From Pirellulales bacterium (GTDB lineage: Bacteria > Planctomycetota > Planctomycetia > Pirellulales > UBA1268): a stretch of DNA of 48,801 nucleotides. Below are positions 1 through 48,801 of this stretch, piece by piece. Numbering within the stretch: position 1 is the stretch's first letter; each line of letters begins with the position of its first letter. The stretch covers positions 1-48,801 of the forward strand of contig JBIKND010000003.1 of NCBI GenBank assembly GCA_044358905.1. The letters run 5' to 3'. The notes under the pieces were generated by a model. The model was given only the letters and a program-made list of their open reading frames with translations. It did no database searches and had not been told where the DNA came from. A program made the position numbers and the translations under genes.

Positions 1-4
1 TTGC

Positions 5-110
5 AAAGGTGGGGCCTCCGACTTGATCCCGGGCGTGCGGTCGCCTTGCCCCTGAACCGCCCGCCCTTTGACAGGATGCTCCTGTCGGGTCGTAGGCCCC
101 GCCTTTTTTT
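5..110 (+). ncRNA. Candidate structured RNA or branched terminator (three-way junction plus T7 tract)
   Basis: 5-22 pairs with 89-106; 31-41 pairs with 56-66; 70-76 pairs with 80-86; TTTTTTT at 104-110. No family recognised. Confidence 0.4.
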
Positions 111-220
111 GCGCGCCCGGCCGCTCACCGCCGCAGGACCGATCTGCCGCTCGCCGGTATGATCCCTCGGGCCGGCGGCCACGATCGGCCGTCGCCCGTC
201 ATCCCGATCGGAGTCGTGCC

Positions 221-1078
221 GTGAGTCCCCGTCTGCCCGCCGTGATCGGTCAGCACCGCTGCGGCCCCGGGATGCCCCTGCTGCTGATCGCGGGGCCATG
301 CGTCATCGAGAGCGAGTCGCTGTGCCTCGAGATCGCCGAGTCGCTGGCGGAAATCGCCCGCCAATTGCCCGTGCAGGTCGTCTTCAAGGCGTCGTACGAC
401 AAGGCCAACCGCACGAGCGCCGGATCCTTTCGCGGCCCCGGCATCGACGAGGGGCTCGAGGTGCTCGACCGCGTCCGCACGGCCACGGGACTGCCGGTCA
501 CGACCGACGTGCACCTGCCGGAGCAGGCCACGGCCGCCGGGCAGGTGTGCGACATGCTGCAGGTGCCGGCGTTCCTCTGCCGGCAGACCGACCTGCTGCT
601 CGCCGCCGCCGCGACCGGCAAGGCGGTGAACGTCAAGAAAGGGCAGTTCGTCGCACCGGCCGACATGCGGCACGTCGTCGCCAAACTGCTCGCCGGCGGT
701 TGCCGCAACATCCTGCTCTGCGAACGCGGCACGTTCTTCGGCTATGGCCGGCTCGTCAACGACTTCGCGGGCCTGCTGACAATGCGCTCGTTCGGCGTGC
801 CCGTGATCTTCGACGCCACGCACTCCGTCCAGCAGCCGGCCAGCCTCGGTGAGACGACCGGCGGCGACCGCTCGCTCGTCGAGCCGCTGGCGCGGGCCGC
901 GGCGGCCGTCGGCATCGACGGCCTGTTCTTCGAGACCCACCCCGACCCCGACAAGAGCCCGAGCGACGGTCCCAACATGGTGCCGCTGGCCCGGCTGCGC
1001 GGCGTGGTGGAGCGGGTGGTGAGGATTCACGAGGCCCGGCTGGCAGGCGAGCCCGAAGCCGTCGGAGCCGCCCCATGA
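221..1078 (+). CDS. kdsA: 3-deoxy-8-phosphooctulonate (KDO8P) synthase
   Basis: [53 protein letters not shown] motifs. Start moved to GTG 221 (GGAG at 210-213). Confidence 0.95.
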
Positions 1079-2700
1079 GCCGGCCCATCGGCATCGTGGC
1101 GGCCGGCATCGCGGTGTGCTTGGTCGGCTGCGGCCGGCCGGCCGTGTCGCCGAGCCGATCCAGTGGCGCGCCGGCAGTGCCGGCGGCGGTGCGGGAGAAA
1201 CTGCTCGACGGTGCCGTGTCGGTGCTCGAGCGGCTCGACCAGTTCGACGAGGCGGCCGCCTACGCGCAGGTCTTCGACCGGCTCAACCAGTGGAGTCACG
1301 CCCGGCCTGGTGCGGCCGCTTCCTGGACGCCCGACCCGTTGGTGGCGACGCTCCCGGAGCCGTTGCGACCGCTGGCGAGCGAGGCCGCGTTGGGCAGTTC
1401 CACCTTCGACGCCGCCGGCGACGTGACGGCCCTGCGGGATGACCGCTGGCTGGCGGACATCGCCCGCCAGGTGCGGGCCGGCGTGGCGCCGGACGACGAG
1501 CTGGCCGCGGCGGTCGCCCTCTTCCGCTGGACGGTGCGGTCGCTGGCCCCGGTGAGCGATCCGCCGATGGTGCCGACTGCCTCCAATCCCGGCAGCCGGT
1601 GGATGCTGCCCGGCGAGATCCTGCTCGCCGGGCGGGCCAGTGCCGCCCAACGGGCCTGGATCTTTCTCGAACTGCTGCGGCACGCGGGCCTCGAGGGCGT
1701 GATGCTGGCGACGGGCGACCAGGATTCAGGCCCGCCGCGGCCCTGGCTGCCGGCGCTCGTGTCGGGTGGCGAGGCGTATCTCTTCGAGCCGGCCTACGGC
1801 ATGCCGATCCCCGGCCCGGGCGGCGTCGGTGTCGCCACAGCCCGCCAGGCTGCCGCCGACCCGGGCGTGCTGGCTGGGCTCTCGCTGCCCGATCGGTCGT
1901 ATCCGGTTCAGGCGCCCGACATGGCGCGGCTCGCGGTGCTCGTCGCCGCCGACCCCTGGTGCCTGTCGCGCCGGATGGCCGACCTGGATGCCGAAGTCGG
2001 CGCCGCCGCCGGCTGGCGGCTGGTCATCGCGCCCACGCCGCTGGCGGATCGGGCCCGCGCGGCGTTGCCCGGCGCCGCCACCACGGGCCTGTGGACGTTT
2101 CCCTGGGAAACGCTCGCCCGCCGGCGCGACGCGGCTGCGACGACGGCGATGCTGGGCCGCGAACTGGCGCCGCTCGCGGTCGCCTTCACATCGGTCGGTG
2201 GCGAGCGGGCCGCGCGGATGGGGCCGCGGGTGGTGCGGCCCCTGATGGCCGCGCGGATCCGGGAGTTTCGGGGCGACCTCGACGGGGCCGACGGCGCCAA
2301 GGCGTCGTATCTGGCGGCCCGGCCGAGTCGCCAGGTGATCGCGGCCGCCGTGGCTGCGGCGCCGCCGGAGCAGGCGGAATCGCTGAAACGGCTGTACGGC
2401 CAGATGAAGGAGGACGCCACCTACTGGCTCGGCGTGCTGACGCTGGGCGAGGGTGAGTATGCGGCGGCCGTCGACTATTTGGAGCGGATGACGCTGGCAG
2501 CCGCACCCGACAGTCGGTGGGCCGATGCCGCGCGGCTCAATCTGGCGGAGGCGTTCGTGGCGCTCGGCCGGGAGGCCGACGCCGTGCCGTTGTTGCGTGC
2601 CGACGCGTCGCCGCAGCGGTTCGGCAGCCGCCTCCGGGCGGATGCCTTGGCGAAGCCCGTTTCCGGGGCGGCCGCGGAAGCTGGGGCGGATCAAAAGTGA
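1075..2700 (+). CDS. Putative lipoprotein with C-terminal TPR-like helices
   Basis: Lipobox-like CLVGC; ATGA overlap with kdsA stop; TPR-like [22 protein letters not shown]. Confidence 0.75.
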
Positions 2701-2749
2701 ATCCCGGCCCCTGAAACGCCGATTTCCCCGGTGTCGGCGCAGGGCCGCG

Positions 2750-2778
2750 TTGCCGGCCCGAGCGACAGCGGGTAACCT
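2750..2778 (+). promoter_or_regulatory. Putative sigma70 promoter of rpmE-prfA-prmC
   Basis: TTGCCG (2750-2755), 17-bp spacer, TAACCT (2773-2778), upstream of a purine-rich RBS. Confidence 0.55.
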
Positions 2779-2804
2779 ACTGGGCTCCCCGGAGGAAGAG
2801 GATC

Positions 2805-3065
2805 ATGAAAGACGGCATTCACCCCAAGTATGGCGAGACGGTCGTCCGCTGCGGCTGCGGCAACACGTTCTCCACGCGCAGCACCGTGTCCGAGATCAAG
2901 GTCGACATCTGCAACGTCTGCCATCCGTTCTTCACCGGGAAGCTGAAGTTCGTCGACACGGCCGGCCGGATCGAGAAGTTCAAGAGCAAGTTCGCCGGCG
3001 CCGGCTACGCCAGCCTGAAAAAGAAGAAGGCGGGAGCGGCGGCGGCCGAGGCGCCCGCGTCCTGA
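2805..3065 (+). CDS. rpmE: 50S ribosomal protein L31 (zinc-binding type)
   Basis: [33 protein letters not shown]. Confidence 0.97.
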
Positions 3066-3068
3066 TTC

Positions 3069-4151
3069 ATGCGCGACGAGCTGGAAGCCAGGCTCGCCCG
3101 GTTCGAGGAACTGGAGCGAGCGATGGTCGATCCCGAGGTGCTGGCGGACCAGCAGCGGCTGTCGGCGACCGCCCGTGAGCACGGCACGCTGGCCCGTCTG
3201 GCCCTCAAGTACCGGCAGTTCGTCGGCCTGGAGCGGCAGATCGACGACCTCCAAGGGATGATCCGCGGCGCCGACCACGACCTGCGGGCGCTGGCGGTGG
3301 CCGAGCTCCCCGAGCTCGAGGGCCGGCGGGAGCAGGAGTGGGACGAACTCCTCGAACTCTGCTCGGACGACGAGGACGCCGACCGCGCGCGGTGCATCAT
3401 GGAGCTGCGGGCGGGCACCGGCGGCGACGAGGCGGCGTTGTTCGTCCGCGACCTCTACGAGATGTACCGCCGCTACGGCGTTGAGCGGGGCTGGAGTTTC
3501 GAGGTCCTCGACGCGAGTCCTACCGAGCTCGGCGGCTTCAAGGATCTGGTGCTCGGCGTCTCGGGCGAGGCCGTGTATCGCAAACTGCAGCACGAGAGCG
3601 GCGGCCACCGCGTGCAGCGGGTGCCCGACACGGAGACCAAGGGGCGGATCCACACGTCGGCGGCGACCGTGGCCGTGCTCCCCGAGCCCGAGGACGTGGA
3701 GGTTTCGCTCTCCCCCGACGAGTACCGCAAGGACCTGTTCTGCGCGAGCGGCCCCGGCGGCCAGCACGTCAACAAGACCGCTTCGGCCGTCCGCCTCACC
3801 CACCTCGAGACGGGGATCGTCGTGCAGTGCCAGGACGAGAAGAGCCAGCACAAGAACCTCGCCAAGGCGCTGCGGGTACTGAAGACGCGGCTCTACGAAT
3901 ACCGACGGAACATCGAGCATCAGAAGCGGTCCGCGGAGCGGAAGACGCTCGTCGGCTCGGGCGACCGCAGCCAACGCATTCGCACCTACAACTTTCCGCA
4001 GAACCGCGTCACCGACCACCGCATCAACGAGAGCTTCACGCTCGACCAGGTGATGGCCGGCCGGCTCGGGCTGGTGCTCGACGCGATCGAGCAGCACGCT
4101 CGGCGGGAGCGGAAGGCCGCGATGGAAAGTTCCGCCAAGCCCGCCGGCTGA
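3069..4151 (+). CDS. prfA: Peptide chain release factor 1
   Basis: [27 protein letters not shown] (PxT motif), [25 protein letters not shown]. Confidence 0.97.
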
Positions 4152-4173
4152 CGCGCCCCCCAGGAACCCGCCC

Positions 4174-5067
4174 ATGGCCGCTCCCCCGCAGCCGGAATCG
4201 CCCGATACCGCCGAGGTCTGGACGGTCGGCCGTCTGCTCAACTGGACGACCGACTGGCTGACGGCCCGCGGGGCCGATTCGCCGCGGCTCGACGCCGAGG
4301 TGCTGCTGGCGCATGTGCGCGGCTGCCCGCGGATCGCCCTCTACACCGCCTTCGACACGCCCGTCGCCGAGGCCGAGCGCGGTCGGTTCCGTGAGCTCGT
4401 CAAGCGGCGCGGGGCCGGCGAGCCGGTGGCCTACCTGGTGGGCAGCCGGGAGTTTTTCTCGCTGCCGTTCGCGGTGGATAAGGCGGTGCTCGTGCCGCGG
4501 CCCGAGACGGAGGGGCTCGTGGTCCGCGTGCTCGACCTGTGCCGCGCTGCGGCCGCCCCGCGGATCATCGACGTGGGCACGGGGTCCGGCGCGATCGTCG
4601 TGGCCTTGGCCAAGCACCTGCCGCGGGCCACGTTCGCGGCCACCGACGTTTCCGCGGAGGCCCTCGAGGTGGCGCGGGCCAACGCCGAGCGGCACGGCGT
4701 CGGCGAGCGGATCACGTTCCTCCACGGCGACCTGCTCGCCGCCGCGGCGGGGCCGTGGGACGTGATCGTCAGCAACCCGCCGTACGTCCGCGATGACGAG
4801 TTCGCCGCCCTGCCCCGCGACGTGCGCGACCACGAGCCGCGGGGGGCGCTGGTGTCCGGCCCGACCGGCGTGGAATTGGTCGAGCGGCTGGCGGACGCGG
4901 CCGCCGCGGCGCTCGTGCCCGGTGGCTGGCTGGTCGTGGAGATCGGTCCGGCCGTGGCGGCGGCGGCCGAGGCGGCGTTCGCGGCACGGCCGGCTCTCGA
5001 GCCCGGCCCCACGCTCAAGGATCTCGCCGGCCTGCCCAGGATCGTGCAGGCCCGGCGTTGCGATTGA
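4174..5067 (+). CDS. prmC: Release factor glutamine methyltransferase
   Basis: GEPVAYLVG, VLVPRPETE, DVGTGSGAI, VSNPPY; follows prfA. Confidence 0.95.
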   Translation: MAAPPQPESPDTAEVWTVGRLLNWTTDWLTARGADSPRLDAEVLLAHVRGCPRIALYTAFDTPVAEAERGRFRELVKRRGAGEPVAYLVGSREFFSLPFAVDKAVLVPRPETEGLVVRVLDLCRAAAAPRIIDVGTGSGAIVVALAKHLPRATFAATDVSAEALEVARANAERHGVGERITFLHGDLLAAAAGPWDVIVSNPPYVRDDEFAALPRDVRDHEPRGALVSGPTGVELVERLADAAAAALVPGGWLVVEIGPAVAAAAEAAFAARPALEPGPTLKDLAGLPRIVQARRCD

Positions 5068-5089
5068 CCGGCTACCGCGTTGCGTTCGC

Positions 5090-5194
5090 CCTTGTAGCGG
5101 CGGTCTGTGACCGTCGATCTCCGACCTTGTAGCGGCGGTCTCCGACCTTGTAGCGGCGGTCTCCGACCTTGTAGCGGCGGTCTCTGACCGCCGA
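5090..5194. repeat. GTAG-type REP cluster with 21-bp tandem units
   Basis: CCTTGTAGCGGCGGTCT at 5090, 5125, 5146 and 5167. Outer copies have the full palindrome; the inner two are identical truncated 21-mers. Confidence 0.8.
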
Positions 5195-5237
5195 TGCCTG
5201 CCCCTCCTGCGCATTATCCCTGCCTTCCGGCTGCGGC

Positions 5238-5975
5238 GTGCCGCCGCCCGCCGATGTGGCGTTTCCCGGCCCGGACACGGCCAACTTTCCCGACAGCCCG
5301 TTTACGCTGCCCAAGGGCCGCTCGATGATCGAGACGATCCCGTGCTCCTATGCGTTCCCGGGGCCGGGCACGCCGGCGAGTTGGTCGTGGCCGTTCCTGA
5401 TGCGCACGGGGCTCACCGACGACGTCGAACTGCGGTTCTATTCCCAGGGGCCGACCGTCGTCGGCGCCGCCGCCGGTCAGCCGGGCTACGACGGTTTCGC
5501 GCCGCTGGTGTTCGACATCAAGATGCACCTCTGGGGCGAGCGCGACTGGAGGTACTGGCCGGTCGTCGGCGTGGAGGCCTTTCTCGTCAGCGGGATCGCG
5601 TCGCGGCCGTTTCAGGTCGGCACTGAACCCGGCCTCCAACTCCTCGTGGAGCACCGGCTTCCCGGCGACATCATCGTGGAATGGAACGTGGGCTACTACG
5701 GCTCTGGCGACCCTTCCCTTCCCGATGACCTGAGCAGCCCGTACGTCGGGGCCTCGTGGGCGGTGCAAAAGCAGTTGCGCGAAGACTTCTCCGTCTTTTA
5801 TCAAGGGTTTTTTAACAACGCGAACTTTCCCTACTTTCCCTCCGATCTCGTGAGCGGCTTCGGCGCCCAGTGGAACGCCACCCGTCGGCTCGCCCTCTTC
5901 GGCAGCTACAACTGGTCGCTCGACGGTAAGGGCAGCCCATCCGGCGGCTACGCCGGGTTCGCCTACGCCTACTGA
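5238..5975 (+). CDS. Putative outer-membrane beta-barrel (MetA-pathway 'transporter'-like); start uncertain
   Basis: DSPFTLPKGRSMIE, LMRTGLTDDVELR, amphipathic strands, C-terminal GFAYAY. No signal peptide visible. Confidence 0.65.
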   Translation: MPPPADVAFPGPDTANFPDSPFTLPKGRSMIETIPCSYAFPGPGTPASWSWPFLMRTGLTDDVELRFYSQGPTVVGAAAGQPGYDGFAPLVFDIKMHLWGERDWRYWPVVGVEAFLVSGIASRPFQVGTEPGLQLLVEHRLPGDIIVEWNVGYYGSGDPSLPDDLSSPYVGASWAVQKQLREDFSVFYQGFFNNANFPYFPSDLVSGFGAQWNATRRLALFGSYNWSLDGKGSPSGGYAGFAYAY

Positions 5976-6029
5976 ACGGCCTGCGGACTGATGGCACACG
6001 CCATTTCCCGCTCGAAAGACTTTTGGGTC

Positions 6030-6230
6030 CATCCGGGTTTCCCGTGGGTCGGGAGTGCCCCTACCACGTCTCCGGACGTTCGCTGCGGACCTCCGGTCCT
6101 TCGCTCACTGCATGTCCGCTTCGCTTCGGCATCCGTGCCTGCGCTCGCTCCCATAGCCCGGCGACATGGTACGGGCACCCCCTCCTGGATCCTCTCACCC
6201 ACGAACGACTCGGAAAGACAAGATTTTTTT
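6030..6230. other. Structured intergenic element (MITE-like or ncRNA)
   Basis: 6043-6049 pairs with 6197-6203; 6055-6070 pairs with 6163-6178 (14/16); inner hairpins at 6087-6099 and 6128-6139; T7 at 6224-6230. Confidence 0.45.
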
Positions 6231-6313
6231 GCCCCTCCTGGCCTCGGCGCACGCTTTAAGAGATAGGCGGCCGGTGGTGCCGCCGCGACCGCAGGGCTGG
6301 CGAGGGCGAGGCG

Positions 6314-8956
6314 ATGGATTCGGGACACGCGACGGCATGGCTGACGGCGGCGTGGGGCCGCGGGGCTGAATGGCTCCACATGTGGACCGCGCGGGCGCGG
6401 AGTGTGTGGTTCACGGCGCGGGCGCACCTGCGATCCGATCCCCTTCCCTGCCGGCCGCTGGTCCTGGTTGCGGCGCTATTCGTTGCCGGCTGTGCCGGGG
6501 TGCGGGCCCTGCCTGACGTGCACGGGGGCTGGGCCTTGCCGGCGTGGGGCGCGGCGTTCATCGGTCTGACGGCATGGGCCGGGTGTGCGTGGCGCGGCCG
6601 GATGTGGGTGGCGACGCTCGGCCTGCAGGCGGCGATTCTGTGCCTCGGCGCGGCGTGGAGCGCGGCGCGGTTCGATCTGTTTCGGGCCGACGACCTGGCC
6701 TGGCATCTCGGGGATGCCCCCGTGCCGATCGCCGTCGTGGGGACGGTCGTGGAGTCGCCGCGGTCGTTGCCCACGCCGGCCGGCGACCCGCGACGGGCGG
6801 CGGCGATCGGCCCGGCGAGCGAGTGCGTCGTGATCGTCGAGCGGCTTAGGCACGGCAGCCGCTGGCGACCGGCGACGGGCCGGGCCGCCATCGTCATCGA
6901 CGGCGATGCCCCCGACCTCGTGCCCGGCAGTCGCGTGCGGGTGCTCGGTCGCGGGCTGCGGCCCGCGCCGGCGGGCAACCCGGGTGAGTTCGACTTCCGG
7001 CTCCGGGCCCGCGCGCAGCGGTGCCTGGCGATCGTGCGGACGCGGGCCGCGGATCTGCGGGTGTTGTCCACGCCCCCCTGGTGGTGGCCGCCGGTGGCGC
7101 TCGAACGGCTCCGGCGGCAGGGCGAGGCGGCGCTCGAGCGATACGTGGCGCCGCAGCGGGCAGCGCTCGCCGCGGCCCTGCTCTTGGGCCGGCGCGACGC
7201 CCTGCCCCGCGAGGAGACCGACGACTTCCTCGTCACCGGCACCGTCCACATCCTCTCGATTTCCGGCTTGCACGTCGGCCTCCTTGCGCTCGGCCTCTTC
7301 AAGGTCCTGCGGCTGGCCTGCCTGCCGCGGCGTTGGTCGCTCGTGGCCGTCGCGGCGGTCACGGGGCTCTACATGCTGCTCGTGCAGGCCGAGACGCCCG
7401 TCGTGCGGGCCACGCTCCTCGTCTGGCTGGCGTGCATCGCGGCGGCCGTGGGCCGGCGGTCGACGGGGATCAATGGCCTGGCCGTGGCGGCCGTGGTCGT
7501 GCTCGCGTGCCGGCCGGGGGAAGTGTTCAGTGCCGGGGCCCAGCTCTCGTTTCTCTCCACGGCCGTGCTCGTCGGCGTGGCGCGGCTGCTGCCGCCGCAG
7601 CGCGGGCCGACCGACCCGATCGACCGGCTCATCGAGCGCAGCCGGTCGCCGGTCGAGCGGCTGGTGCGGCGCTGCGGCTGGAACGTGTGGACGCTGTTCG
7701 CCGCCGGCGCGGCGGTGTGGGTGGCGACGCTGCCACTGGTGGCGGCGCGGTTTCATGTCGTCAGCCCGGTGGGCCTCGTGCTCAACGTGCTCGTCGCGCC
7801 GTTCGTCGCGCTCGCCATGGCCTGCGGCCTGGGCTGCCTGCTCGCGGCCCCCTGCTCCGCCCTGCTCGCCGGCTGGTGCGGTGCCGGCTGCGACGCGGCG
7901 CTGGCGTGCATCGGCTGGCTCGTGTCGTGGGGCGCGGTGGTGCCAGGCGGACACGTCTGGCTCGCAGGGCCGCCGGCGTGGTGGGTGGCCGGCTGGTATG
8001 TGCTTTTCGCAGCCGTCTTGATCGGCCTGCCAAAGCCGCGGCTCGGGCGGCCGATCACCTGGGCGGCCGTCGCGGCCGGCTGGATCGCCGTGGGGCTCGC
8101 GGCCCACGGCGCGATGCGGTTGCTGGAGGGCGGGCCGCGGGAGATGCGGGCCGTGGTGGCGGCGCTCGGGCATGGCTGCGGGATCGTCGTCCGGTCGCCG
8201 ACCGGCCGTTGCCTCGTGTACGACGCGGGCCGTCTTGGTGCGCCCGGGGCGGCCCGGCGGGCGATGGCCGCGGTGCTCTGGGACGAGGGCGTGTCGCGGA
8301 TCGACACGCTCGTCATCTCGCACGCGGACGCCGACCACTTCAACGCGGTGCCCGAGCTGCTCGAGCGGTTCAGCGTCGGCGAGATCGTCGTCACCGAGGC
8401 GTTCTGCCGCAGCCCATCCGGCGGCGTCGCCGACCTGCGTGCCCGGGCCGCTTCGCGAAGCGTGCCGATCCGGACGGTGCGGGCGGGCGACTCGTTCGCG
8501 GTCGATCCGCTGTGCCGCGTGCGCGTGCTGCGGGACGGTGCCGGGGCGGTCGTGGCTGCCGACAACGAGCGCAGTCTGGTGATGGCCGTCGAGGCGGCGG
8601 GGCGTCGGCTCCTGCTCACGGGCGACCTCGAGGGGCCGGCGCTCGCCGATTTCGTGGCGGCCGGCCCCGACTCGTGCGACGTGCTCGTGGCCCCGCATCA
8701 CGGCACCCGCACGAGCCTGCCGGCCGACATCGCGCGCGCGACGCGCCCGGGCCTCGTGCTCGTCAGCGGCGTCGGTGGCCCGGCGTGGCCGGAGGTAAGT
8801 TCCGCCTACCGCACCGCCGCCGGCGATGCGATCGTGCTGAAGACGGGAGGCGAGGGCGCGATCGCGATCACGCTGACAGCGGCGACCGTGGACGTGTCGC
8901 GATACTCCGACGGCCACTGGCGAAAACTGCCCGCGGCCAGCAGTGACGGTCTCTGA
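6314..8956 (+). CDS. comEC: ComEC/Rec2 competence protein
   Basis: NPGEFDF, TGTVHILSISGLH, many TM segments, metallo-beta-lactamase SHADADH, LLTGD, APHHG. Start uncertain. Confidence 0.9.
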   Translation: MDSGHATAWLTAAWGRGAEWLHMWTARARSVWFTARAHLRSDPLPCRPLVLVAALFVAGCAGVRALPDVHGGWALPAWGAAFIGLTAWAGCAWRGRMWVATLGLQAAILCLGAAWSAARFDLFRADDLAWHLGDAPVPIAVVGTVVESPRSLPTPAGDPRRAAAIGPASECVVIVERLRHGSRWRPATGRAAIVIDGDAPDLVPGSRVRVLGRGLRPAPAGNPGEFDFRLRARAQRCLAIVRTRAADLRVLSTPPWWWPPVALERLRRQGEAALERYVAPQRAALAAALLLGRRDALPREETDDFLVTGTVHILSISGLHVGLLALGLFKVLRLACLPRRWSLVAVAAVTGLYMLLVQAETPVVRATLLVWLACIAAAVGRRSTGINGLAVAAVVVLACRPGEVFSAGAQLSFLSTAVLVGVARLLPPQRGPTDPIDRLIERSRSPVERLVRRCGWNVWTLFAAGAAVWVATLPLVAARFHVVSPVGLVLNVLVAPFVALAMACGLGCLLAAPCSALLAGWCGAGCDAALACIGWLVSWGAVVPGGHVWLAGPPAWWVAGWYVLFAAVLIGLPKPRLGRPITWAAVAAGWIAVGLAAHGAMRLLEGGPREMRAVVAALGHGCGIVVRSPTGRCLVYDAGRLGAPGAARRAMAAVLWDEGVSRIDTLVISHADADHFNAVPELLERFSVGEIVVTEAFCRSPSGGVADLRARAASRSVPIRTVRAGDSFAVDPLCRVRVLRDGAGAVVAADNERSLVMAVEAAGRRLLLTGDLEGPALADFVAAGPDSCDVLVAPHHGTRTSLPADIARATRPGLVLVSGVGGPAWPEVSSAYRTAAGDAIVLKTGGEGAIAITLTAATVDVSRYSDGHWRKLPAASSDGL

Positions 8957-8961
8957 CCGTC
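8945..8961. repeat. Degenerate REP copy overlapping the comEC stop
   Basis: GACGGTC-TCT-GACCGTC shares the CGGTCTCTGACCG core with the 5.1-kb REPs. Confidence 0.5.
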
Positions 8962-9160
8962 GAATCCGCGCCGCATCGGCCGACCCTCACAAACATCTCA
9001 CGATCGGGCCGTTTAACGATGCTCCCCCTTGATGGAGTACGATCCCGCCCTTGTCGGGATCCCCGTCAATTCCTGCCTGCCCCGCTTCCGCTGCCCGATC
9101 GTCCCGCCCTGCCCACCTGCCCGCGGCCCCGAGTTGGACCGCGTTTCCCTGGAGTCTTGT

Positions 9161-12058
9161 ATGCGTCCCGTCAAGAGCGACCGCACACCTGCCCGTTCCC
9201 GGTCGCGGCGTACGTACGCCCGCTCGAGTCGCGTTCAGGCCCACGACCGCCGGCTGCTCGCGCTCGAGCGGCTCGAAGTACGTTCGATGTTGGCGAGTTG
9301 GTCGTGGAGTTTCGAATTACGCTACAGCGGTTATCGTCCGTCGCGGCCATACCAGCAAGTCATTGTCACGAGCCAGGTCGTCAAGCTCCCTGGGTCGATT
9401 GCCTTGCCGGCTGCCGTTTTTGTGGCGTGGAAGCAACGCCCTTCGGATGTGGTGGAGCCGGATGACTTCATCCGCCTGGACGGCAGAAAGCTGCCTAAAA
9501 ACGGTAATCAGACGGTGACGTGTTCAAGCGGCAGTCTCACATTCGATCTGATCGACACCACGGGAGGCTGGTCAGAACACTGGGGTGTTGAACTGATTGT
9601 GGAACCAGGCGGCAGTGGTGGTTCCGGCGCCGTGCCGCCTCCGGACACCGTCTCCGAAGGCGAGGTCTTCGATCGCTGCCCGTCGCTGGGGCCGACCGCG
9701 AGCGACGGACTGCTGCGGTTTTACGAGGGTCCGGCCGTGTCCGGCACCGGTCTGGGCTCCACGTTCGGGCTGCAGCGTGACTCGACGGCCGGCTCGGGAA
9801 CCCTCTCCTCGCCGTTCGGCAACGGCTGGTCGCGGACGGCCGCGCCGACGTTGGCGGTACACGGCACGGATCCGGCCAACCCCCGGTCCGTGTCGCTGGC
9901 CTTCGGCGGCACCGACACGCGCGTATTTCGCAACGTCGCTTCGGCCGGGTCGCCGCCCGTCTTCGAGCGGTCCAGCGGCCAGGGGTCGACCGACCGGCTG
10001 ACGGTCTCCGGCGGCCAGTTCGTGTTCCGCACGGCAGCCGGCTCCACGTTCACGTTCCAAGGCCACGGCGCCGTCGTTCCCGCCGCCGCCCGCGGGCAAC
10101 TGCTCTCGCGCGAGGATGCCTCGGGCAATCGGCTGCAGTATGCCTTCAATGCCGATGGTTCCACGGCCCAGGCCAGCACCTTCCTGGCGAGTCAGGCCAC
10201 GGCCCAGGAAGTACACACCTACGCCTACCTGCCGGCGAGCGATCCGCAGAACGCGGGCAAGGTGCGCTAGATCGACGTCACCCGGGGCGACGGCACGCTC
10301 GTGCGCCGCGTCAGTTTCGCCTACTACGGCACCGGCTCGTCGTTCGGCACCAGCGGCGACCTGATGAGCGTCACGGTGCGGGACGCCACGGGCAGCCTGA
10401 TCGACGCGCGGCACTACCGCTACACGCCTGCCGCCACCGGCTCGCTGCTGCAATACACATTCGACACCGACGCCGTCCGCCGGGCCACCGCCGCGGGGGT
10501 CAGCCTGGCGACGGCCACGAACGCGGCGGTCGCGCCGTTCGCCACCAACTTCTACGCCTACGACGCCCAAAACCGCGTCGTTCGCCACGACAAGCAGGGG
10601 GCCGGGTGTTCCGCCTGCACCGGGGGCATCGGGCAGTTTACATATGCCTACGCACCGAGCACGCGGCCGGTCACCGACGCCAATCGCGACTGGAGGAACC
10701 GGCTCACCGAGACCCGGCCCGACGGCACGCAGCGGATCGTGTATGCCAACGGCCGCGGCCAGCCGATGCTCGAGGTGATCCGCACCACCACCGGGGGCGT
10801 GACGACACAAGCCGGCACCTACACCCGCTACGACTCCCGCGGCCTCCCGGTCTAGGTCGCCAGCCCGGAGGCCGTCGCGCTGCCGGCCTCGCTGGCCGAG
10901 ATCGAGCAGTATGCCGATCTGCTCAACGGAGCCAGTGGCAACTTTCAGTATGTCAGCGACGCCAGCGGCCTGATCGAGGTCACGAACTATGGCACGGCGA
11001 CCACGGCGACGGCGACGACGCCCGGCGCGGTGGACCGCCTCGTGGAGAGCACGGCGGTGCGGCGAGGCGAGTTCGGCACGCCGCTGCTCCAGGAGGCGTT
11101 CACATATGTCGTGCAGTCGTCGGCCGGCTTTGGCTCGCTGCCGGTCGTCGCCTCCCGCACGACGTATCCCAATGCGACCACCGCTGGTGGCCAGACCACG
11201 ACCGTCGTTTCCACGTTCGCCCCGGGCACGACGCGGATCGTGTCTCAGCGGACGACGCTGCCCGTCGTCGCCACCGCGCAAAACGGCTCGGGCACCGCCG
11301 CCGTCGTCGAAGCGGTCTTCGATGCCGCCGGTCGGGAGATCTGGTCGCGGGACGGCGACGGGTTCCTCCGGTATACGGAATACGACCCGGGCACCGGCGC
11401 GATCACCAAGACGATCGTGGACGTGAATACGGCCAGGTCCGCCGACTTCGCGAGTCTTCCCTTCGGCTGGGTCACGCCTGTCGGTGGCGGGCTCCACCTG
11501 ACGAGCACGTTCGGCGTGGACGCGCTCGGCCGGACGGTGCGTGCGACCGACCCGCAGGGCAACGTGACCCTCACGGTCTACGACGACGTGAACCAGGCGG
11601 TGCGGGTGTATCCGGGCGCCATGATCTCGCGTTCCGCCACCCTGCCGACGGCCCCGGTCCAACTCACGCGCCGCGACGTCTCCGGCACGTACGCGGAGTG
11701 GCTGACGTACGCTCCGGGTCCGATCCAAACGTGGTCTGTGTCCGGCGGATCGCAGCCGCTCGGCACCGAGCCGATCACGAATCTGCAGTCGCTCACCCGG
11801 TCGCACTTCAACGCTGCCGGCCAGGTGATCGCCGTGGACCGCTACACGAACCTGGACGGCCTCGCCTACTCGGCCGCCACGGCCACGCTCGGCGTCGAGG
11901 GCGTGAACTATCTGCGCACCCGCTACGCCTACAACAACCAGGGCCAGGTGGACCGCGTCCAGAACCCCGCCGGCACGATCACGATCTCGACCTTCGACGG
12001 CCTGTCTCGAATCACGGGAAAAAGGAAAGAAAGGAAAAGGGCAGGCATGATCCTTTGA
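9161..12058 (+). pseudogene. Rhs/YD-repeat protein with planctomycete LExLExR signal; two in-frame TAGs and 3' truncation
   Basis: ORFs 9029-10270, 10301-10855 and 11030-12058 share one frame, separated by TAG at 10268 and 10853. LALERLEVRSMLA, FGNGWS, YAYDAQNRV, YDSRG, VDALGRTVRATDPQGN. Rhs-like sequence ends near 12016. Confidence 0.85.
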
Positions 12059-12067
12059 TCCTTCCAC

Positions 12068-12130
12068 GCCACGGCCGACACCCGGTTCATCTGGAGCCCG
12101 GTCTACGTCGATGCCTTGATCGCCCGCGAC
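12068..12130 (+). pseudogene. Short Rhs core fragment
   Basis: Translates ATADTRFIWSPVYVDALIARD, resembling the YVWSPVYVDALVxRD segment I recall from planctomycete Rhs cores. Confidence 0.65.
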
Positions 12131-12165
12131 CACTTCTGCGTTTCCGTGTCAGCGCGTCGCCTCAA

Positions 12166-12190
12166 GTGGCGACGGGCATCTTGCCCGTCG
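12166..12190. repeat. REP-like palindrome
   Basis: GTGG-CGACGGGCA-TCT-TGCCCGTCG, perfect 9-bp stem. Confidence 0.6.
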
Positions 12191-12226
12191 AGGGAGAGCA
12201 AGCCCGGCCGCCGCGGCAACGAGCAG

Positions 12227-12265
12227 GAGCGTCGCCGGCTCGGGCACGGCCGTGATCGTCACGAA
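12227..12265. repeat. 39-bp direct repeat, copy 1 (PEP-CTERM coding)
   Basis: 38/39 identical to 12991-13029. Confidence 0.9.
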
Positions 12266-12291
12266 CCTGCTCGAGCGCGAGGCCGCTCGCC

Positions 12292-12828
12292 TCAGGCTTT
12301 CGGCTGTCTGACGAGCAGCTTGAGCTCGGGCGTGAGCTGCTGCCAGAGCTGCGGATGCGCCTCGACGAGCCTGACGATGTCGGTGAAGTCTTTCGCCTGC
12401 TTGCTCTGCCGTCGCGTCGGCTCGCTCCAGGCCTTGATCTTCCCCGCCAGAGTGTCGTCCAGTGATGCAACCCGCATGAGAATCCCATGGACGTCGGCTG
12501 GAACGGCCCGCCCCGGAAAATCCCGATAGAACTCCTCGATCGAGAGCTGGACCGTCACTATGGATCGGCCCTTCAGATTGACCGACCACTCGAATCGTTC
12601 GCTCGTAAACCCAGACGCCTCGAGCATCCGCACGGCCTTGTCCACGGCATCGAGGGCGATCACCAGATCCACGTCGCGTGTGACCATCTGCTGCTCGGCC
12701 CAATGATTGACGGCGACGCCGCCGATGCAGCACCACGGCACGTCCGCCCGCTCCAGGCAGTCGACGAGCCGCATCACGTCGTCGGTGCCGCCGGACGTCT
12801 GCCAATCGAAAAACTGCTTGCCGGTCAT
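12292..12828 (-). CDS. Nucleotidyltransferase (AbiEii/DUF6036-like)
   Basis: IGGVAVNHW...TRDVDL (GG...DxD motif), LAGKIKAW, DFTDIVRL. Start taken at MTGKQFF. Confidence 0.8.
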   Translation of the reverse strand: MTGKQFFDWQTSGGTDDVMRLVDCLERADVPWCCIGGVAVNHWAEQQMVTRDVDLVIALDAVDKAVRMLEASGFTSERFEWSVNLKGRSIVTVQLSIEEFYRDFPGRAVPADVHGILMRVASLDDTLAGKIKAWSEPTRRQSKQAKDFTDIVRLVEAHPQLWQQLTPELKLLVRQPKA

Positions 12829-12936
12829 GCTTGCCCTCGGCCGGATCATGCATCCATTCATCTCGATGGTATCGTCGGCGAAGGCGTGCGGCCAATGGGC
12901 GATTGTCCCCGCAGGCCGGCCGGCACCGGGCAGGAA

Positions 12937-13215
12937 TCACCGGCGGCGGGCGGCCCAGCAGGCGAGCGTGCCCCCGATGCCGAGCAGCACGAGCGTCGCC
13001 GGCTCGGGCACCGCCGTGATCGTCACGAAGGCCTGCGTGCCGCTCGCCGGGGCGTAGTCGCTCTGGAAGATGAGCGGCCGGATCGCTGAGGGGCTGGCCG
13101 CATGGTAGGCGTAGCTATAGTCGATCTCCCAGACTTGGCTGCCGACGAAGAACCGGCTGCCGTCGGCCAGTGCGGTGCCGCCATAGGAGAGCAGGCCGCC
13201 GCTCCCCTGCCCTAG
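12937..13215 (-). pseudogene. 3' fragment of a PEP-CTERM passenger-type protein
   Basis: GGLLSYGGTALADGSRFFVGSQVWEIDY...AFVTITAVPEPATLVLLGIGGTLACWAARRR*; no start codon. Confidence 0.8.
12991..13029. repeat. 39-bp direct repeat, copy 2 (PEP-CTERM coding)
   Basis: 38/39 identical to 12227-12265. Confidence 0.9.
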
Positions 13216-13253
13216 TTAGGGGCCAAGGGACAGGCATCATCCTCGACACTCGC

Positions 13254-13349
13254 CTCGCGGACGGCGGCGTCCGCCGGATCGACTCCGCCTACGACACCCT
13301 CGGCCGGCTGACGACGGTGACGTCGCGGAACGCCGTGACGGCCGGCAGC
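13254..13349 (+). pseudogene. Short internal Rhs/YD fragment
   Basis: LADGGVRRIDSAYDTLGRLTTVTSRNAVTAGS, a YDxLGRL repeat. Confidence 0.7.
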
Positions 13350-13579
13350 CCCGCCGTACTCCCGCTTCCACCGGTAGTAGGTCTGCTCGGTCACGCCAAG
13401 CTTCCGCACCACCCCGGGCACACTCTTTCCTTGAGCGAGCCCAACCTCGGCCTCGCGGAGCTTCCCAATGATCTGCTCCGCCGTGAACTTCTTCCCTCGT
13501 GGCATCTCTTGCCCTCCCTTGGTTTGCACCACCAGAGATTCTCTCTCTGGAAGTGGTGACGTTTAAGTGGGGCAGGTCA
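13350..13579 (-). mobile_element. Truncated IS3-family element (left end plus 5' orfA)
   Basis: TGACCTGCCCC end starting at 13579; ATG 13505 MPRGKKFTAEQIIGKLREAEV...GVTEQTYYRWKREYGG, then breaks off. Confidence 0.85.
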
Positions 13580-13780
13580 TGAGGCGCGGGGTGGCGCGGA
13601 CGGCCGCCGCGGCGAGGGCCTCACGCGCCACCGTCGCCTCTCGGAGACGGCGATCCGGGCCTCGCGGCCAGCCGCCGCGATCCAGATGGCGTCGAGCGAC
13701 GGATCATCCATGAGTTCGGGGGTGCGCGATGCGGCGACCGACCACGAACGTGCCATGGGCCCGGCCCTCGATGTCGCCCG

Positions 13781-16444
13781 TCACGCCGCGCCGCCGGTCT
13801 CCCGTTTCCAACGCCAGGCTGCGGCTGCCAGCAGCGCGAAGTTGAGGAGCAGGAACGCGAAGAACTCCGTCTGGCCGCCCTGACCGAAGCCGTAGGAGTG
13901 GAGGCCGGCGCCGAGGAGGAAGTTCACGCCATACCACGACATCCCGATCACGGCCGCGCCGATCACGCTCCCGGCCGCCAGGCCGAAGGTACCGATCCAG
14001 CCGGCGTAGCGGCCGTGGAGGATGGCGATGTAGGCCAGCAGCGATACGAGCGCCCACACCTCCTTCGGGTCCCAGCCCCAGAACCTGCCCCATGACACGT
14101 CGGCCCACAAGCCGCCGAGGATCGTGCCCGCCGCCAGCAGCAGCACCGCCACCTGCATCGCCTTGTAGATGAAGCCCGCGAGCGCCGTGCAGGCCTCGGG
14201 AGCGGTCCGCCGGCCGGCCTTGCCCTCGCCGTAGCGGCCGAGCAGGTAATAGCCCAGCGACAGGCAGCCGAGTCCCCAGGCGAGCGCCCCGGCGGCGTAG
14301 CTCGAGACGATCGTGAGCACGTGGATCGTGAGCCAGAAGTTGTCGCGGAGCACCGGCTGCAGCGGGCTGAACTGCTTGCCGGGGATCGGAAAGAACCAGG
14401 CGATGAACGTGCCCGCGAAGGCGACGGCCGTGACCACCAGGCCGAACGAGCGGCGGGCGTAGGTCTCCGGCAACGCGGTGGCGAGATGGCCGCCGCGCCA
14501 CGCCAGCGGCACCGTGACCAGCCCGAGGAGGGCGGCGAGCACCAGCCGCGGCAGGTACCAGACGGCCGGTGCCAGCATCCCCAGGCCCACCAGCCAGACG
14601 ACGAGGTTGTTGAGGTTCGGCAGCGACCGGTCGACGTCGGTCTGCGGGAGGAGGTTGATGATCGTCCGGCCGCCGGCCGCGTAGGGGGCCATCGCCAGCA
14701 CCCAGACGACGAGCGCGGAGAGCGCCAGCCGCGGCAGCAGCAGCGCCCACGAGGCCAGGCTCCAGCTTCCCGCGTTGAGCACGCCCAAGCGGCGGTCGTC
14801 GAGCGGCGTGGCCTCGCCCGGAAGCAGCGAGCCGAGCGGCGGCGGGAGGGCCGTCATCCTCCAAGCGTCCCCTGCCCCGCGGCGGCAGATCGGCGCCAGC
14901 AGGAAGCCGAGCCCGAGGAGCGAGAGGAAGAAGGGCACGTAGATCACGGTCTCGTACATGTTGGTCACCGGCGCCCAGCCCGTGATCGCCACGCGCTGCG
15001 CGAAGGCGTAGGCCGTCCAGCCGATCTCGGCGGCGAGGAGCGCCGTGCCGAGCCAGAACATCGGGGACCGGGCCCGGCCGAAGGCCAGGGCGAAGGCGAA
15101 CAGCGCCAGCAGGCTCAACACCCAGGAGAGCCGGAACGGGTCGCTCTCGTTGTAGCGGGCCTCGCGTTGCATGCTGCCCGCGGGCGGGTAGGCCGTGTGC
15201 CGGAGAAGGTCGGCGTCGATCCGCTCGACCGGGAGCTTCGCCCGCAGCGGCTCGACGCCCGCGCCGAGCGTCCGCAAGGCGGCCGCCAGCCGGGTCGCGG
15301 CCGCGGCGGCGTCGCGATTCCGCGCGTCGCCAGCCGGTTCCGCGGCGACGGCCGTGAGTGCCGCGAACGCGGAACGCGCGTCGTTGACCGCCTCCGGAGG
15401 ATAGCCGGTGAGCACATCGGTCGGCGCGTCGAGGAGCGTGGCGAGCGCCAGCCACGGCGGTGCGTCGTCGTCGGCGTTGCGTTCCGCCTCGAGCGGCTCC
15501 GCGTGGAGCGCGGGCACGACGAGCAGGCCGCCGCCGTCGTCGTAGAGCGCCTCGGCGAGCAGGCCGACGCGGTCGGTGAGCCGGGCCACGGCCCGCCGGG
15601 TGGTCGCCGGCAGGTCGGGCACGGCGTTGAGCCGGTCGAGGGCGGCCCGCAGCGCGGGGAACTTCGCCGCCGCGTCGGCCGTGGCGAAGCGGGTCGAGTC
15701 TCCAAGAGCCTCGGCGAGCGCGACGAGGGCGTCGTCTACGCCCTGCACGGCCGCGCCGGCATCGCCCGCGATCCGGCCGCGGAGCCCCCGCCATCCGCCG
15801 GCCGTTTGCTCGAAGAGCCGCACGAACCGCGAGCGGCCCATGTCGGCCGTCGCCGCCCGGAAGGTCAGCCGCCGCCAGGCCACGAAGGCCCGCCACAGTT
15901 GCTCGACCTTCGCATCGGCCCCCTCGAGTTGAAACTGCCCGCACGCGGCCATGGTCTCCCGACGCCGCTCGTCGATCGCCACGAGCCGCTGCCGCAGTTC
16001 TTCACAGTCCTCGACGTCGCTCGGTGCCGCATGCTTGAGCCGCTCGCGGCCGGACGGTGTGTCGGCGAACAGCGGAAGGCCCAGAAGCGCCCGCACCTCC
16101 TCGTGCTCGGCGGTGAGGAACGGAACGTCTTCCCAGGCCGCCGGCCGGGCCAGCCAATCGAGGAGCAGTTCATCGGCCTGCCAGCGGGCCGGCGTGCCTC
16201 CGGGGCCGGTCGCCAGTTTCGGAGTCTGCGCATGGCAGATCGTGTCGGCCATCCGCCGGGCGAACGTGTCGAGCGGCATGATCCGGCCGTCCTCGAGGAC
16301 GGGAATCTCGCGCCACTCGCGCAGGGCGGGCGACAGCCCAGGCTGCGGTGCAGCGGAGGCTGGCACGGCCGATGCGGCGGGCGTGGCGGCGGAGGCGACG
16401 GTGGTCGCCAAGGCGGCGGCGGCAAGGAGGAGAGTCGTGCGCAT
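13781..16444 (-). CDS. ccsA: Cytochrome c biogenesis protein CcsA/ResC (system II)
   Basis: DGRIMPLDTFA, APVTNMYET, PVLRDNFWLTIHV, WWD motif WADVSWGRFWGWDPKE, GLHSY. Confidence 0.9.
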   Translation of the reverse strand: MRTTLLLAAAALATTVASAATPAASAVPASAAPQPGLSPALREWREIPVLEDGRIMPLDTFARRMADTICHAQTPKLATGPGGTPARWQADELLLDWLARPAAWEDVPFLTAEHEEVRALLGLPLFADTPSGRERLKHAAPSDVEDCEELRQRLVAIDERRRETMAACGQFQLEGADAKVEQLWRAFVAWRRLTFRAATADMGRSRFVRLFEQTAGGWRGLRGRIAGDAGAAVQGVDDALVALAEALGDSTRFATADAAAKFPALRAALDRLNAVPDLPATTRRAVARLTDRVGLLAEALYDDGGGLLVVPALHAEPLEAERNADDDAPPWLALATLLDAPTDVLTGYPPEAVNDARSAFAALTAVAAEPAGDARNRDAAAAATRLAAALRTLGAGVEPLRAKLPVERIDADLLRHTAYPPAGSMQREARYNESDPFRLSWVLSLLALFAFALAFGRARSPMFWLGTALLAAEIGWTAYAFAQRVAITGWAPVTNMYETVIYVPFFLSLLGLGFLLAPICRRGAGDAWRMTALPPPLGSLLPGEATPLDDRRLGVLNAGSWSLASWALLLPRLALSALVVWVLAMAPYAAGGRTIINLLPQTDVDRSLPNLNNLVVWLVGLGMLAPAVWYLPRLVLAALLGLVTVPLAWRGGHLATALPETYARRSFGLVVTAVAFAGTFIAWFFPIPGKQFSPLQPVLRDNFWLTIHVLTIVSSYAAGALAWGLGCLSLGYYLLGRYGEGKAGRRTAPEACTALAGFIYKAMQVAVLLLAAGTILGGLWADVSWGRFWGWDPKEVWALVSLLAYIAILHGRYAGWIGTFGLAAGSVIGAAVIGMSWYGVNFLLGAGLHSYGFGQGGQTEFFAFLLLNFALLAAAAWRWKRETGGAA

Positions 16445-16477
16445 CGCGGTGCTTCCGGGGTTCGAGAGGGCCGCGCG

Positions 16478-18496
16478 TCAGCGGCGGCGCGGTCCGAAGA
16501 AATACGCCTTCATGTAGAACATCGTGAAGATACCGATGACGATCAGGCCGCTGCCCGCGTACTTCACGCCGCGGCCGGGATCGTGGTTGACGGTGAGCAC
16601 CGAGGCCTCGAGCCGCTCAGGCTTCTCCCGCGAGGATGCGGTGAACCGCTCGTAGAGATCGTCGCCGGGGAGCCACGGCCCCATGAAGCTCTCCTGAAAG
16701 AGCCGGTAGGAGCGGCCCGTCTGTGGATCGGAGAAGTCCACCGGCGCGTTCATCGTGATCGTGACCGGGTCCTTGACCAGCGCGCGGCCCTCCTTGGTGA
16801 GGAACTCGACGACGCTGGAGAAGTGCGAAGCCTGGCTGGTGCCCGGATCGAGCCGGCGTTCGAAGTTGTCGAGCTGCACGTCGAAGCCCACGTCGACCGC
16901 GTCGGGGAGGAGTGTCAGCGCGGCCGAGCGGGTCGGGGCCTCGACCACCCGCCGCTCCGCGGGACCGGGCTGCTCCTCGATCGGCTGGATCGGCATCCCG
17001 GCGATCCAAAACTCCTCGGCCCGGCCGTCCACGGTGAGCCGGACCTGCGCGGCCCGCCGCTTGGCCGACGGGGCCTTCGCCTTGTCGAACGGCAGCGGAA
17101 GCGTGGCGATCTCGAGCGTGTCGGCGGGCAGGAAGCGATCGACCCGCAGTTCGAGCTTGGCGCGCGGCATCTCGAAGGCGGGCACCGGGCGGCCGTCGAG
17201 CGGGAGCACGCCCGCCGTGGCGGTCGGAGCCTGCCAGCGGCGGTAGAGCAGCGAGAAGCCCGCCGGCGTCCGCTCGGCAGCGCCCGGGAGCCCCTTGGCC
17301 TGGACGACGTCGATCCGGCTGCGGGCCTTGCCCTGCATCCGCTCGGCGGCGTCGGCGACCTCACGTTCGATCCACAGCGTGCCGTAGACGCCCGCCCGTG
17401 GGGCGTGGATCGTGACCTCGGGAAGATCGGCGAGCACGACCATCTCCTCGGGCGGGCCATCCTTGCCGCGGCGGACCCGCACCCGCACGCCGGACAGCCG
17501 CGGCTCGAAGTCGTGCACCTCGACGAACAGCGGCGCCGCGCCCGACTCGCCGCCCGGGGCGAAGGCCTCCTTGCCGAGCACGTCGTCCACGAGCATCCGC
17601 TGGGGCTTTCCGTCACAGACGAGGACGAGCTGACCTTTCTCGCCGTAGCCGAGCGCCGGATCGGGCACGGCCGCCAGGAACGCTTCGGCCTCCGCCGGCG
17701 ACGCGGTCTTCCAGAAGACGACGGTGCCGCCGCCCGCCTGCTGGCGGTGGCGGACCGCCGTGGCCCGCAGCGGGTCGGGTTGCCAGGCGAGATCGACCGG
17801 AAACCACATCCGTCCCGAGGGGGCTCCCGCGAAGTCGTCGGTGCCGAGCCGCAGCTTCACGCCGGGGGCGAGCGCCGCGGTCGAGTCGGCGTAGAAGTCG
17901 AGCACTTCCAGCCGCACGCCGTCGGCATCGTGGATCACGCCCCTGTCGCGCGGCGTCAGACCCCAAGGGAACCAACTCCGCGTCGTGCCGTACTCCGACC
18001 AGTTGAAGGGGCCGGAGCGGAACTCGATCGGGCCGATCGCGTCGCGGTTCCCGCCCGCCTTGGACTCGAGGTCGATGCGGAAGTGGTGCGAGTCCTCGAA
18101 GGCCCGGCTGCCCCGCTCGCCTTCCAGGAGCGGGATCTGGGCGTCGATGCCGCCGCGTTGCGACATCAGGCAGCCTGCCAGGAGCACGAGCAGGCCGATG
18201 TGCGTGATCACGAATCCCGTCTGGTGCCGCTTCCAGGGGAAGCGGATGGCGGCGGCGCAGAAGATGCTGACCGCCAGGAGGGCGTTGAGGAGCGTGAACC
18301 ACCAGGTGTTCCAGACGCCGAACTTCACCGCCTCCGTCCCAAACCCGCTCTCCACGAACGTGCCCAGGCCGAGCACGATGGCCAACAGCCCGATCAAGAC
18401 GACGGCGAACTGGAGCGACGCGCAGAACTCGTAGGCCCGCAGGAGGATCCGCAGGGGGGCGGGCTGGTCGGGCGTGGCGAGCCGGTGGCGGGCCAT
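16478..18496 (-). CDS. ResB/CcsB-like cytochrome c biogenesis protein
   Basis: GTFVES, WWF, GFVITHIGLL, ITMNAPV, YRLFQES, VNHDPG, C-terminal TM; adjacent to ccsA. Confidence 0.8.
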   Translation of the reverse strand: MARHRLATPDQPAPLRILLRAYEFCASLQFAVVLIGLLAIVLGLGTFVESGFGTEAVKFGVWNTWWFTLLNALLAVSIFCAAAIRFPWKRHQTGFVITHIGLLVLLAGCLMSQRGGIDAQIPLLEGERGSRAFEDSHHFRIDLESKAGGNRDAIGPIEFRSGPFNWSEYGTTRSWFPWGLTPRDRGVIHDADGVRLEVLDFYADSTAALAPGVKLRLGTDDFAGAPSGRMWFPVDLAWQPDPLRATAVRHRQQAGGGTVVFWKTASPAEAEAFLAAVPDPALGYGEKGQLVLVCDGKPQRMLVDDVLGKEAFAPGGESGAAPLFVEVHDFEPRLSGVRVRVRRGKDGPPEEMVVLADLPEVTIHAPRAGVYGTLWIEREVADAAERMQGKARSRIDVVQAKGLPGAAERTPAGFSLLYRRWQAPTATAGVLPLDGRPVPAFEMPRAKLELRVDRFLPADTLEIATLPLPFDKAKAPSAKRRAAQVRLTVDGRAEEFWIAGMPIQPIEEQPGPAERRVVEAPTRSAALTLLPDAVDVGFDVQLDNFERRLDPGTSQASHFSSVVEFLTKEGRALVKDPVTITMNAPVDFSDPQTGRSYRLFQESFMGPWLPGDDLYERFTASSREKPERLEASVLTVNHDPGRGVKYAGSGLIVIGIFTMFYMKAYFFGPRRR

Positions 18497-18584
18497 GGGC
18501 GAGCGGGCTGGCGGGCAGGCCGGCGGAACTCGGGCGTCCGGCCCACGTGAATCGTAGCAGGACGCCGCCGGCCGGCCGCGGAAC

Positions 18585-19694
18585 CTACCGCCAGCCGAAG
18601 GTTTCGGCCATGGCGTTGAGCAGCGGGTTGGCCAGCGTCGGCCCTTCCGGCGACCCGATCGTGCGCACCAGGTCGTACATCACGAAGCCGCCGAAGAGGA
18701 GCAGGAGCGAGCAGCACACCAGCCCGGTGATCTGCAGGGCGCTGAACGGCGTCTCCAGCGAGTACGCGCCGGGTTCGCCGCCCAGGATCACCGAGGCGCT
18801 GTCGCTCGACAGGTCCTCGGAGAAGGCGGAACCCTCCCCCTCGATCGCCGCGCCGAAGAAACTCGAGTCGCCGGTGTCCTCGGTGGCGATCACGACCGAG
18901 GCGCTCTCGTCGTCGGTGGTGTCGCTGCCGAGCTGGAACTCGTCGCCGCCGAGGCCCGAGCCCCCGCTGACCACCGACACGCCCGACGCGCCACTCGCGG
19001 ACGCACCGCCGAGGTCGATGCCCGACATCTGCACGTCGCCGTCTTCGAGCGACAGGCCGCTGTCGAGGGCGCCGGAGAGTGCGGCGCCGGCGCCGGACGC
19101 GGCGGACAGCCCGGCGATCGAGCCGAGACCGCCCGATCCCTTGCCGAGGTCGCCGAGATCGAGCGTCAGGCTGCTGCCGGCGGCCGAGCCGCCGCCGGAC
19201 GGAGCCGTGCCGCGGGCGAGCGATGGAGACGAGGCGCCGATGATCGATTCGAGGGCCAGGTCGTCGCCGTCGAGCACGCCGCCGCCTGCCTTGTCGCCGA
19301 AGACGACATCCTCGCCACCGAGCGACGGCACCGAGAGTCCCGACGCGGCCGCCTGGCCGGCCTCGCCGCGCACGATCGTCTGCGAGGCGCCCTTCGCCTC
19401 GGGTGCATCCGCGAAGATCGAGTCGGTGCCGTCGAGCGGATCGCCGAGGGAGATCTCCTCCGCGGCCCCGGCGCCGTTGGTCGGCAGATCGAGCTCGAGG
19501 TCCAAGTCGCCGGACTGCGAGTTGTCGTCACCGAGGTCACGGGCCACTCGGTCGATGTCGTCGGCCTTGAACTTCACCGACGCGCCATCGCGCATGGGAA
19601 AGAGCTTCTTGCGGTCCACGAGGCGATTGACCTCGTCGACACTGACGCCCAGTTGGCGGGCGGCTTCTTCGAGCGACAGGAATCTTCCGGCCAT
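18585..19694 (-). CDS. HTH (excisionase-like) protein with acidic linker and C-terminal TM helix
   Basis: FLSLEEAARQLGVSVDEVNRLVDRKKL, D/S/G-rich middle, ITGLVCCSLLLLFGGFVMY. Confidence 0.8.
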   Translation of the reverse strand: MAGRFLSLEEAARQLGVSVDEVNRLVDRKKLFPMRDGASVKFKADDIDRVARDLGDDNSQSGDLDLELDLPTNGAGAAEEISLGDPLDGTDSIFADAPEAKGASQTIVRGEAGQAAASGLSVPSLGGEDVVFGDKAGGGVLDGDDLALESIIGASSPSLARGTAPSGGGSAAGSSLTLDLGDLGKGSGGLGSIAGLSAASGAGAALSGALDSGLSLEDGDVQMSGIDLGGASASGASGVSVVSGGSGLGGDEFQLGSDTTDDESASVVIATEDTGDSSFFGAAIEGEGSAFSEDLSSDSASVILGGEPGAYSLETPFSALQITGLVCCSLLLLFGGFVMYDLVRTIGSPEGPTLANPLLNAMAETFGWR

Positions 19695-19852
19695 CACGGG
19701 AACGTCCCTCGGGGGCAAAGCAGCCTCCTCTCGGGATCGACAGGGGCCGCACCTGCATTCTACGTCCAGCCGCCCCGGATCGTGCGACCGGCATTCCCGG
19801 CACGACCGGCCCCCCCAGTGTGAGCCCGCTCCGGCGGCCGGCCTCGGACGGC

Positions 19853-19874
19853 TAGCAGACTGTGGAACAAGTCT
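19853..19874 (+). repeat. IS/MITE-end-like inverted repeat (left)
   Basis: TAGCAGACTGTGGAACAAGTCT, 21/22 match to the reverse complement of 34838-34859. Confidence 0.65.
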
Positions 19875-19937
19875 GCCCGAGCAGGATGCGTGGGCCATCG
19901 ACCCAGGAGACCCTCGGCGTTTCCTGCGGTCGATCAA

Positions 19938-19968
19938 GTGGACAAAGGCCATGGAGGGCTTTGTCCAC
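19938..19968. terminator. Hairpin downstream of the DUF1559 operon
   Basis: GTGGACAAAG/CTTTGTCCAC 10-bp stem, just past the stop at 19975. Confidence 0.45.
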
Positions 19969-19974
19969 GGACAG

Positions 19975-20445
19975 CTAGTTCGCCAACTGAAACACGAAAT
20001 GGTTCGGGCCGCCGGCGCTCACTTCGGCCGTGAGTCCGGATGCTTCGAACGAGGCGTACCGCGTGGGAATCGCCGACGTGGCGGGAACCGCCGCCGGGGC
20101 CGCGGGGTCTTCAAGGAGTGGCATCGCGATCCGCACCCGGTGTGTGCCGGCCACGGCTCCGTCTCCCTCGCGGAAGGTCTTGAGTCCGAACCGCCCGTCT
20201 GGCCCCGTGAATCCCACAGCCTGGTGCGTGTGCACGACCTCAGGCCGGGCAGCGTCGGGGATCTCGATGGTGAAGTTCACGAGCGCTCCGACGACCGGCT
20301 GGCCACGATGCTCGACGGCTCCCGTGCACGAGAACGTCGGCGGACGGGCCCGGCTCCAGGCGTCTTCGTAGTGGGAGGAGCATCCGCAGGCGGCTACGGC
20401 GGCGAGGCAGGCGATCAGGCGAATGGTCGGAGGCATGGTGGTCAT
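19975..20445 (-). CDS. DUF1559-associated small lipoprotein (carboxypeptidase-regulatory-like)
   Basis: Lipobox-like AACGC; [41 protein letters not shown]; ATGA overlap with DUF1559 stop. Confidence 0.85.
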
Positions 20446-21614
20446 GGCTCGAAATACGCGGCATCGCCACCGGAGCGGGTGGCCATCGCGCCCCACACGC
20501 CATGCTGGCTGGGAGTCGAAGCCGAGGTGGGCAACGGCGCCCCGCCAAGGCCATAGGCGATGTTCTCGCTGATGAACCGCGTCGAGCCGTCGGCGAACAC
20601 GGCGTGCACGCCGCCGACATGGCGGCTGCGGGCGGTGTCGCCCCCCTTGGTGCAGGCAGGGCCATTGGGCGGCAGCCGAGCCACGAACGACGTGTTCAGC
20701 GACAGCCCGTCGATCCAATCCATGCCCAACACAAGGGACCGACTGCTGATGGTGAACACGGGTGAGTTGGTGCCTGGCTGGACGTACTGGCTGCCGTTGA
20801 ACGATGCCAGGCACGACGCCAGGTCCGATCCATGGTGGACGTTCGTCGCGTCCCACTTGTTGATGACGGGATCCGTCGGCTTGCCGGCCTGGCGGACGCA
20901 CTCCGAAAGCGCCAGCGTGTTGCTTAAACCGTCCTTGACGCTGCCGCCGGTGATCCGACTGTTGGAGCCGAACATGCCGCGCACGATGGGGGCCGCGACG
21001 ACGCGGGTCGCGTTGTCGTTCTGGTCGATGTAGGGGCCGGTGAACTGGCAGTCCTGGTCCTTCTGTTGGCCGACGAAGGGAAAGACGGCGCCGTAGTCGT
21101 ACCGAAAGTAGTTCGTGGGCACGACGTCGCCGGCGTTGAACACGTAGTTGAAATGCCGCGGTTCGCCGGCCGGCACGTCGGACGGGCACAGCAGGTAGGC
21201 CGGCGCCTGACGGAGTTCCGTGGGCACGTTGTCGATGCTGAAAGTGCCGTTGCCGATCCGGTCGTGGAGGGCCGTCTGGTCCATGAAGGGCAGCATCAGC
21301 ACATGGCCGCTCATGGCGCCGACGCCCCGGTAAGTGGATCCGTCGGGGAGTTTGTCGCCGGGGGCGGGCGTGCCGCCGGAAGTGGCGTAGTTCGACGACA
21401 GCCGGCCACCTTTGCTCGGCGGGAAGGCGGCGTTGGCGGCGTCGTAGCCTTGGATCGCGATCCCAATCTGCTTGAGATTGTTCATGCACTGCGCCCGGCG
21501 GCCCGCCTCGCGGACGGATTGCACCGCCGGCAGGAGCAGCCCCGCCAGCAGCGCGATGATCGCGATCACCACCAGCACCTCGACGAGCGTCATGCCGGAT
21601 CTGCAACGCTTCAT
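20442..21614 (-). CDS. DUF1559 prepilin-type protein
   Basis: [44 protein letters not shown]-x9-DG ([12 protein letters not shown]). Confidence 0.93.
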
Positions 21615-21672
21615 CGGCTCACCGTTTCTATCGTGCCCTCGGCGGGCGAGGTGACAGCCCCGGACCTCATGC

Positions 21673-21717
21673 ATTGTGCTTCAGTGGCGGCCCGGAACCA
21701 ACGGACGAAAGTACGGG
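21673..21717 (-). promoter_or_regulatory. Shared operator A plus putative promoter
   Basis: Minus strand: CCCGTACTTTCGTCCG, TTGGTT, 17 bp, CACAAT. Confidence 0.7.
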
Positions 21718-21735
21718 ATGCCACGTGAAAGCGAG

Positions 21736-21764
21736 CGAGGGCGGGCCTAGCGGGCCCGCCCTCG
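21736..21764 (-). terminator. Hairpin after the PEP-CTERM gene
   Basis: CGAGGGCGGGCC/GGCCCGCCCTCG perfect 12-bp stem. Confidence 0.55.
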
Positions 21765-21806
21765 TGCAGATCACGGGAGGATCATGTGTGGGTGCCGTCA
21801 GAGCAT

Positions 21807-23576
21807 TCAGGCCGCCCGAGAGGCACGCCGACGCCTCGCCACCGACCAGCCGGCCAGCGCGATGCCGCACGAGGCGAGCGCGAGTGTGCCCGGCTCGGGC
21901 ACCGCGGAGACGTACATGCCATAGTATGTCGAGTTCGAGCCGGCATCGTAGATGACCGCCGGTGTAGCGCCGGCAAGGCCGCCCGTCAGGCCCGAAGTGT
22001 TCGCGCCGATCTTGTTCGCCGAGATGAAACTGTTGAGGGAACTCTGCTGGTCACCCGCCCACTTGATGGCCCAGTAGATGCTGTCGTGACTTTCGGCCGT
22101 GCCGAGGTAGCTGAAGCCAGTCGGATTGTTTTGGAACGTGGCAAGGATGCCGTTGCCGTTGGCGAGAGTGTCGGCGATCGTGAGGGCCGCCGAGTTTGCA
22201 CGCGTCAGGATGAGGCCCGAGGACGTGTCGCTGACAAGAATGTTCAGCCGCCCAGAGTTGTTGACGTTGAAGGTCGCAGTCGAGCCCGACGTGAACATCG
22301 TGCGGTTCAGTTCCATGAGGCCCTCGACGCCGGTCGTCGTGGTATCGCCGATGTCGGTCTGCGCCGACGAGGTAACGCTCCCGCTGCCAAACTTGACGGT
22401 TCCCGTGGAGTCGCCACCGTTCCCCACGCGAAGCCATGTGGACACGGTGAGCCCCGTGCCCATCGAGCCGCCGCCCATATCGAGCGTGCCGTAGCCGCCG
22501 GTGCCGGCACTGTCACGGGTGCCAACATAGAGGTAGGGGATGGCCCCTTGCAGGATCATGTTGGTGCCGGTGACCGAGCCGGTGCCGCCGTCGTAGCCGA
22601 TGTAGGCCGCGGTGATGTTCCAGTTCATCGTCCAGCCGCTGCCGACCGCGAGGCTACCCGAGCCGGCACCGCGACCGATGTTGAACGATCCGTTGCCGCC
22701 CGAATGATCGATCAGGCCGCCATTGATTCCAGAGAGGTTTACCGTCGAGGTCTTGGTGGTGGTGTTCGATCCGGCGCCGATGTTCAGGGTGTTCGTGTAG
22801 GCGGTGAAATTGCCGCCGGTGCCGGCGGTAAATGAACTGCTGGCCGAGCCAGTCAAGGTCGCATAGCCCAGTGACATCTCGGCCCGCGCCCCCGATGTGC
22901 CGATGTTGAACGTCCAGTTATCGCCGAACGACATGGTCGAGCTCGCGACACCGGTGGTGTTGGCGTATCCGGCCCGCAGGCTGGCGAAGGTCAGCGAGCC
23001 GTTGTCGGAGTCGGCCATGTTCAGATTCGCGGCGGCGTTGAACGTCGATTCGGCGTATCCGACGGTGCTCAACCCGGTGAAGCCCAGCGTCGTCGTGAGC
23101 GAACTGGTGCCGATGAGCGTGCCCGCAGCCGCCGCTGTATTTGCGTAGCCGAGACGCAGCAGTTGGGAGCCGGCCTGCGGCGCCAGGAAGGTGCCGTTGG
23201 AGAGTTGCATCGCACCCGTTGCGTTGCTCCCGATTTCGATCTGCGAGAATGACCCGAAAGCCAGTGTGCCACTGTTGATGTTGATCGCGTGCGTGCCGGT
23301 GCTATTGGTCACGTACAGCGCCCAGAAGTTGTTGCTGTAGGCATTGGCCGTGCTCGGGCCGACGCCCGTATTGTCAAAGTAGCGATACACGCCTGGCGTG
23401 CTCGTCCAGTTGGACAGGTTTGACCAGAGGCCGTCACCACCACCGTTCGTCCAGGTCTGCGCGTGCGCGGCCGGCGTGATGACAACGCTCACTGCGAGCA
23501 AGACGGCGGCGGGCAGGCAAACGCGAGGGAAACGGGAGCCAGCATTGCGAAGCTTGGTGAAAACCGAGACGTTCAT
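21807..23576 (-). CDS. PEP-CTERM surface protein, G/S/T/N-rich beta repeats
   Basis: Signal peptide (AHA-QT), WTNGGGDGLWS, C-terminal VPEPGTLALA...TM...RRRR. Confidence 0.92.
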   Translation of the reverse strand: MNVSVFTKLRNAGSRFPRVCLPAAVLLAVSVVITPAAHAQTWTNGGGDGLWSNLSNWTSTPGVYRYFDNTGVGPSTANAYSNNFWALYVTNSTGTHAININSGTLAFGSFSQIEIGSNATGAMQLSNGTFLAPQAGSQLLRLGYANTAAAAGTLIGTSSLTTTLGFTGLSTVGYAESTFNAAANLNMADSDNGSLTFASLRAGYANTTGVASSTMSFGDNWTFNIGTSGARAEMSLGYATLTGSASSSFTAGTGGNFTAYTNTLNIGAGSNTTTKTSTVNLSGINGGLIDHSGGNGSFNIGRGAGSGSLAVGSGWTMNWNITAAYIGYDGGTGSVTGTNMILQGAIPYLYVGTRDSAGTGGYGTLDMGGGSMGTGLTVSTWLRVGNGGDSTGTVKFGSGSVTSSAQTDIGDTTTTGVEGLMELNRTMFTSGSTATFNVNNSGRLNILVSDTSSGLILTRANSAALTIADTLANGNGILATFQNNPTGFSYLGTAESHDSIYWAIKWAGDQQSSLNSFISANKIGANTSGLTGGLAGATPAVIYDAGSNSTYYGMYVSAVPEPGTLALASCGIALAGWSVARRRRASRAA

Positions 23577-23638
23577 GGAGATAGCCCCTTTTGCGGATTG
23601 CTATGGGCCGAGGCGAATCCCGCGTCCCACCGAGAGAC

Positions 23639-23683
23639 AGTATTTCAAGCCCGGGCGGGAGCCACCACGTACCTAGGTACGGG
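23639..23683 (-). promoter_or_regulatory. Shared operator B plus putative promoter
   Basis: Minus strand: CCCGTACCTAGGTACG (contains a perfect 14-bp palindrome), TGGTGG, 17 bp, AATACT. Confidence 0.65.
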
Positions 23684-23754
23684 GGCACATGAATCGGATT
23701 CTTGCGATAACGAAAGACCATGAACGTGGGTTTCGCTGCGGAATTTCCACGGTT

Positions 23755-24408
23755 TCAGTCCCCGCCCCGGCCCGAGGCCTTCAACAGCCCCAGATCGAAC
23801 CCCCGGGCCACGGCCCCCGCCCGGTCGTGGGCGTGGAGCTTTTCCAGGATCCCGGTCACGTGCCCCTTTACCGTCCGTTCGGTGATGTTCATCTGGTCAC
23901 CGATCTCGGCGTTCGTCAGCCCCTTGCGCATCAGGCTCAAGACCTCGAGTTCGCGGGGCGTGAGGCCGCAGGTTGGCGTCACGGGTTGGCGGCTGGAGAT
24001 CCCCTGCTGGATGCCGGTCTGGCCGCGGTGCACGGCGCGGACGGCCGACACCATCGTCGCGCGGTCTACGTTCTTCGACACGTAGCCGCAGGCACCCTCG
24101 CGCAGGGCACGGGCCGCATCCTCGGCCGCGTCCGACGACGTGAGCACGATCACGCGGGCCGTCGGCGTCTCATGTCGCAGCCGCCGCAGCGTCTCGAAAC
24201 CGTCGATTCCGGGCAGGTTGAGGTCGAGCAGGCAGACGTCGGGCCGGCAGCGGCGCACCACGTCGAGCCCCTCCTCGCCCGTGCTCGCCTGGCCCACCAC
24301 CAGGAAGTCGGACTCCATCTCCAGGAGGTTCGCCAGGCCCGCCCGCAGCAAGGGATGGTCGTCGATCAACAGGAGGCGGATCTTGCCGGCGGACGTCAAA
24401 ATCGCCAT
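23755..24408 (-). CDS. NarL/FixJ-family response regulator
   Basis: LIDDHPLLRAG, LLDLNLP, GYVSK; LuxR HTH LTPRELEVL...TNAEI...ITERTVKGH. Confidence 0.95.
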   Translation of the reverse strand: MAILTSAGKIRLLLIDDHPLLRAGLANLLEMESDFLVVGQASTGEEGLDVVRRCRPDVCLLDLNLPGIDGFETLRRLRHETPTARVIVLTSSDAAEDAARALREGACGYVSKNVDRATMVSAVRAVHRGQTGIQQGISSRQPVTPTCGLTPRELEVLSLMRKGLTNAEIGDQMNITERTVKGHVTGILEKLHAHDRAGAVARGFDLGLLKASGRGGD

Positions 24409-24435
24409 CGCGCACTCCCACAGTGAAGGCGATGC

Positions 24436-24480
24436 ATTGGACCGCCGTCCGCGCCGTCTGACAGCGTACCATCGTACGGG
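24436..24480 (-). promoter_or_regulatory. Shared operator C plus putative promoter (autoregulatory position)
   Basis: Minus strand: CCCGTACGATGGTACG, CTGTCA, 17 bp, TCCAAT; directly after the kinase stop. Confidence 0.6.
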
Positions 24481-26730
24481 TCAGGTCGTGGCCGATGGCG
24501 ATGCCGCGGCCCGCGTCGCGGCGACCGGCACGACCACGCGCACGCTCGTGCCGGCGCCCGGCGTTGACTCCAGAGCGAGGGTGCCCCCGAGCCGCTCCGC
24601 CCGCTCCCGCATGCCTTCGAGACCAAAGTGGCCCTGTCGCGGCCCGGGCTGGCTGCCGATCGTGAACCCCCGGCCGTCGTCGCGCACCGTCAATTCCACG
24701 CGGCCGTCGGCCGGCATGAAGGCGAGATCGACGTCGATGCGGCTGGCAGCGCCGTGCCGGAGCGCGTTGAGCATCGCCTCCTGGGCGATCAACAGCAGGT
24801 TGCCGGCGACAAAATCCGCCACCGCCGGCAGGGCCGCGCCGTGGCTACGGACGGTGATCGCGGTCTCGTGGCCGCCCCCGACCTGCTGGGCGAGGTCGGC
24901 GAGGGCCTCGGGGAGCGGTCGGTTCGACGGCGCGGCCGTCCGCAGGGCCCACACGGTGCCCCGCAGCTGCTGCACGGCATGGCCCACCATCTTCTCGGCG
25001 ACGGAGAGCTTCTCCTCGACCTTCCCCTGCGGCTGCGCGAGCGCCCCGCTGCAGACGTTCAATTGGTAGCCGATGCCCGTCACGGTCTGGAGCACCGTGT
25101 CGTGGAGGTTGGCCGCCAGCCGGCTCCGCTCACGGAGCGTGGCCTGGTATTCGACGGCCGCCTCGCGCCGGGTCTGGCGCTCGGCCGCGAGCTTCTCCGC
25201 CTGCCGGGCGACCTCGCGGCGAAGCAGCACCACCCAGCCCACGGCGGCGGCCAGGCCGAAGGCGAGCCCACCGAGGGCGATCGCCAGCCGGCGCGGCGTC
25301 CACCACGACGGGCGGCGGACGACCCGCAGGTCGTCCTGCGACCGCAGGATCACTTCCAGCGACTCGGTCTCCGGGTTGACGACGGACTCATAGAGCTCCG
25401 CCAGGCTCGTCATCCCGAGTTCCACCACGCCCGTCACCTCGAACTCGGTGTCCGGCTCGAGCGCGGTCAAGACGGCCGGATCGCCCGCCATGCCCTTGGC
25501 CAGCCGAGAGGTGAACGTCGTGCTGCCGGCAGTGAGCGTGAACAGCCAGTCGTCGCCGGATCGCTGCCGCTCGACGAGCGTCGCTGGAAACGTGACGAGC
25601 ACGCCCGAGTAGTTGCTCGGCTGCGAGATCTGCCCCAGGGCCGAGGCCGCTCGCAGGATCGTCCGGATCTCGTCGGGGGCGACGCGGGCGGCCGCGGGCG
25701 GCGGGCCGGAGGACGTGCGCTCGACGATGCCGTCCACGATGCCCGCGATCCGTCGGTCCATGTCGACGAAACCGGCCACCCGGACCCGATCCCCGATCGC
25801 GAGGCCGTCGGTCTGCATGACGGCCACACGCACCCCGGTGAGCCCTTCCTGGAGATAGATCGCCCGGCCGGGCACGATGCACGTGACGGTGCCGATCGTC
25901 TGGATCCGATGGCGGCTCGGGGGGGACGAGCGGTAGGTGCCCAGGGCATCGAGCGGCACCAGCGGCGACTCGAACGGCGAGAACGGGGCCGGCTTCACGA
26001 TTTCGATGTCGTCCGCCGCCGCGATGATGAACTGCGGGAGCAGGAACTGGCCGCGGCTGTTGCGGGCCGCGGCGGGGAGGACGACCGCCCGAATGCTCGC
26101 ATCGACGAGATGGTCGGGTCGCTCGGGCACGAGCCGCTTGTTGATGCCCAGCCGCAGCCGCTGGCCCACCATGTCGAGCATCAGCCGCCACTCCTCGCCG
26201 GCGTCCTCGCAGCCCTGGGCGATCACCTCCTCGTCGCGGCCGATCTCGACGCGCACGGCATTGTCCCCTCCGCGGAGCACCCTGTCGGCGTCGAACGGCA
26301 CGGGCTCCGGCAACGACGCCGTGCCGATCAGCGTCACGCCCGCCGGGTCGGCCTGGAGCCGCGGTGCGAAGCCGCCGCGGTCGACGACGCCCACGACCTC
26401 GAGGCGGCTGCCGAGGCCGATCGGTTGCCGCGCGCCATCCCGGCCGGCGACGAGCATCCGCCCTGCCTCGTCACGGTCCAGCCCGATGCCCACGACCCAC
26501 AACGCGTGGCGGCCATCCTGGATGACGGCGCCGAAGTCGCACAGCGTGACCGTGCCCTGGACGCGGACGCGGATGCCGCGTGCCAGATCCGCGGCCGGCA
26601 GGGCCAGCACGTCGGCGATCGAGAGCATCGACTCGTCCATCGGGACCGGACGGTCGTCCGGGGCGGCCGCGGGCAGACCACCGGCCCTGATCAGGAGCGC
26701 GACAGCGAGCAGGAACCGCGGGCCGGTCAT
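24481..26730 (-). CDS. Sensor histidine kinase (HisKA_3 type)
   Basis: Signal peptide, large extracytoplasmic region, PSWWTP plus TM, ERSRLAANLHDTVLQ, EAMLNALRH, DDGRGF, GLEGMRER. Confidence 0.92.
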   Translation of the reverse strand: MTGPRFLLAVALLIRAGGLPAAAPDDRPVPMDESMLSIADVLALPAADLARGIRVRVQGTVTLCDFGAVIQDGRHALWVVGIGLDRDEAGRMLVAGRDGARQPIGLGSRLEVVGVVDRGGFAPRLQADPAGVTLIGTASLPEPVPFDADRVLRGGDNAVRVEIGRDEEVIAQGCEDAGEEWRLMLDMVGQRLRLGINKRLVPERPDHLVDASIRAVVLPAAARNSRGQFLLPQFIIAAADDIEIVKPAPFSPFESPLVPLDALGTYRSSPPSRHRIQTIGTVTCIVPGRAIYLQEGLTGVRVAVMQTDGLAIGDRVRVAGFVDMDRRIAGIVDGIVERTSSGPPPAAARVAPDEIRTILRAASALGQISQPSNYSGVLVTFPATLVERQRSGDDWLFTLTAGSTTFTSRLAKGMAGDPAVLTALEPDTEFEVTGVVELGMTSLAELYESVVNPETESLEVILRSQDDLRVVRRPSWWTPRRLAIALGGLAFGLAAAVGWVVLLRREVARQAEKLAAERQTRREAAVEYQATLRERSRLAANLHDTVLQTVTGIGYQLNVCSGALAQPQGKVEEKLSVAEKMVGHAVQQLRGTVWALRTAAPSNRPLPEALADLAQQVGGGHETAITVRSHGAALPAVADFVAGNLLLIAQEAMLNALRHGAASRIDVDLAFMPADGRVELTVRDDGRGFTIGSQPGPRQGHFGLEGMRERAERLGGTLALESTPGAGTSVRVVVPVAATRAAASPSATT

Positions 26731-26809
26731 CGGCGGGATCCTCGTGCGGAAGCCGGGAATGCCCCCATCGTACTCCGGCGGCCGGCCGAGGCCCGGGGCC
26801 CATGCCGCC

Positions 26810-28090
26810 TCACCGGGCGGCGGCCCGCACGTTCAAGGTCGTGACGTCGCGGATCTGGTCGGCCCGCGACTGGATCGTGAGCACGTCGCCACGGCCGGCT
26901 TCCTGGAGCACGTTCTCCAGGCTCGAGTCGACGAGCGAGCCGCCGACGAGGACGGCGTGCTTCGACCGGGACATGACGTTCCGGACCACGATCCGCGACG
27001 TCTCGCCGGGAACGGCGTTGCCCCCGCCCCAGTCGGCGTCGCCGATTTTCACGGCAGCCCGGCAGACCACGTCGTCGGGCGCCGTGTCCACGAGGCCGTC
27101 GACGAGAATGGCGTGCATGCCCACGCCCGGGGCGTTGAGCAGGCGCACGATGTGATGGCCACCGCGGGAGTAGCCGCGGACGTTGCGGATGATCACGTCG
27201 CGGATGTCGTCCTGGTCGCCGCCGCGGTTCTTGGCGTCGGTGGCCATGTGGGTGGCCATCGCGCCGGCTGCATGATCGGCGAACGGGATCGCCGTCAGGG
27301 CGACGAGATCGTCGCCCACGTGGCCGGTGATGTTCTCGATCAGGATGTCGTGGCAGCCCATCCGCAGGTCGAGGCCGTCCTGGTTCACGATCGTCTGCTG
27401 CACGCCGTCGATCGTCTTCGAGCCGGTGGAGGCGAAGTCGACGTCGCGGATGGTGCCGTGGCTGCACCGCTCCAGGGAGATCGCCCAGCAGTGCGAGTCG
27501 CGGATGGTGAGGTTCTGGATCGAGAAGCCGTCGACGAAGGCGAGCAGGATGCCGTGATTCCGCCAGTCGCTCGTCTGGCTCTCGGCCGCCACGCCAGAGT
27601 CGGTGCCGTAGGAATGCTTCCCCACCGTCTTGTTGCCGTCGCCCGTGGCCCGGGGGCGGTCGGCGCCTTCCAAGACCGCGGTGCCGAGGCCGCGAATGTG
27701 CACGTTTTTGATCGGCTTGACGTCGGTGACGCCCAGGCCGCAGTTGGCCGAGCGGATCAGGTTGTCGCGGCAGCGGTCGGAAAGCTTGACGCGACAGTTG
27801 TCGAGCTCGAGCACCGTCCCCTCGCGGACGAGAATCGCGGAGTCGATGAGCCAAACGGCCTTGTCCTTGCCCTTGGCGTTGACCGGCGGGATCACCACGC
27901 GGCGGCCGGCCGCGGCTTCGATCGCCTTGTTGATTCGTTCCACGTCACTGCCCGCGAACTCGTCGGGCGTGATGCAGACGGTGGGCGGGTCGGCGGCGCG
28001 GGCGGCGGGCATGCCGACCACGAGGCTGGCGGCGAGGCACGCGAGCCAGGCGGGAACGCGGGTCGCGCGGCGACGAGTTGATCCGAGCAT
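26810..28090 (-). CDS. Secreted pectin-lyase-fold (GH28-like) beta-helix protein
   Basis: Signal peptide; TIRDSHCWAISL, NQDGLD, GDDLVAL (resembling GH28 NTDG/DD). Confidence 0.75.
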   Translation of the reverse strand: MLGSTRRRATRVPAWLACLAASLVVGMPAARAADPPTVCITPDEFAGSDVERINKAIEAAAGRRVVIPPVNAKGKDKAVWLIDSAILVREGTVLELDNCRVKLSDRCRDNLIRSANCGLGVTDVKPIKNVHIRGLGTAVLEGADRPRATGDGNKTVGKHSYGTDSGVAAESQTSDWRNHGILLAFVDGFSIQNLTIRDSHCWAISLERCSHGTIRDVDFASTGSKTIDGVQQTIVNQDGLDLRMGCHDILIENITGHVGDDLVALTAIPFADHAAGAMATHMATDAKNRGGDQDDIRDVIIRNVRGYSRGGHHIVRLLNAPGVGMHAILVDGLVDTAPDDVVCRAAVKIGDADWGGGNAVPGETSRIVVRNVMSRSKHAVLVGGSLVDSSLENVLQEAGRGDVLTIQSRADQIRDVTTLNVRAAAR

Positions 28091-28129
28091 GACGGTTTCC
28101 TGGGAAGGGGCGGAGAACGCTCCGGTGCT

Positions 28130-31100
28130 TTACGGCGTTGGCACGAGCGCGATCTCACCTGGCACGGAGGCGTCGATCTGCCAGCCGGCGGGCAGTCCCG
28201 CGGCCTTGGCGAACGAGCCCGTGATGCCGGCGAGGCCACGCAAGAACACGAATCGGCCGGGCTTTTCGGGCACGGAAGCGACCGTGAGCTTGGCCGCGTC
28301 AGCGATCACGACCCCGCCGCCCACGGTGAGCGGCTCGGGGATCCCGCGGGCATCGACAAAGAGCCCGCCACCCGGGCCGATGAAGAGGTTACCGGCGATC
28401 CGGCCGGCGCCGCCCACGGTGCCCTCCTCCACGAGCGTGTCGCCGAAGTGTCTGTTGGCCGCCGCGAATACAAGCGTTCCGGCGCCGCGCTTCACGAGCC
28501 CCATGTCGGCCTGGCCGGCGAGCGGGGCGGCGAGCACCGCACGGTCGGCGGTCGAACTCGGATTGTCGATGACGACGATCGTCCGCGCCGGGCCGCCGCG
28601 CGGCACGGGCTGGGGCGCGGAGGGGCCGTCCTTCGAGCGGGCACCGAAGACCACCGTGCGCGCCGGCTCCGCCGTGCCGGCCACGCCCTGGCCGCCCAGG
28701 TCGATCGGGTTTTGCATCACGAGAGCGGCGTCGGCCGACCGCGACCCGAACACGAGCGGCTGACCGTCGGCCACGAAGCCGCCCGCGGCCCAGAGGAGGG
28801 TCGCCCCCTTGCCGCCGAGGTTTACCGACCGCGGGCCTCCCTTCGCGGCGAAGCCGCCACCGGCCCCGCTCGGCCCATCGGCGGCGAAACTGATTTCATC
28901 GCGGACAGGGCGCGGCGCCGTCGAGAGCGACGCCTTGAAGTCGCCCGCGGCGAGCTCCAGCACGCCGCCGGAGAGCGCCACGCCGCAGGTGCCAAGCGCG
29001 CCCGAGTCGGCCAGCCGCACCGCCCCCTCCCGGATCCGCAGCAGGTTGCCCCACTCGGGATTCGGCCCGGCGAGGACGAGCGTCGCCGGACCAGTCTTGT
29101 CGACGACGTAGTTCTCGGCGTTCTTGATCGGGCCGGCGAGCGTGAGGTCGTGCTCGCCGGTGCACGTGAAGCCGCGCGAAAAGATCCCGCGCTTGATCGT
29201 CCGCGGGCCGCCGTGGGCTGCGAACACGGGCGGCGTGCCGCTGATCCCGATCTCGCCCCCCGCCGGCCCGAGTGCGTCGTCAGCGCCGACCTCGATCCGC
29301 ACGCCCTTGGAGGTGAGCCGCGTCAGGCCGGCTTCGCTCGTGCCCAGGATCCGCACCACGGCGCCCTCCTCCTCGGTGGTGATGGAGAAGTCACCGGGGC
29401 CCGCCACGCCCTTGGCGAGCGCGAGGGTGACGCCCTTGCCGGGCGCCAGCGCGGGGCCGAAGTTCTGGCCTCCCGCAACGGTGCCGGTGAGCTTGAAGTC
29501 GCCGCCGGCGAAGGCGAGCGTGGCGCCGGCAGGCTGGCGGAAGTCATTGGCGAGCGCGAGCTCCTTGCCGGCGGCGTTGGTGAACGTGGTCGTCTTGGCA
29601 TACTCGGTCACGATCGGCTCGGCGCCGAGTTCGTTGTTTTCCTTGACGGTGTAGGTGCGGCCCTTGTCCGTCACCGTGAACGCCGGCGGCGCGGCCTCGC
29701 GCTGCTCCCGATCCTCGACGACTTCGAACGAGATGCCGGGGAGCGGCACGACGTTCTCCTCGCGGCTCATCGCGACCGGCCCCCCGCCGAAGGTGATCGT
29801 GACCGAGCGAGCGACGGGGTCGGTCTTGGCCGCGACCGATTCCCAGCCCGCCGCGGGCGTCCGCAGCCGCACGGCCAGGCCGTCGCCCCGGTCGAGCACG
29901 ACCTCGATTCGGCGATCGCTCGGCAAGGCGTCGAGCGCCGCGGCGAGCCCCGCGACGTCGGTGCTGCCGGCCTCGTCGGGAGGCATCGCCCGCGGTCGAT
30001 CCTCGGCCGGCTGCGGGGCCACGGCGACGGTCACCTCGTTTGGCAGGCTCAGGGGCACCTGCTTCGGTCCGCTCCCGGTGTCGATCGTGAGCAGGGCTGC
30101 CGTGGGCTCGGGCACGGCGAGCGTCCAGGCCGACGGAAACCGCGACTCGACCGGCATTCCCGGGGCGTTGTAGAGCTTCTCGCCGATGAACCGGCGGCCG
30201 ATCGCGAGCGTTGCAGCGTCGGGCGCGAGCAGCAGCGACCGCGTGAACCGCTGCATCTCGAGCTGGTCGAACCATTCGTGGTTTTGCAGCGACTGCGTGA
30301 CGTCGAGCCGGCCGGCGGCTGGGGCGGCGGTCGTGGCCCGCCAGGCGCAGGCGCCGCTCGGCCAGTCGAACTGGGGAAACCGCCCCGCCAAGAGTTCCTT
30401 GCCGGTGGGCTTGTGGACGATGCTCGTGATCGCCGCCAACTGGTTGGGGCAGACCTCGACGGCGAGCCGCGGGCTCGCGAGCGGCACGAGCTTGCCCCCC
30501 GCGCCCCGCTGAAACCAGAACCGATACATGAAGGCCGCGCCCGACTCCTGCATCCCGGCCTCGGACCGGGCCGTGTCGATCCGCGCGACGTGGGCCGGCA
30601 GGGCCGGCGACGTGCCGGTCACGAGCCAGGCGCTCTTGTCGCGCGGATCCTCGACCCGGTGGAGCGGCACCTTCTCGGGCGGATAGAAGTAGCCGCCGGG
30701 CTGCGTGGGCACGCCCGCGGCCGCCACGATCGCCAGCTGGTCGGTGGCAAACGCCCGGGCGAAGGCGATCCGCTTCGCGAACTCGGGGTCGGTGTCGGTG
30801 GCGGCCGCCGCCTCGGCGCGGTCGAGCAGGTCTTGCATTCGGGCGAGCGTGTCGGGCTTGTAAAGGCCCTGGAGCATGGCGTGGGCGTTGGCCGTGCCGC
30901 CGTCGCAGGCGTCGGAGGCGTAGCCGCTCATACGCCGGACCTCGTCGATGAGCCGCAGGTATTCGGCGAGGATCGGCGCGGCCTTGGGGCCGTAGTAGCC
31001 CACGAGGAACTCCCGCACGAGCGGCTCGACCGCGGCGTCGGAATTCCACATCAACTGCAGCCAGACCCACTGCTTGAGCCAGCCCCAGTTGACCGGCCCG

Positions 31101-32377
31101 GTGGTCTGGAGCGCGACGCCCGCGATCCCCGCGTCGCGCCAGAAGCGGACGTTGTCGGCCATCGGGTAGAGATTCGGCCACTCGACGGTCTGATCGACGA
31201 AGTTGCTGGACCAGTGCCAGATCGTGACCCGGCCTGGCGCGAGTCGCGGCCACGCGACACAGGCCTGTTCATAGGCCTTGGCCCGTGGGTTGCCGGGGAT
31301 CGCATTGAGCATGTCGGCGTTGCTCGAGACGATGGTGACCCAGAGGTTGGGGTGCGGCTTCACGGCCGAGGGAGCCTGGAGCGTGCCGGCGTAGGCGAAC
31401 GTGACGAGCTGATGCCGTGGGAACTCGGCGGCGAGCGCCGCGAGGATCCGGTTCAACAGCACGATCACCGTGCCCGATTCGCCGCCATTTTCCCGGGCCA
31501 CCTTGCGGCAGGAGTCGCACTCACAGGCGACGAAGCCGTCGCCCTGGCCGACGGGGATGGGCGCGTGCTCGGGCACCTTCCGGGCCCGGATCTCGGCGCC
31601 GATGTTCGCCGCCATCGCCTTGGCGAGGTCGGGGTTGGTGTAGCAGAGCCCGTGGAGCCAGTGCTTCTGCCGCTTGCCGCCCGTGAGCACGTACCACTCG
31701 GGATGCCGCGGGGCGGTGTCGTCGGGGGAGGCCGGCGGATCGAACCACTTCGCGGGGGGTGCCCAGTCGTAGAAGTTGTGGCGGGCCACGATCAGGTCGT
31801 CGGGCAGGCCGCCGCCGCGGTTGGCGAGTTCCCAGGGATCGGGCTTGCCGTCCCGCGCGAGAAACACCGAGCGGATCGGGATCGCCGGCTCGGCGACCTG
31901 CTCGAAATCGGGCAGCGCGAGCGTGGCCGACTTCGGCACGAGCGTGACATCGGGAGTCAGGCAGCGCACACCCAGTTTCTCGGTGAGCAGGCCATTGATC
32001 GCGTAGATGAGTCCGCGGGGCGTGCGAGCGGTGAGCGCCAGGCGGTCTTCCGAGGCCGATAGCCGATAGCCCTGGAGCGCCGTGGACCTGGCCGACAGGC
32101 CCGGAATCGCGTCGGCGAGATCGAGTTCGATCCGCGGCTTCCCCGCCGCTTCGCTTGCTCGCTCCACGATCGGCAGCGTGGCGCCGGTGATCTCCCGGAG
32201 GCGATCCCGCAGGAGCGCGGCCTGCTCGGCGTGGCCTCCCGAGACGATCGTGGCGACGGCCGCGCCGTCGCGGGCGATCACGAACTCGCCGCGGGCTGCG
32301 GGCCAGGCCGTGACGGAGGCCGCGACGACCAAAGCGAACGCTGCGCAGCGTCGGCGGCGGGAACTCGGGCTGGTCAT
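28130..32377 (-). CDS. DUF4838 protein fused to autotransporter-associated beta-strand repeats
   Basis: Start MTSPSSRR with signal peptide; HPEWY, LCYTNP, CECDSC, TFAY, LMWN, YYGP; C-terminal DKTGPATLVLAG and LVKRGAGTLVF repeats. Confidence 0.8.
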   Translation of the reverse strand: MTSPSSRRRRCAAFALVVAASVTAWPAARGEFVIARDGAAVATIVSGGHAEQAALLRDRLREITGATLPIVERASEAAGKPRIELDLADAIPGLSARSTALQGYRLSASEDRLALTARTPRGLIYAINGLLTEKLGVRCLTPDVTLVPKSATLALPDFEQVAEPAIPIRSVFLARDGKPDPWELANRGGGLPDDLIVARHNFYDWAPPAKWFDPPASPDDTAPRHPEWYVLTGGKRQKHWLHGLCYTNPDLAKAMAANIGAEIRARKVPEHAPIPVGQGDGFVACECDSCRKVARENGGESGTVIVLLNRILAALAAEFPRHQLVTFAYAGTLQAPSAVKPHPNLWVTIVSSNADMLNAIPGNPRAKAYEQACVAWPRLAPGRVTIWHWSSNFVDQTVEWPNLYPMADNVRFWRDAGIAGVALQTTGPVNWGWLKQWVWLQLMWNSDAAVEPLVREFLVGYYGPKAAPILAEYLRLIDEVRRMSGYASDACDGGTANAHAMLQGLYKPDTLARMQDLLDRAEAAAATDTDPEFAKRIAFARAFATDQLAIVAAAGVPTQPGGYFYPPEKVPLHRVEDPRDKSAWLVTGTSPALPAHVARIDTARSEAGMQESGAAFMYRFWFQRGAGGKLVPLASPRLAVEVCPNQLAAITSIVHKPTGKELLAGRFPQFDWPSGACAWRATTAAPAAGRLDVTQSLQNHEWFDQLEMQRFTRSLLLAPDAATLAIGRRFIGEKLYNAPGMPVESRFPSAWTLAVPEPTAALLTIDTGSGPKQVPLSLPNEVTVAVAPQPAEDRPRAMPPDEAGSTDVAGLAAALDALPSDRRIEVVLDRGDGLAVRLRTPAAGWESVAAKTDPVARSVTITFGGGPVAMSREENVVPLPGISFEVVEDREQREAAPPAFTVTDKGRTYTVKENNELGAEPIVTEYAKTTTFTNAAGKELALANDFRQPAGATLAFAGGDFKLTGTVAGGQNFGPALAPGKGVTLALAKGVAGPGDFSITTEEEGAVVRILGTSEAGLTRLTSKGVRIEVGADDALGPAGGEIGISGTPPVFAAHGGPRTIKRGIFSRGFTCTGEHDLTLAGPIKNAENYVVDKTGPATLVLAGPNPEWGNLLRIREGAVRLADSGALGTCGVALSGGVLELAAGDFKASLSTAPRPVRDEISFAADGPSGAGGGFAAKGGPRSVNLGGKGATLLWAAGGFVADGQPLVFGSRSADAALVMQNPIDLGGQGVAGTAEPARTVVFGARSKDGPSAPQPVPRGGPARTIVVIDNPSSTADRAVLAAPLAGQADMGLVKRGAGTLVFAAANRHFGDTLVEEGTVGGAGRIAGNLFIGPGGGLFVDARGIPEPLTVGGGVVIADAAKLTVASVPEKPGRFVFLRGLAGITGSFAKAAGLPAGWQIDASVPGEIALVPTP

Positions 32378-32382
32378 GCGGG

Positions 32383-34725
32383 TCACTCCTCGAACCGCAG
32401 CGGGGCGAAGTCGGCGGTGTTGGAGTTGAAGCCCCCGTACTTGGCGTTCATTTTCGAATGCTCGCGGTGGCCATCGGCCTTGCCCGTGCCGCTGCGGCAG
32501 CGGGTGAATTGGCCGAGCCAGGAAACTCCCGTCGCCGGCGGCTTGGCGCCGGGCAGCGCGGCCAGCGGCACGAACACCTCCATCGACCAGAAGTCGGGGC
32601 CGAGCGCCTTGGCGAACTTCAGCCCTTCGCAGGTCCAGCCGGTGTCGGCCTCCCAGGCATCGTAGAGCCCGCCGCCGGCCGTGAGGATCAGCTGGGCCGC
32701 CTTGCCGCTGCCGGTGCCGCTTGGCTCGAGGAACACTTCCAGGCAGTCCTGTCCCCAGAGGCCGCCGTCGTCGCGGCTGGCGTTGTCCATCAGGAGCTTG
32801 TCGGGGTTCGGCTCGGAGCAGCGGAAGCCGAACGTCACGCCGTCGCCGGTCCAGACGGCCTTCACCCACGTCGGCTTGCCCGGCTCGGCGTCTTCGCCGT
32901 CTTTCACGTGCCGGCGAAACGCCGTCTCCGCGGCCGTGGCCCACTGGGGCTCGTCGAGCTTGCCGTCGACCGTGGGATTCTCGGCGACCTTCTTCGCCAC
33001 CAGCGGCCGCACTCCCTTGCCCTCGATCACCACCTCGTACTCGGCGAAGAAGTCGGCGAACGGCTTCTCGTAGTAGTCGAGCCGTTGCTTCAGCACGGGA
33101 TCGTCGCCGATCGCCCGGCGGGCCTCGGCGAGCAACTCCCGCATCCGGTCGAGCACCGGCTTGGGAAAGCTCTCGGTGTAGATGTGCTTGGCGGAAAAGA
33201 CGGCCCCGGGCCAGCGGCTCTTCTCCCAGGAGTCGCACTGCAGGCGCACGAGCTCCCGCATCGGCTTCGCGGCGGGCCCGAACATCCGCACGGCGAACTC
33301 GTCGAGCATCGCGTCGACGTCGTAATCGGGATCCCACATGCACTTCAGCCAGGCGACCAGCGAGAGGTGGCTGCGGGGGAAGTGGTCGTTGGTGCCGTTG
33401 ACCGTCGTGCCCACGATCCGGCCGCGATTTTTCTGGTAGTAGTCGCGGACCACGTGCGGATAGAGATAGCAGGCCTTGGTCTTCTCCTCGGGCCAGCAGT
33501 TGTAGTCCCAGGTGTGGACGCGGCCCCCCACCAGCTCCCGCCAGGTGTCGATGTTGTCCTGGAACTCCTTCCAGGTGGCGGGTTCCTTGTAGTTGGCCAG
33601 GCCCGGCATCCCGCAGAGTTGCACGCAGACGTTGTCGGGAAACTCGATGCCCTCCGGCGCGAGGGTGTAGTTGACGTACGGCAGGTAGAAGACGCCCTTG
33701 CCCGGCCAGCGGTCCTTGATCGCCCGGGCCAGCTTGGCGACGAAGGTGCCCACGAGCTGGGAGGCCTCGCCGTAGCCGCCCCGCGCGGGCTGCATCAGCT
33801 TTTGGCAATCGTCGCAGTAGCAGGCGATGCCCGCGTCCCAAGGGGAGACGGTGACGAAGTCGCCCGAGATGCCGAGGTCGCCGGGGGCGAGCCGCTCCCC
33901 CTTGTCGAAGACGCGGGAGAGCACCTCCATGTGGAGCGCGAGCGTGGCCGGGTTGCCGTAGCAGAGCATCTGCGGGTCGCGCGAGCCGTCCTTCCGCTTC
34001 TGCATCACCTCCGGATGCGCCTGGCCGTAGAGCGCGCCCCAGTGGGAGGGCGCATGGACCACGATCGACGTCGGCCAGGAGTCGCCGTCGCGCAGCATCG
34101 CGAAGATCGTGATCAGCTCGCCGTTCGGGCCGCCGTCGCCGAAGATCGGGCCCATGCCGCGGCGGCGGAAGGCGGGCGCGTCTTCGATCCACACCGGCGG
34201 CACGGCGAGCGACGCGGCCTTGGGCACGCAGCGGCCGCCCGACTGCGGTGGCCAGTAGTAGCGGGCGTCGATGAACCGCTCGAGGAACTCGGCGATGCCC
34301 CAGGCCGTGCCGGGCGAGTTGAGCCGCTCGTCGTCGTGGCCCACGATGAACACGCGGTTGGGCGTGGTCTTGATCGCGAAGCCCTCGACCGGCATCGCCT
34401 TGCCGTCGAGGCCCGCCGTGGCCGCCTCCGGGCAGGCCCCGATCACGATCGCCGGGCCGTCCACGAGCTTCCCGCGCGACTCCGGGAGCTTTGTGCCCGT
34501 CGCCGCCTCGATGCAGGCCTGGAGTTCCCGGACCGCCACGTCGATCTCGCGGATCGCCGGCACCCCCATCAGGCAGATCGTGGCCCTGGGGACGCCATTC
34601 TCGACGATGGGAATCGGGGCGTGGGCCGGCGGCGCATGCACTGTGACGGGCTGAAGATCGGGCGCCGCTCCGGCGGCGATCGCCATCGGCAGGAGACCGA
34701 ACAGTGGCAGGAGTGATCGGAGCAT
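32383..34725 (-). CDS. DUF4838 protein with C-terminal CBM9-like domain
   Basis: Signal peptide; GTAWGIAEFLE, LCYGNP, CYCDDC, MWDPD; PTVDGKLDEPQW, DCLEVFL, WSMEVFVP. Confidence 0.82.
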   Translation of the reverse strand: MLRSLLPLFGLLPMAIAAGAAPDLQPVTVHAPPAHAPIPIVENGVPRATICLMGVPAIREIDVAVRELQACIEAATGTKLPESRGKLVDGPAIVIGACPEAATAGLDGKAMPVEGFAIKTTPNRVFIVGHDDERLNSPGTAWGIAEFLERFIDARYYWPPQSGGRCVPKAASLAVPPVWIEDAPAFRRRGMGPIFGDGGPNGELITIFAMLRDGDSWPTSIVVHAPSHWGALYGQAHPEVMQKRKDGSRDPQMLCYGNPATLALHMEVLSRVFDKGERLAPGDLGISGDFVTVSPWDAGIACYCDDCQKLMQPARGGYGEASQLVGTFVAKLARAIKDRWPGKGVFYLPYVNYTLAPEGIEFPDNVCVQLCGMPGLANYKEPATWKEFQDNIDTWRELVGGRVHTWDYNCWPEEKTKACYLYPHVVRDYYQKNRGRIVGTTVNGTNDHFPRSHLSLVAWLKCMWDPDYDVDAMLDEFAVRMFGPAAKPMRELVRLQCDSWEKSRWPGAVFSAKHIYTESFPKPVLDRMRELLAEARRAIGDDPVLKQRLDYYEKPFADFFAEYEVVIEGKGVRPLVAKKVAENPTVDGKLDEPQWATAAETAFRRHVKDGEDAEPGKPTWVKAVWTGDGVTFGFRCSEPNPDKLLMDNASRDDGGLWGQDCLEVFLEPSGTGSGKAAQLILTAGGGLYDAWEADTGWTCEGLKFAKALGPDFWSMEVFVPLAALPGAKPPATGVSWLGQFTRCRSGTGKADGHREHSKMNAKYGGFNSNTADFAPLRFEE

Positions 34726-34771
34726 GGCGGTGGATCAGGCGGGCGTCCGACGTCTCGGCCGACGATGTCGC

Positions 34772-34816
34772 ATTGTCACGTCGTGATTCCCGGCGTGCAG
34801 CGGACGAAAGTACGGG
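34772..34816 (-). promoter_or_regulatory. Shared operator D plus putative promoter
   Basis: Minus strand: CCCGTACTTTCGTCCG (identical to site A), CTGCAC, 17 bp, GACAAT. Confidence 0.7.
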
Positions 34817-34837
34817 GTCGCGACTCGGGCGTCCGGA

Positions 34838-34859
34838 AGACGTGTTCCACAGTCTGCTA
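34838..34859 (-). repeat. IS/MITE-end-like inverted repeat (right)
   Basis: Reverse complement TAGCAGACTGTGGAACACGTCT; its TAG is the DUF1501 stop codon. Confidence 0.65.
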
Positions 34860-36299
34860 CGCCAGGAGTTCGGGGATCACCCGGGCCTTCGTGACCTCGT
34901 GGTCGGTGAGGCTATCGAGCCTGCCATCGTGCTCGACCGTGAGTTGGGTGTGGTCGAGGCCCAGCAGGTGGAGCAGCGTGGCGTGGAGGTCGTGGAACCG
35001 CACGATCCCGTCGATCGCCTGATTGCCGAACTCATCGGTCGCCCCGTGCACGTGGCCGCGCCTGAAGCCGCCGCCGGCCATCCAGATCGAGAAGCCCCAG
35101 CGGCTGTGATCGCGACCATCCGCCCCCTCCGAGAGGAAGGTGCGTCCGAACTCGCCCATCCAGAGCACGATCGTCGAGTCGAGCAGACCACGGTCCTTGA
35201 GGTCGGCGACCAGCGCCGCCGACGCCTGGTCCACCATGCCGGACACCCGCTTCGTCTCCGCGGCGTTCTTGGCATGCGTGTCCCAGGGCTGGCCGGCATG
35301 GTACACGCTGACGTACCGGACGCCGCGCTCGATCAGGCGTCGCGCCATCAGCACCCGCCGGCCGTAGCTCGCCGTCGCGGGGTTGCCGAGTCCGTACCGG
35401 GCCCGCGTGGCGGCCGTCTCCTGCGCGAGGTCCGTCGCGTCCGGCACGCTGGTCTGCATGCGGGCAGCCATCTCGAAGTTCGCGATCCGGGCCGCCAGGT
35501 CGGTGTCGTCGGGAAAGCGGTCGAGGTGCCGCCGGTTCCATGCGGCGAGGTGTCGGAGTTGGTTCGCGCGGGCCGCGGCCGGCAGGTCGGCCGGGGTCTG
35601 CAGGTTGAGCACCGCCGGGCCCTGCGCCCGGAAGACCGTGCCCTGGTAGCGGGCCGGCAGCCAGCCGTTGGTCCAGTTGTTCGCTCCCCAGACCGGCGGA
35701 CCGTCGGGGTCGGGCAGCACGATGTAGGCGGGCAGATTGTCGTTGAGCGAGCCGAGCCCGTACTCGATCCACGATCCCACGGTCGGTCGCCCGAGGACGA
35801 TCGAGCTGCCGCCTCCCCAGAGCCGCAGCGCCGCTTCGTGGCACGGGGTGTCGGCCTGCATGGAGCGGACGAGCGTGATTTCGTCGGCGATGGTGGCGAT
35901 GTGGGGAAGACAATCGGAGATCTCGATTCCCGACGCGCCGTGCTTGCGGAACGTGAACGGCGAGCCGAGGATCGCGCCCGGCCGATTCATGATCGCATCG
36001 ACCTTCGATGATCCGGTGTACTTCTGACCGTGCAGGCGATTGAGCTCCGGCTTCGGATCGAAGAGATCCATCTGGCTCGGGCCGCCGTTCTGGAACAGGC
36101 AGATCACGCGGGTCGCCCGGGCATGAGTCGGCCGTGTCGCCGCCGCGGTGTTCGCCGCCGTGGCGCGTTCCAATCGCAGGAGGTCGGCCGCGGCCAGCAG
36201 ACCGGTGAGGCCCATGGCCGACCGCCCGACGAACGCACGGCGATGCAGGCGGTCGCGGGCTGCGGCGTCGATGGTCGCATCAGGGCTGCAGTGCTGCAT
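34857..36299 (-). CDS. DUF1501 (Tat-exported, sulfatase-like) protein
   Basis: RRAF Tat motif, GGPSQMDLFDPKP, ARRLIERGVR, WDTH, GEFGRT, GRDH, HDLHATLLHLLG. Confidence 0.93.
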   Translation of the reverse strand: MQHCSPDATIDAAARDRLHRRAFVGRSAMGLTGLLAAADLLRLERATAANTAAATRPTHARATRVICLFQNGGPSQMDLFDPKPELNRLHGQKYTGSSKVDAIMNRPGAILGSPFTFRKHGASGIEISDCLPHIATIADEITLVRSMQADTPCHEAALRLWGGGSSIVLGRPTVGSWIEYGLGSLNDNLPAYIVLPDPDGPPVWGANNWTNGWLPARYQGTVFRAQGPAVLNLQTPADLPAAARANQLRHLAAWNRRHLDRFPDDTDLAARIANFEMAARMQTSVPDATDLAQETAATRARYGLGNPATASYGRRVLMARRLIERGVRYVSVYHAGQPWDTHAKNAAETKRVSGMVDQASAALVADLKDRGLLDSTIVLWMGEFGRTFLSEGADGRDHSRWGFSIWMAGGGFRRGHVHGATDEFGNQAIDGIVRFHDLHATLLHLLGLDHTQLTVEHDGRLDSLTDHEVTKARVIPELLA

Positions 36300-36309
36300 G
36301 ACGGCGCTC

Positions 36310-39300
36310 CTAGTCGATGTACAGGAAGGCATTCGTGGCGAAGATGATCTGGCACAAGTCGATGACCGCGCGACGCGGGGCGTCGGTCGCCGGGGCATGG
36401 ATCGCACGCTGCTCGCCCAAGAACGCAACCGCCGCGGCCCGATCGGCCGGATCCGGCTCGCGGCCGATGCACAAGACGAACGCCAGCCGGACGCGGGCGT
36501 CGTCGTCGTCCGCCGTGGCGATCAGCCGGTCGGCCAACGCGGCCGCGCGGCTCCGGGAGAATCCGGAGTTGAGCTGGGCGAGCGACTGCAGCGCGACGGT
36601 CGAGCGCGGCCGATCGGCGCACGTGGCCGTGATGCCCGGCAGGTCGAAGACCTGAAGGAAGGTCGGCAGCACACTGCGACGGCGTTGCACGTACAGCGTC
36701 CGCCGCTGTAGGCCGGGGGTCGTTCGGGGCTCCACTTCGCCCGCAGCGCCATGGCCGTCCATGCCGTCGAGGGTCAGTGGAGGGCCGCCGACCGTGGGGT
36801 TGAGATCGCCGCCCACCGCCAGCATCGCGTCGCGGATCGACTCGGCGTCGAGACGCTGCAGCGGAAACCGCCACAGGAGACGGTTCGCAGGATCGGCCGC
36901 AAGCCCCGCAGCGAAGGGTGCGCTCGATTGCCGGAAGGCCGTCGAACCGAGCACGAGCCGCAGCATGTGCTTCAGGCTCCATCCCGACCGCACCAGCTCC
37001 GCCGAGAGAAACTCGAGCAACTGCGGATGCGAGGGCTCCATGCCGCTGAGCCCGAGGTTCTCCGGCGTTGTCGACAGGCCCGCGCCGAAGCAGTGCAGCC
37101 AGATCCAGTTCGCCCGCACGCGGGCCACCAATGCCATCGGCCGTGATCCCGGCCGCAGCATCCACTCGGCCAACGCCAGCCGCCGGCCCGTGGACGCGTC
37201 GTCCGCGGGCGGCACGACCCGGAAGGGGTTGTCGGGGTCACTGAGCACCGCCAGACCCGCGGGCGTCACTTCCTCGCCGGGATCGTCATACAGCCCGCGC
37301 CGCAACAGAAAGACCCGCGGCGGCCGCGACGAGCCGTCGCTCACTGCGGCCACCTCGACACCGGGCGGCGTGGCCAGTTGTCGCTCCAGTGGTTCCACGA
37401 GGTCGCGATGCTCCCGGGCCTGCTCCGCGAACCGCTGGTCGCCGGCGACGGCCTCGGGGTCGTCGTTCCGCGCCAAATCGCCCGCGGTCACGATCACGTT
37501 CTCGACGACGAACGAGCCGCCGCCGAACGCGAAGGCGAATCCGCCGTCCGGAAGGTCGGCGGCCGCGAGCGCGAGCGGCGGGCCGTCCGGCACGTCGTCG
37601 ACGAGGTGTACGAGCTGGTACGCGCCCCCGCCGGCGTTGGTCACCCGGACTCCGTACCGGCGGCCCGGGACGAGCCGCTTCGCACCCAGTGGCACCGCTG
37701 GCCCTGCTCCCGGAAAGCCGGCCCACGCCTGCGTCGGCCGCCGCGGGCCGCCCGCGACGAACAGGCTGCCCGGTGCACCGGCCCGTCGCCCGGCGAAGTT
37801 GCCGGCCCCGATGAAGTAGCCGACCTGCTCGGCGGGTCCGCTCCTGCCACCGCTGCCGGGCAGGTCGATCGCGTCATCGACGAGGCTGAACGAGACCTGG
37901 ATCGACCGCCCCACCACATCGGGTGTCCAATCGAACCGCTGCCGCGTGCTCAGCCAACTCGAACCGCTCATGCCCGAGGCGATCCGTAGCCGCGTGCCGC
38001 GGCGATCGGCGCAGTGCCGGTTGGGCACGGCGTCGGCGAGCAGTACGGCCAGGTCGGGCGGGTCGTCGCCAGGCGCGGCCTCGCTCCACAGGTCGGCCAC
38101 CGGCCGCGTGCCATCGTCGACGAACAGCATCTCTTCCCGGTAGACCGGCGGCGGCTGGTACCGCTCCACGAGCACGTCTGCCACCGTGAGCCGCCGGCCG
38201 GGCACGCGGCGGAGGGCGAACGGCCCGGGCTTCAGGTCGGCATGGTCGAGCACGAGCGGTTCGCCGTCGATGGCGTAGTCGGCGAGGTGCTCGAGGCGGC
38301 ACTTCCCCGCGCCGAGGTTGGTGATCCGCACGCCGTACGTGCCCCCCGCGCGGTAGGCCGCGCGGCCGAGGCTGCCGATCGACTCGAAGCGGTTGTCCGG
38401 GGCAGCGGCCTGCCGCAGTCGTGAAATCTTCGGCCCGCCCGTCGGCCTGCCCTCGACGTAGATGTTGCCGGCCTCGTCTGACCCCGTGGGACCGCCCCGC
38501 ACGCCCCGCGCCGCGAGCATGTAGCCGAATCCGTCACTGGCCGCTGCGTCGCCCGTGGCCCGATCGGCGACGAGGCGAAACGTCACCTGCACCGCGCCGC
38601 CGGCCTCCGGATGGATCCACTCGACCGGCGGCGTCGCCAGCCACGACTCCTCGTCGGCCTCGACGAGCAGGCCCGCGGCCACATGCCGTGCCGGCGGTGC
38701 CCCTGCCGGCTCGGCGGTCCACGACGCCCCGGCACCCGTGCCGTCGTCGCGAAACATCACCGCGCCGCGGCGCCGATGCCGTTCCACCCAGTCACGATGC
38801 TCCGCCCGCGCCGCCGCCAGCCGGGACTCGATCACGGTCCTGTTCGCCTCCCAGGCGACCCGCTCGTCGGCCGTGGCTGCACGGAGCACGCGATCCCGTG
38901 GCTTGACCCACCGCTCCGGATTGAATGCCGGGTAGAGGATCGCCTGCGCCTGGTAGTACTCGCGCTGCGTCAGCGGCTCGAACTTGTGGTCGTGGCAGCG
39001 TGCGCACTTGATCGTGAGCCCGAGGAGCGAGGTGTAGACGATCTGCTCCGCCGCCTCGAGCGCCGCGTAGCGGTCGATGCGTTGCGCCTCGGGGCTCGGC
39101 GCGCTGTCGTCGGTGCCGTCGGGCCCGTTGCGCAGGAAATGGCTGGCGACGAGCAATTCGCGTTGCTCGGGCGTGACCGTGGAGCCCGGTGTCACTCCCG
39201 CCAGTTCGTCGCCGGCGAGTTGCTCGCGGATGAAGCGGTCGAACGGTTTGTCGGCATTGATCGAGGCCACGACGTAGTCGCGGTACCGCCAGGCGTGGGC

Positions 39301-40095
39301 CCGGTCGCTCTCCTTGCCGAAGTAGCCGTTCGTGTCGGCATAGCCGCCGGCGTCGAGCCAGTGCTTGCCCCAGTGCTCGCCATAGTGGGGCGACGCAAGG
39401 AACCGGTCGACGAGCCGCTCATAGGCGTCCGGCGCCGGATCGGCCACGAAGGCCGCCACCTCTTCCGGCGTGGGCGGTAGGCCGGTGATCACGAAGGCGA
39501 CCCGTCGGGCAAGGGTGGCCCGGTCGGTGTCGGCGGCGAGTGTCAGCCCCCGCGGCGCGAGCGCCGCCTGGAGGTGGGCGTCGATGGCGGTCCGCACTGT
39601 GCCGGTCGGTCGGCCGTCTTCCGCCGCCGGGACGCGCGGCACCGACGGCATCTGCAGCGACGCGAACGCCCAGTGGCCGCCCCCTGCCGCGGCCGCGGCC
39701 GCGAGGCCCGGTGTGCCGGCCGCGATCCACCCGCGAATCGCCTCCTGCTCCGTGGCGTCGAGCGGCCGGTCGGGAGGCATCTCGCCGTCATGAACCCGCT
39801 GCCACAACAGGCTCGCCTCGGCCGTGTCGGCAAGGACGGACCCGCTGTCGCCGCCGCTGAGGAGCGTGGCGGCCCGGCTGAGGTCGAGCCCTCCCTCCGG
39901 CTCGTTGGGACCGTGGCAGCGCACGCACCGCGCCTTCAGCAGGGGCTGGATCGTCTCCTTGAAGATGGCCGCCGAGTCGGATGGGGCGGGAGTGTCAGGA
40001 CCCGCGGGAGGCGACTCGTCAGCGCGGAGTCCGGCGGCCAGCGTGCCGACGCCCAGCAGCAGGAGCCCGCGCCACGTTGTCGATGCCCAACTCAC
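36310..40095 (-). CDS. Planctomycete cytochrome c / DUF1549 / DUF1553 protein
   Basis: CVRCH, HWAF, GLPPTP, HYGEHWGKHWLD, CARCHDHKFEP, PSHPQLL, RLDAESIRD. Start GTG 40095 with GAGGAG RBS. Confidence 0.92.
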   Translation of the reverse strand: MSWASTTWRGLLLLGVGTLAAGLRADESPPAGPDTPAPSDSAAIFKETIQPLLKARCVRCHGPNEPEGGLDLSRAATLLSGGDSGSVLADTAEASLLWQRVHDGEMPPDRPLDATEQEAIRGWIAAGTPGLAAAAAAGGGHWAFASLQMPSVPRVPAAEDGRPTGTVRTAIDAHLQAALAPRGLTLAADTDRATLARRVAFVITGLPPTPEEVAAFVADPAPDAYERLVDRFLASPHYGEHWGKHWLDAGGYADTNGYFGKESDRAHAWRYRDYVVASINADKPFDRFIREQLAGDELAGVTPGSTVTPEQRELLVASHFLRNGPDGTDDSAPSPEAQRIDRYAALEAAEQIVYTSLLGLTIKCARCHDHKFEPLTQREYYQAQAILYPAFNPERWVKPRDRVLRAATADERVAWEANRTVIESRLAAARAEHRDWVERHRRRGAVMFRDDGTGAGASWTAEPAGAPPARHVAAGLLVEADEESWLATPPVEWIHPEAGGAVQVTFRLVADRATGDAAASDGFGYMLAARGVRGGPTGSDEAGNIYVEGRPTGGPKISRLRQAAAPDNRFESIGSLGRAAYRAGGTYGVRITNLGAGKCRLEHLADYAIDGEPLVLDHADLKPGPFALRRVPGRRLTVADVLVERYQPPPVYREEMLFVDDGTRPVADLWSEAAPGDDPPDLAVLLADAVPNRHCADRRGTRLRIASGMSGSSWLSTRQRFDWTPDVVGRSIQVSFSLVDDAIDLPGSGGRSGPAEQVGYFIGAGNFAGRRAGAPGSLFVAGGPRRPTQAWAGFPGAGPAVPLGAKRLVPGRRYGVRVTNAGGGAYQLVHLVDDVPDGPPLALAAADLPDGGFAFAFGGGSFVVENVIVTAGDLARNDDPEAVAGDQRFAEQAREHRDLVEPLERQLATPPGVEVAAVSDGSSRPPRVFLLRRGLYDDPGEEVTPAGLAVLSDPDNPFRVVPPADDASTGRRLALAEWMLRPGSRPMALVARVRANWIWLHCFGAGLSTTPENLGLSGMEPSHPQLLEFLSAELVRSGWSLKHMLRLVLGSTAFRQSSAPFAAGLAADPANRLLWRFPLQRLDAESIRDAMLAVGGDLNPTVGGPPLTLDGMDGHGAAGEVEPRTTPGLQRRTLYVQRRRSVLPTFLQVFDLPGITATCADRPRSTVALQSLAQLNSGFSRSRAAALADRLIATADDDDARVRLAFVLCIGREPDPADRAAAVAFLGEQRAIHAPATDAPRRAVIDLCQIIFATNAFLYID

Positions 40096-40184
40096 GGCCG
40101 CGATGCTCCTCGGTTGCCCAGGTCGCACCCGCGCGAGCCGCCGGGCCGGGATCGGCCGCCGGCCCGGGTCGGTGGACCAAGTCA

Positions 40185-40229
40185 ACCCTAGGCCGGTTCA
40201 GGGCGCGCCGCCACGGACGAAAGGACGGG
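40185..40229 (-). promoter_or_regulatory. Shared operator E plus putative promoter
   Basis: Minus strand: CCCGTCCTTTCGTCCG, TGGCGG, 17 bp, TAGGGT. Confidence 0.65.
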
Positions 40230-40303
40230 GCAGCGGCGGCTGGAACCGCAATTCCTGCGGTTTTACGGCCTGGATGGCCAGCGGCGGCGTCTGCGGGGCG
40301 GAG

Positions 40304-40669
40304 TCACCGCCGCGGTGGAGCCATTTCCAGCATCTTCTTGAGGTCGGCCGGCTTCGGGGCCTGGGCGTTGAAGTCGCCCACCATCAGGTCGTAGCTGATG
40401 TCGCGGGTGCTCTTGAGCGCGAGCGTGCCGGCGGCCGCGTCGACGTGGTAGACCGCCGCGTTCTTGAGCTGGGGGTCGATCACCAGCAGCAGTCGCCGGC
40501 TTTCGTCGAGCGGACTGGCGGAGATCCACAGGCCGCCCGTGGCTGCCTCGGGCGCAGCCGGCCGTTGGGCTGCCGTCTCGCCGCCGGCGAACCAGAGCCA
40601 GACGGCGACGAGGGCGGCGAGGATCGCGAGTCCACGGCTGGTGGCGATCGATTCCCAGGGGCGATGCAT
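40304..40669 (-). CDS. Small exported or membrane-anchored hypothetical protein
   Basis: N-terminal hydrophobic helix; LLVIDPQ...AVYHVD...LALKSTRDISYDL; genome-typical codon use. Confidence 0.7.
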   Translation of the reverse strand: MHRPWESIATSRGLAILAALVAVWLWFAGGETAAQRPAAPEAATGGLWISASPLDESRRLLLVIDPQLKNAAVYHVDAAAGTLALKSTRDISYDLMVGDFNAQAPKPADLKKMLEMAPPRR

Positions 40670-40952
40670 GGCCGATGCTCCGGGGCGGCGGTGGAAGGCG
40701 GCGGAGCATAGGGGGGTCGCGTCGGCGTCGCAAGGCTGTCCGACGGCCGCGCCGTCGCTGGATCCGCGGCCGGCGAGCGTCCTGGCTTCTTGCCTGGCTT
40801 GCCTTCCTTCGCGCTGCGAGAGAAGCGAACCAGCGTTTCGCCGTGCCGGATGTTTGGATTCAATCGCCTGCGCAAGGCGTACCGATAACGAGGGTGTGTC
40901 GTCGTCGGTCCGCGTCGTTCGCGGCGACGATCGCAACCGTTTCGGGAGGTGC

Positions 40953-42251
40953 ATGGTGTCGAAGGTCAACGCCCTGTCCGCGGCTCTGCTCCGCTCGCCC
41001 CTGCTGTGGGGTGGCGCGATGGCGTTCTGCTTCTTCGCCCTCATCCACGGGGGCGTGATCAAAGACGCCAACGTCATCCGCTACCTCGCCGGCCACTGGG
41101 TCGAGTACGTCGAGACCGCGATGTTTTGCGTGGGGCTCGCGGCCCTAACCATCAAGGGCATCGATCTGGCCGCACAGCGCAAGCGGATGGGCGGGGAATC
41201 CCTGCTGCCCGAGATTCCGGCCGGTGGACAGGAGCCGGCCGAGGCGGCGGCGCTCGTCGCGGCCCTGCCCGACGGCGAGGCCGGCGGCGACTATCTCGTG
41301 CGCCGGCTGCGCGAGGCCCTCGACCTCGTCGTTCGCACTGGCTCGGCCGACGGGCTCGAGGACCATGCCAAGTATCTCTCCGACCTCGACGCGGCCCGCG
41401 CGGCGCAGGGCTACGGCCTGGTGCGGTTCGTGATCTGGGCGATCCCGATCATGGGCTTCCTCGGCACGGTGATCGGCATCACGGTGGCGATCGCGAGCCT
41501 GTCGCCGACCCAGTTGGAGAACATCTCCGGCGTGGTGGCCGGCCTGGGCACGGCCTTCGACACCACGGCCACGGCCCTCGCCCTGTCGATGGTGCTGATG
41601 TTCGTGCAGTTCGCCATCGACCGCACCGAGCAGAAGCTGCTCGCCAAAGTCGACGAGCGGGCCTGGACGGCGCTGGCGGGCCGGTTCCAGTCGCTGGCCG
41701 GTGACGAGGGCACGGCGCTGGCCATCGCCCGGCTCGGCGAGACGCTCGGTCGCGGCTCCGCGCGGCTGCTCGAGTCGCAGGAGCAGGCGTGGCAGTCGCT
41801 CGAGCGGACAGCCGCGGCCGGTGTGCGCCAGTTGCTCGACGAGGCCGGCGACCGGATCCAGGTCTCGCTCTCGCGCTCGCTGGATGCGAGCCTCGCGCGC
41901 TGGGCCGACTCGCTCGCCCGCACGCACGACGATCTCGCCGCCCGCCGCGAGGCCCGTTGGACCGAGGCGGCCGACTCGCTGGCGGCCGCCGTCCGCGGTC
42001 TGGAGCGGCATCAGGACGCGCTCGCCGGCCAGACGTCCCTGCTCGGGGAGGTCGTGGGCGCGACCCGCGACATCGCCACGCTCGAGCGGGCTCTCGACTC
42101 GAACCTCGCCGCGCTGTCGGCGACCGGCCGGTTCGAGGAGACGCTCGCCACCCTCGCCGCCGCGGTGCAACTGCTCGCCGCCCGGACCTCGACCGCTGAC
42201 CACCGCACCGTAGACCTGCAGGCGGCCCGTCGGGTCGGAAAGGCCGCATGA
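40953..42251 (+). CDS. MotA/TolQ/ExbB proton-channel protein with long helical tail
   Basis: IWAIPIMGFLGTVIGIT, GLGTAFDTTATAL; GGAGG RBS before ATG 40953. Confidence 0.9.
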   Translation: MVSKVNALSAALLRSPLLWGGAMAFCFFALIHGGVIKDANVIRYLAGHWVEYVETAMFCVGLAALTIKGIDLAAQRKRMGGESLLPEIPAGGQEPAEAAALVAALPDGEAGGDYLVRRLREALDLVVRTGSADGLEDHAKYLSDLDAARAAQGYGLVRFVIWAIPIMGFLGTVIGITVAIASLSPTQLENISGVVAGLGTAFDTTATALALSMVLMFVQFAIDRTEQKLLAKVDERAWTALAGRFQSLAGDEGTALAIARLGETLGRGSARLLESQEQAWQSLERTAAAGVRQLLDEAGDRIQVSLSRSLDASLARWADSLARTHDDLAARREARWTEAADSLAAAVRGLERHQDALAGQTSLLGEVVGATRDIATLERALDSNLAALSATGRFEETLATLAAAVQLLAARTSTADHRTVDLQAARRVGKAA

Positions 42252-44296
42252 GTCGAGCCCGGCCCACCGAAGGGCCCACGATCTCACTGTTTCCGTTCCT
42301 CGCCGTGCTCCTGTGCACGATGGGGGCGCTGCTCGTCCTGCTCGTGCTCTTCAGCCGCTCGGCCAAGGAGTCGGAGCGGGCCGCCGAAGAGGCGGCGGTG
42401 CGGCAGCGCGAGGACGACCTCCGGCTCGAGCAGGAGCAGCTCGCCTGGCGGCTGCGGCAACTGCAGGAGGTGCGCGACCGCACGCTCGGCGACCTGTCGC
42501 GGGCCCGGATGCAGCTGGCGGGCGTCGAGGACGACAACCGCAAGTTGGCCGACGAGCTCGACGGCCTCGAGCGAATGGCCGCCGCGCTCGCCGACGATGC
42601 CAAGCCCGACCCGGCCGATGCCACGGCTCTGGAAGATCTGGAGCGCCGGCTCAAGAACGCCCGCGAGTCGCTCGACGAGGCGAAGCGCGAGCAGGCCACG
42701 AAGCCGCCCGCCTATGCGGTCTTGCCCTACGAGGGCGTCAACGGCACGCACCGCCGGCCCCTGTATATAGAGTGCTGCATCGACGGCGTCTTTCTTCAGC
42801 CCGAGGGGATCCGGCTCGGCCCCGCCGACTTCGAGGGGCCGCCCGGCCCGGGCAACCCATTGGCCAGTGCCCTGCGCGCGGCCCGCGAGCACATCGCGAA
42901 GGGGCCACGCGAGTCGGGCGACCCGGCCGCCCAGCCCTACCCGCTGCTGCTCGTGCGGCCGTCGGGCGTGATGGCCTACTACGCGGCTCGGGAGGCGATT
43001 CAGTCGTGGGGCAGCGAGTTCGGCTATCAATTCGTGGACGAGGACTGGACGCTCGACTACCCGCCCCGTGACCCGGTGCTCGCCGACGCGGAAATGCGGG
43101 CGGTGGAAGAGTCGCGGCGCCGCATCGCCTGGCTGGGTGAGGTGCGGAAGTCGCGGCCTGCCAAGCCGGTGCAGCAGTATCGGGCCGCCACGACCCGCGG
43201 CGGCGTCGTGGCCGAGGGCGGGCCGAGCGTGCTCGGCGACCAGTCGCGGTTCGACTGGACCGAGGAGCAGGCGGGAGGCCAGCCCGGCGGGCCCGGGCGG
43301 GGCTTCGTGGCAGCCGACGCTGCGGGGCAGCGCGACGGCGGCATCGGAACCGGCGACACGGCTGGCGGCGACGCGATCCTCGGCGGAGGCGGCGCCGGAC
43401 GCGGGCCCGGCGGCACCGGAGGCAGCCGCTTCGGAGACGGGCCGGGGGGCGACTCGGGCCTGGCGGGCGGTGGCGTTGGGAGCGGGCCGAATCCCGGCTC
43501 GGGCGGGAGCGGTCTCGGAGATCGTTACTCGGGGCCGTCGAAGTTCTACGCGGCCCACGGTGGCGATACGGCCGGCGACGGCGGCTCGTCCGCAGCTGGC
43601 GGGAGCGCTGGCGGGAGTGCCGCGGCTGGCGCCCAGTCGTCGGGAACCGGAACGCCGGGATCGCCGGGGGGCGGCTCGCTCGCAGCCGGTGCCGGCGGTG
43701 CCGGGCAGCAGGCGGGCAGCGCTGGCACCGCTGGCAGCGGCGCAACCGCTGGCAGCGGCGCGGGTGGCGCCGGTGGCAGCAGCGCGGGGCCGGCGATGCC
43801 GGGGCTCGCGCAGTCGGGTGGCGCGGCGGGCGGCATGCTGGAAGGCTCGAGCGAAAAGCCGTCGGGGGGCTCGGCCTCGATGTCGTTGGCCGGCAAGCGC
43901 GGCAGCAACTGGGCGAGCCTCGCGACCCACGATCGGCCGATCCCGCTCCGCCGTCCGATCCGTCTCGAATGTGCCGCCGACGAGTTTCGCATCCTCGACG
44001 AAGGCAGCGGCCGCGTGGAGACCCGCGTGCCGGTCGGTGAACGCACCGCCGACTCGATCGACCTGCTGGTGACCGCCGTGCACGCCAAGGTGAACCGCTG
44101 GGGCATCGCCGGCGACCGGATGTATTGGAAGCCGGAACTCGTGCTCTCCGAGACGCCCGACGGCCGGGCGCGGCGCGAGGATCTGGAGCGGCTGCTGGCC
44201 GACAGCGGCCTGGAGACCAGGCCTGCCGCCAGCCGCAGCGAAGTGCGGCCGCTGCCGCCGATCGAACGCACCGGCGCCCTGCCGCCCCAACGCTGA
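42248..44296 (+). CDS. Single-TM coiled-coil, Gly-rich partner of the MotA/TolQ protein
   Basis: ISLFPFLAVLLCTMGALLVLL, coiled coil, YPLLLVRPSG, Gly-rich linker; ATGA overlap. Confidence 0.75.
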   Translation: MSRARPTEGPTISLFPFLAVLLCTMGALLVLLVLFSRSAKESERAAEEAAVRQREDDLRLEQEQLAWRLRQLQEVRDRTLGDLSRARMQLAGVEDDNRKLADELDGLERMAAALADDAKPDPADATALEDLERRLKNARESLDEAKREQATKPPAYAVLPYEGVNGTHRRPLYIECCIDGVFLQPEGIRLGPADFEGPPGPGNPLASALRAAREHIAKGPRESGDPAAQPYPLLLVRPSGVMAYYAAREAIQSWGSEFGYQFVDEDWTLDYPPRDPVLADAEMRAVEESRRRIAWLGEVRKSRPAKPVQQYRAATTRGGVVAEGGPSVLGDQSRFDWTEEQAGGQPGGPGRGFVAADAAGQRDGGIGTGDTAGGDAILGGGGAGRGPGGTGGSRFGDGPGGDSGLAGGGVGSGPNPGSGGSGLGDRYSGPSKFYAAHGGDTAGDGGSSAAGGSAGGSAAAGAQSSGTGTPGSPGGGSLAAGAGGAGQQAGSAGTAGSGATAGSGAGGAGGSSAGPAMPGLAQSGGAAGGMLEGSSEKPSGGSASMSLAGKRGSNWASLATHDRPIPLRRPIRLECAADEFRILDEGSGRVETRVPVGERTADSIDLLVTAVHAKVNRWGIAGDRMYWKPELVLSETPDGRARREDLERLLADSGLETRPAASRSEVRPLPPIERTGALPPQR

Positions 44297-44314
44297 GCGC
44301 CCCGGAGCCTCGTC

Positions 44315-45307
44315 ATGCCCCGCCCGAAGCCAGAAGACACGAGTTCCGCCGGCCAGGATTCGTTTCTCGACGTCGTCACGAACATCGTCGGCATCCTCAT
44401 CATCCTCGTGATGGTGATCGGCGGGCGCGTGCAGCAGATCGTGCTTGCACCGCCGCAGCCCGCGGCCGAGACGGCCGCGATCGAGAAGGCGATCGAAGAC
44501 CTCGAAGAGACCGTGGACTCGACCGAGAGCGAGATCGAACAGCTCCAGTCGCAGACTCGCACGGTGGCCACCACCGCCGCGTTCGCCGCCGACGCGCGGT
44601 TGCAGTTGGCGACGGCGGTGTCCGCGGCGAAGGTGGGCATCGACCGGTGGAAGCAGGCCAGCGACGCCACGCGGGTGGCCGCTGCCGAAGCGGCGGCCCG
44701 TCGCCGGCAGCTCGAGGAGGAGATCCGCACGTGCACGCTCGAGGCCGAGGGGCTCGCCCATGTGCCCGCGACGACCAAGGAGGTGCTCGCCTACCCGACG
44801 CCGATCGGCCGCACGGTGAACGGCGAGGAGATTCACTTCCGGCTCTCGGGCGGGCGGATCGCCTACATTCCGCTCGAGGAACTGTTCGAACTGGCCAAGC
44901 ATCACACGCAGCGTCAGGGCTCGTCGATCGCCCAGATGGCCAATCGCGTGGAGACGGTGGGCCCCGAGCAGGGGTTCACGCTCGACTACGTGATCGAGGC
45001 GAAGATCGACCAGGCCCGCGGCCAGGTGCTGATCCGGTCGCGCGAGTGGGTCGTCAGGCCGCAGCAGCCGATCTGTGGCGAGACGGCCGACGAGGCCCTC
45101 GGCAGCGCGTCGCGGTTTCGCCGCACGCTGTCGGGCGCCAAGCCGGAGACCACCGTCACGCTCTGGTGCTACCCCGACAGCTTTCCGGAATATCGCCGGC
45201 TCCGCGAGGAACTCCATCGGCTCGGCATCCCGTCGGCCGGCCGGCCGATGCCCGACGGCGCCCCGATCGGCGGCTCCACCGAGGGCAGCAAGAGCGTGGT
45301 GCATTAG
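44315..45307 (+). CDS. Single-TM ExbD/TolR/MotB-like partner with membrane Asp
   Basis: DSFLDVVTNIVGILIILVMV, coiled coil, C-terminal VTLWCYPDSF. Confidence 0.75.
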   Translation: MPRPKPEDTSSAGQDSFLDVVTNIVGILIILVMVIGGRVQQIVLAPPQPAAETAAIEKAIEDLEETVDSTESEIEQLQSQTRTVATTAAFAADARLQLATAVSAAKVGIDRWKQASDATRVAAAEAAARRRQLEEEIRTCTLEAEGLAHVPATTKEVLAYPTPIGRTVNGEEIHFRLSGGRIAYIPLEELFELAKHHTQRQGSSIAQMANRVETVGPEQGFTLDYVIEAKIDQARGQVLIRSREWVVRPQQPICGETADEALGSASRFRRTLSGAKPETTVTLWCYPDSFPEYRRLREELHRLGIPSAGRPMPDGAPIGGSTEGSKSVVH

Positions 45308-45349
45308 GGCCGCGGCTTCGCGAACGGTCTGCCGGCAGCAAACGACAAC

Positions 45350-45460
45350 AAGCCCCCGGCGGGAGCCGGGGGACTCCGCGTGGTGCAATGTCCCGTTCGC
45401 CGTGGTGAGCGGGGTGGCCGAACGACCCGGTGTCCCCGGGCTTCCGCCCGGGGCTTTTTG
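45350..45460. repeat. Inverted REP-like doublet
   Basis: AAGCCCCCGGCGGGAGCCGGGGGAC (45350-45374) and GTCCCCGGGCTTCCGCCCGGGGCTTTTTG (45432-45460). Confidence 0.7.
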
Positions 45461-45570
45461 GGGAACGGCCCATGGCCACGCGGCGAACGCATGTGTTTCG
45501 CCTACGATTAAGGTTCAGTCCAGCGACGGCTGAAAAGCGATCGGCCCCGGAGCGTGTCGGGAGAATCACC

Positions 45571-48500
45571 ATGACGGATGGTCCCATGATCTCGCTGCGG
45601 TCGATGGCCGTCGCGATGGTGTGCATCGGTCTCATCGCCGTCGGCCTTCGGGCCGAGGCCAGCCCGCCGGTCGCGCCCACCGCGGCCCTGTCGCCGGAGG
45701 AGGAGCGGGCGAAGTTCAGGCTGCCGCCCGGTTTCGAGATTCAGCTCGTGGCCAGCGAGCCCGAGATCCAGAAGCCGATGAATCTTGCCTTCGATGCCCG
45801 CGGCCGGCTGTGGGTGACCCACTCGGTCGAGTATCCGTTCGCCGCCCCGCCTGGAGCCGCGCCGCGGGACGGCCTCACGGTGCTCGAAGGCTTCGGGCCC
45901 GACGGTCGGGCGACCAAGGCCACCCGGTTCGCCGACGGCCTCAACATTCCCATCGGCGTCCTGCCGCTGTCGGTCGGCAATCCGGATGGCCGCGGCCAAG
46001 AGGTGATCGTCTGGTCGATCCCCAACATCTGGAAGCTCACCGACACCGACGGCGACGGCAGGGCCGACCACCGCGAGGTGCTCTACGGCCCATTCGACTT
46101 CGCCGACACGCACGGCAACCAGAACGCGTTCCGGCTCGGCCCCGACGGCTGGGTCTACGCCTGCCACGGCTTCCGCAACGCGTCGAAAGTGAAACTGCGC
46201 GGCGCGGGAGACGTGGTCCTCGAAATGACCTCCGGCAACACCTACCGCTTCCGCCCCGACGGCTCGGCGATCGAGCAGATCTCGTGGGGACAGGTCAACC
46301 CGTTCGGCATGTGCTTCGACCGGATGGGCAACCAGTTCACCGCCGACTGCCATTCGAAGCCGATCATGATGATCCTCCGCGGCGGTCATTACGAGAGTTT
46401 CGGCAAGCCGCACGACGGCCTCGGCTTCGCGCCGCTCGCCACGGGCGACGGCCACGGCTCGACCGGCATCGCCGGCATGGTGGCCTACGAGGCCGACCAG
46501 TTTCCGGCGGAGTATCGCGGATCGATGTTCGTCGGCAACGTGATGACCAACGTCATCCATCGCGATATCCCAGAGTGGCGCGGCTCGTCGCCCTGGGTCG
46601 AGAAGCCGACCGATTTCGTGTCGTGTGACGACTGGTGGTTTCGGCCGGTGGACCTGCAGCTCGGCCCCGACGGCGGGCTCTATGTGGCCGATTTCTACAA
46701 CTGCATCATCGGCCACTATGAAGTCGATCTGAAGCACCCCCGCCGCGACCGCCACCGCGGCCGGATCTGGCGGGTCGTGTGGCAGGGAACCGATGGCCCG
46801 GCCGCGACCGGCACGCCCTCCGACCTCACCCGCCTCGGCACCGACAAGCTCGTGGACCTGCTTGGTGATGGCAACGCAACCGTGCGGCGGCTCGCCTACG
46901 ACACGCTTCTCGCGCGGGCCTCCGCGCCGGGGGGTGACCGCGACGGTATTGCCGCTCTGCTCGAACGCGTGATCGCCGCCTCCCCTGCCCCGGCTGCCGC
47001 GTCGATCGACGAGCGACGGGCACTGGCCGTATGGGGCCTCGCGCGGCTGGGGAAGCTCTCCGGCGACACGCTCGCGCGGGCGGCGAGCGATCCCGCGTCG
47101 GTCGTCCGCGTGCATCTCGTGAAGGCCTTGGCGGCAACGCCCGGCTGGGACGCCGCCGGGGGAGATTTCGTCCGGGCGAAGCTTGCCGACTCCGACCCGT
47201 TCGTCCGCCGCGCGGCGGCCGAGGCTCTGGCCCAGCACCCCGCGCCGGCGTCGATCCAGCCGCTCCTGCGGGCGTGGCTCGCGACTCCAAGCGACGACGT
47301 GCAGCTCGTTCAGGCCCTGCGGATCGCCGTCCGAAACCAGCTGCGGGGGGCGTCGCCGGATGACCTGGCAGGCCTCGCGCTCGCCGACGTGGAATGGCTG
47401 AAGCTGATCGAGATCGCGGTTGCCGTGCCCGACGACGCCGTCGCCTGGTACGCCTTTACATCTGTTCGTGACCGCAATGCGGAATCCGATCTCATGAGCC
47501 GCTGCCTGTCGAGCGTGGCCCAGCACTGCGGCGAAGCCCGGGTCGATGAGGCGACGCGATTCGCCCGCGAAAAGAGCGGTGTCACCATCGACGCCGAGGC
47601 GGCAGCGTTTCAGTCGCTCTTCGACGGCCTGACCCGCCGTGGAGAAAAGCTCTCCGCCGACAAGGAAATCGGTCGCTGGGGCGCCTCCCTCGCGCCGAGC
47701 ATCCTGGCCCTCGTCGGGGAATCGAGCGGTGCGGTGCCTGCCTCCGGCATCGTGTCGCTCGCTCTCAAGGTGGCCGAGCAGCTCCGGCTCGCCGCGCTCA
47801 CCGGACAGACGCTGCGCGTGCTCGGTGACGCGAAGCTGCCTGACGATCTGCGGGCGACGGCGGCGGCGACCGCGGCCGCCCTCGACAAGCAGGCCGCGAT
47901 CGCGGCGCTCGCCGGAATCCTGGCCAGCGGCCAGGAGCCGCAGTCGCTGCGTCAGGCCGTGGCCCGCCAGCTCGGGGCGAGCGACACGCAACCGGCTCGC
48001 GACGCGCTCGCCACGGCGATCGTCACCGCCCCTGCGGCCCTGCAGCAGCCCTTCGCGATCGCGCTGGCCTCGACGCCGGAGGGCGCCGCCCTCCTCCTCG
48101 ATCGCGTCGCCGCCGGGAAGGCATCGGCCCGGCTCCTGCAAGACAAACAGGTCGTGAGCCGGCTGAAGGCTTCCGGGGCGGCCGGCGTCGATTCGCGGAT
48201 CGCCGATCTCACCCGCAGCCTGCCCTCGGCCGACGATGCCGTGCGGCAGGTGATCGCCCGCGTGGCCGCCGACCATGCGCAGGCGACGCCGTCGCTCGAC
48301 TCCGGCCGGGCGATCTTCATGAAGACCTGTGCGAGCTGCCATCGCCTCGCCGACGTGGGTGGCAAGGTCGGGCCGCAGCTCGACGGCGTGGGCCAGCGGG
48401 GCGTGGAGCGGCTGCTGGAGGACATCCTCGATCCGAATCGCAACGTCGACGAGGCCTTCCGCACGACGCTGGTGACGACGAGCGACGGGCGGGCGATCTC

Positions 48501-48705
48501 CGGCCTCAAGCTCCGCGAAGACGGCGGCGACCTGATCCTCGCCGACAGCACGGGCAAGGAGCTGCGGGTCGCCACCAGCGACATCGACGAGGTGGTCGTG
48601 TCGCACCTGTCGCCGATGGCTTCCAATATGCTCGACCAGATCGGCGAGAAGAACCTGCCCGACCTGCTCGCCTACCTGATGCAGCCGTCGACCAGGGCCG
48701 AGTGA
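45571..48705 (+). CDS. PVC-type heme-binding CxxCH protein (dehydrogenase-like propeller, HEAT repeats, cytochrome c)
   Basis: LPPGFEIQLVASEP, FDARGRLWV, DTDGDGRAD, FRPVDLQLGPDG, GRIWRV, HEAT repeats, CASCH, VGPQL. Confidence 0.92.
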   Translation: MTDGPMISLRSMAVAMVCIGLIAVGLRAEASPPVAPTAALSPEEERAKFRLPPGFEIQLVASEPEIQKPMNLAFDARGRLWVTHSVEYPFAAPPGAAPRDGLTVLEGFGPDGRATKATRFADGLNIPIGVLPLSVGNPDGRGQEVIVWSIPNIWKLTDTDGDGRADHREVLYGPFDFADTHGNQNAFRLGPDGWVYACHGFRNASKVKLRGAGDVVLEMTSGNTYRFRPDGSAIEQISWGQVNPFGMCFDRMGNQFTADCHSKPIMMILRGGHYESFGKPHDGLGFAPLATGDGHGSTGIAGMVAYEADQFPAEYRGSMFVGNVMTNVIHRDIPEWRGSSPWVEKPTDFVSCDDWWFRPVDLQLGPDGGLYVADFYNCIIGHYEVDLKHPRRDRHRGRIWRVVWQGTDGPAATGTPSDLTRLGTDKLVDLLGDGNATVRRLAYDTLLARASAPGGDRDGIAALLERVIAASPAPAAASIDERRALAVWGLARLGKLSGDTLARAASDPASVVRVHLVKALAATPGWDAAGGDFVRAKLADSDPFVRRAAAEALAQHPAPASIQPLLRAWLATPSDDVQLVQALRIAVRNQLRGASPDDLAGLALADVEWLKLIEIAVAVPDDAVAWYAFTSVRDRNAESDLMSRCLSSVAQHCGEARVDEATRFAREKSGVTIDAEAAAFQSLFDGLTRRGEKLSADKEIGRWGASLAPSILALVGESSGAVPASGIVSLALKVAEQLRLAALTGQTLRVLGDAKLPDDLRATAAATAAALDKQAAIAALAGILASGQEPQSLRQAVARQLGASDTQPARDALATAIVTAPAALQQPFAIALASTPEGAALLLDRVAAGKASARLLQDKQVVSRLKASGAAGVDSRIADLTRSLPSADDAVRQVIARVAADHAQATPSLDSGRAIFMKTCASCHRLADVGGKVGPQLDGVGQRGVERLLEDILDPNRNVDEAFRTTLVTTSDGRAISGLKLREDGGDLILADSTGKELRVATSDIDEVVVSHLSPMASNMLDQIGEKNLPDLLAYLMQPSTRAE

Positions 48706-48751
48706 GGCGCGGTGCATCGGCGCGCCGGCGTCAGGCAGGGGTTCGGGAGGC

Positions 48752-48801
48752 GTCCCCGGGCTTCCGCGCGGGGCTTTTTGTTGACCGACACGAAGCCCCC
48801 G
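48752..48801. repeat. REP-like copies (second copy cut by the window edge)
   Basis: 48752-48780 is 28/29 identical to 45432-45460; AAGCCCCCG begins at 48793. Confidence 0.7.

Follow-up and report, generated by a model that had tools for sequence, protein, structure and literature searches.

A candidate operator of a NarL-family response regulator at six promoters of a Pirellulales bacterium

The window, a stretch of 48,801 nucleotides of contig JBIKND010000003.1 (assembly GCA_044358905.1), derives from a lake-water planctomycete of the Pirellulales (UBA1268) and carries a block of minus-strand genes that includes a two-component system (Table 1). The sensor histidine kinase begins with a signal peptide or first membrane helix, followed by a periplasmic all-beta domain of about 450 residues, a second membrane helix and the HisKA_3 and HATPase_c modules. 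Its AlphaFold2 model has a mean pLDDT of 80.3, with values mostly above 85-90 over approximately residues 30-440, and the best Foldseek matches of this model are to the DesK kinase core (5iuk_D, E 8.1e-12). The response regulator is comprised of a Response_reg domain (Pfam E 4.1e-30, residues 13-124), in which the alignment shows the DD pair, the LLDL aspartate, LTSS and the VSK lysine, and a GerE domain (E 1.7e-17, residues 149-200), its closest solved structure being NarL (1a04, E 8.8e-38), matched over the full length. The receiver, the GerE domain and the HisKA_3 partner together place it in the NarL/FixJ (LuxR-type) family. Assignment as NarL or another named equivalog was rejected, as it scores 165.3 bits with NarL against an NCBIfam cut-off of 250, and none of the 25 equivalog families listed (including NarL, NarP, MadR, MctR, UvrY, UhpA and FixJ) reaches its own cut-off.

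The genes around this pair include planctomycete families and glycoside hydrolases; the source genome is designated G000 below. The DUF4838 domain, present in two of the proteins, is now known, from PMC10570127, to be a glycoside hydrolase catalytic domain. The GH28-like protein is 88% identical to its counterpart in the compared genome G015, which also keeps the pairing of the PSCyt gene with that for DUF1501, the longest frame of the latter overlapping the end of the PSCyt gene. The first arm of the hairpin in the presumed PSCyt leader is likewise kept in G015. The DUF1559 protein bears the H-X9-DG-CTERM domain of NCBIfam, along with a weak GspG-like match, and the PEP-CTERM protein, used as a query, found no match in G015, G083 or G327. 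For the DUF1559 and PSCyt genes, the earliest ATG or TTG available in the longest frame falls inside a -10-like hexamer, and so the real starts lie downstream; that of the DUF1559 gene is corrected to the ATG at 21614, and that of the PSCyt gene is probably the GTG at 40095, before the signal peptide.

Table 1. Genes, candidate operator sites and promoter hexamers of the block (window coordinates)
Feature	Position	Strand	Basis or remark
HTH_17 protein	18585-20018		just downstream of DUF1559 gene
DUF1559/prepilin-type N-methylation protein	20442..21614	-	Pfam DUF1559 and N_methyl
-10-like CACAAT	21673..21678	-	23 nt after site 1
Candidate operator site 1, CCCGTACTTTCGTCCG	21702..21717	-	exact match; upstream of DUF1559 gene
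PEP-CTERM protein, 589 aa	21807..23576	-	Pfam PEP-CTERM E 9.9e-05
-10-like AATACT	23639..23644	-	23 nt after site 2
Candidate operator site 2, CCCGTACCTAGGTACG, perfect 14-bp palindrome	23668..23683	-	exact match; upstream of PEP-CTERM gene
NarL/FixJ-family response regulator, REC and GerE helix-turn-helix	23755..24408	-	Pfam
-10-like TCCAAT	24436..24441	-	23 nt after site 3
Candidate operator site 3, CCCGTACGATGGTACG	24465..24480	-	exact match; upstream of regulator gene, putative autoregulatory site
Sensor histidine kinase	24481..26730	-	Pfam HisKA_3 (E 1.1e-13) and HATPase_c; translation
GH28-like (pectin-lyase-fold) protein	26810..28090	-	Pfam Glyco_hydro_28 E 2.5e-06, 27.2 bits, cut-off 22.9
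GH20b, DUF4838 and PATR-repeat protein	28130..32300	-	Pfam E 8.7e-06, 4e-54, 1.5e-07; start approximate, frame stays open further upstream
DUF4838 protein, domain of GH163/GH185 type	32383..34725	-	Pfam E 1.6e-27
-10-like GACAAT	34772..34777	-	23 nt after site 4
Candidate operator site 4, CCCGTACTTTCGTCCG	34801..34816	-	exact match; upstream of first DUF4838 gene
DUF1501 protein	34857..36428	-	Pfam E 4.3e-136; transcription unit common with PSCyt gene
PSCyt1, DUF1549 (PSCyt2) and DUF1553 (PSD1) protein	36310..40095	-	Pfam E 3e-12, 6e-69, 4.6e-68
9-bp-stem hairpin, presumed 5' leader of PSCyt gene	40141..40167	-	sequence and ViennaRNA fold
-10-like TAGGGT	40185..40190	-	23 nt after site 5; identical in G015
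Candidate operator site 5, CCCGTCCTTTCGTCCG	40214..40229	-	exact match; upstream of PSCyt/DUF1549/DUF1553 gene

The pattern CCCGTMC-N4-GTMCG, defined after the sites had been seen, has five exact matches in the window, all on the minus strand, against 0.12 expected from dinucleotide shuffles of the window, none of 100 of which reached five. These are the 16-mers that an earlier note on this DNA had listed, each confirmed as an exact match, and the names it gave to the downstream genes (DUF1559, PEP-CTERM, the regulator, DUF4838 and DUF1553) are right by Pfam. Two classes of site can be distinguished: two of the five are true palindromes, CGTACCTAGGTACG (14/14) and CGTACGATGGTACG, and the other three take the form CCCGT[A/C]CTTTCGTCCG, with a weaker right half-site. 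The full symmetric form of the motif is CCCGTAC-N4-GTACGGG. No base separates site 3, before the regulator gene, from the TGA that ends the kinase gene, and the flanks of the window sites are unrelated to one another.

Within the assembly (3,771,685 b in 298 contigs, 92% complete, the unassembled part of which may hold further sites) the motif is nearly unique. The exact pattern occurs six times, five of them within an 18.5-kb stretch, and the remaining one (C209:5482) is internal to a coding frame and has no -10-like hexamer. A weight-matrix scan of the 3.77 Mb returned 12 matches of at least 15.35 bits. Besides the five sites of the window they comprise one further site, two palindromes read a second time on the reverse strand and four others. 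Eight of these 12 thus belong to six sites, every one of which stands 23 nt from a -10-like hexamer, and the remaining four matches have no such hexamer. The earlier note had named occurrence across the genome without promoter geometry as grounds for rejecting its proposal, and the scan did not bear this out. The further site lies on contig C122, with the same geometry, upstream of a gene pair encoding a PhyH protein and a mannonate dehydratase (UxuA). At five of the six sites the hexamer has both A2 and T6, the exception being the TCCAAT of the regulator.

The spacing between motif and hexamer is fixed in the window. Directly after the motif come poor -35 hexamers (TTGGTT, TGGTGG, CTGTCA, CTGCAC and TGGCGG, agreeing with TTGACA at 2-4/6 positions), then 17 nt and the -10-like hexamers, themselves weak at 3-4/6, so that the arrangement first described in the earlier note holds at all five sites. 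With offsets counted from the motif, these sites match TATAAT on average at 3.8/6 positions at offset 23 and at no more than 2.2/6 at the other 69 offsets (range 0 to 69), with A2 together with T6 at offset 23 in four of the five. A consensus scan for sigma-70 promoters over 20400-40390 found none, which fits activator dependence. In 5/5 cases the centre of the dyad is 30 nt upstream of the point where the -10-like hexamer begins and, if transcription starts 7 nt past that hexamer, would be at about -42.5 with the site ending at -36. Class II activator sites are centred near -41.5 and abut or overlap the -35 region. The weak or absent -35 hexamer expected of class II promoters is found here.

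Both repression and activation are known in the NarL family, and the same regulator might instead bind the dyad so that the dimer blocks RNA polymerase at the -35 region, a signal relieving or imposing the repression. The end of the site at -36, touching the -35 hexamer, would suit this, and a second site found 36 bp upstream in the PATR promoters of G083 and G327 could serve looping or cooperative repression. A repressed promoter needs strength of its own, however, and the -35 hexamers are poor at all six promoters, with no self-sufficient promoter found in the block; activator-dependent promoters look like these. The centre near -42.5 is also the classical class II position, and repressor sites more often overlap the -10 region or the start. 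Repression is therefore considered unlikely.

Comparison with other genomes ties the motif to the regulator, as the earlier note had supposed from one locus. Matches above the paralogue level of about 55% identity, taken as orthologues, were found only in G015 (90%, partial), G083 (67%) and G327 (66%, another genus) among 68 genomes from the genus and 401 drawn from the order, the order-level search having scored seven candidates per genome and being liable to miss some. In all four genomes, the source included, the motif stands upstream of the regulator gene and is followed after 23 nt by TCCAAT or CACAAT. It also precedes a PSCyt/DUF1549/DUF1553 gene in G083 and G327, and a PATR-repeat gene in G083; the spacing is 24, not 23, at the PSCyt promoters of G083 and G327 and the DUF4838 promoter of G015. 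The perfect 7+4+7 (18-bp) palindromes of G083 fit a dimeric helix-turn-helix protein. Since G083 and G327 are close at the regulator locus, the genomes count, as comparative support, for about two lineages rather than for four independent ones.

Between G000 and G015, four promoters aligned without gaps reveal the motif as a conserved island in diverged intergenic DNA, with identity of 63/64 in the motif, 19/24 in the -10 hexamer, 58/92 in the spacer, 71/160 in the upstream flank and 57/124 downstream. Site 3 is identical in G015 (L021 357-372), with its TCCAAT kept at 6/6 against 12/23 for the spacer, and has equivalents in G083 and G327. Site 4 is identical (L023 2995-3010) beside an upstream flank with only 8/40 positions in common, the counterpart of its hexamer being GATACT at 24 nt, and site 5 is identical (L022 9332-9347) amid a diverged flank. 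Sites 1 and 2 have no orthologous counterpart to compare.

In a pattern scan of the genus, no genome except G000 and G083 had two matches on one contig. None of seven other matches examined was followed, at the 23-nt offset, by a -10-like hexamer having both A2 and T6, and five of the seven sit in long open frames. Of the metagenome loci that encode related kinases, 80 in number and 720,761 b in all, only L063 and L065, the regulators of which are 67-68% identical, carried the motif with the same geometry. In a sister clade, a different palindrome, ATTGGCCGATCGGCCAAT, occupies the same place, and the recognition helix reads RTAKAHV vs RTVKGHV. A paralogue on contig C111 of G015 bears a nearly identical recognition helix (TERTVKAHVT) with the motif absent nearby, and something beyond the helix sequence is thus needed to explain specificity. 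Taken together, the distribution is that expected of an autoregulated regulon, in which the operator lies before the regulator's own gene in orthologous loci, is enriched before targets and is rare elsewhere in the genome.

Such a distribution might also arise if the motif were a real cis-element bound by another factor, be it a transcription factor encoded away from the locus or the HTH_17 protein encoded beside the DUF1559 gene. The contigs from G083 (8 kb) and from G015 extend only a short way, and other co-inherited regulators are possible. Yet no DNA-binding gene other than that of the regulator was seen next to the motif in all four genomes, the regulator's own promoter is the most conserved position of the site, and the motif is missing from loci with regulators of other clades; for the HTH_17 protein, tblastn gave no match on the contigs of G083 or G327. 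A different binding factor thus appears quite unlikely.

It is highly improbable that an alternative, ECF-type sigma factor instead uses the 16-mer as its upstream promoter element. The fixed distance to a downstream hexamer and the single orientation relative to the gene would agree with such an element, as would the CGTC present in three of the sites, CGTC being a common ECF -10 core. Sigma factors need no dyad, however, and the element is one, to the point of perfect 18-bp palindromes in G083; moreover, the hexamers 23 nt downstream are of sigma-70 type (xAxxxT), and none of the four genomes has a sigma factor gene linked to the locus. The likelihood of chance matches or dispersed, REP-like repeat copies with no gene-specific role is negligible, for although the pattern was chosen post hoc in a GC-rich genome, the 3.77 Mb contain just six sites, with mutually unrelated flanks and each before a gene at the same spacing, the motif is kept as an island between species, and GTAC is under-represented (4239 observed vs 10421 expected from base composition).

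The reading preferred here, with a probability of roughly 0.7, is that the 16-mer is the operator of the NarL-family regulator, which most likely binds the dyad and activates six promoters in class II fashion. The periplasmic domain of the kinase would sense a signal and the kinase would phosphorylate the regulator, the dimer of which would bind the dyad immediately before the poor -35 box and recruit RNA polymerase from about -42.5 as a class II activator does. The predicted targets are the regulator's own gene, by autoregulation; the PSCyt/DUF1549/DUF1553 and DUF1501 genes; the unit of DUF4838, GH20b-DUF4838-PATR, GH28-like and kinase genes, where inclusion of the kinase would give positive feedback; the PEP-CTERM gene; the DUF1559 gene; and the PhyH and mannonate dehydratase genes on C122.

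Among known systems, NarL/NarP of Escherichia coli share the REC and GerE architecture and a HisKA_3 partner kinase encoded next door. NarL and NarP bind inverted repeats as dimers and act from promoter positions near -40, with a NarL heptamer TACYYMT in a 7-2-7 arrangement. The present candidate operator differs from that form, the NarX/NarQ sensor module contrasts with the all-beta periplasmic domain described above, and the predicted targets have nothing to do with nitrate respiration. DosR/DevR of Mycobacterium tuberculosis (3c3w), another member of the NarL family, matches the regulator with E 4.8e-28. Its box, GGGAC-N4-GTCCC, has 5-bp half-sites around a 4-bp A/T-rich centre and serves autoregulation and a compact regulon. 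CGTAC-N4-GTACG shares this 5-4-5 layout, and three of the window sites have a right half, GTCCG, that is close to the half-site of the DosR box; half-site sequence and regulon content differ, and DosS/DosT are cytoplasmic haem sensors. DesK-DesR of Bacillus subtilis resembles the pair in its HisKA_3 and HATPase core, with DesR (4ldz, E 3.3e-28) among the nearest solved regulators, but DesK senses the membrane via transmembrane helices and controls one gene, whereas the present kinase has a large periplasmic domain and six candidate promoters.

A functional analogy may also be drawn with the hybrid two-component systems of Bacteroidota polysaccharide utilisation loci, in that a periplasmic sensor lies within the glycoside hydrolase gene cluster that it would switch on. 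Unlike those hybrids, the kinase and regulator are separate here, the output is LuxR-type rather than AraC-type, and the partners are planctomycete families (PSCyt/DUF1553, DUF1501, DUF1559 and PEP-CTERM). Among the 16 window frames scanned with Pfam, neither a SusC-like TonB-dependent transporter nor a SusD-like protein was found, and on these frames the block does not qualify as a polysaccharide utilisation locus in the Bacteroidota sense.

Beyond the earlier reading, the analysis adds an unlinked sixth candidate promoter, that of the PhyH-UxuA pair, and the recognition of DUF4838 as a glycoside hydrolase catalytic domain. The regulon would serve glycan degradation, possibly of a glycan with uronic acid. 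If this holds, this planctomycete would switch on enzymes of sugar degradation together with several protein families whose function is unknown.

The claim of an earlier note that a 16-bp imperfect palindrome recurs at five positions of the window is confirmed, with all five exact matches to CCCGTMCNNNNGTMCG lying on the minus strand as listed in the table, compared to an expectation of 0.12 from dinucleotide shuffles, none of 100 of which reached five or more. The assembly to which the window belongs as contig C103 (3,771,685 b in 298 contigs, 70% G+C, reported to be 92% complete) contains six exact matches in total, five of which are the window sites, and the sixth (C209:5482) lies within a coding frame with no -10-like hexamer after it. 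The motif is not spread across the genome without promoter geometry. Allowing one mismatch yields 78 more matches, three of them on C103, of which one is site 2 read in reverse and two are within coding frames; a one-mismatch match at 26647, inside the kinase coding region and lacking a -10-like hexamer, was rejected. The sequence GTAC is under-represented 2.5-fold in this genome relative to base composition (4239 observed vs 10421 expected, or 6737 by a second-order estimate), and CTAG, the spacer of site 2, is extremely rare, with 504 copies in 3.77 Mb.

The geometry described in the earlier note is likewise borne out. Past each of the five sites comes a poor -35-like hexamer (TTGGTT, TGGTGG, CTGTCA, CTGCAC, TGGCGG) and, 17 nt further, a -10-like hexamer (CACAAT, AATACT, TCCAAT, GACAAT, TAGGGT). 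When the five sequences are aligned at the motif, they match TATAAT on average at 3.8 of 6 positions at an offset of 23 nt between motif end and hexamer and at no more than 2.2 at the other 69 offsets (0-69), so that the peak stands at offset 23 alone; a neutral consensus scan of 20400-40390 returned no sigma-70 promoter. Exactly one site is found in each intergenic gap of the block larger than about 70 bp. If transcription begins approximately 7 nt past the hexamer, as predicted, the 14-bp dyad would span -49 to -36, centred at -42.5. Its 5-4-5 layout may resemble that of the DosR box. Two classes of site are evident: the two on either side of the regulator gene (sites 2 and 3) form true palindromes, CGTACCTAGGTACG and CGTACGATGGTACG, and sites 1, 4 and 5 carry the sequence CCCGT[A/C]CTTTCGTCCG, in which the right half-site is weaker.

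Candidate operator sites, genes of the block (assigned by Pfam) and adjoining features of the window
Feature	Coordinates	Strand	Unit
HTH_17 protein	18585-20018	minus	
DUF1559 prepilin-like protein	start ATG 21614	minus	site 1
Site 1	21702	minus	site 1
PEP-CTERM protein	21807-23576	minus	site 2
Site 2	23668	minus	site 2
REC+GerE regulator	23755-24408	minus	site 3
Site 3, right after the kinase stop codon	24465	minus	site 3
HisKA_3 kinase	24481-26730	minus	site 4
GH28-like protein	26810-28090	minus	site 4
GH20b-DUF4838-PATR protein	28130 to ~32300	minus	site 4
DUF4838 protein	32383-34725	minus	site 4
Site 4	34801	minus	site 4
DUF1501 protein	34857-36428	minus	site 5
PSCyt1/DUF1549/DUF1553 protein	36310-40095	minus	site 5
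Hairpin in the presumed leader	40141-40167	minus	site 5
Site 5	40214	minus	site 5

For both the DUF1559 and the PSCyt gene, the initial start-like codon of the longest frame (at 21674, an ATG, and at 40185) sits inside the -10-like hexamer. The ATG at 21614 is the real start of the DUF1559 gene, GTG at 40095 is the better start for the PSCyt gene, and automatic annotation would probably over-extend the two genes. The presumed leader of the PSCyt/DUF1553 gene, of about 85 nt, includes a hairpin with a perfect 9-bp stem and a 9-nt loop (CCGGGCCGG...CCGGCCCGG), and this leader is conserved more than the others in G015, a genome bearing a regulator orthologue. The gene of the 477-aa HTH_17 protein follows the DUF1559 gene after approximately 420 nt and has no operator site before it. 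DUF4838 forms the catalytic domain of the GH163 and GH185 glycoside hydrolases (PMC10570127), and the block therefore carries three hydrolase-like genes. The DUF1501 protein found no match among PDB sequences at E up to 0.01.

The regulator bears an intact receiver domain together with a GerE domain, and among solved structures it is closest to NarL (E 8.8e-38), VraR, DesR and DevR; it reaches none of the NCBIfam equivalog cut-offs. The kinase is comprised of a signal peptide or first membrane helix, a periplasmic region of approximately 450 aa, a second membrane helix and a HisKA_3/HATPase core. Its periplasmic domain (residues ~25-480) matches no Pfam family and has about 59 homologues in public data, one labelled Planctomycetota by its source and a few with a match to the Pfam family tRNA_anti (OB-fold). 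An AlphaFold2 model of the kinase built from 44 sequences (mean pLDDT 80.3, mostly above 85-90 over approximately residues 30-440) displays an all-beta periplasmic part. Foldseek matches to the whole model are dominated by DesK-type cores, and the sole hint for the periplasmic part is a tandem OB-fold protein (5z7d; rank 7, TM 0.14/0.22), while the protein atlas returned only unnamed clusters for the sensor domain (best score 0.94), so that no ligand can be named. This domain represents a sensor family of planctomycete kinases that has no name yet.

Paralogues of the regulator are many, at no more than 55% identity and including some in the same genome. In a search of the 68 genus genomes and of 401 genomes drawn from the order (with seven candidates scored per genome at order level), matches above this level turned up in three genomes: G015 (90% over residues 4-100, where a contig end cuts the gene), G083 (67%) and G327 (66%), the last from a different genus of the same family. 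The orthologous block of G015 is divided among three contigs and has an identical motif in front of the regulator, DUF4838 and PSCyt genes. Summed without gaps over these three promoters and that of the PhyH-mannonate dehydratase pair described below, 63 of 64 motif positions are identical between the two genomes, as are 19 of 24 in the -10 hexamer, 58 of 92 in the spacer, 71 of 160 in the 40 nt upstream and 57 of 124 in the 31 nt downstream; the only shifted promoter in this set is that of DUF4838, with GATACT at 24 nt in G015. The PEP-CTERM protein has no match in G015, G083 or G327, which leaves site 2 without such a footprint.

In G083 and G327 the kinase-regulator spacer contains CCCGTACGTCCGTACGGG or CCCGTACGAATGGACG, 23 nt and CACAAT, and upstream of a PSCyt1/DUF1549/DUF1553 gene lies CCCGTACGAAAGTACC, with TACTAT or TATAAT after 24 nt. 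A PATR-repeat gene of G083 has a double site upstream, in which a perfect distal palindrome is followed 36 bp downstream by a proximal GGGGTACTTTCGGACG, 23 nt from TACTGT, and G327 has the same arrangement upstream of a gene, here 23 nt from TATTGT. The putative autoregulatory site is conserved in all orthologous loci. Because G083 and G327 are alike at the locus, the comparative support amounts to about two lineages rather than four. The periphery of the locus is variable: in G083 an AAA_14/DUF4143 ATPase gene (L024, 2718-4058) separates the regulator gene from the PATR-gene promoter, where the present genome has the PEP-CTERM gene. Another match in G083, CCCGTACTTTCGGACG on contig C269, has no -10-like hexamer and overlaps an opposite-strand frame. 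In G327, 41 of 71 matches to CGTACNNNNGKMC are an identical 13-mer, CGTACGACAGGCC, scattered over many contigs and probably part of a dispersed repeat.

A weight matrix derived from 15 site instances gave 12 matches of at least 15.35 bits over the whole assembly, namely the five sites of the window, two palindromes read in reverse, four matches without a -10-like hexamer at 22-24 nt, and a sixth operator-like site outside the window (C122:13954-13969; CCCGTACGATCGTACC, 23 nt, TATACT). Downstream of this site are genes for a PhyH-family dioxygenase and a mannonate dehydratase (202.5 bits vs an NCBIfam subfamily cut-off of 191), and the site is kept in G015 (contig C47) as CCCGTACTATCGTACC, with the 23-nt spacing and the TATACT hexamer unchanged. 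A match of 19.6 bits on the minus strand of contig C255 (29955-29970; CCGGTACTAACGGACG), in an A+T-richer intergenic stretch near the contig end, has GCCAAT approximately 32 nt downstream rather than 23, and could represent a site that is weak or has a different spacing.

Scanning the whole genus for the pattern gave two matches on one contig only in the present genome and in G083. Seven single matches from genomes lacking the orthologue were checked for geometry; none has a -10-like hexamer with A at position 2 and T at position 6 at the offset, and five lie within long open frames. Of the exact matches elsewhere in the genus (for example CCCGTCCCTTCGTCCG in three genomes and CCCGTACGAGCGTACG in G019), the seven checked were rejected as chance; each of the remaining matches is alone on its contig. 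Among 80 metagenome loci (720,761 b) with kinases 27-50% identical, the motif with this geometry is confined to L063 and L065, the loci with a 67-68% identical regulator.

Dyad symmetry, position at a poor -35 box, the autoregulatory site and co-occurrence with this regulator clade are together best read as binding of the phosphorylated NarL-family regulator as a dimer, which would activate the six promoters in class II fashion from the predicted starts. With the kinase gene in the site-4 unit, this would form a positive loop. The earlier note's proposal of a NarL-type regulon is supported as far as sequence reaches, and is extended by the promoter on C122. The population was seen in 24 lake-water metagenome DNA datasets, with no RNA dataset among the matches. 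That the same regulator binds the dyad and represses is an improbable alternative; the poor -35 boxes point to activation. Slightly less probable still is that another factor occupies the dyad.

In six metagenome loci from a sister clade of the same kinase-regulator family (L082, L086, L049, L047, L052 and L058), the spacer directly past the kinase stop codon contains another palindrome, ATTGGCCGATCGGCCAAT or variants of it, followed in L082 and L086 by 20 nt and TATAGA. This suggests that each clade has its own autoregulatory operator at an equivalent place in the promoter. The recognition helix reads RTAKAHV in the regulators of that clade vs RTVKGHV in the clade of the window regulator, so that operator and helix vary together between the clades; as support this is anecdotal, since the motif is absent near one paralogue whose helix is almost identical. 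Comparison of the helix with paralogues in the same genome was not by itself discriminating. Of the other readings, an ECF-type promoter element, recognized directly by a sigma factor, would also stand at a fixed distance from a downstream hexamer and is very improbable for a dyad followed by its own TATAAT-like hexamer. Chance matches or a dispersed repeat are extremely improbable, as the flanks of the five sites show no relatedness and only six sites with this geometry occur in the assembly.

The GH163/185-like and GH28-like enzymes, the mannonate dehydratase and the surface or secreted proteins suggest that the regulon would serve glycan degradation, possibly of a glycan containing uronic acid. 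A more far-reaching and tentative reading, which we consider rather doubtful as a whole, is that the regulon is a planctomycete counterpart of a polysaccharide utilisation locus, in which a periplasm-sensing two-component system co-induces the GH163/GH185-like and GH28-like hydrolases, the PSCyt-DUF1549-DUF1553/DUF1501 pair, the DUF1559 pseudopilin-like protein, the PEP-CTERM protein and a step of hexuronate catabolism (mannonate dehydratase). The type of system is ordinary, an autoregulated NarL-family two-component regulon of textbook mechanism; new here are the operator sequence and the regulon content, in a lineage for which titles and abstract openings disclosed no published response-regulator regulon of this kind. 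No literature joining DUF1553 with DUF1501, with or without Planctomycetes, was found in full text.

Regulatory sites of the Planctomycetota are almost uncharted, and these findings provide a precise and cheaply testable hypothesis involving a single regulator, a 16-18-bp dyad and six promoters, along with a candidate promoter geometry of the sigma-70 type in an uncultured freshwater lineage. One periplasmic signal would link glycoside hydrolases and an enzyme of the uronate pathway with the PSCyt/DUF1553, DUF1501, DUF1559 and PEP-CTERM proteins. If the utilisation-locus reading is true, the very large planctomycete families DUF1553/DUF1549, DUF1501 and DUF1559 would be parts of glycan capture and processing, and the six-promoter regulon would offer a tractable entry point to their function.
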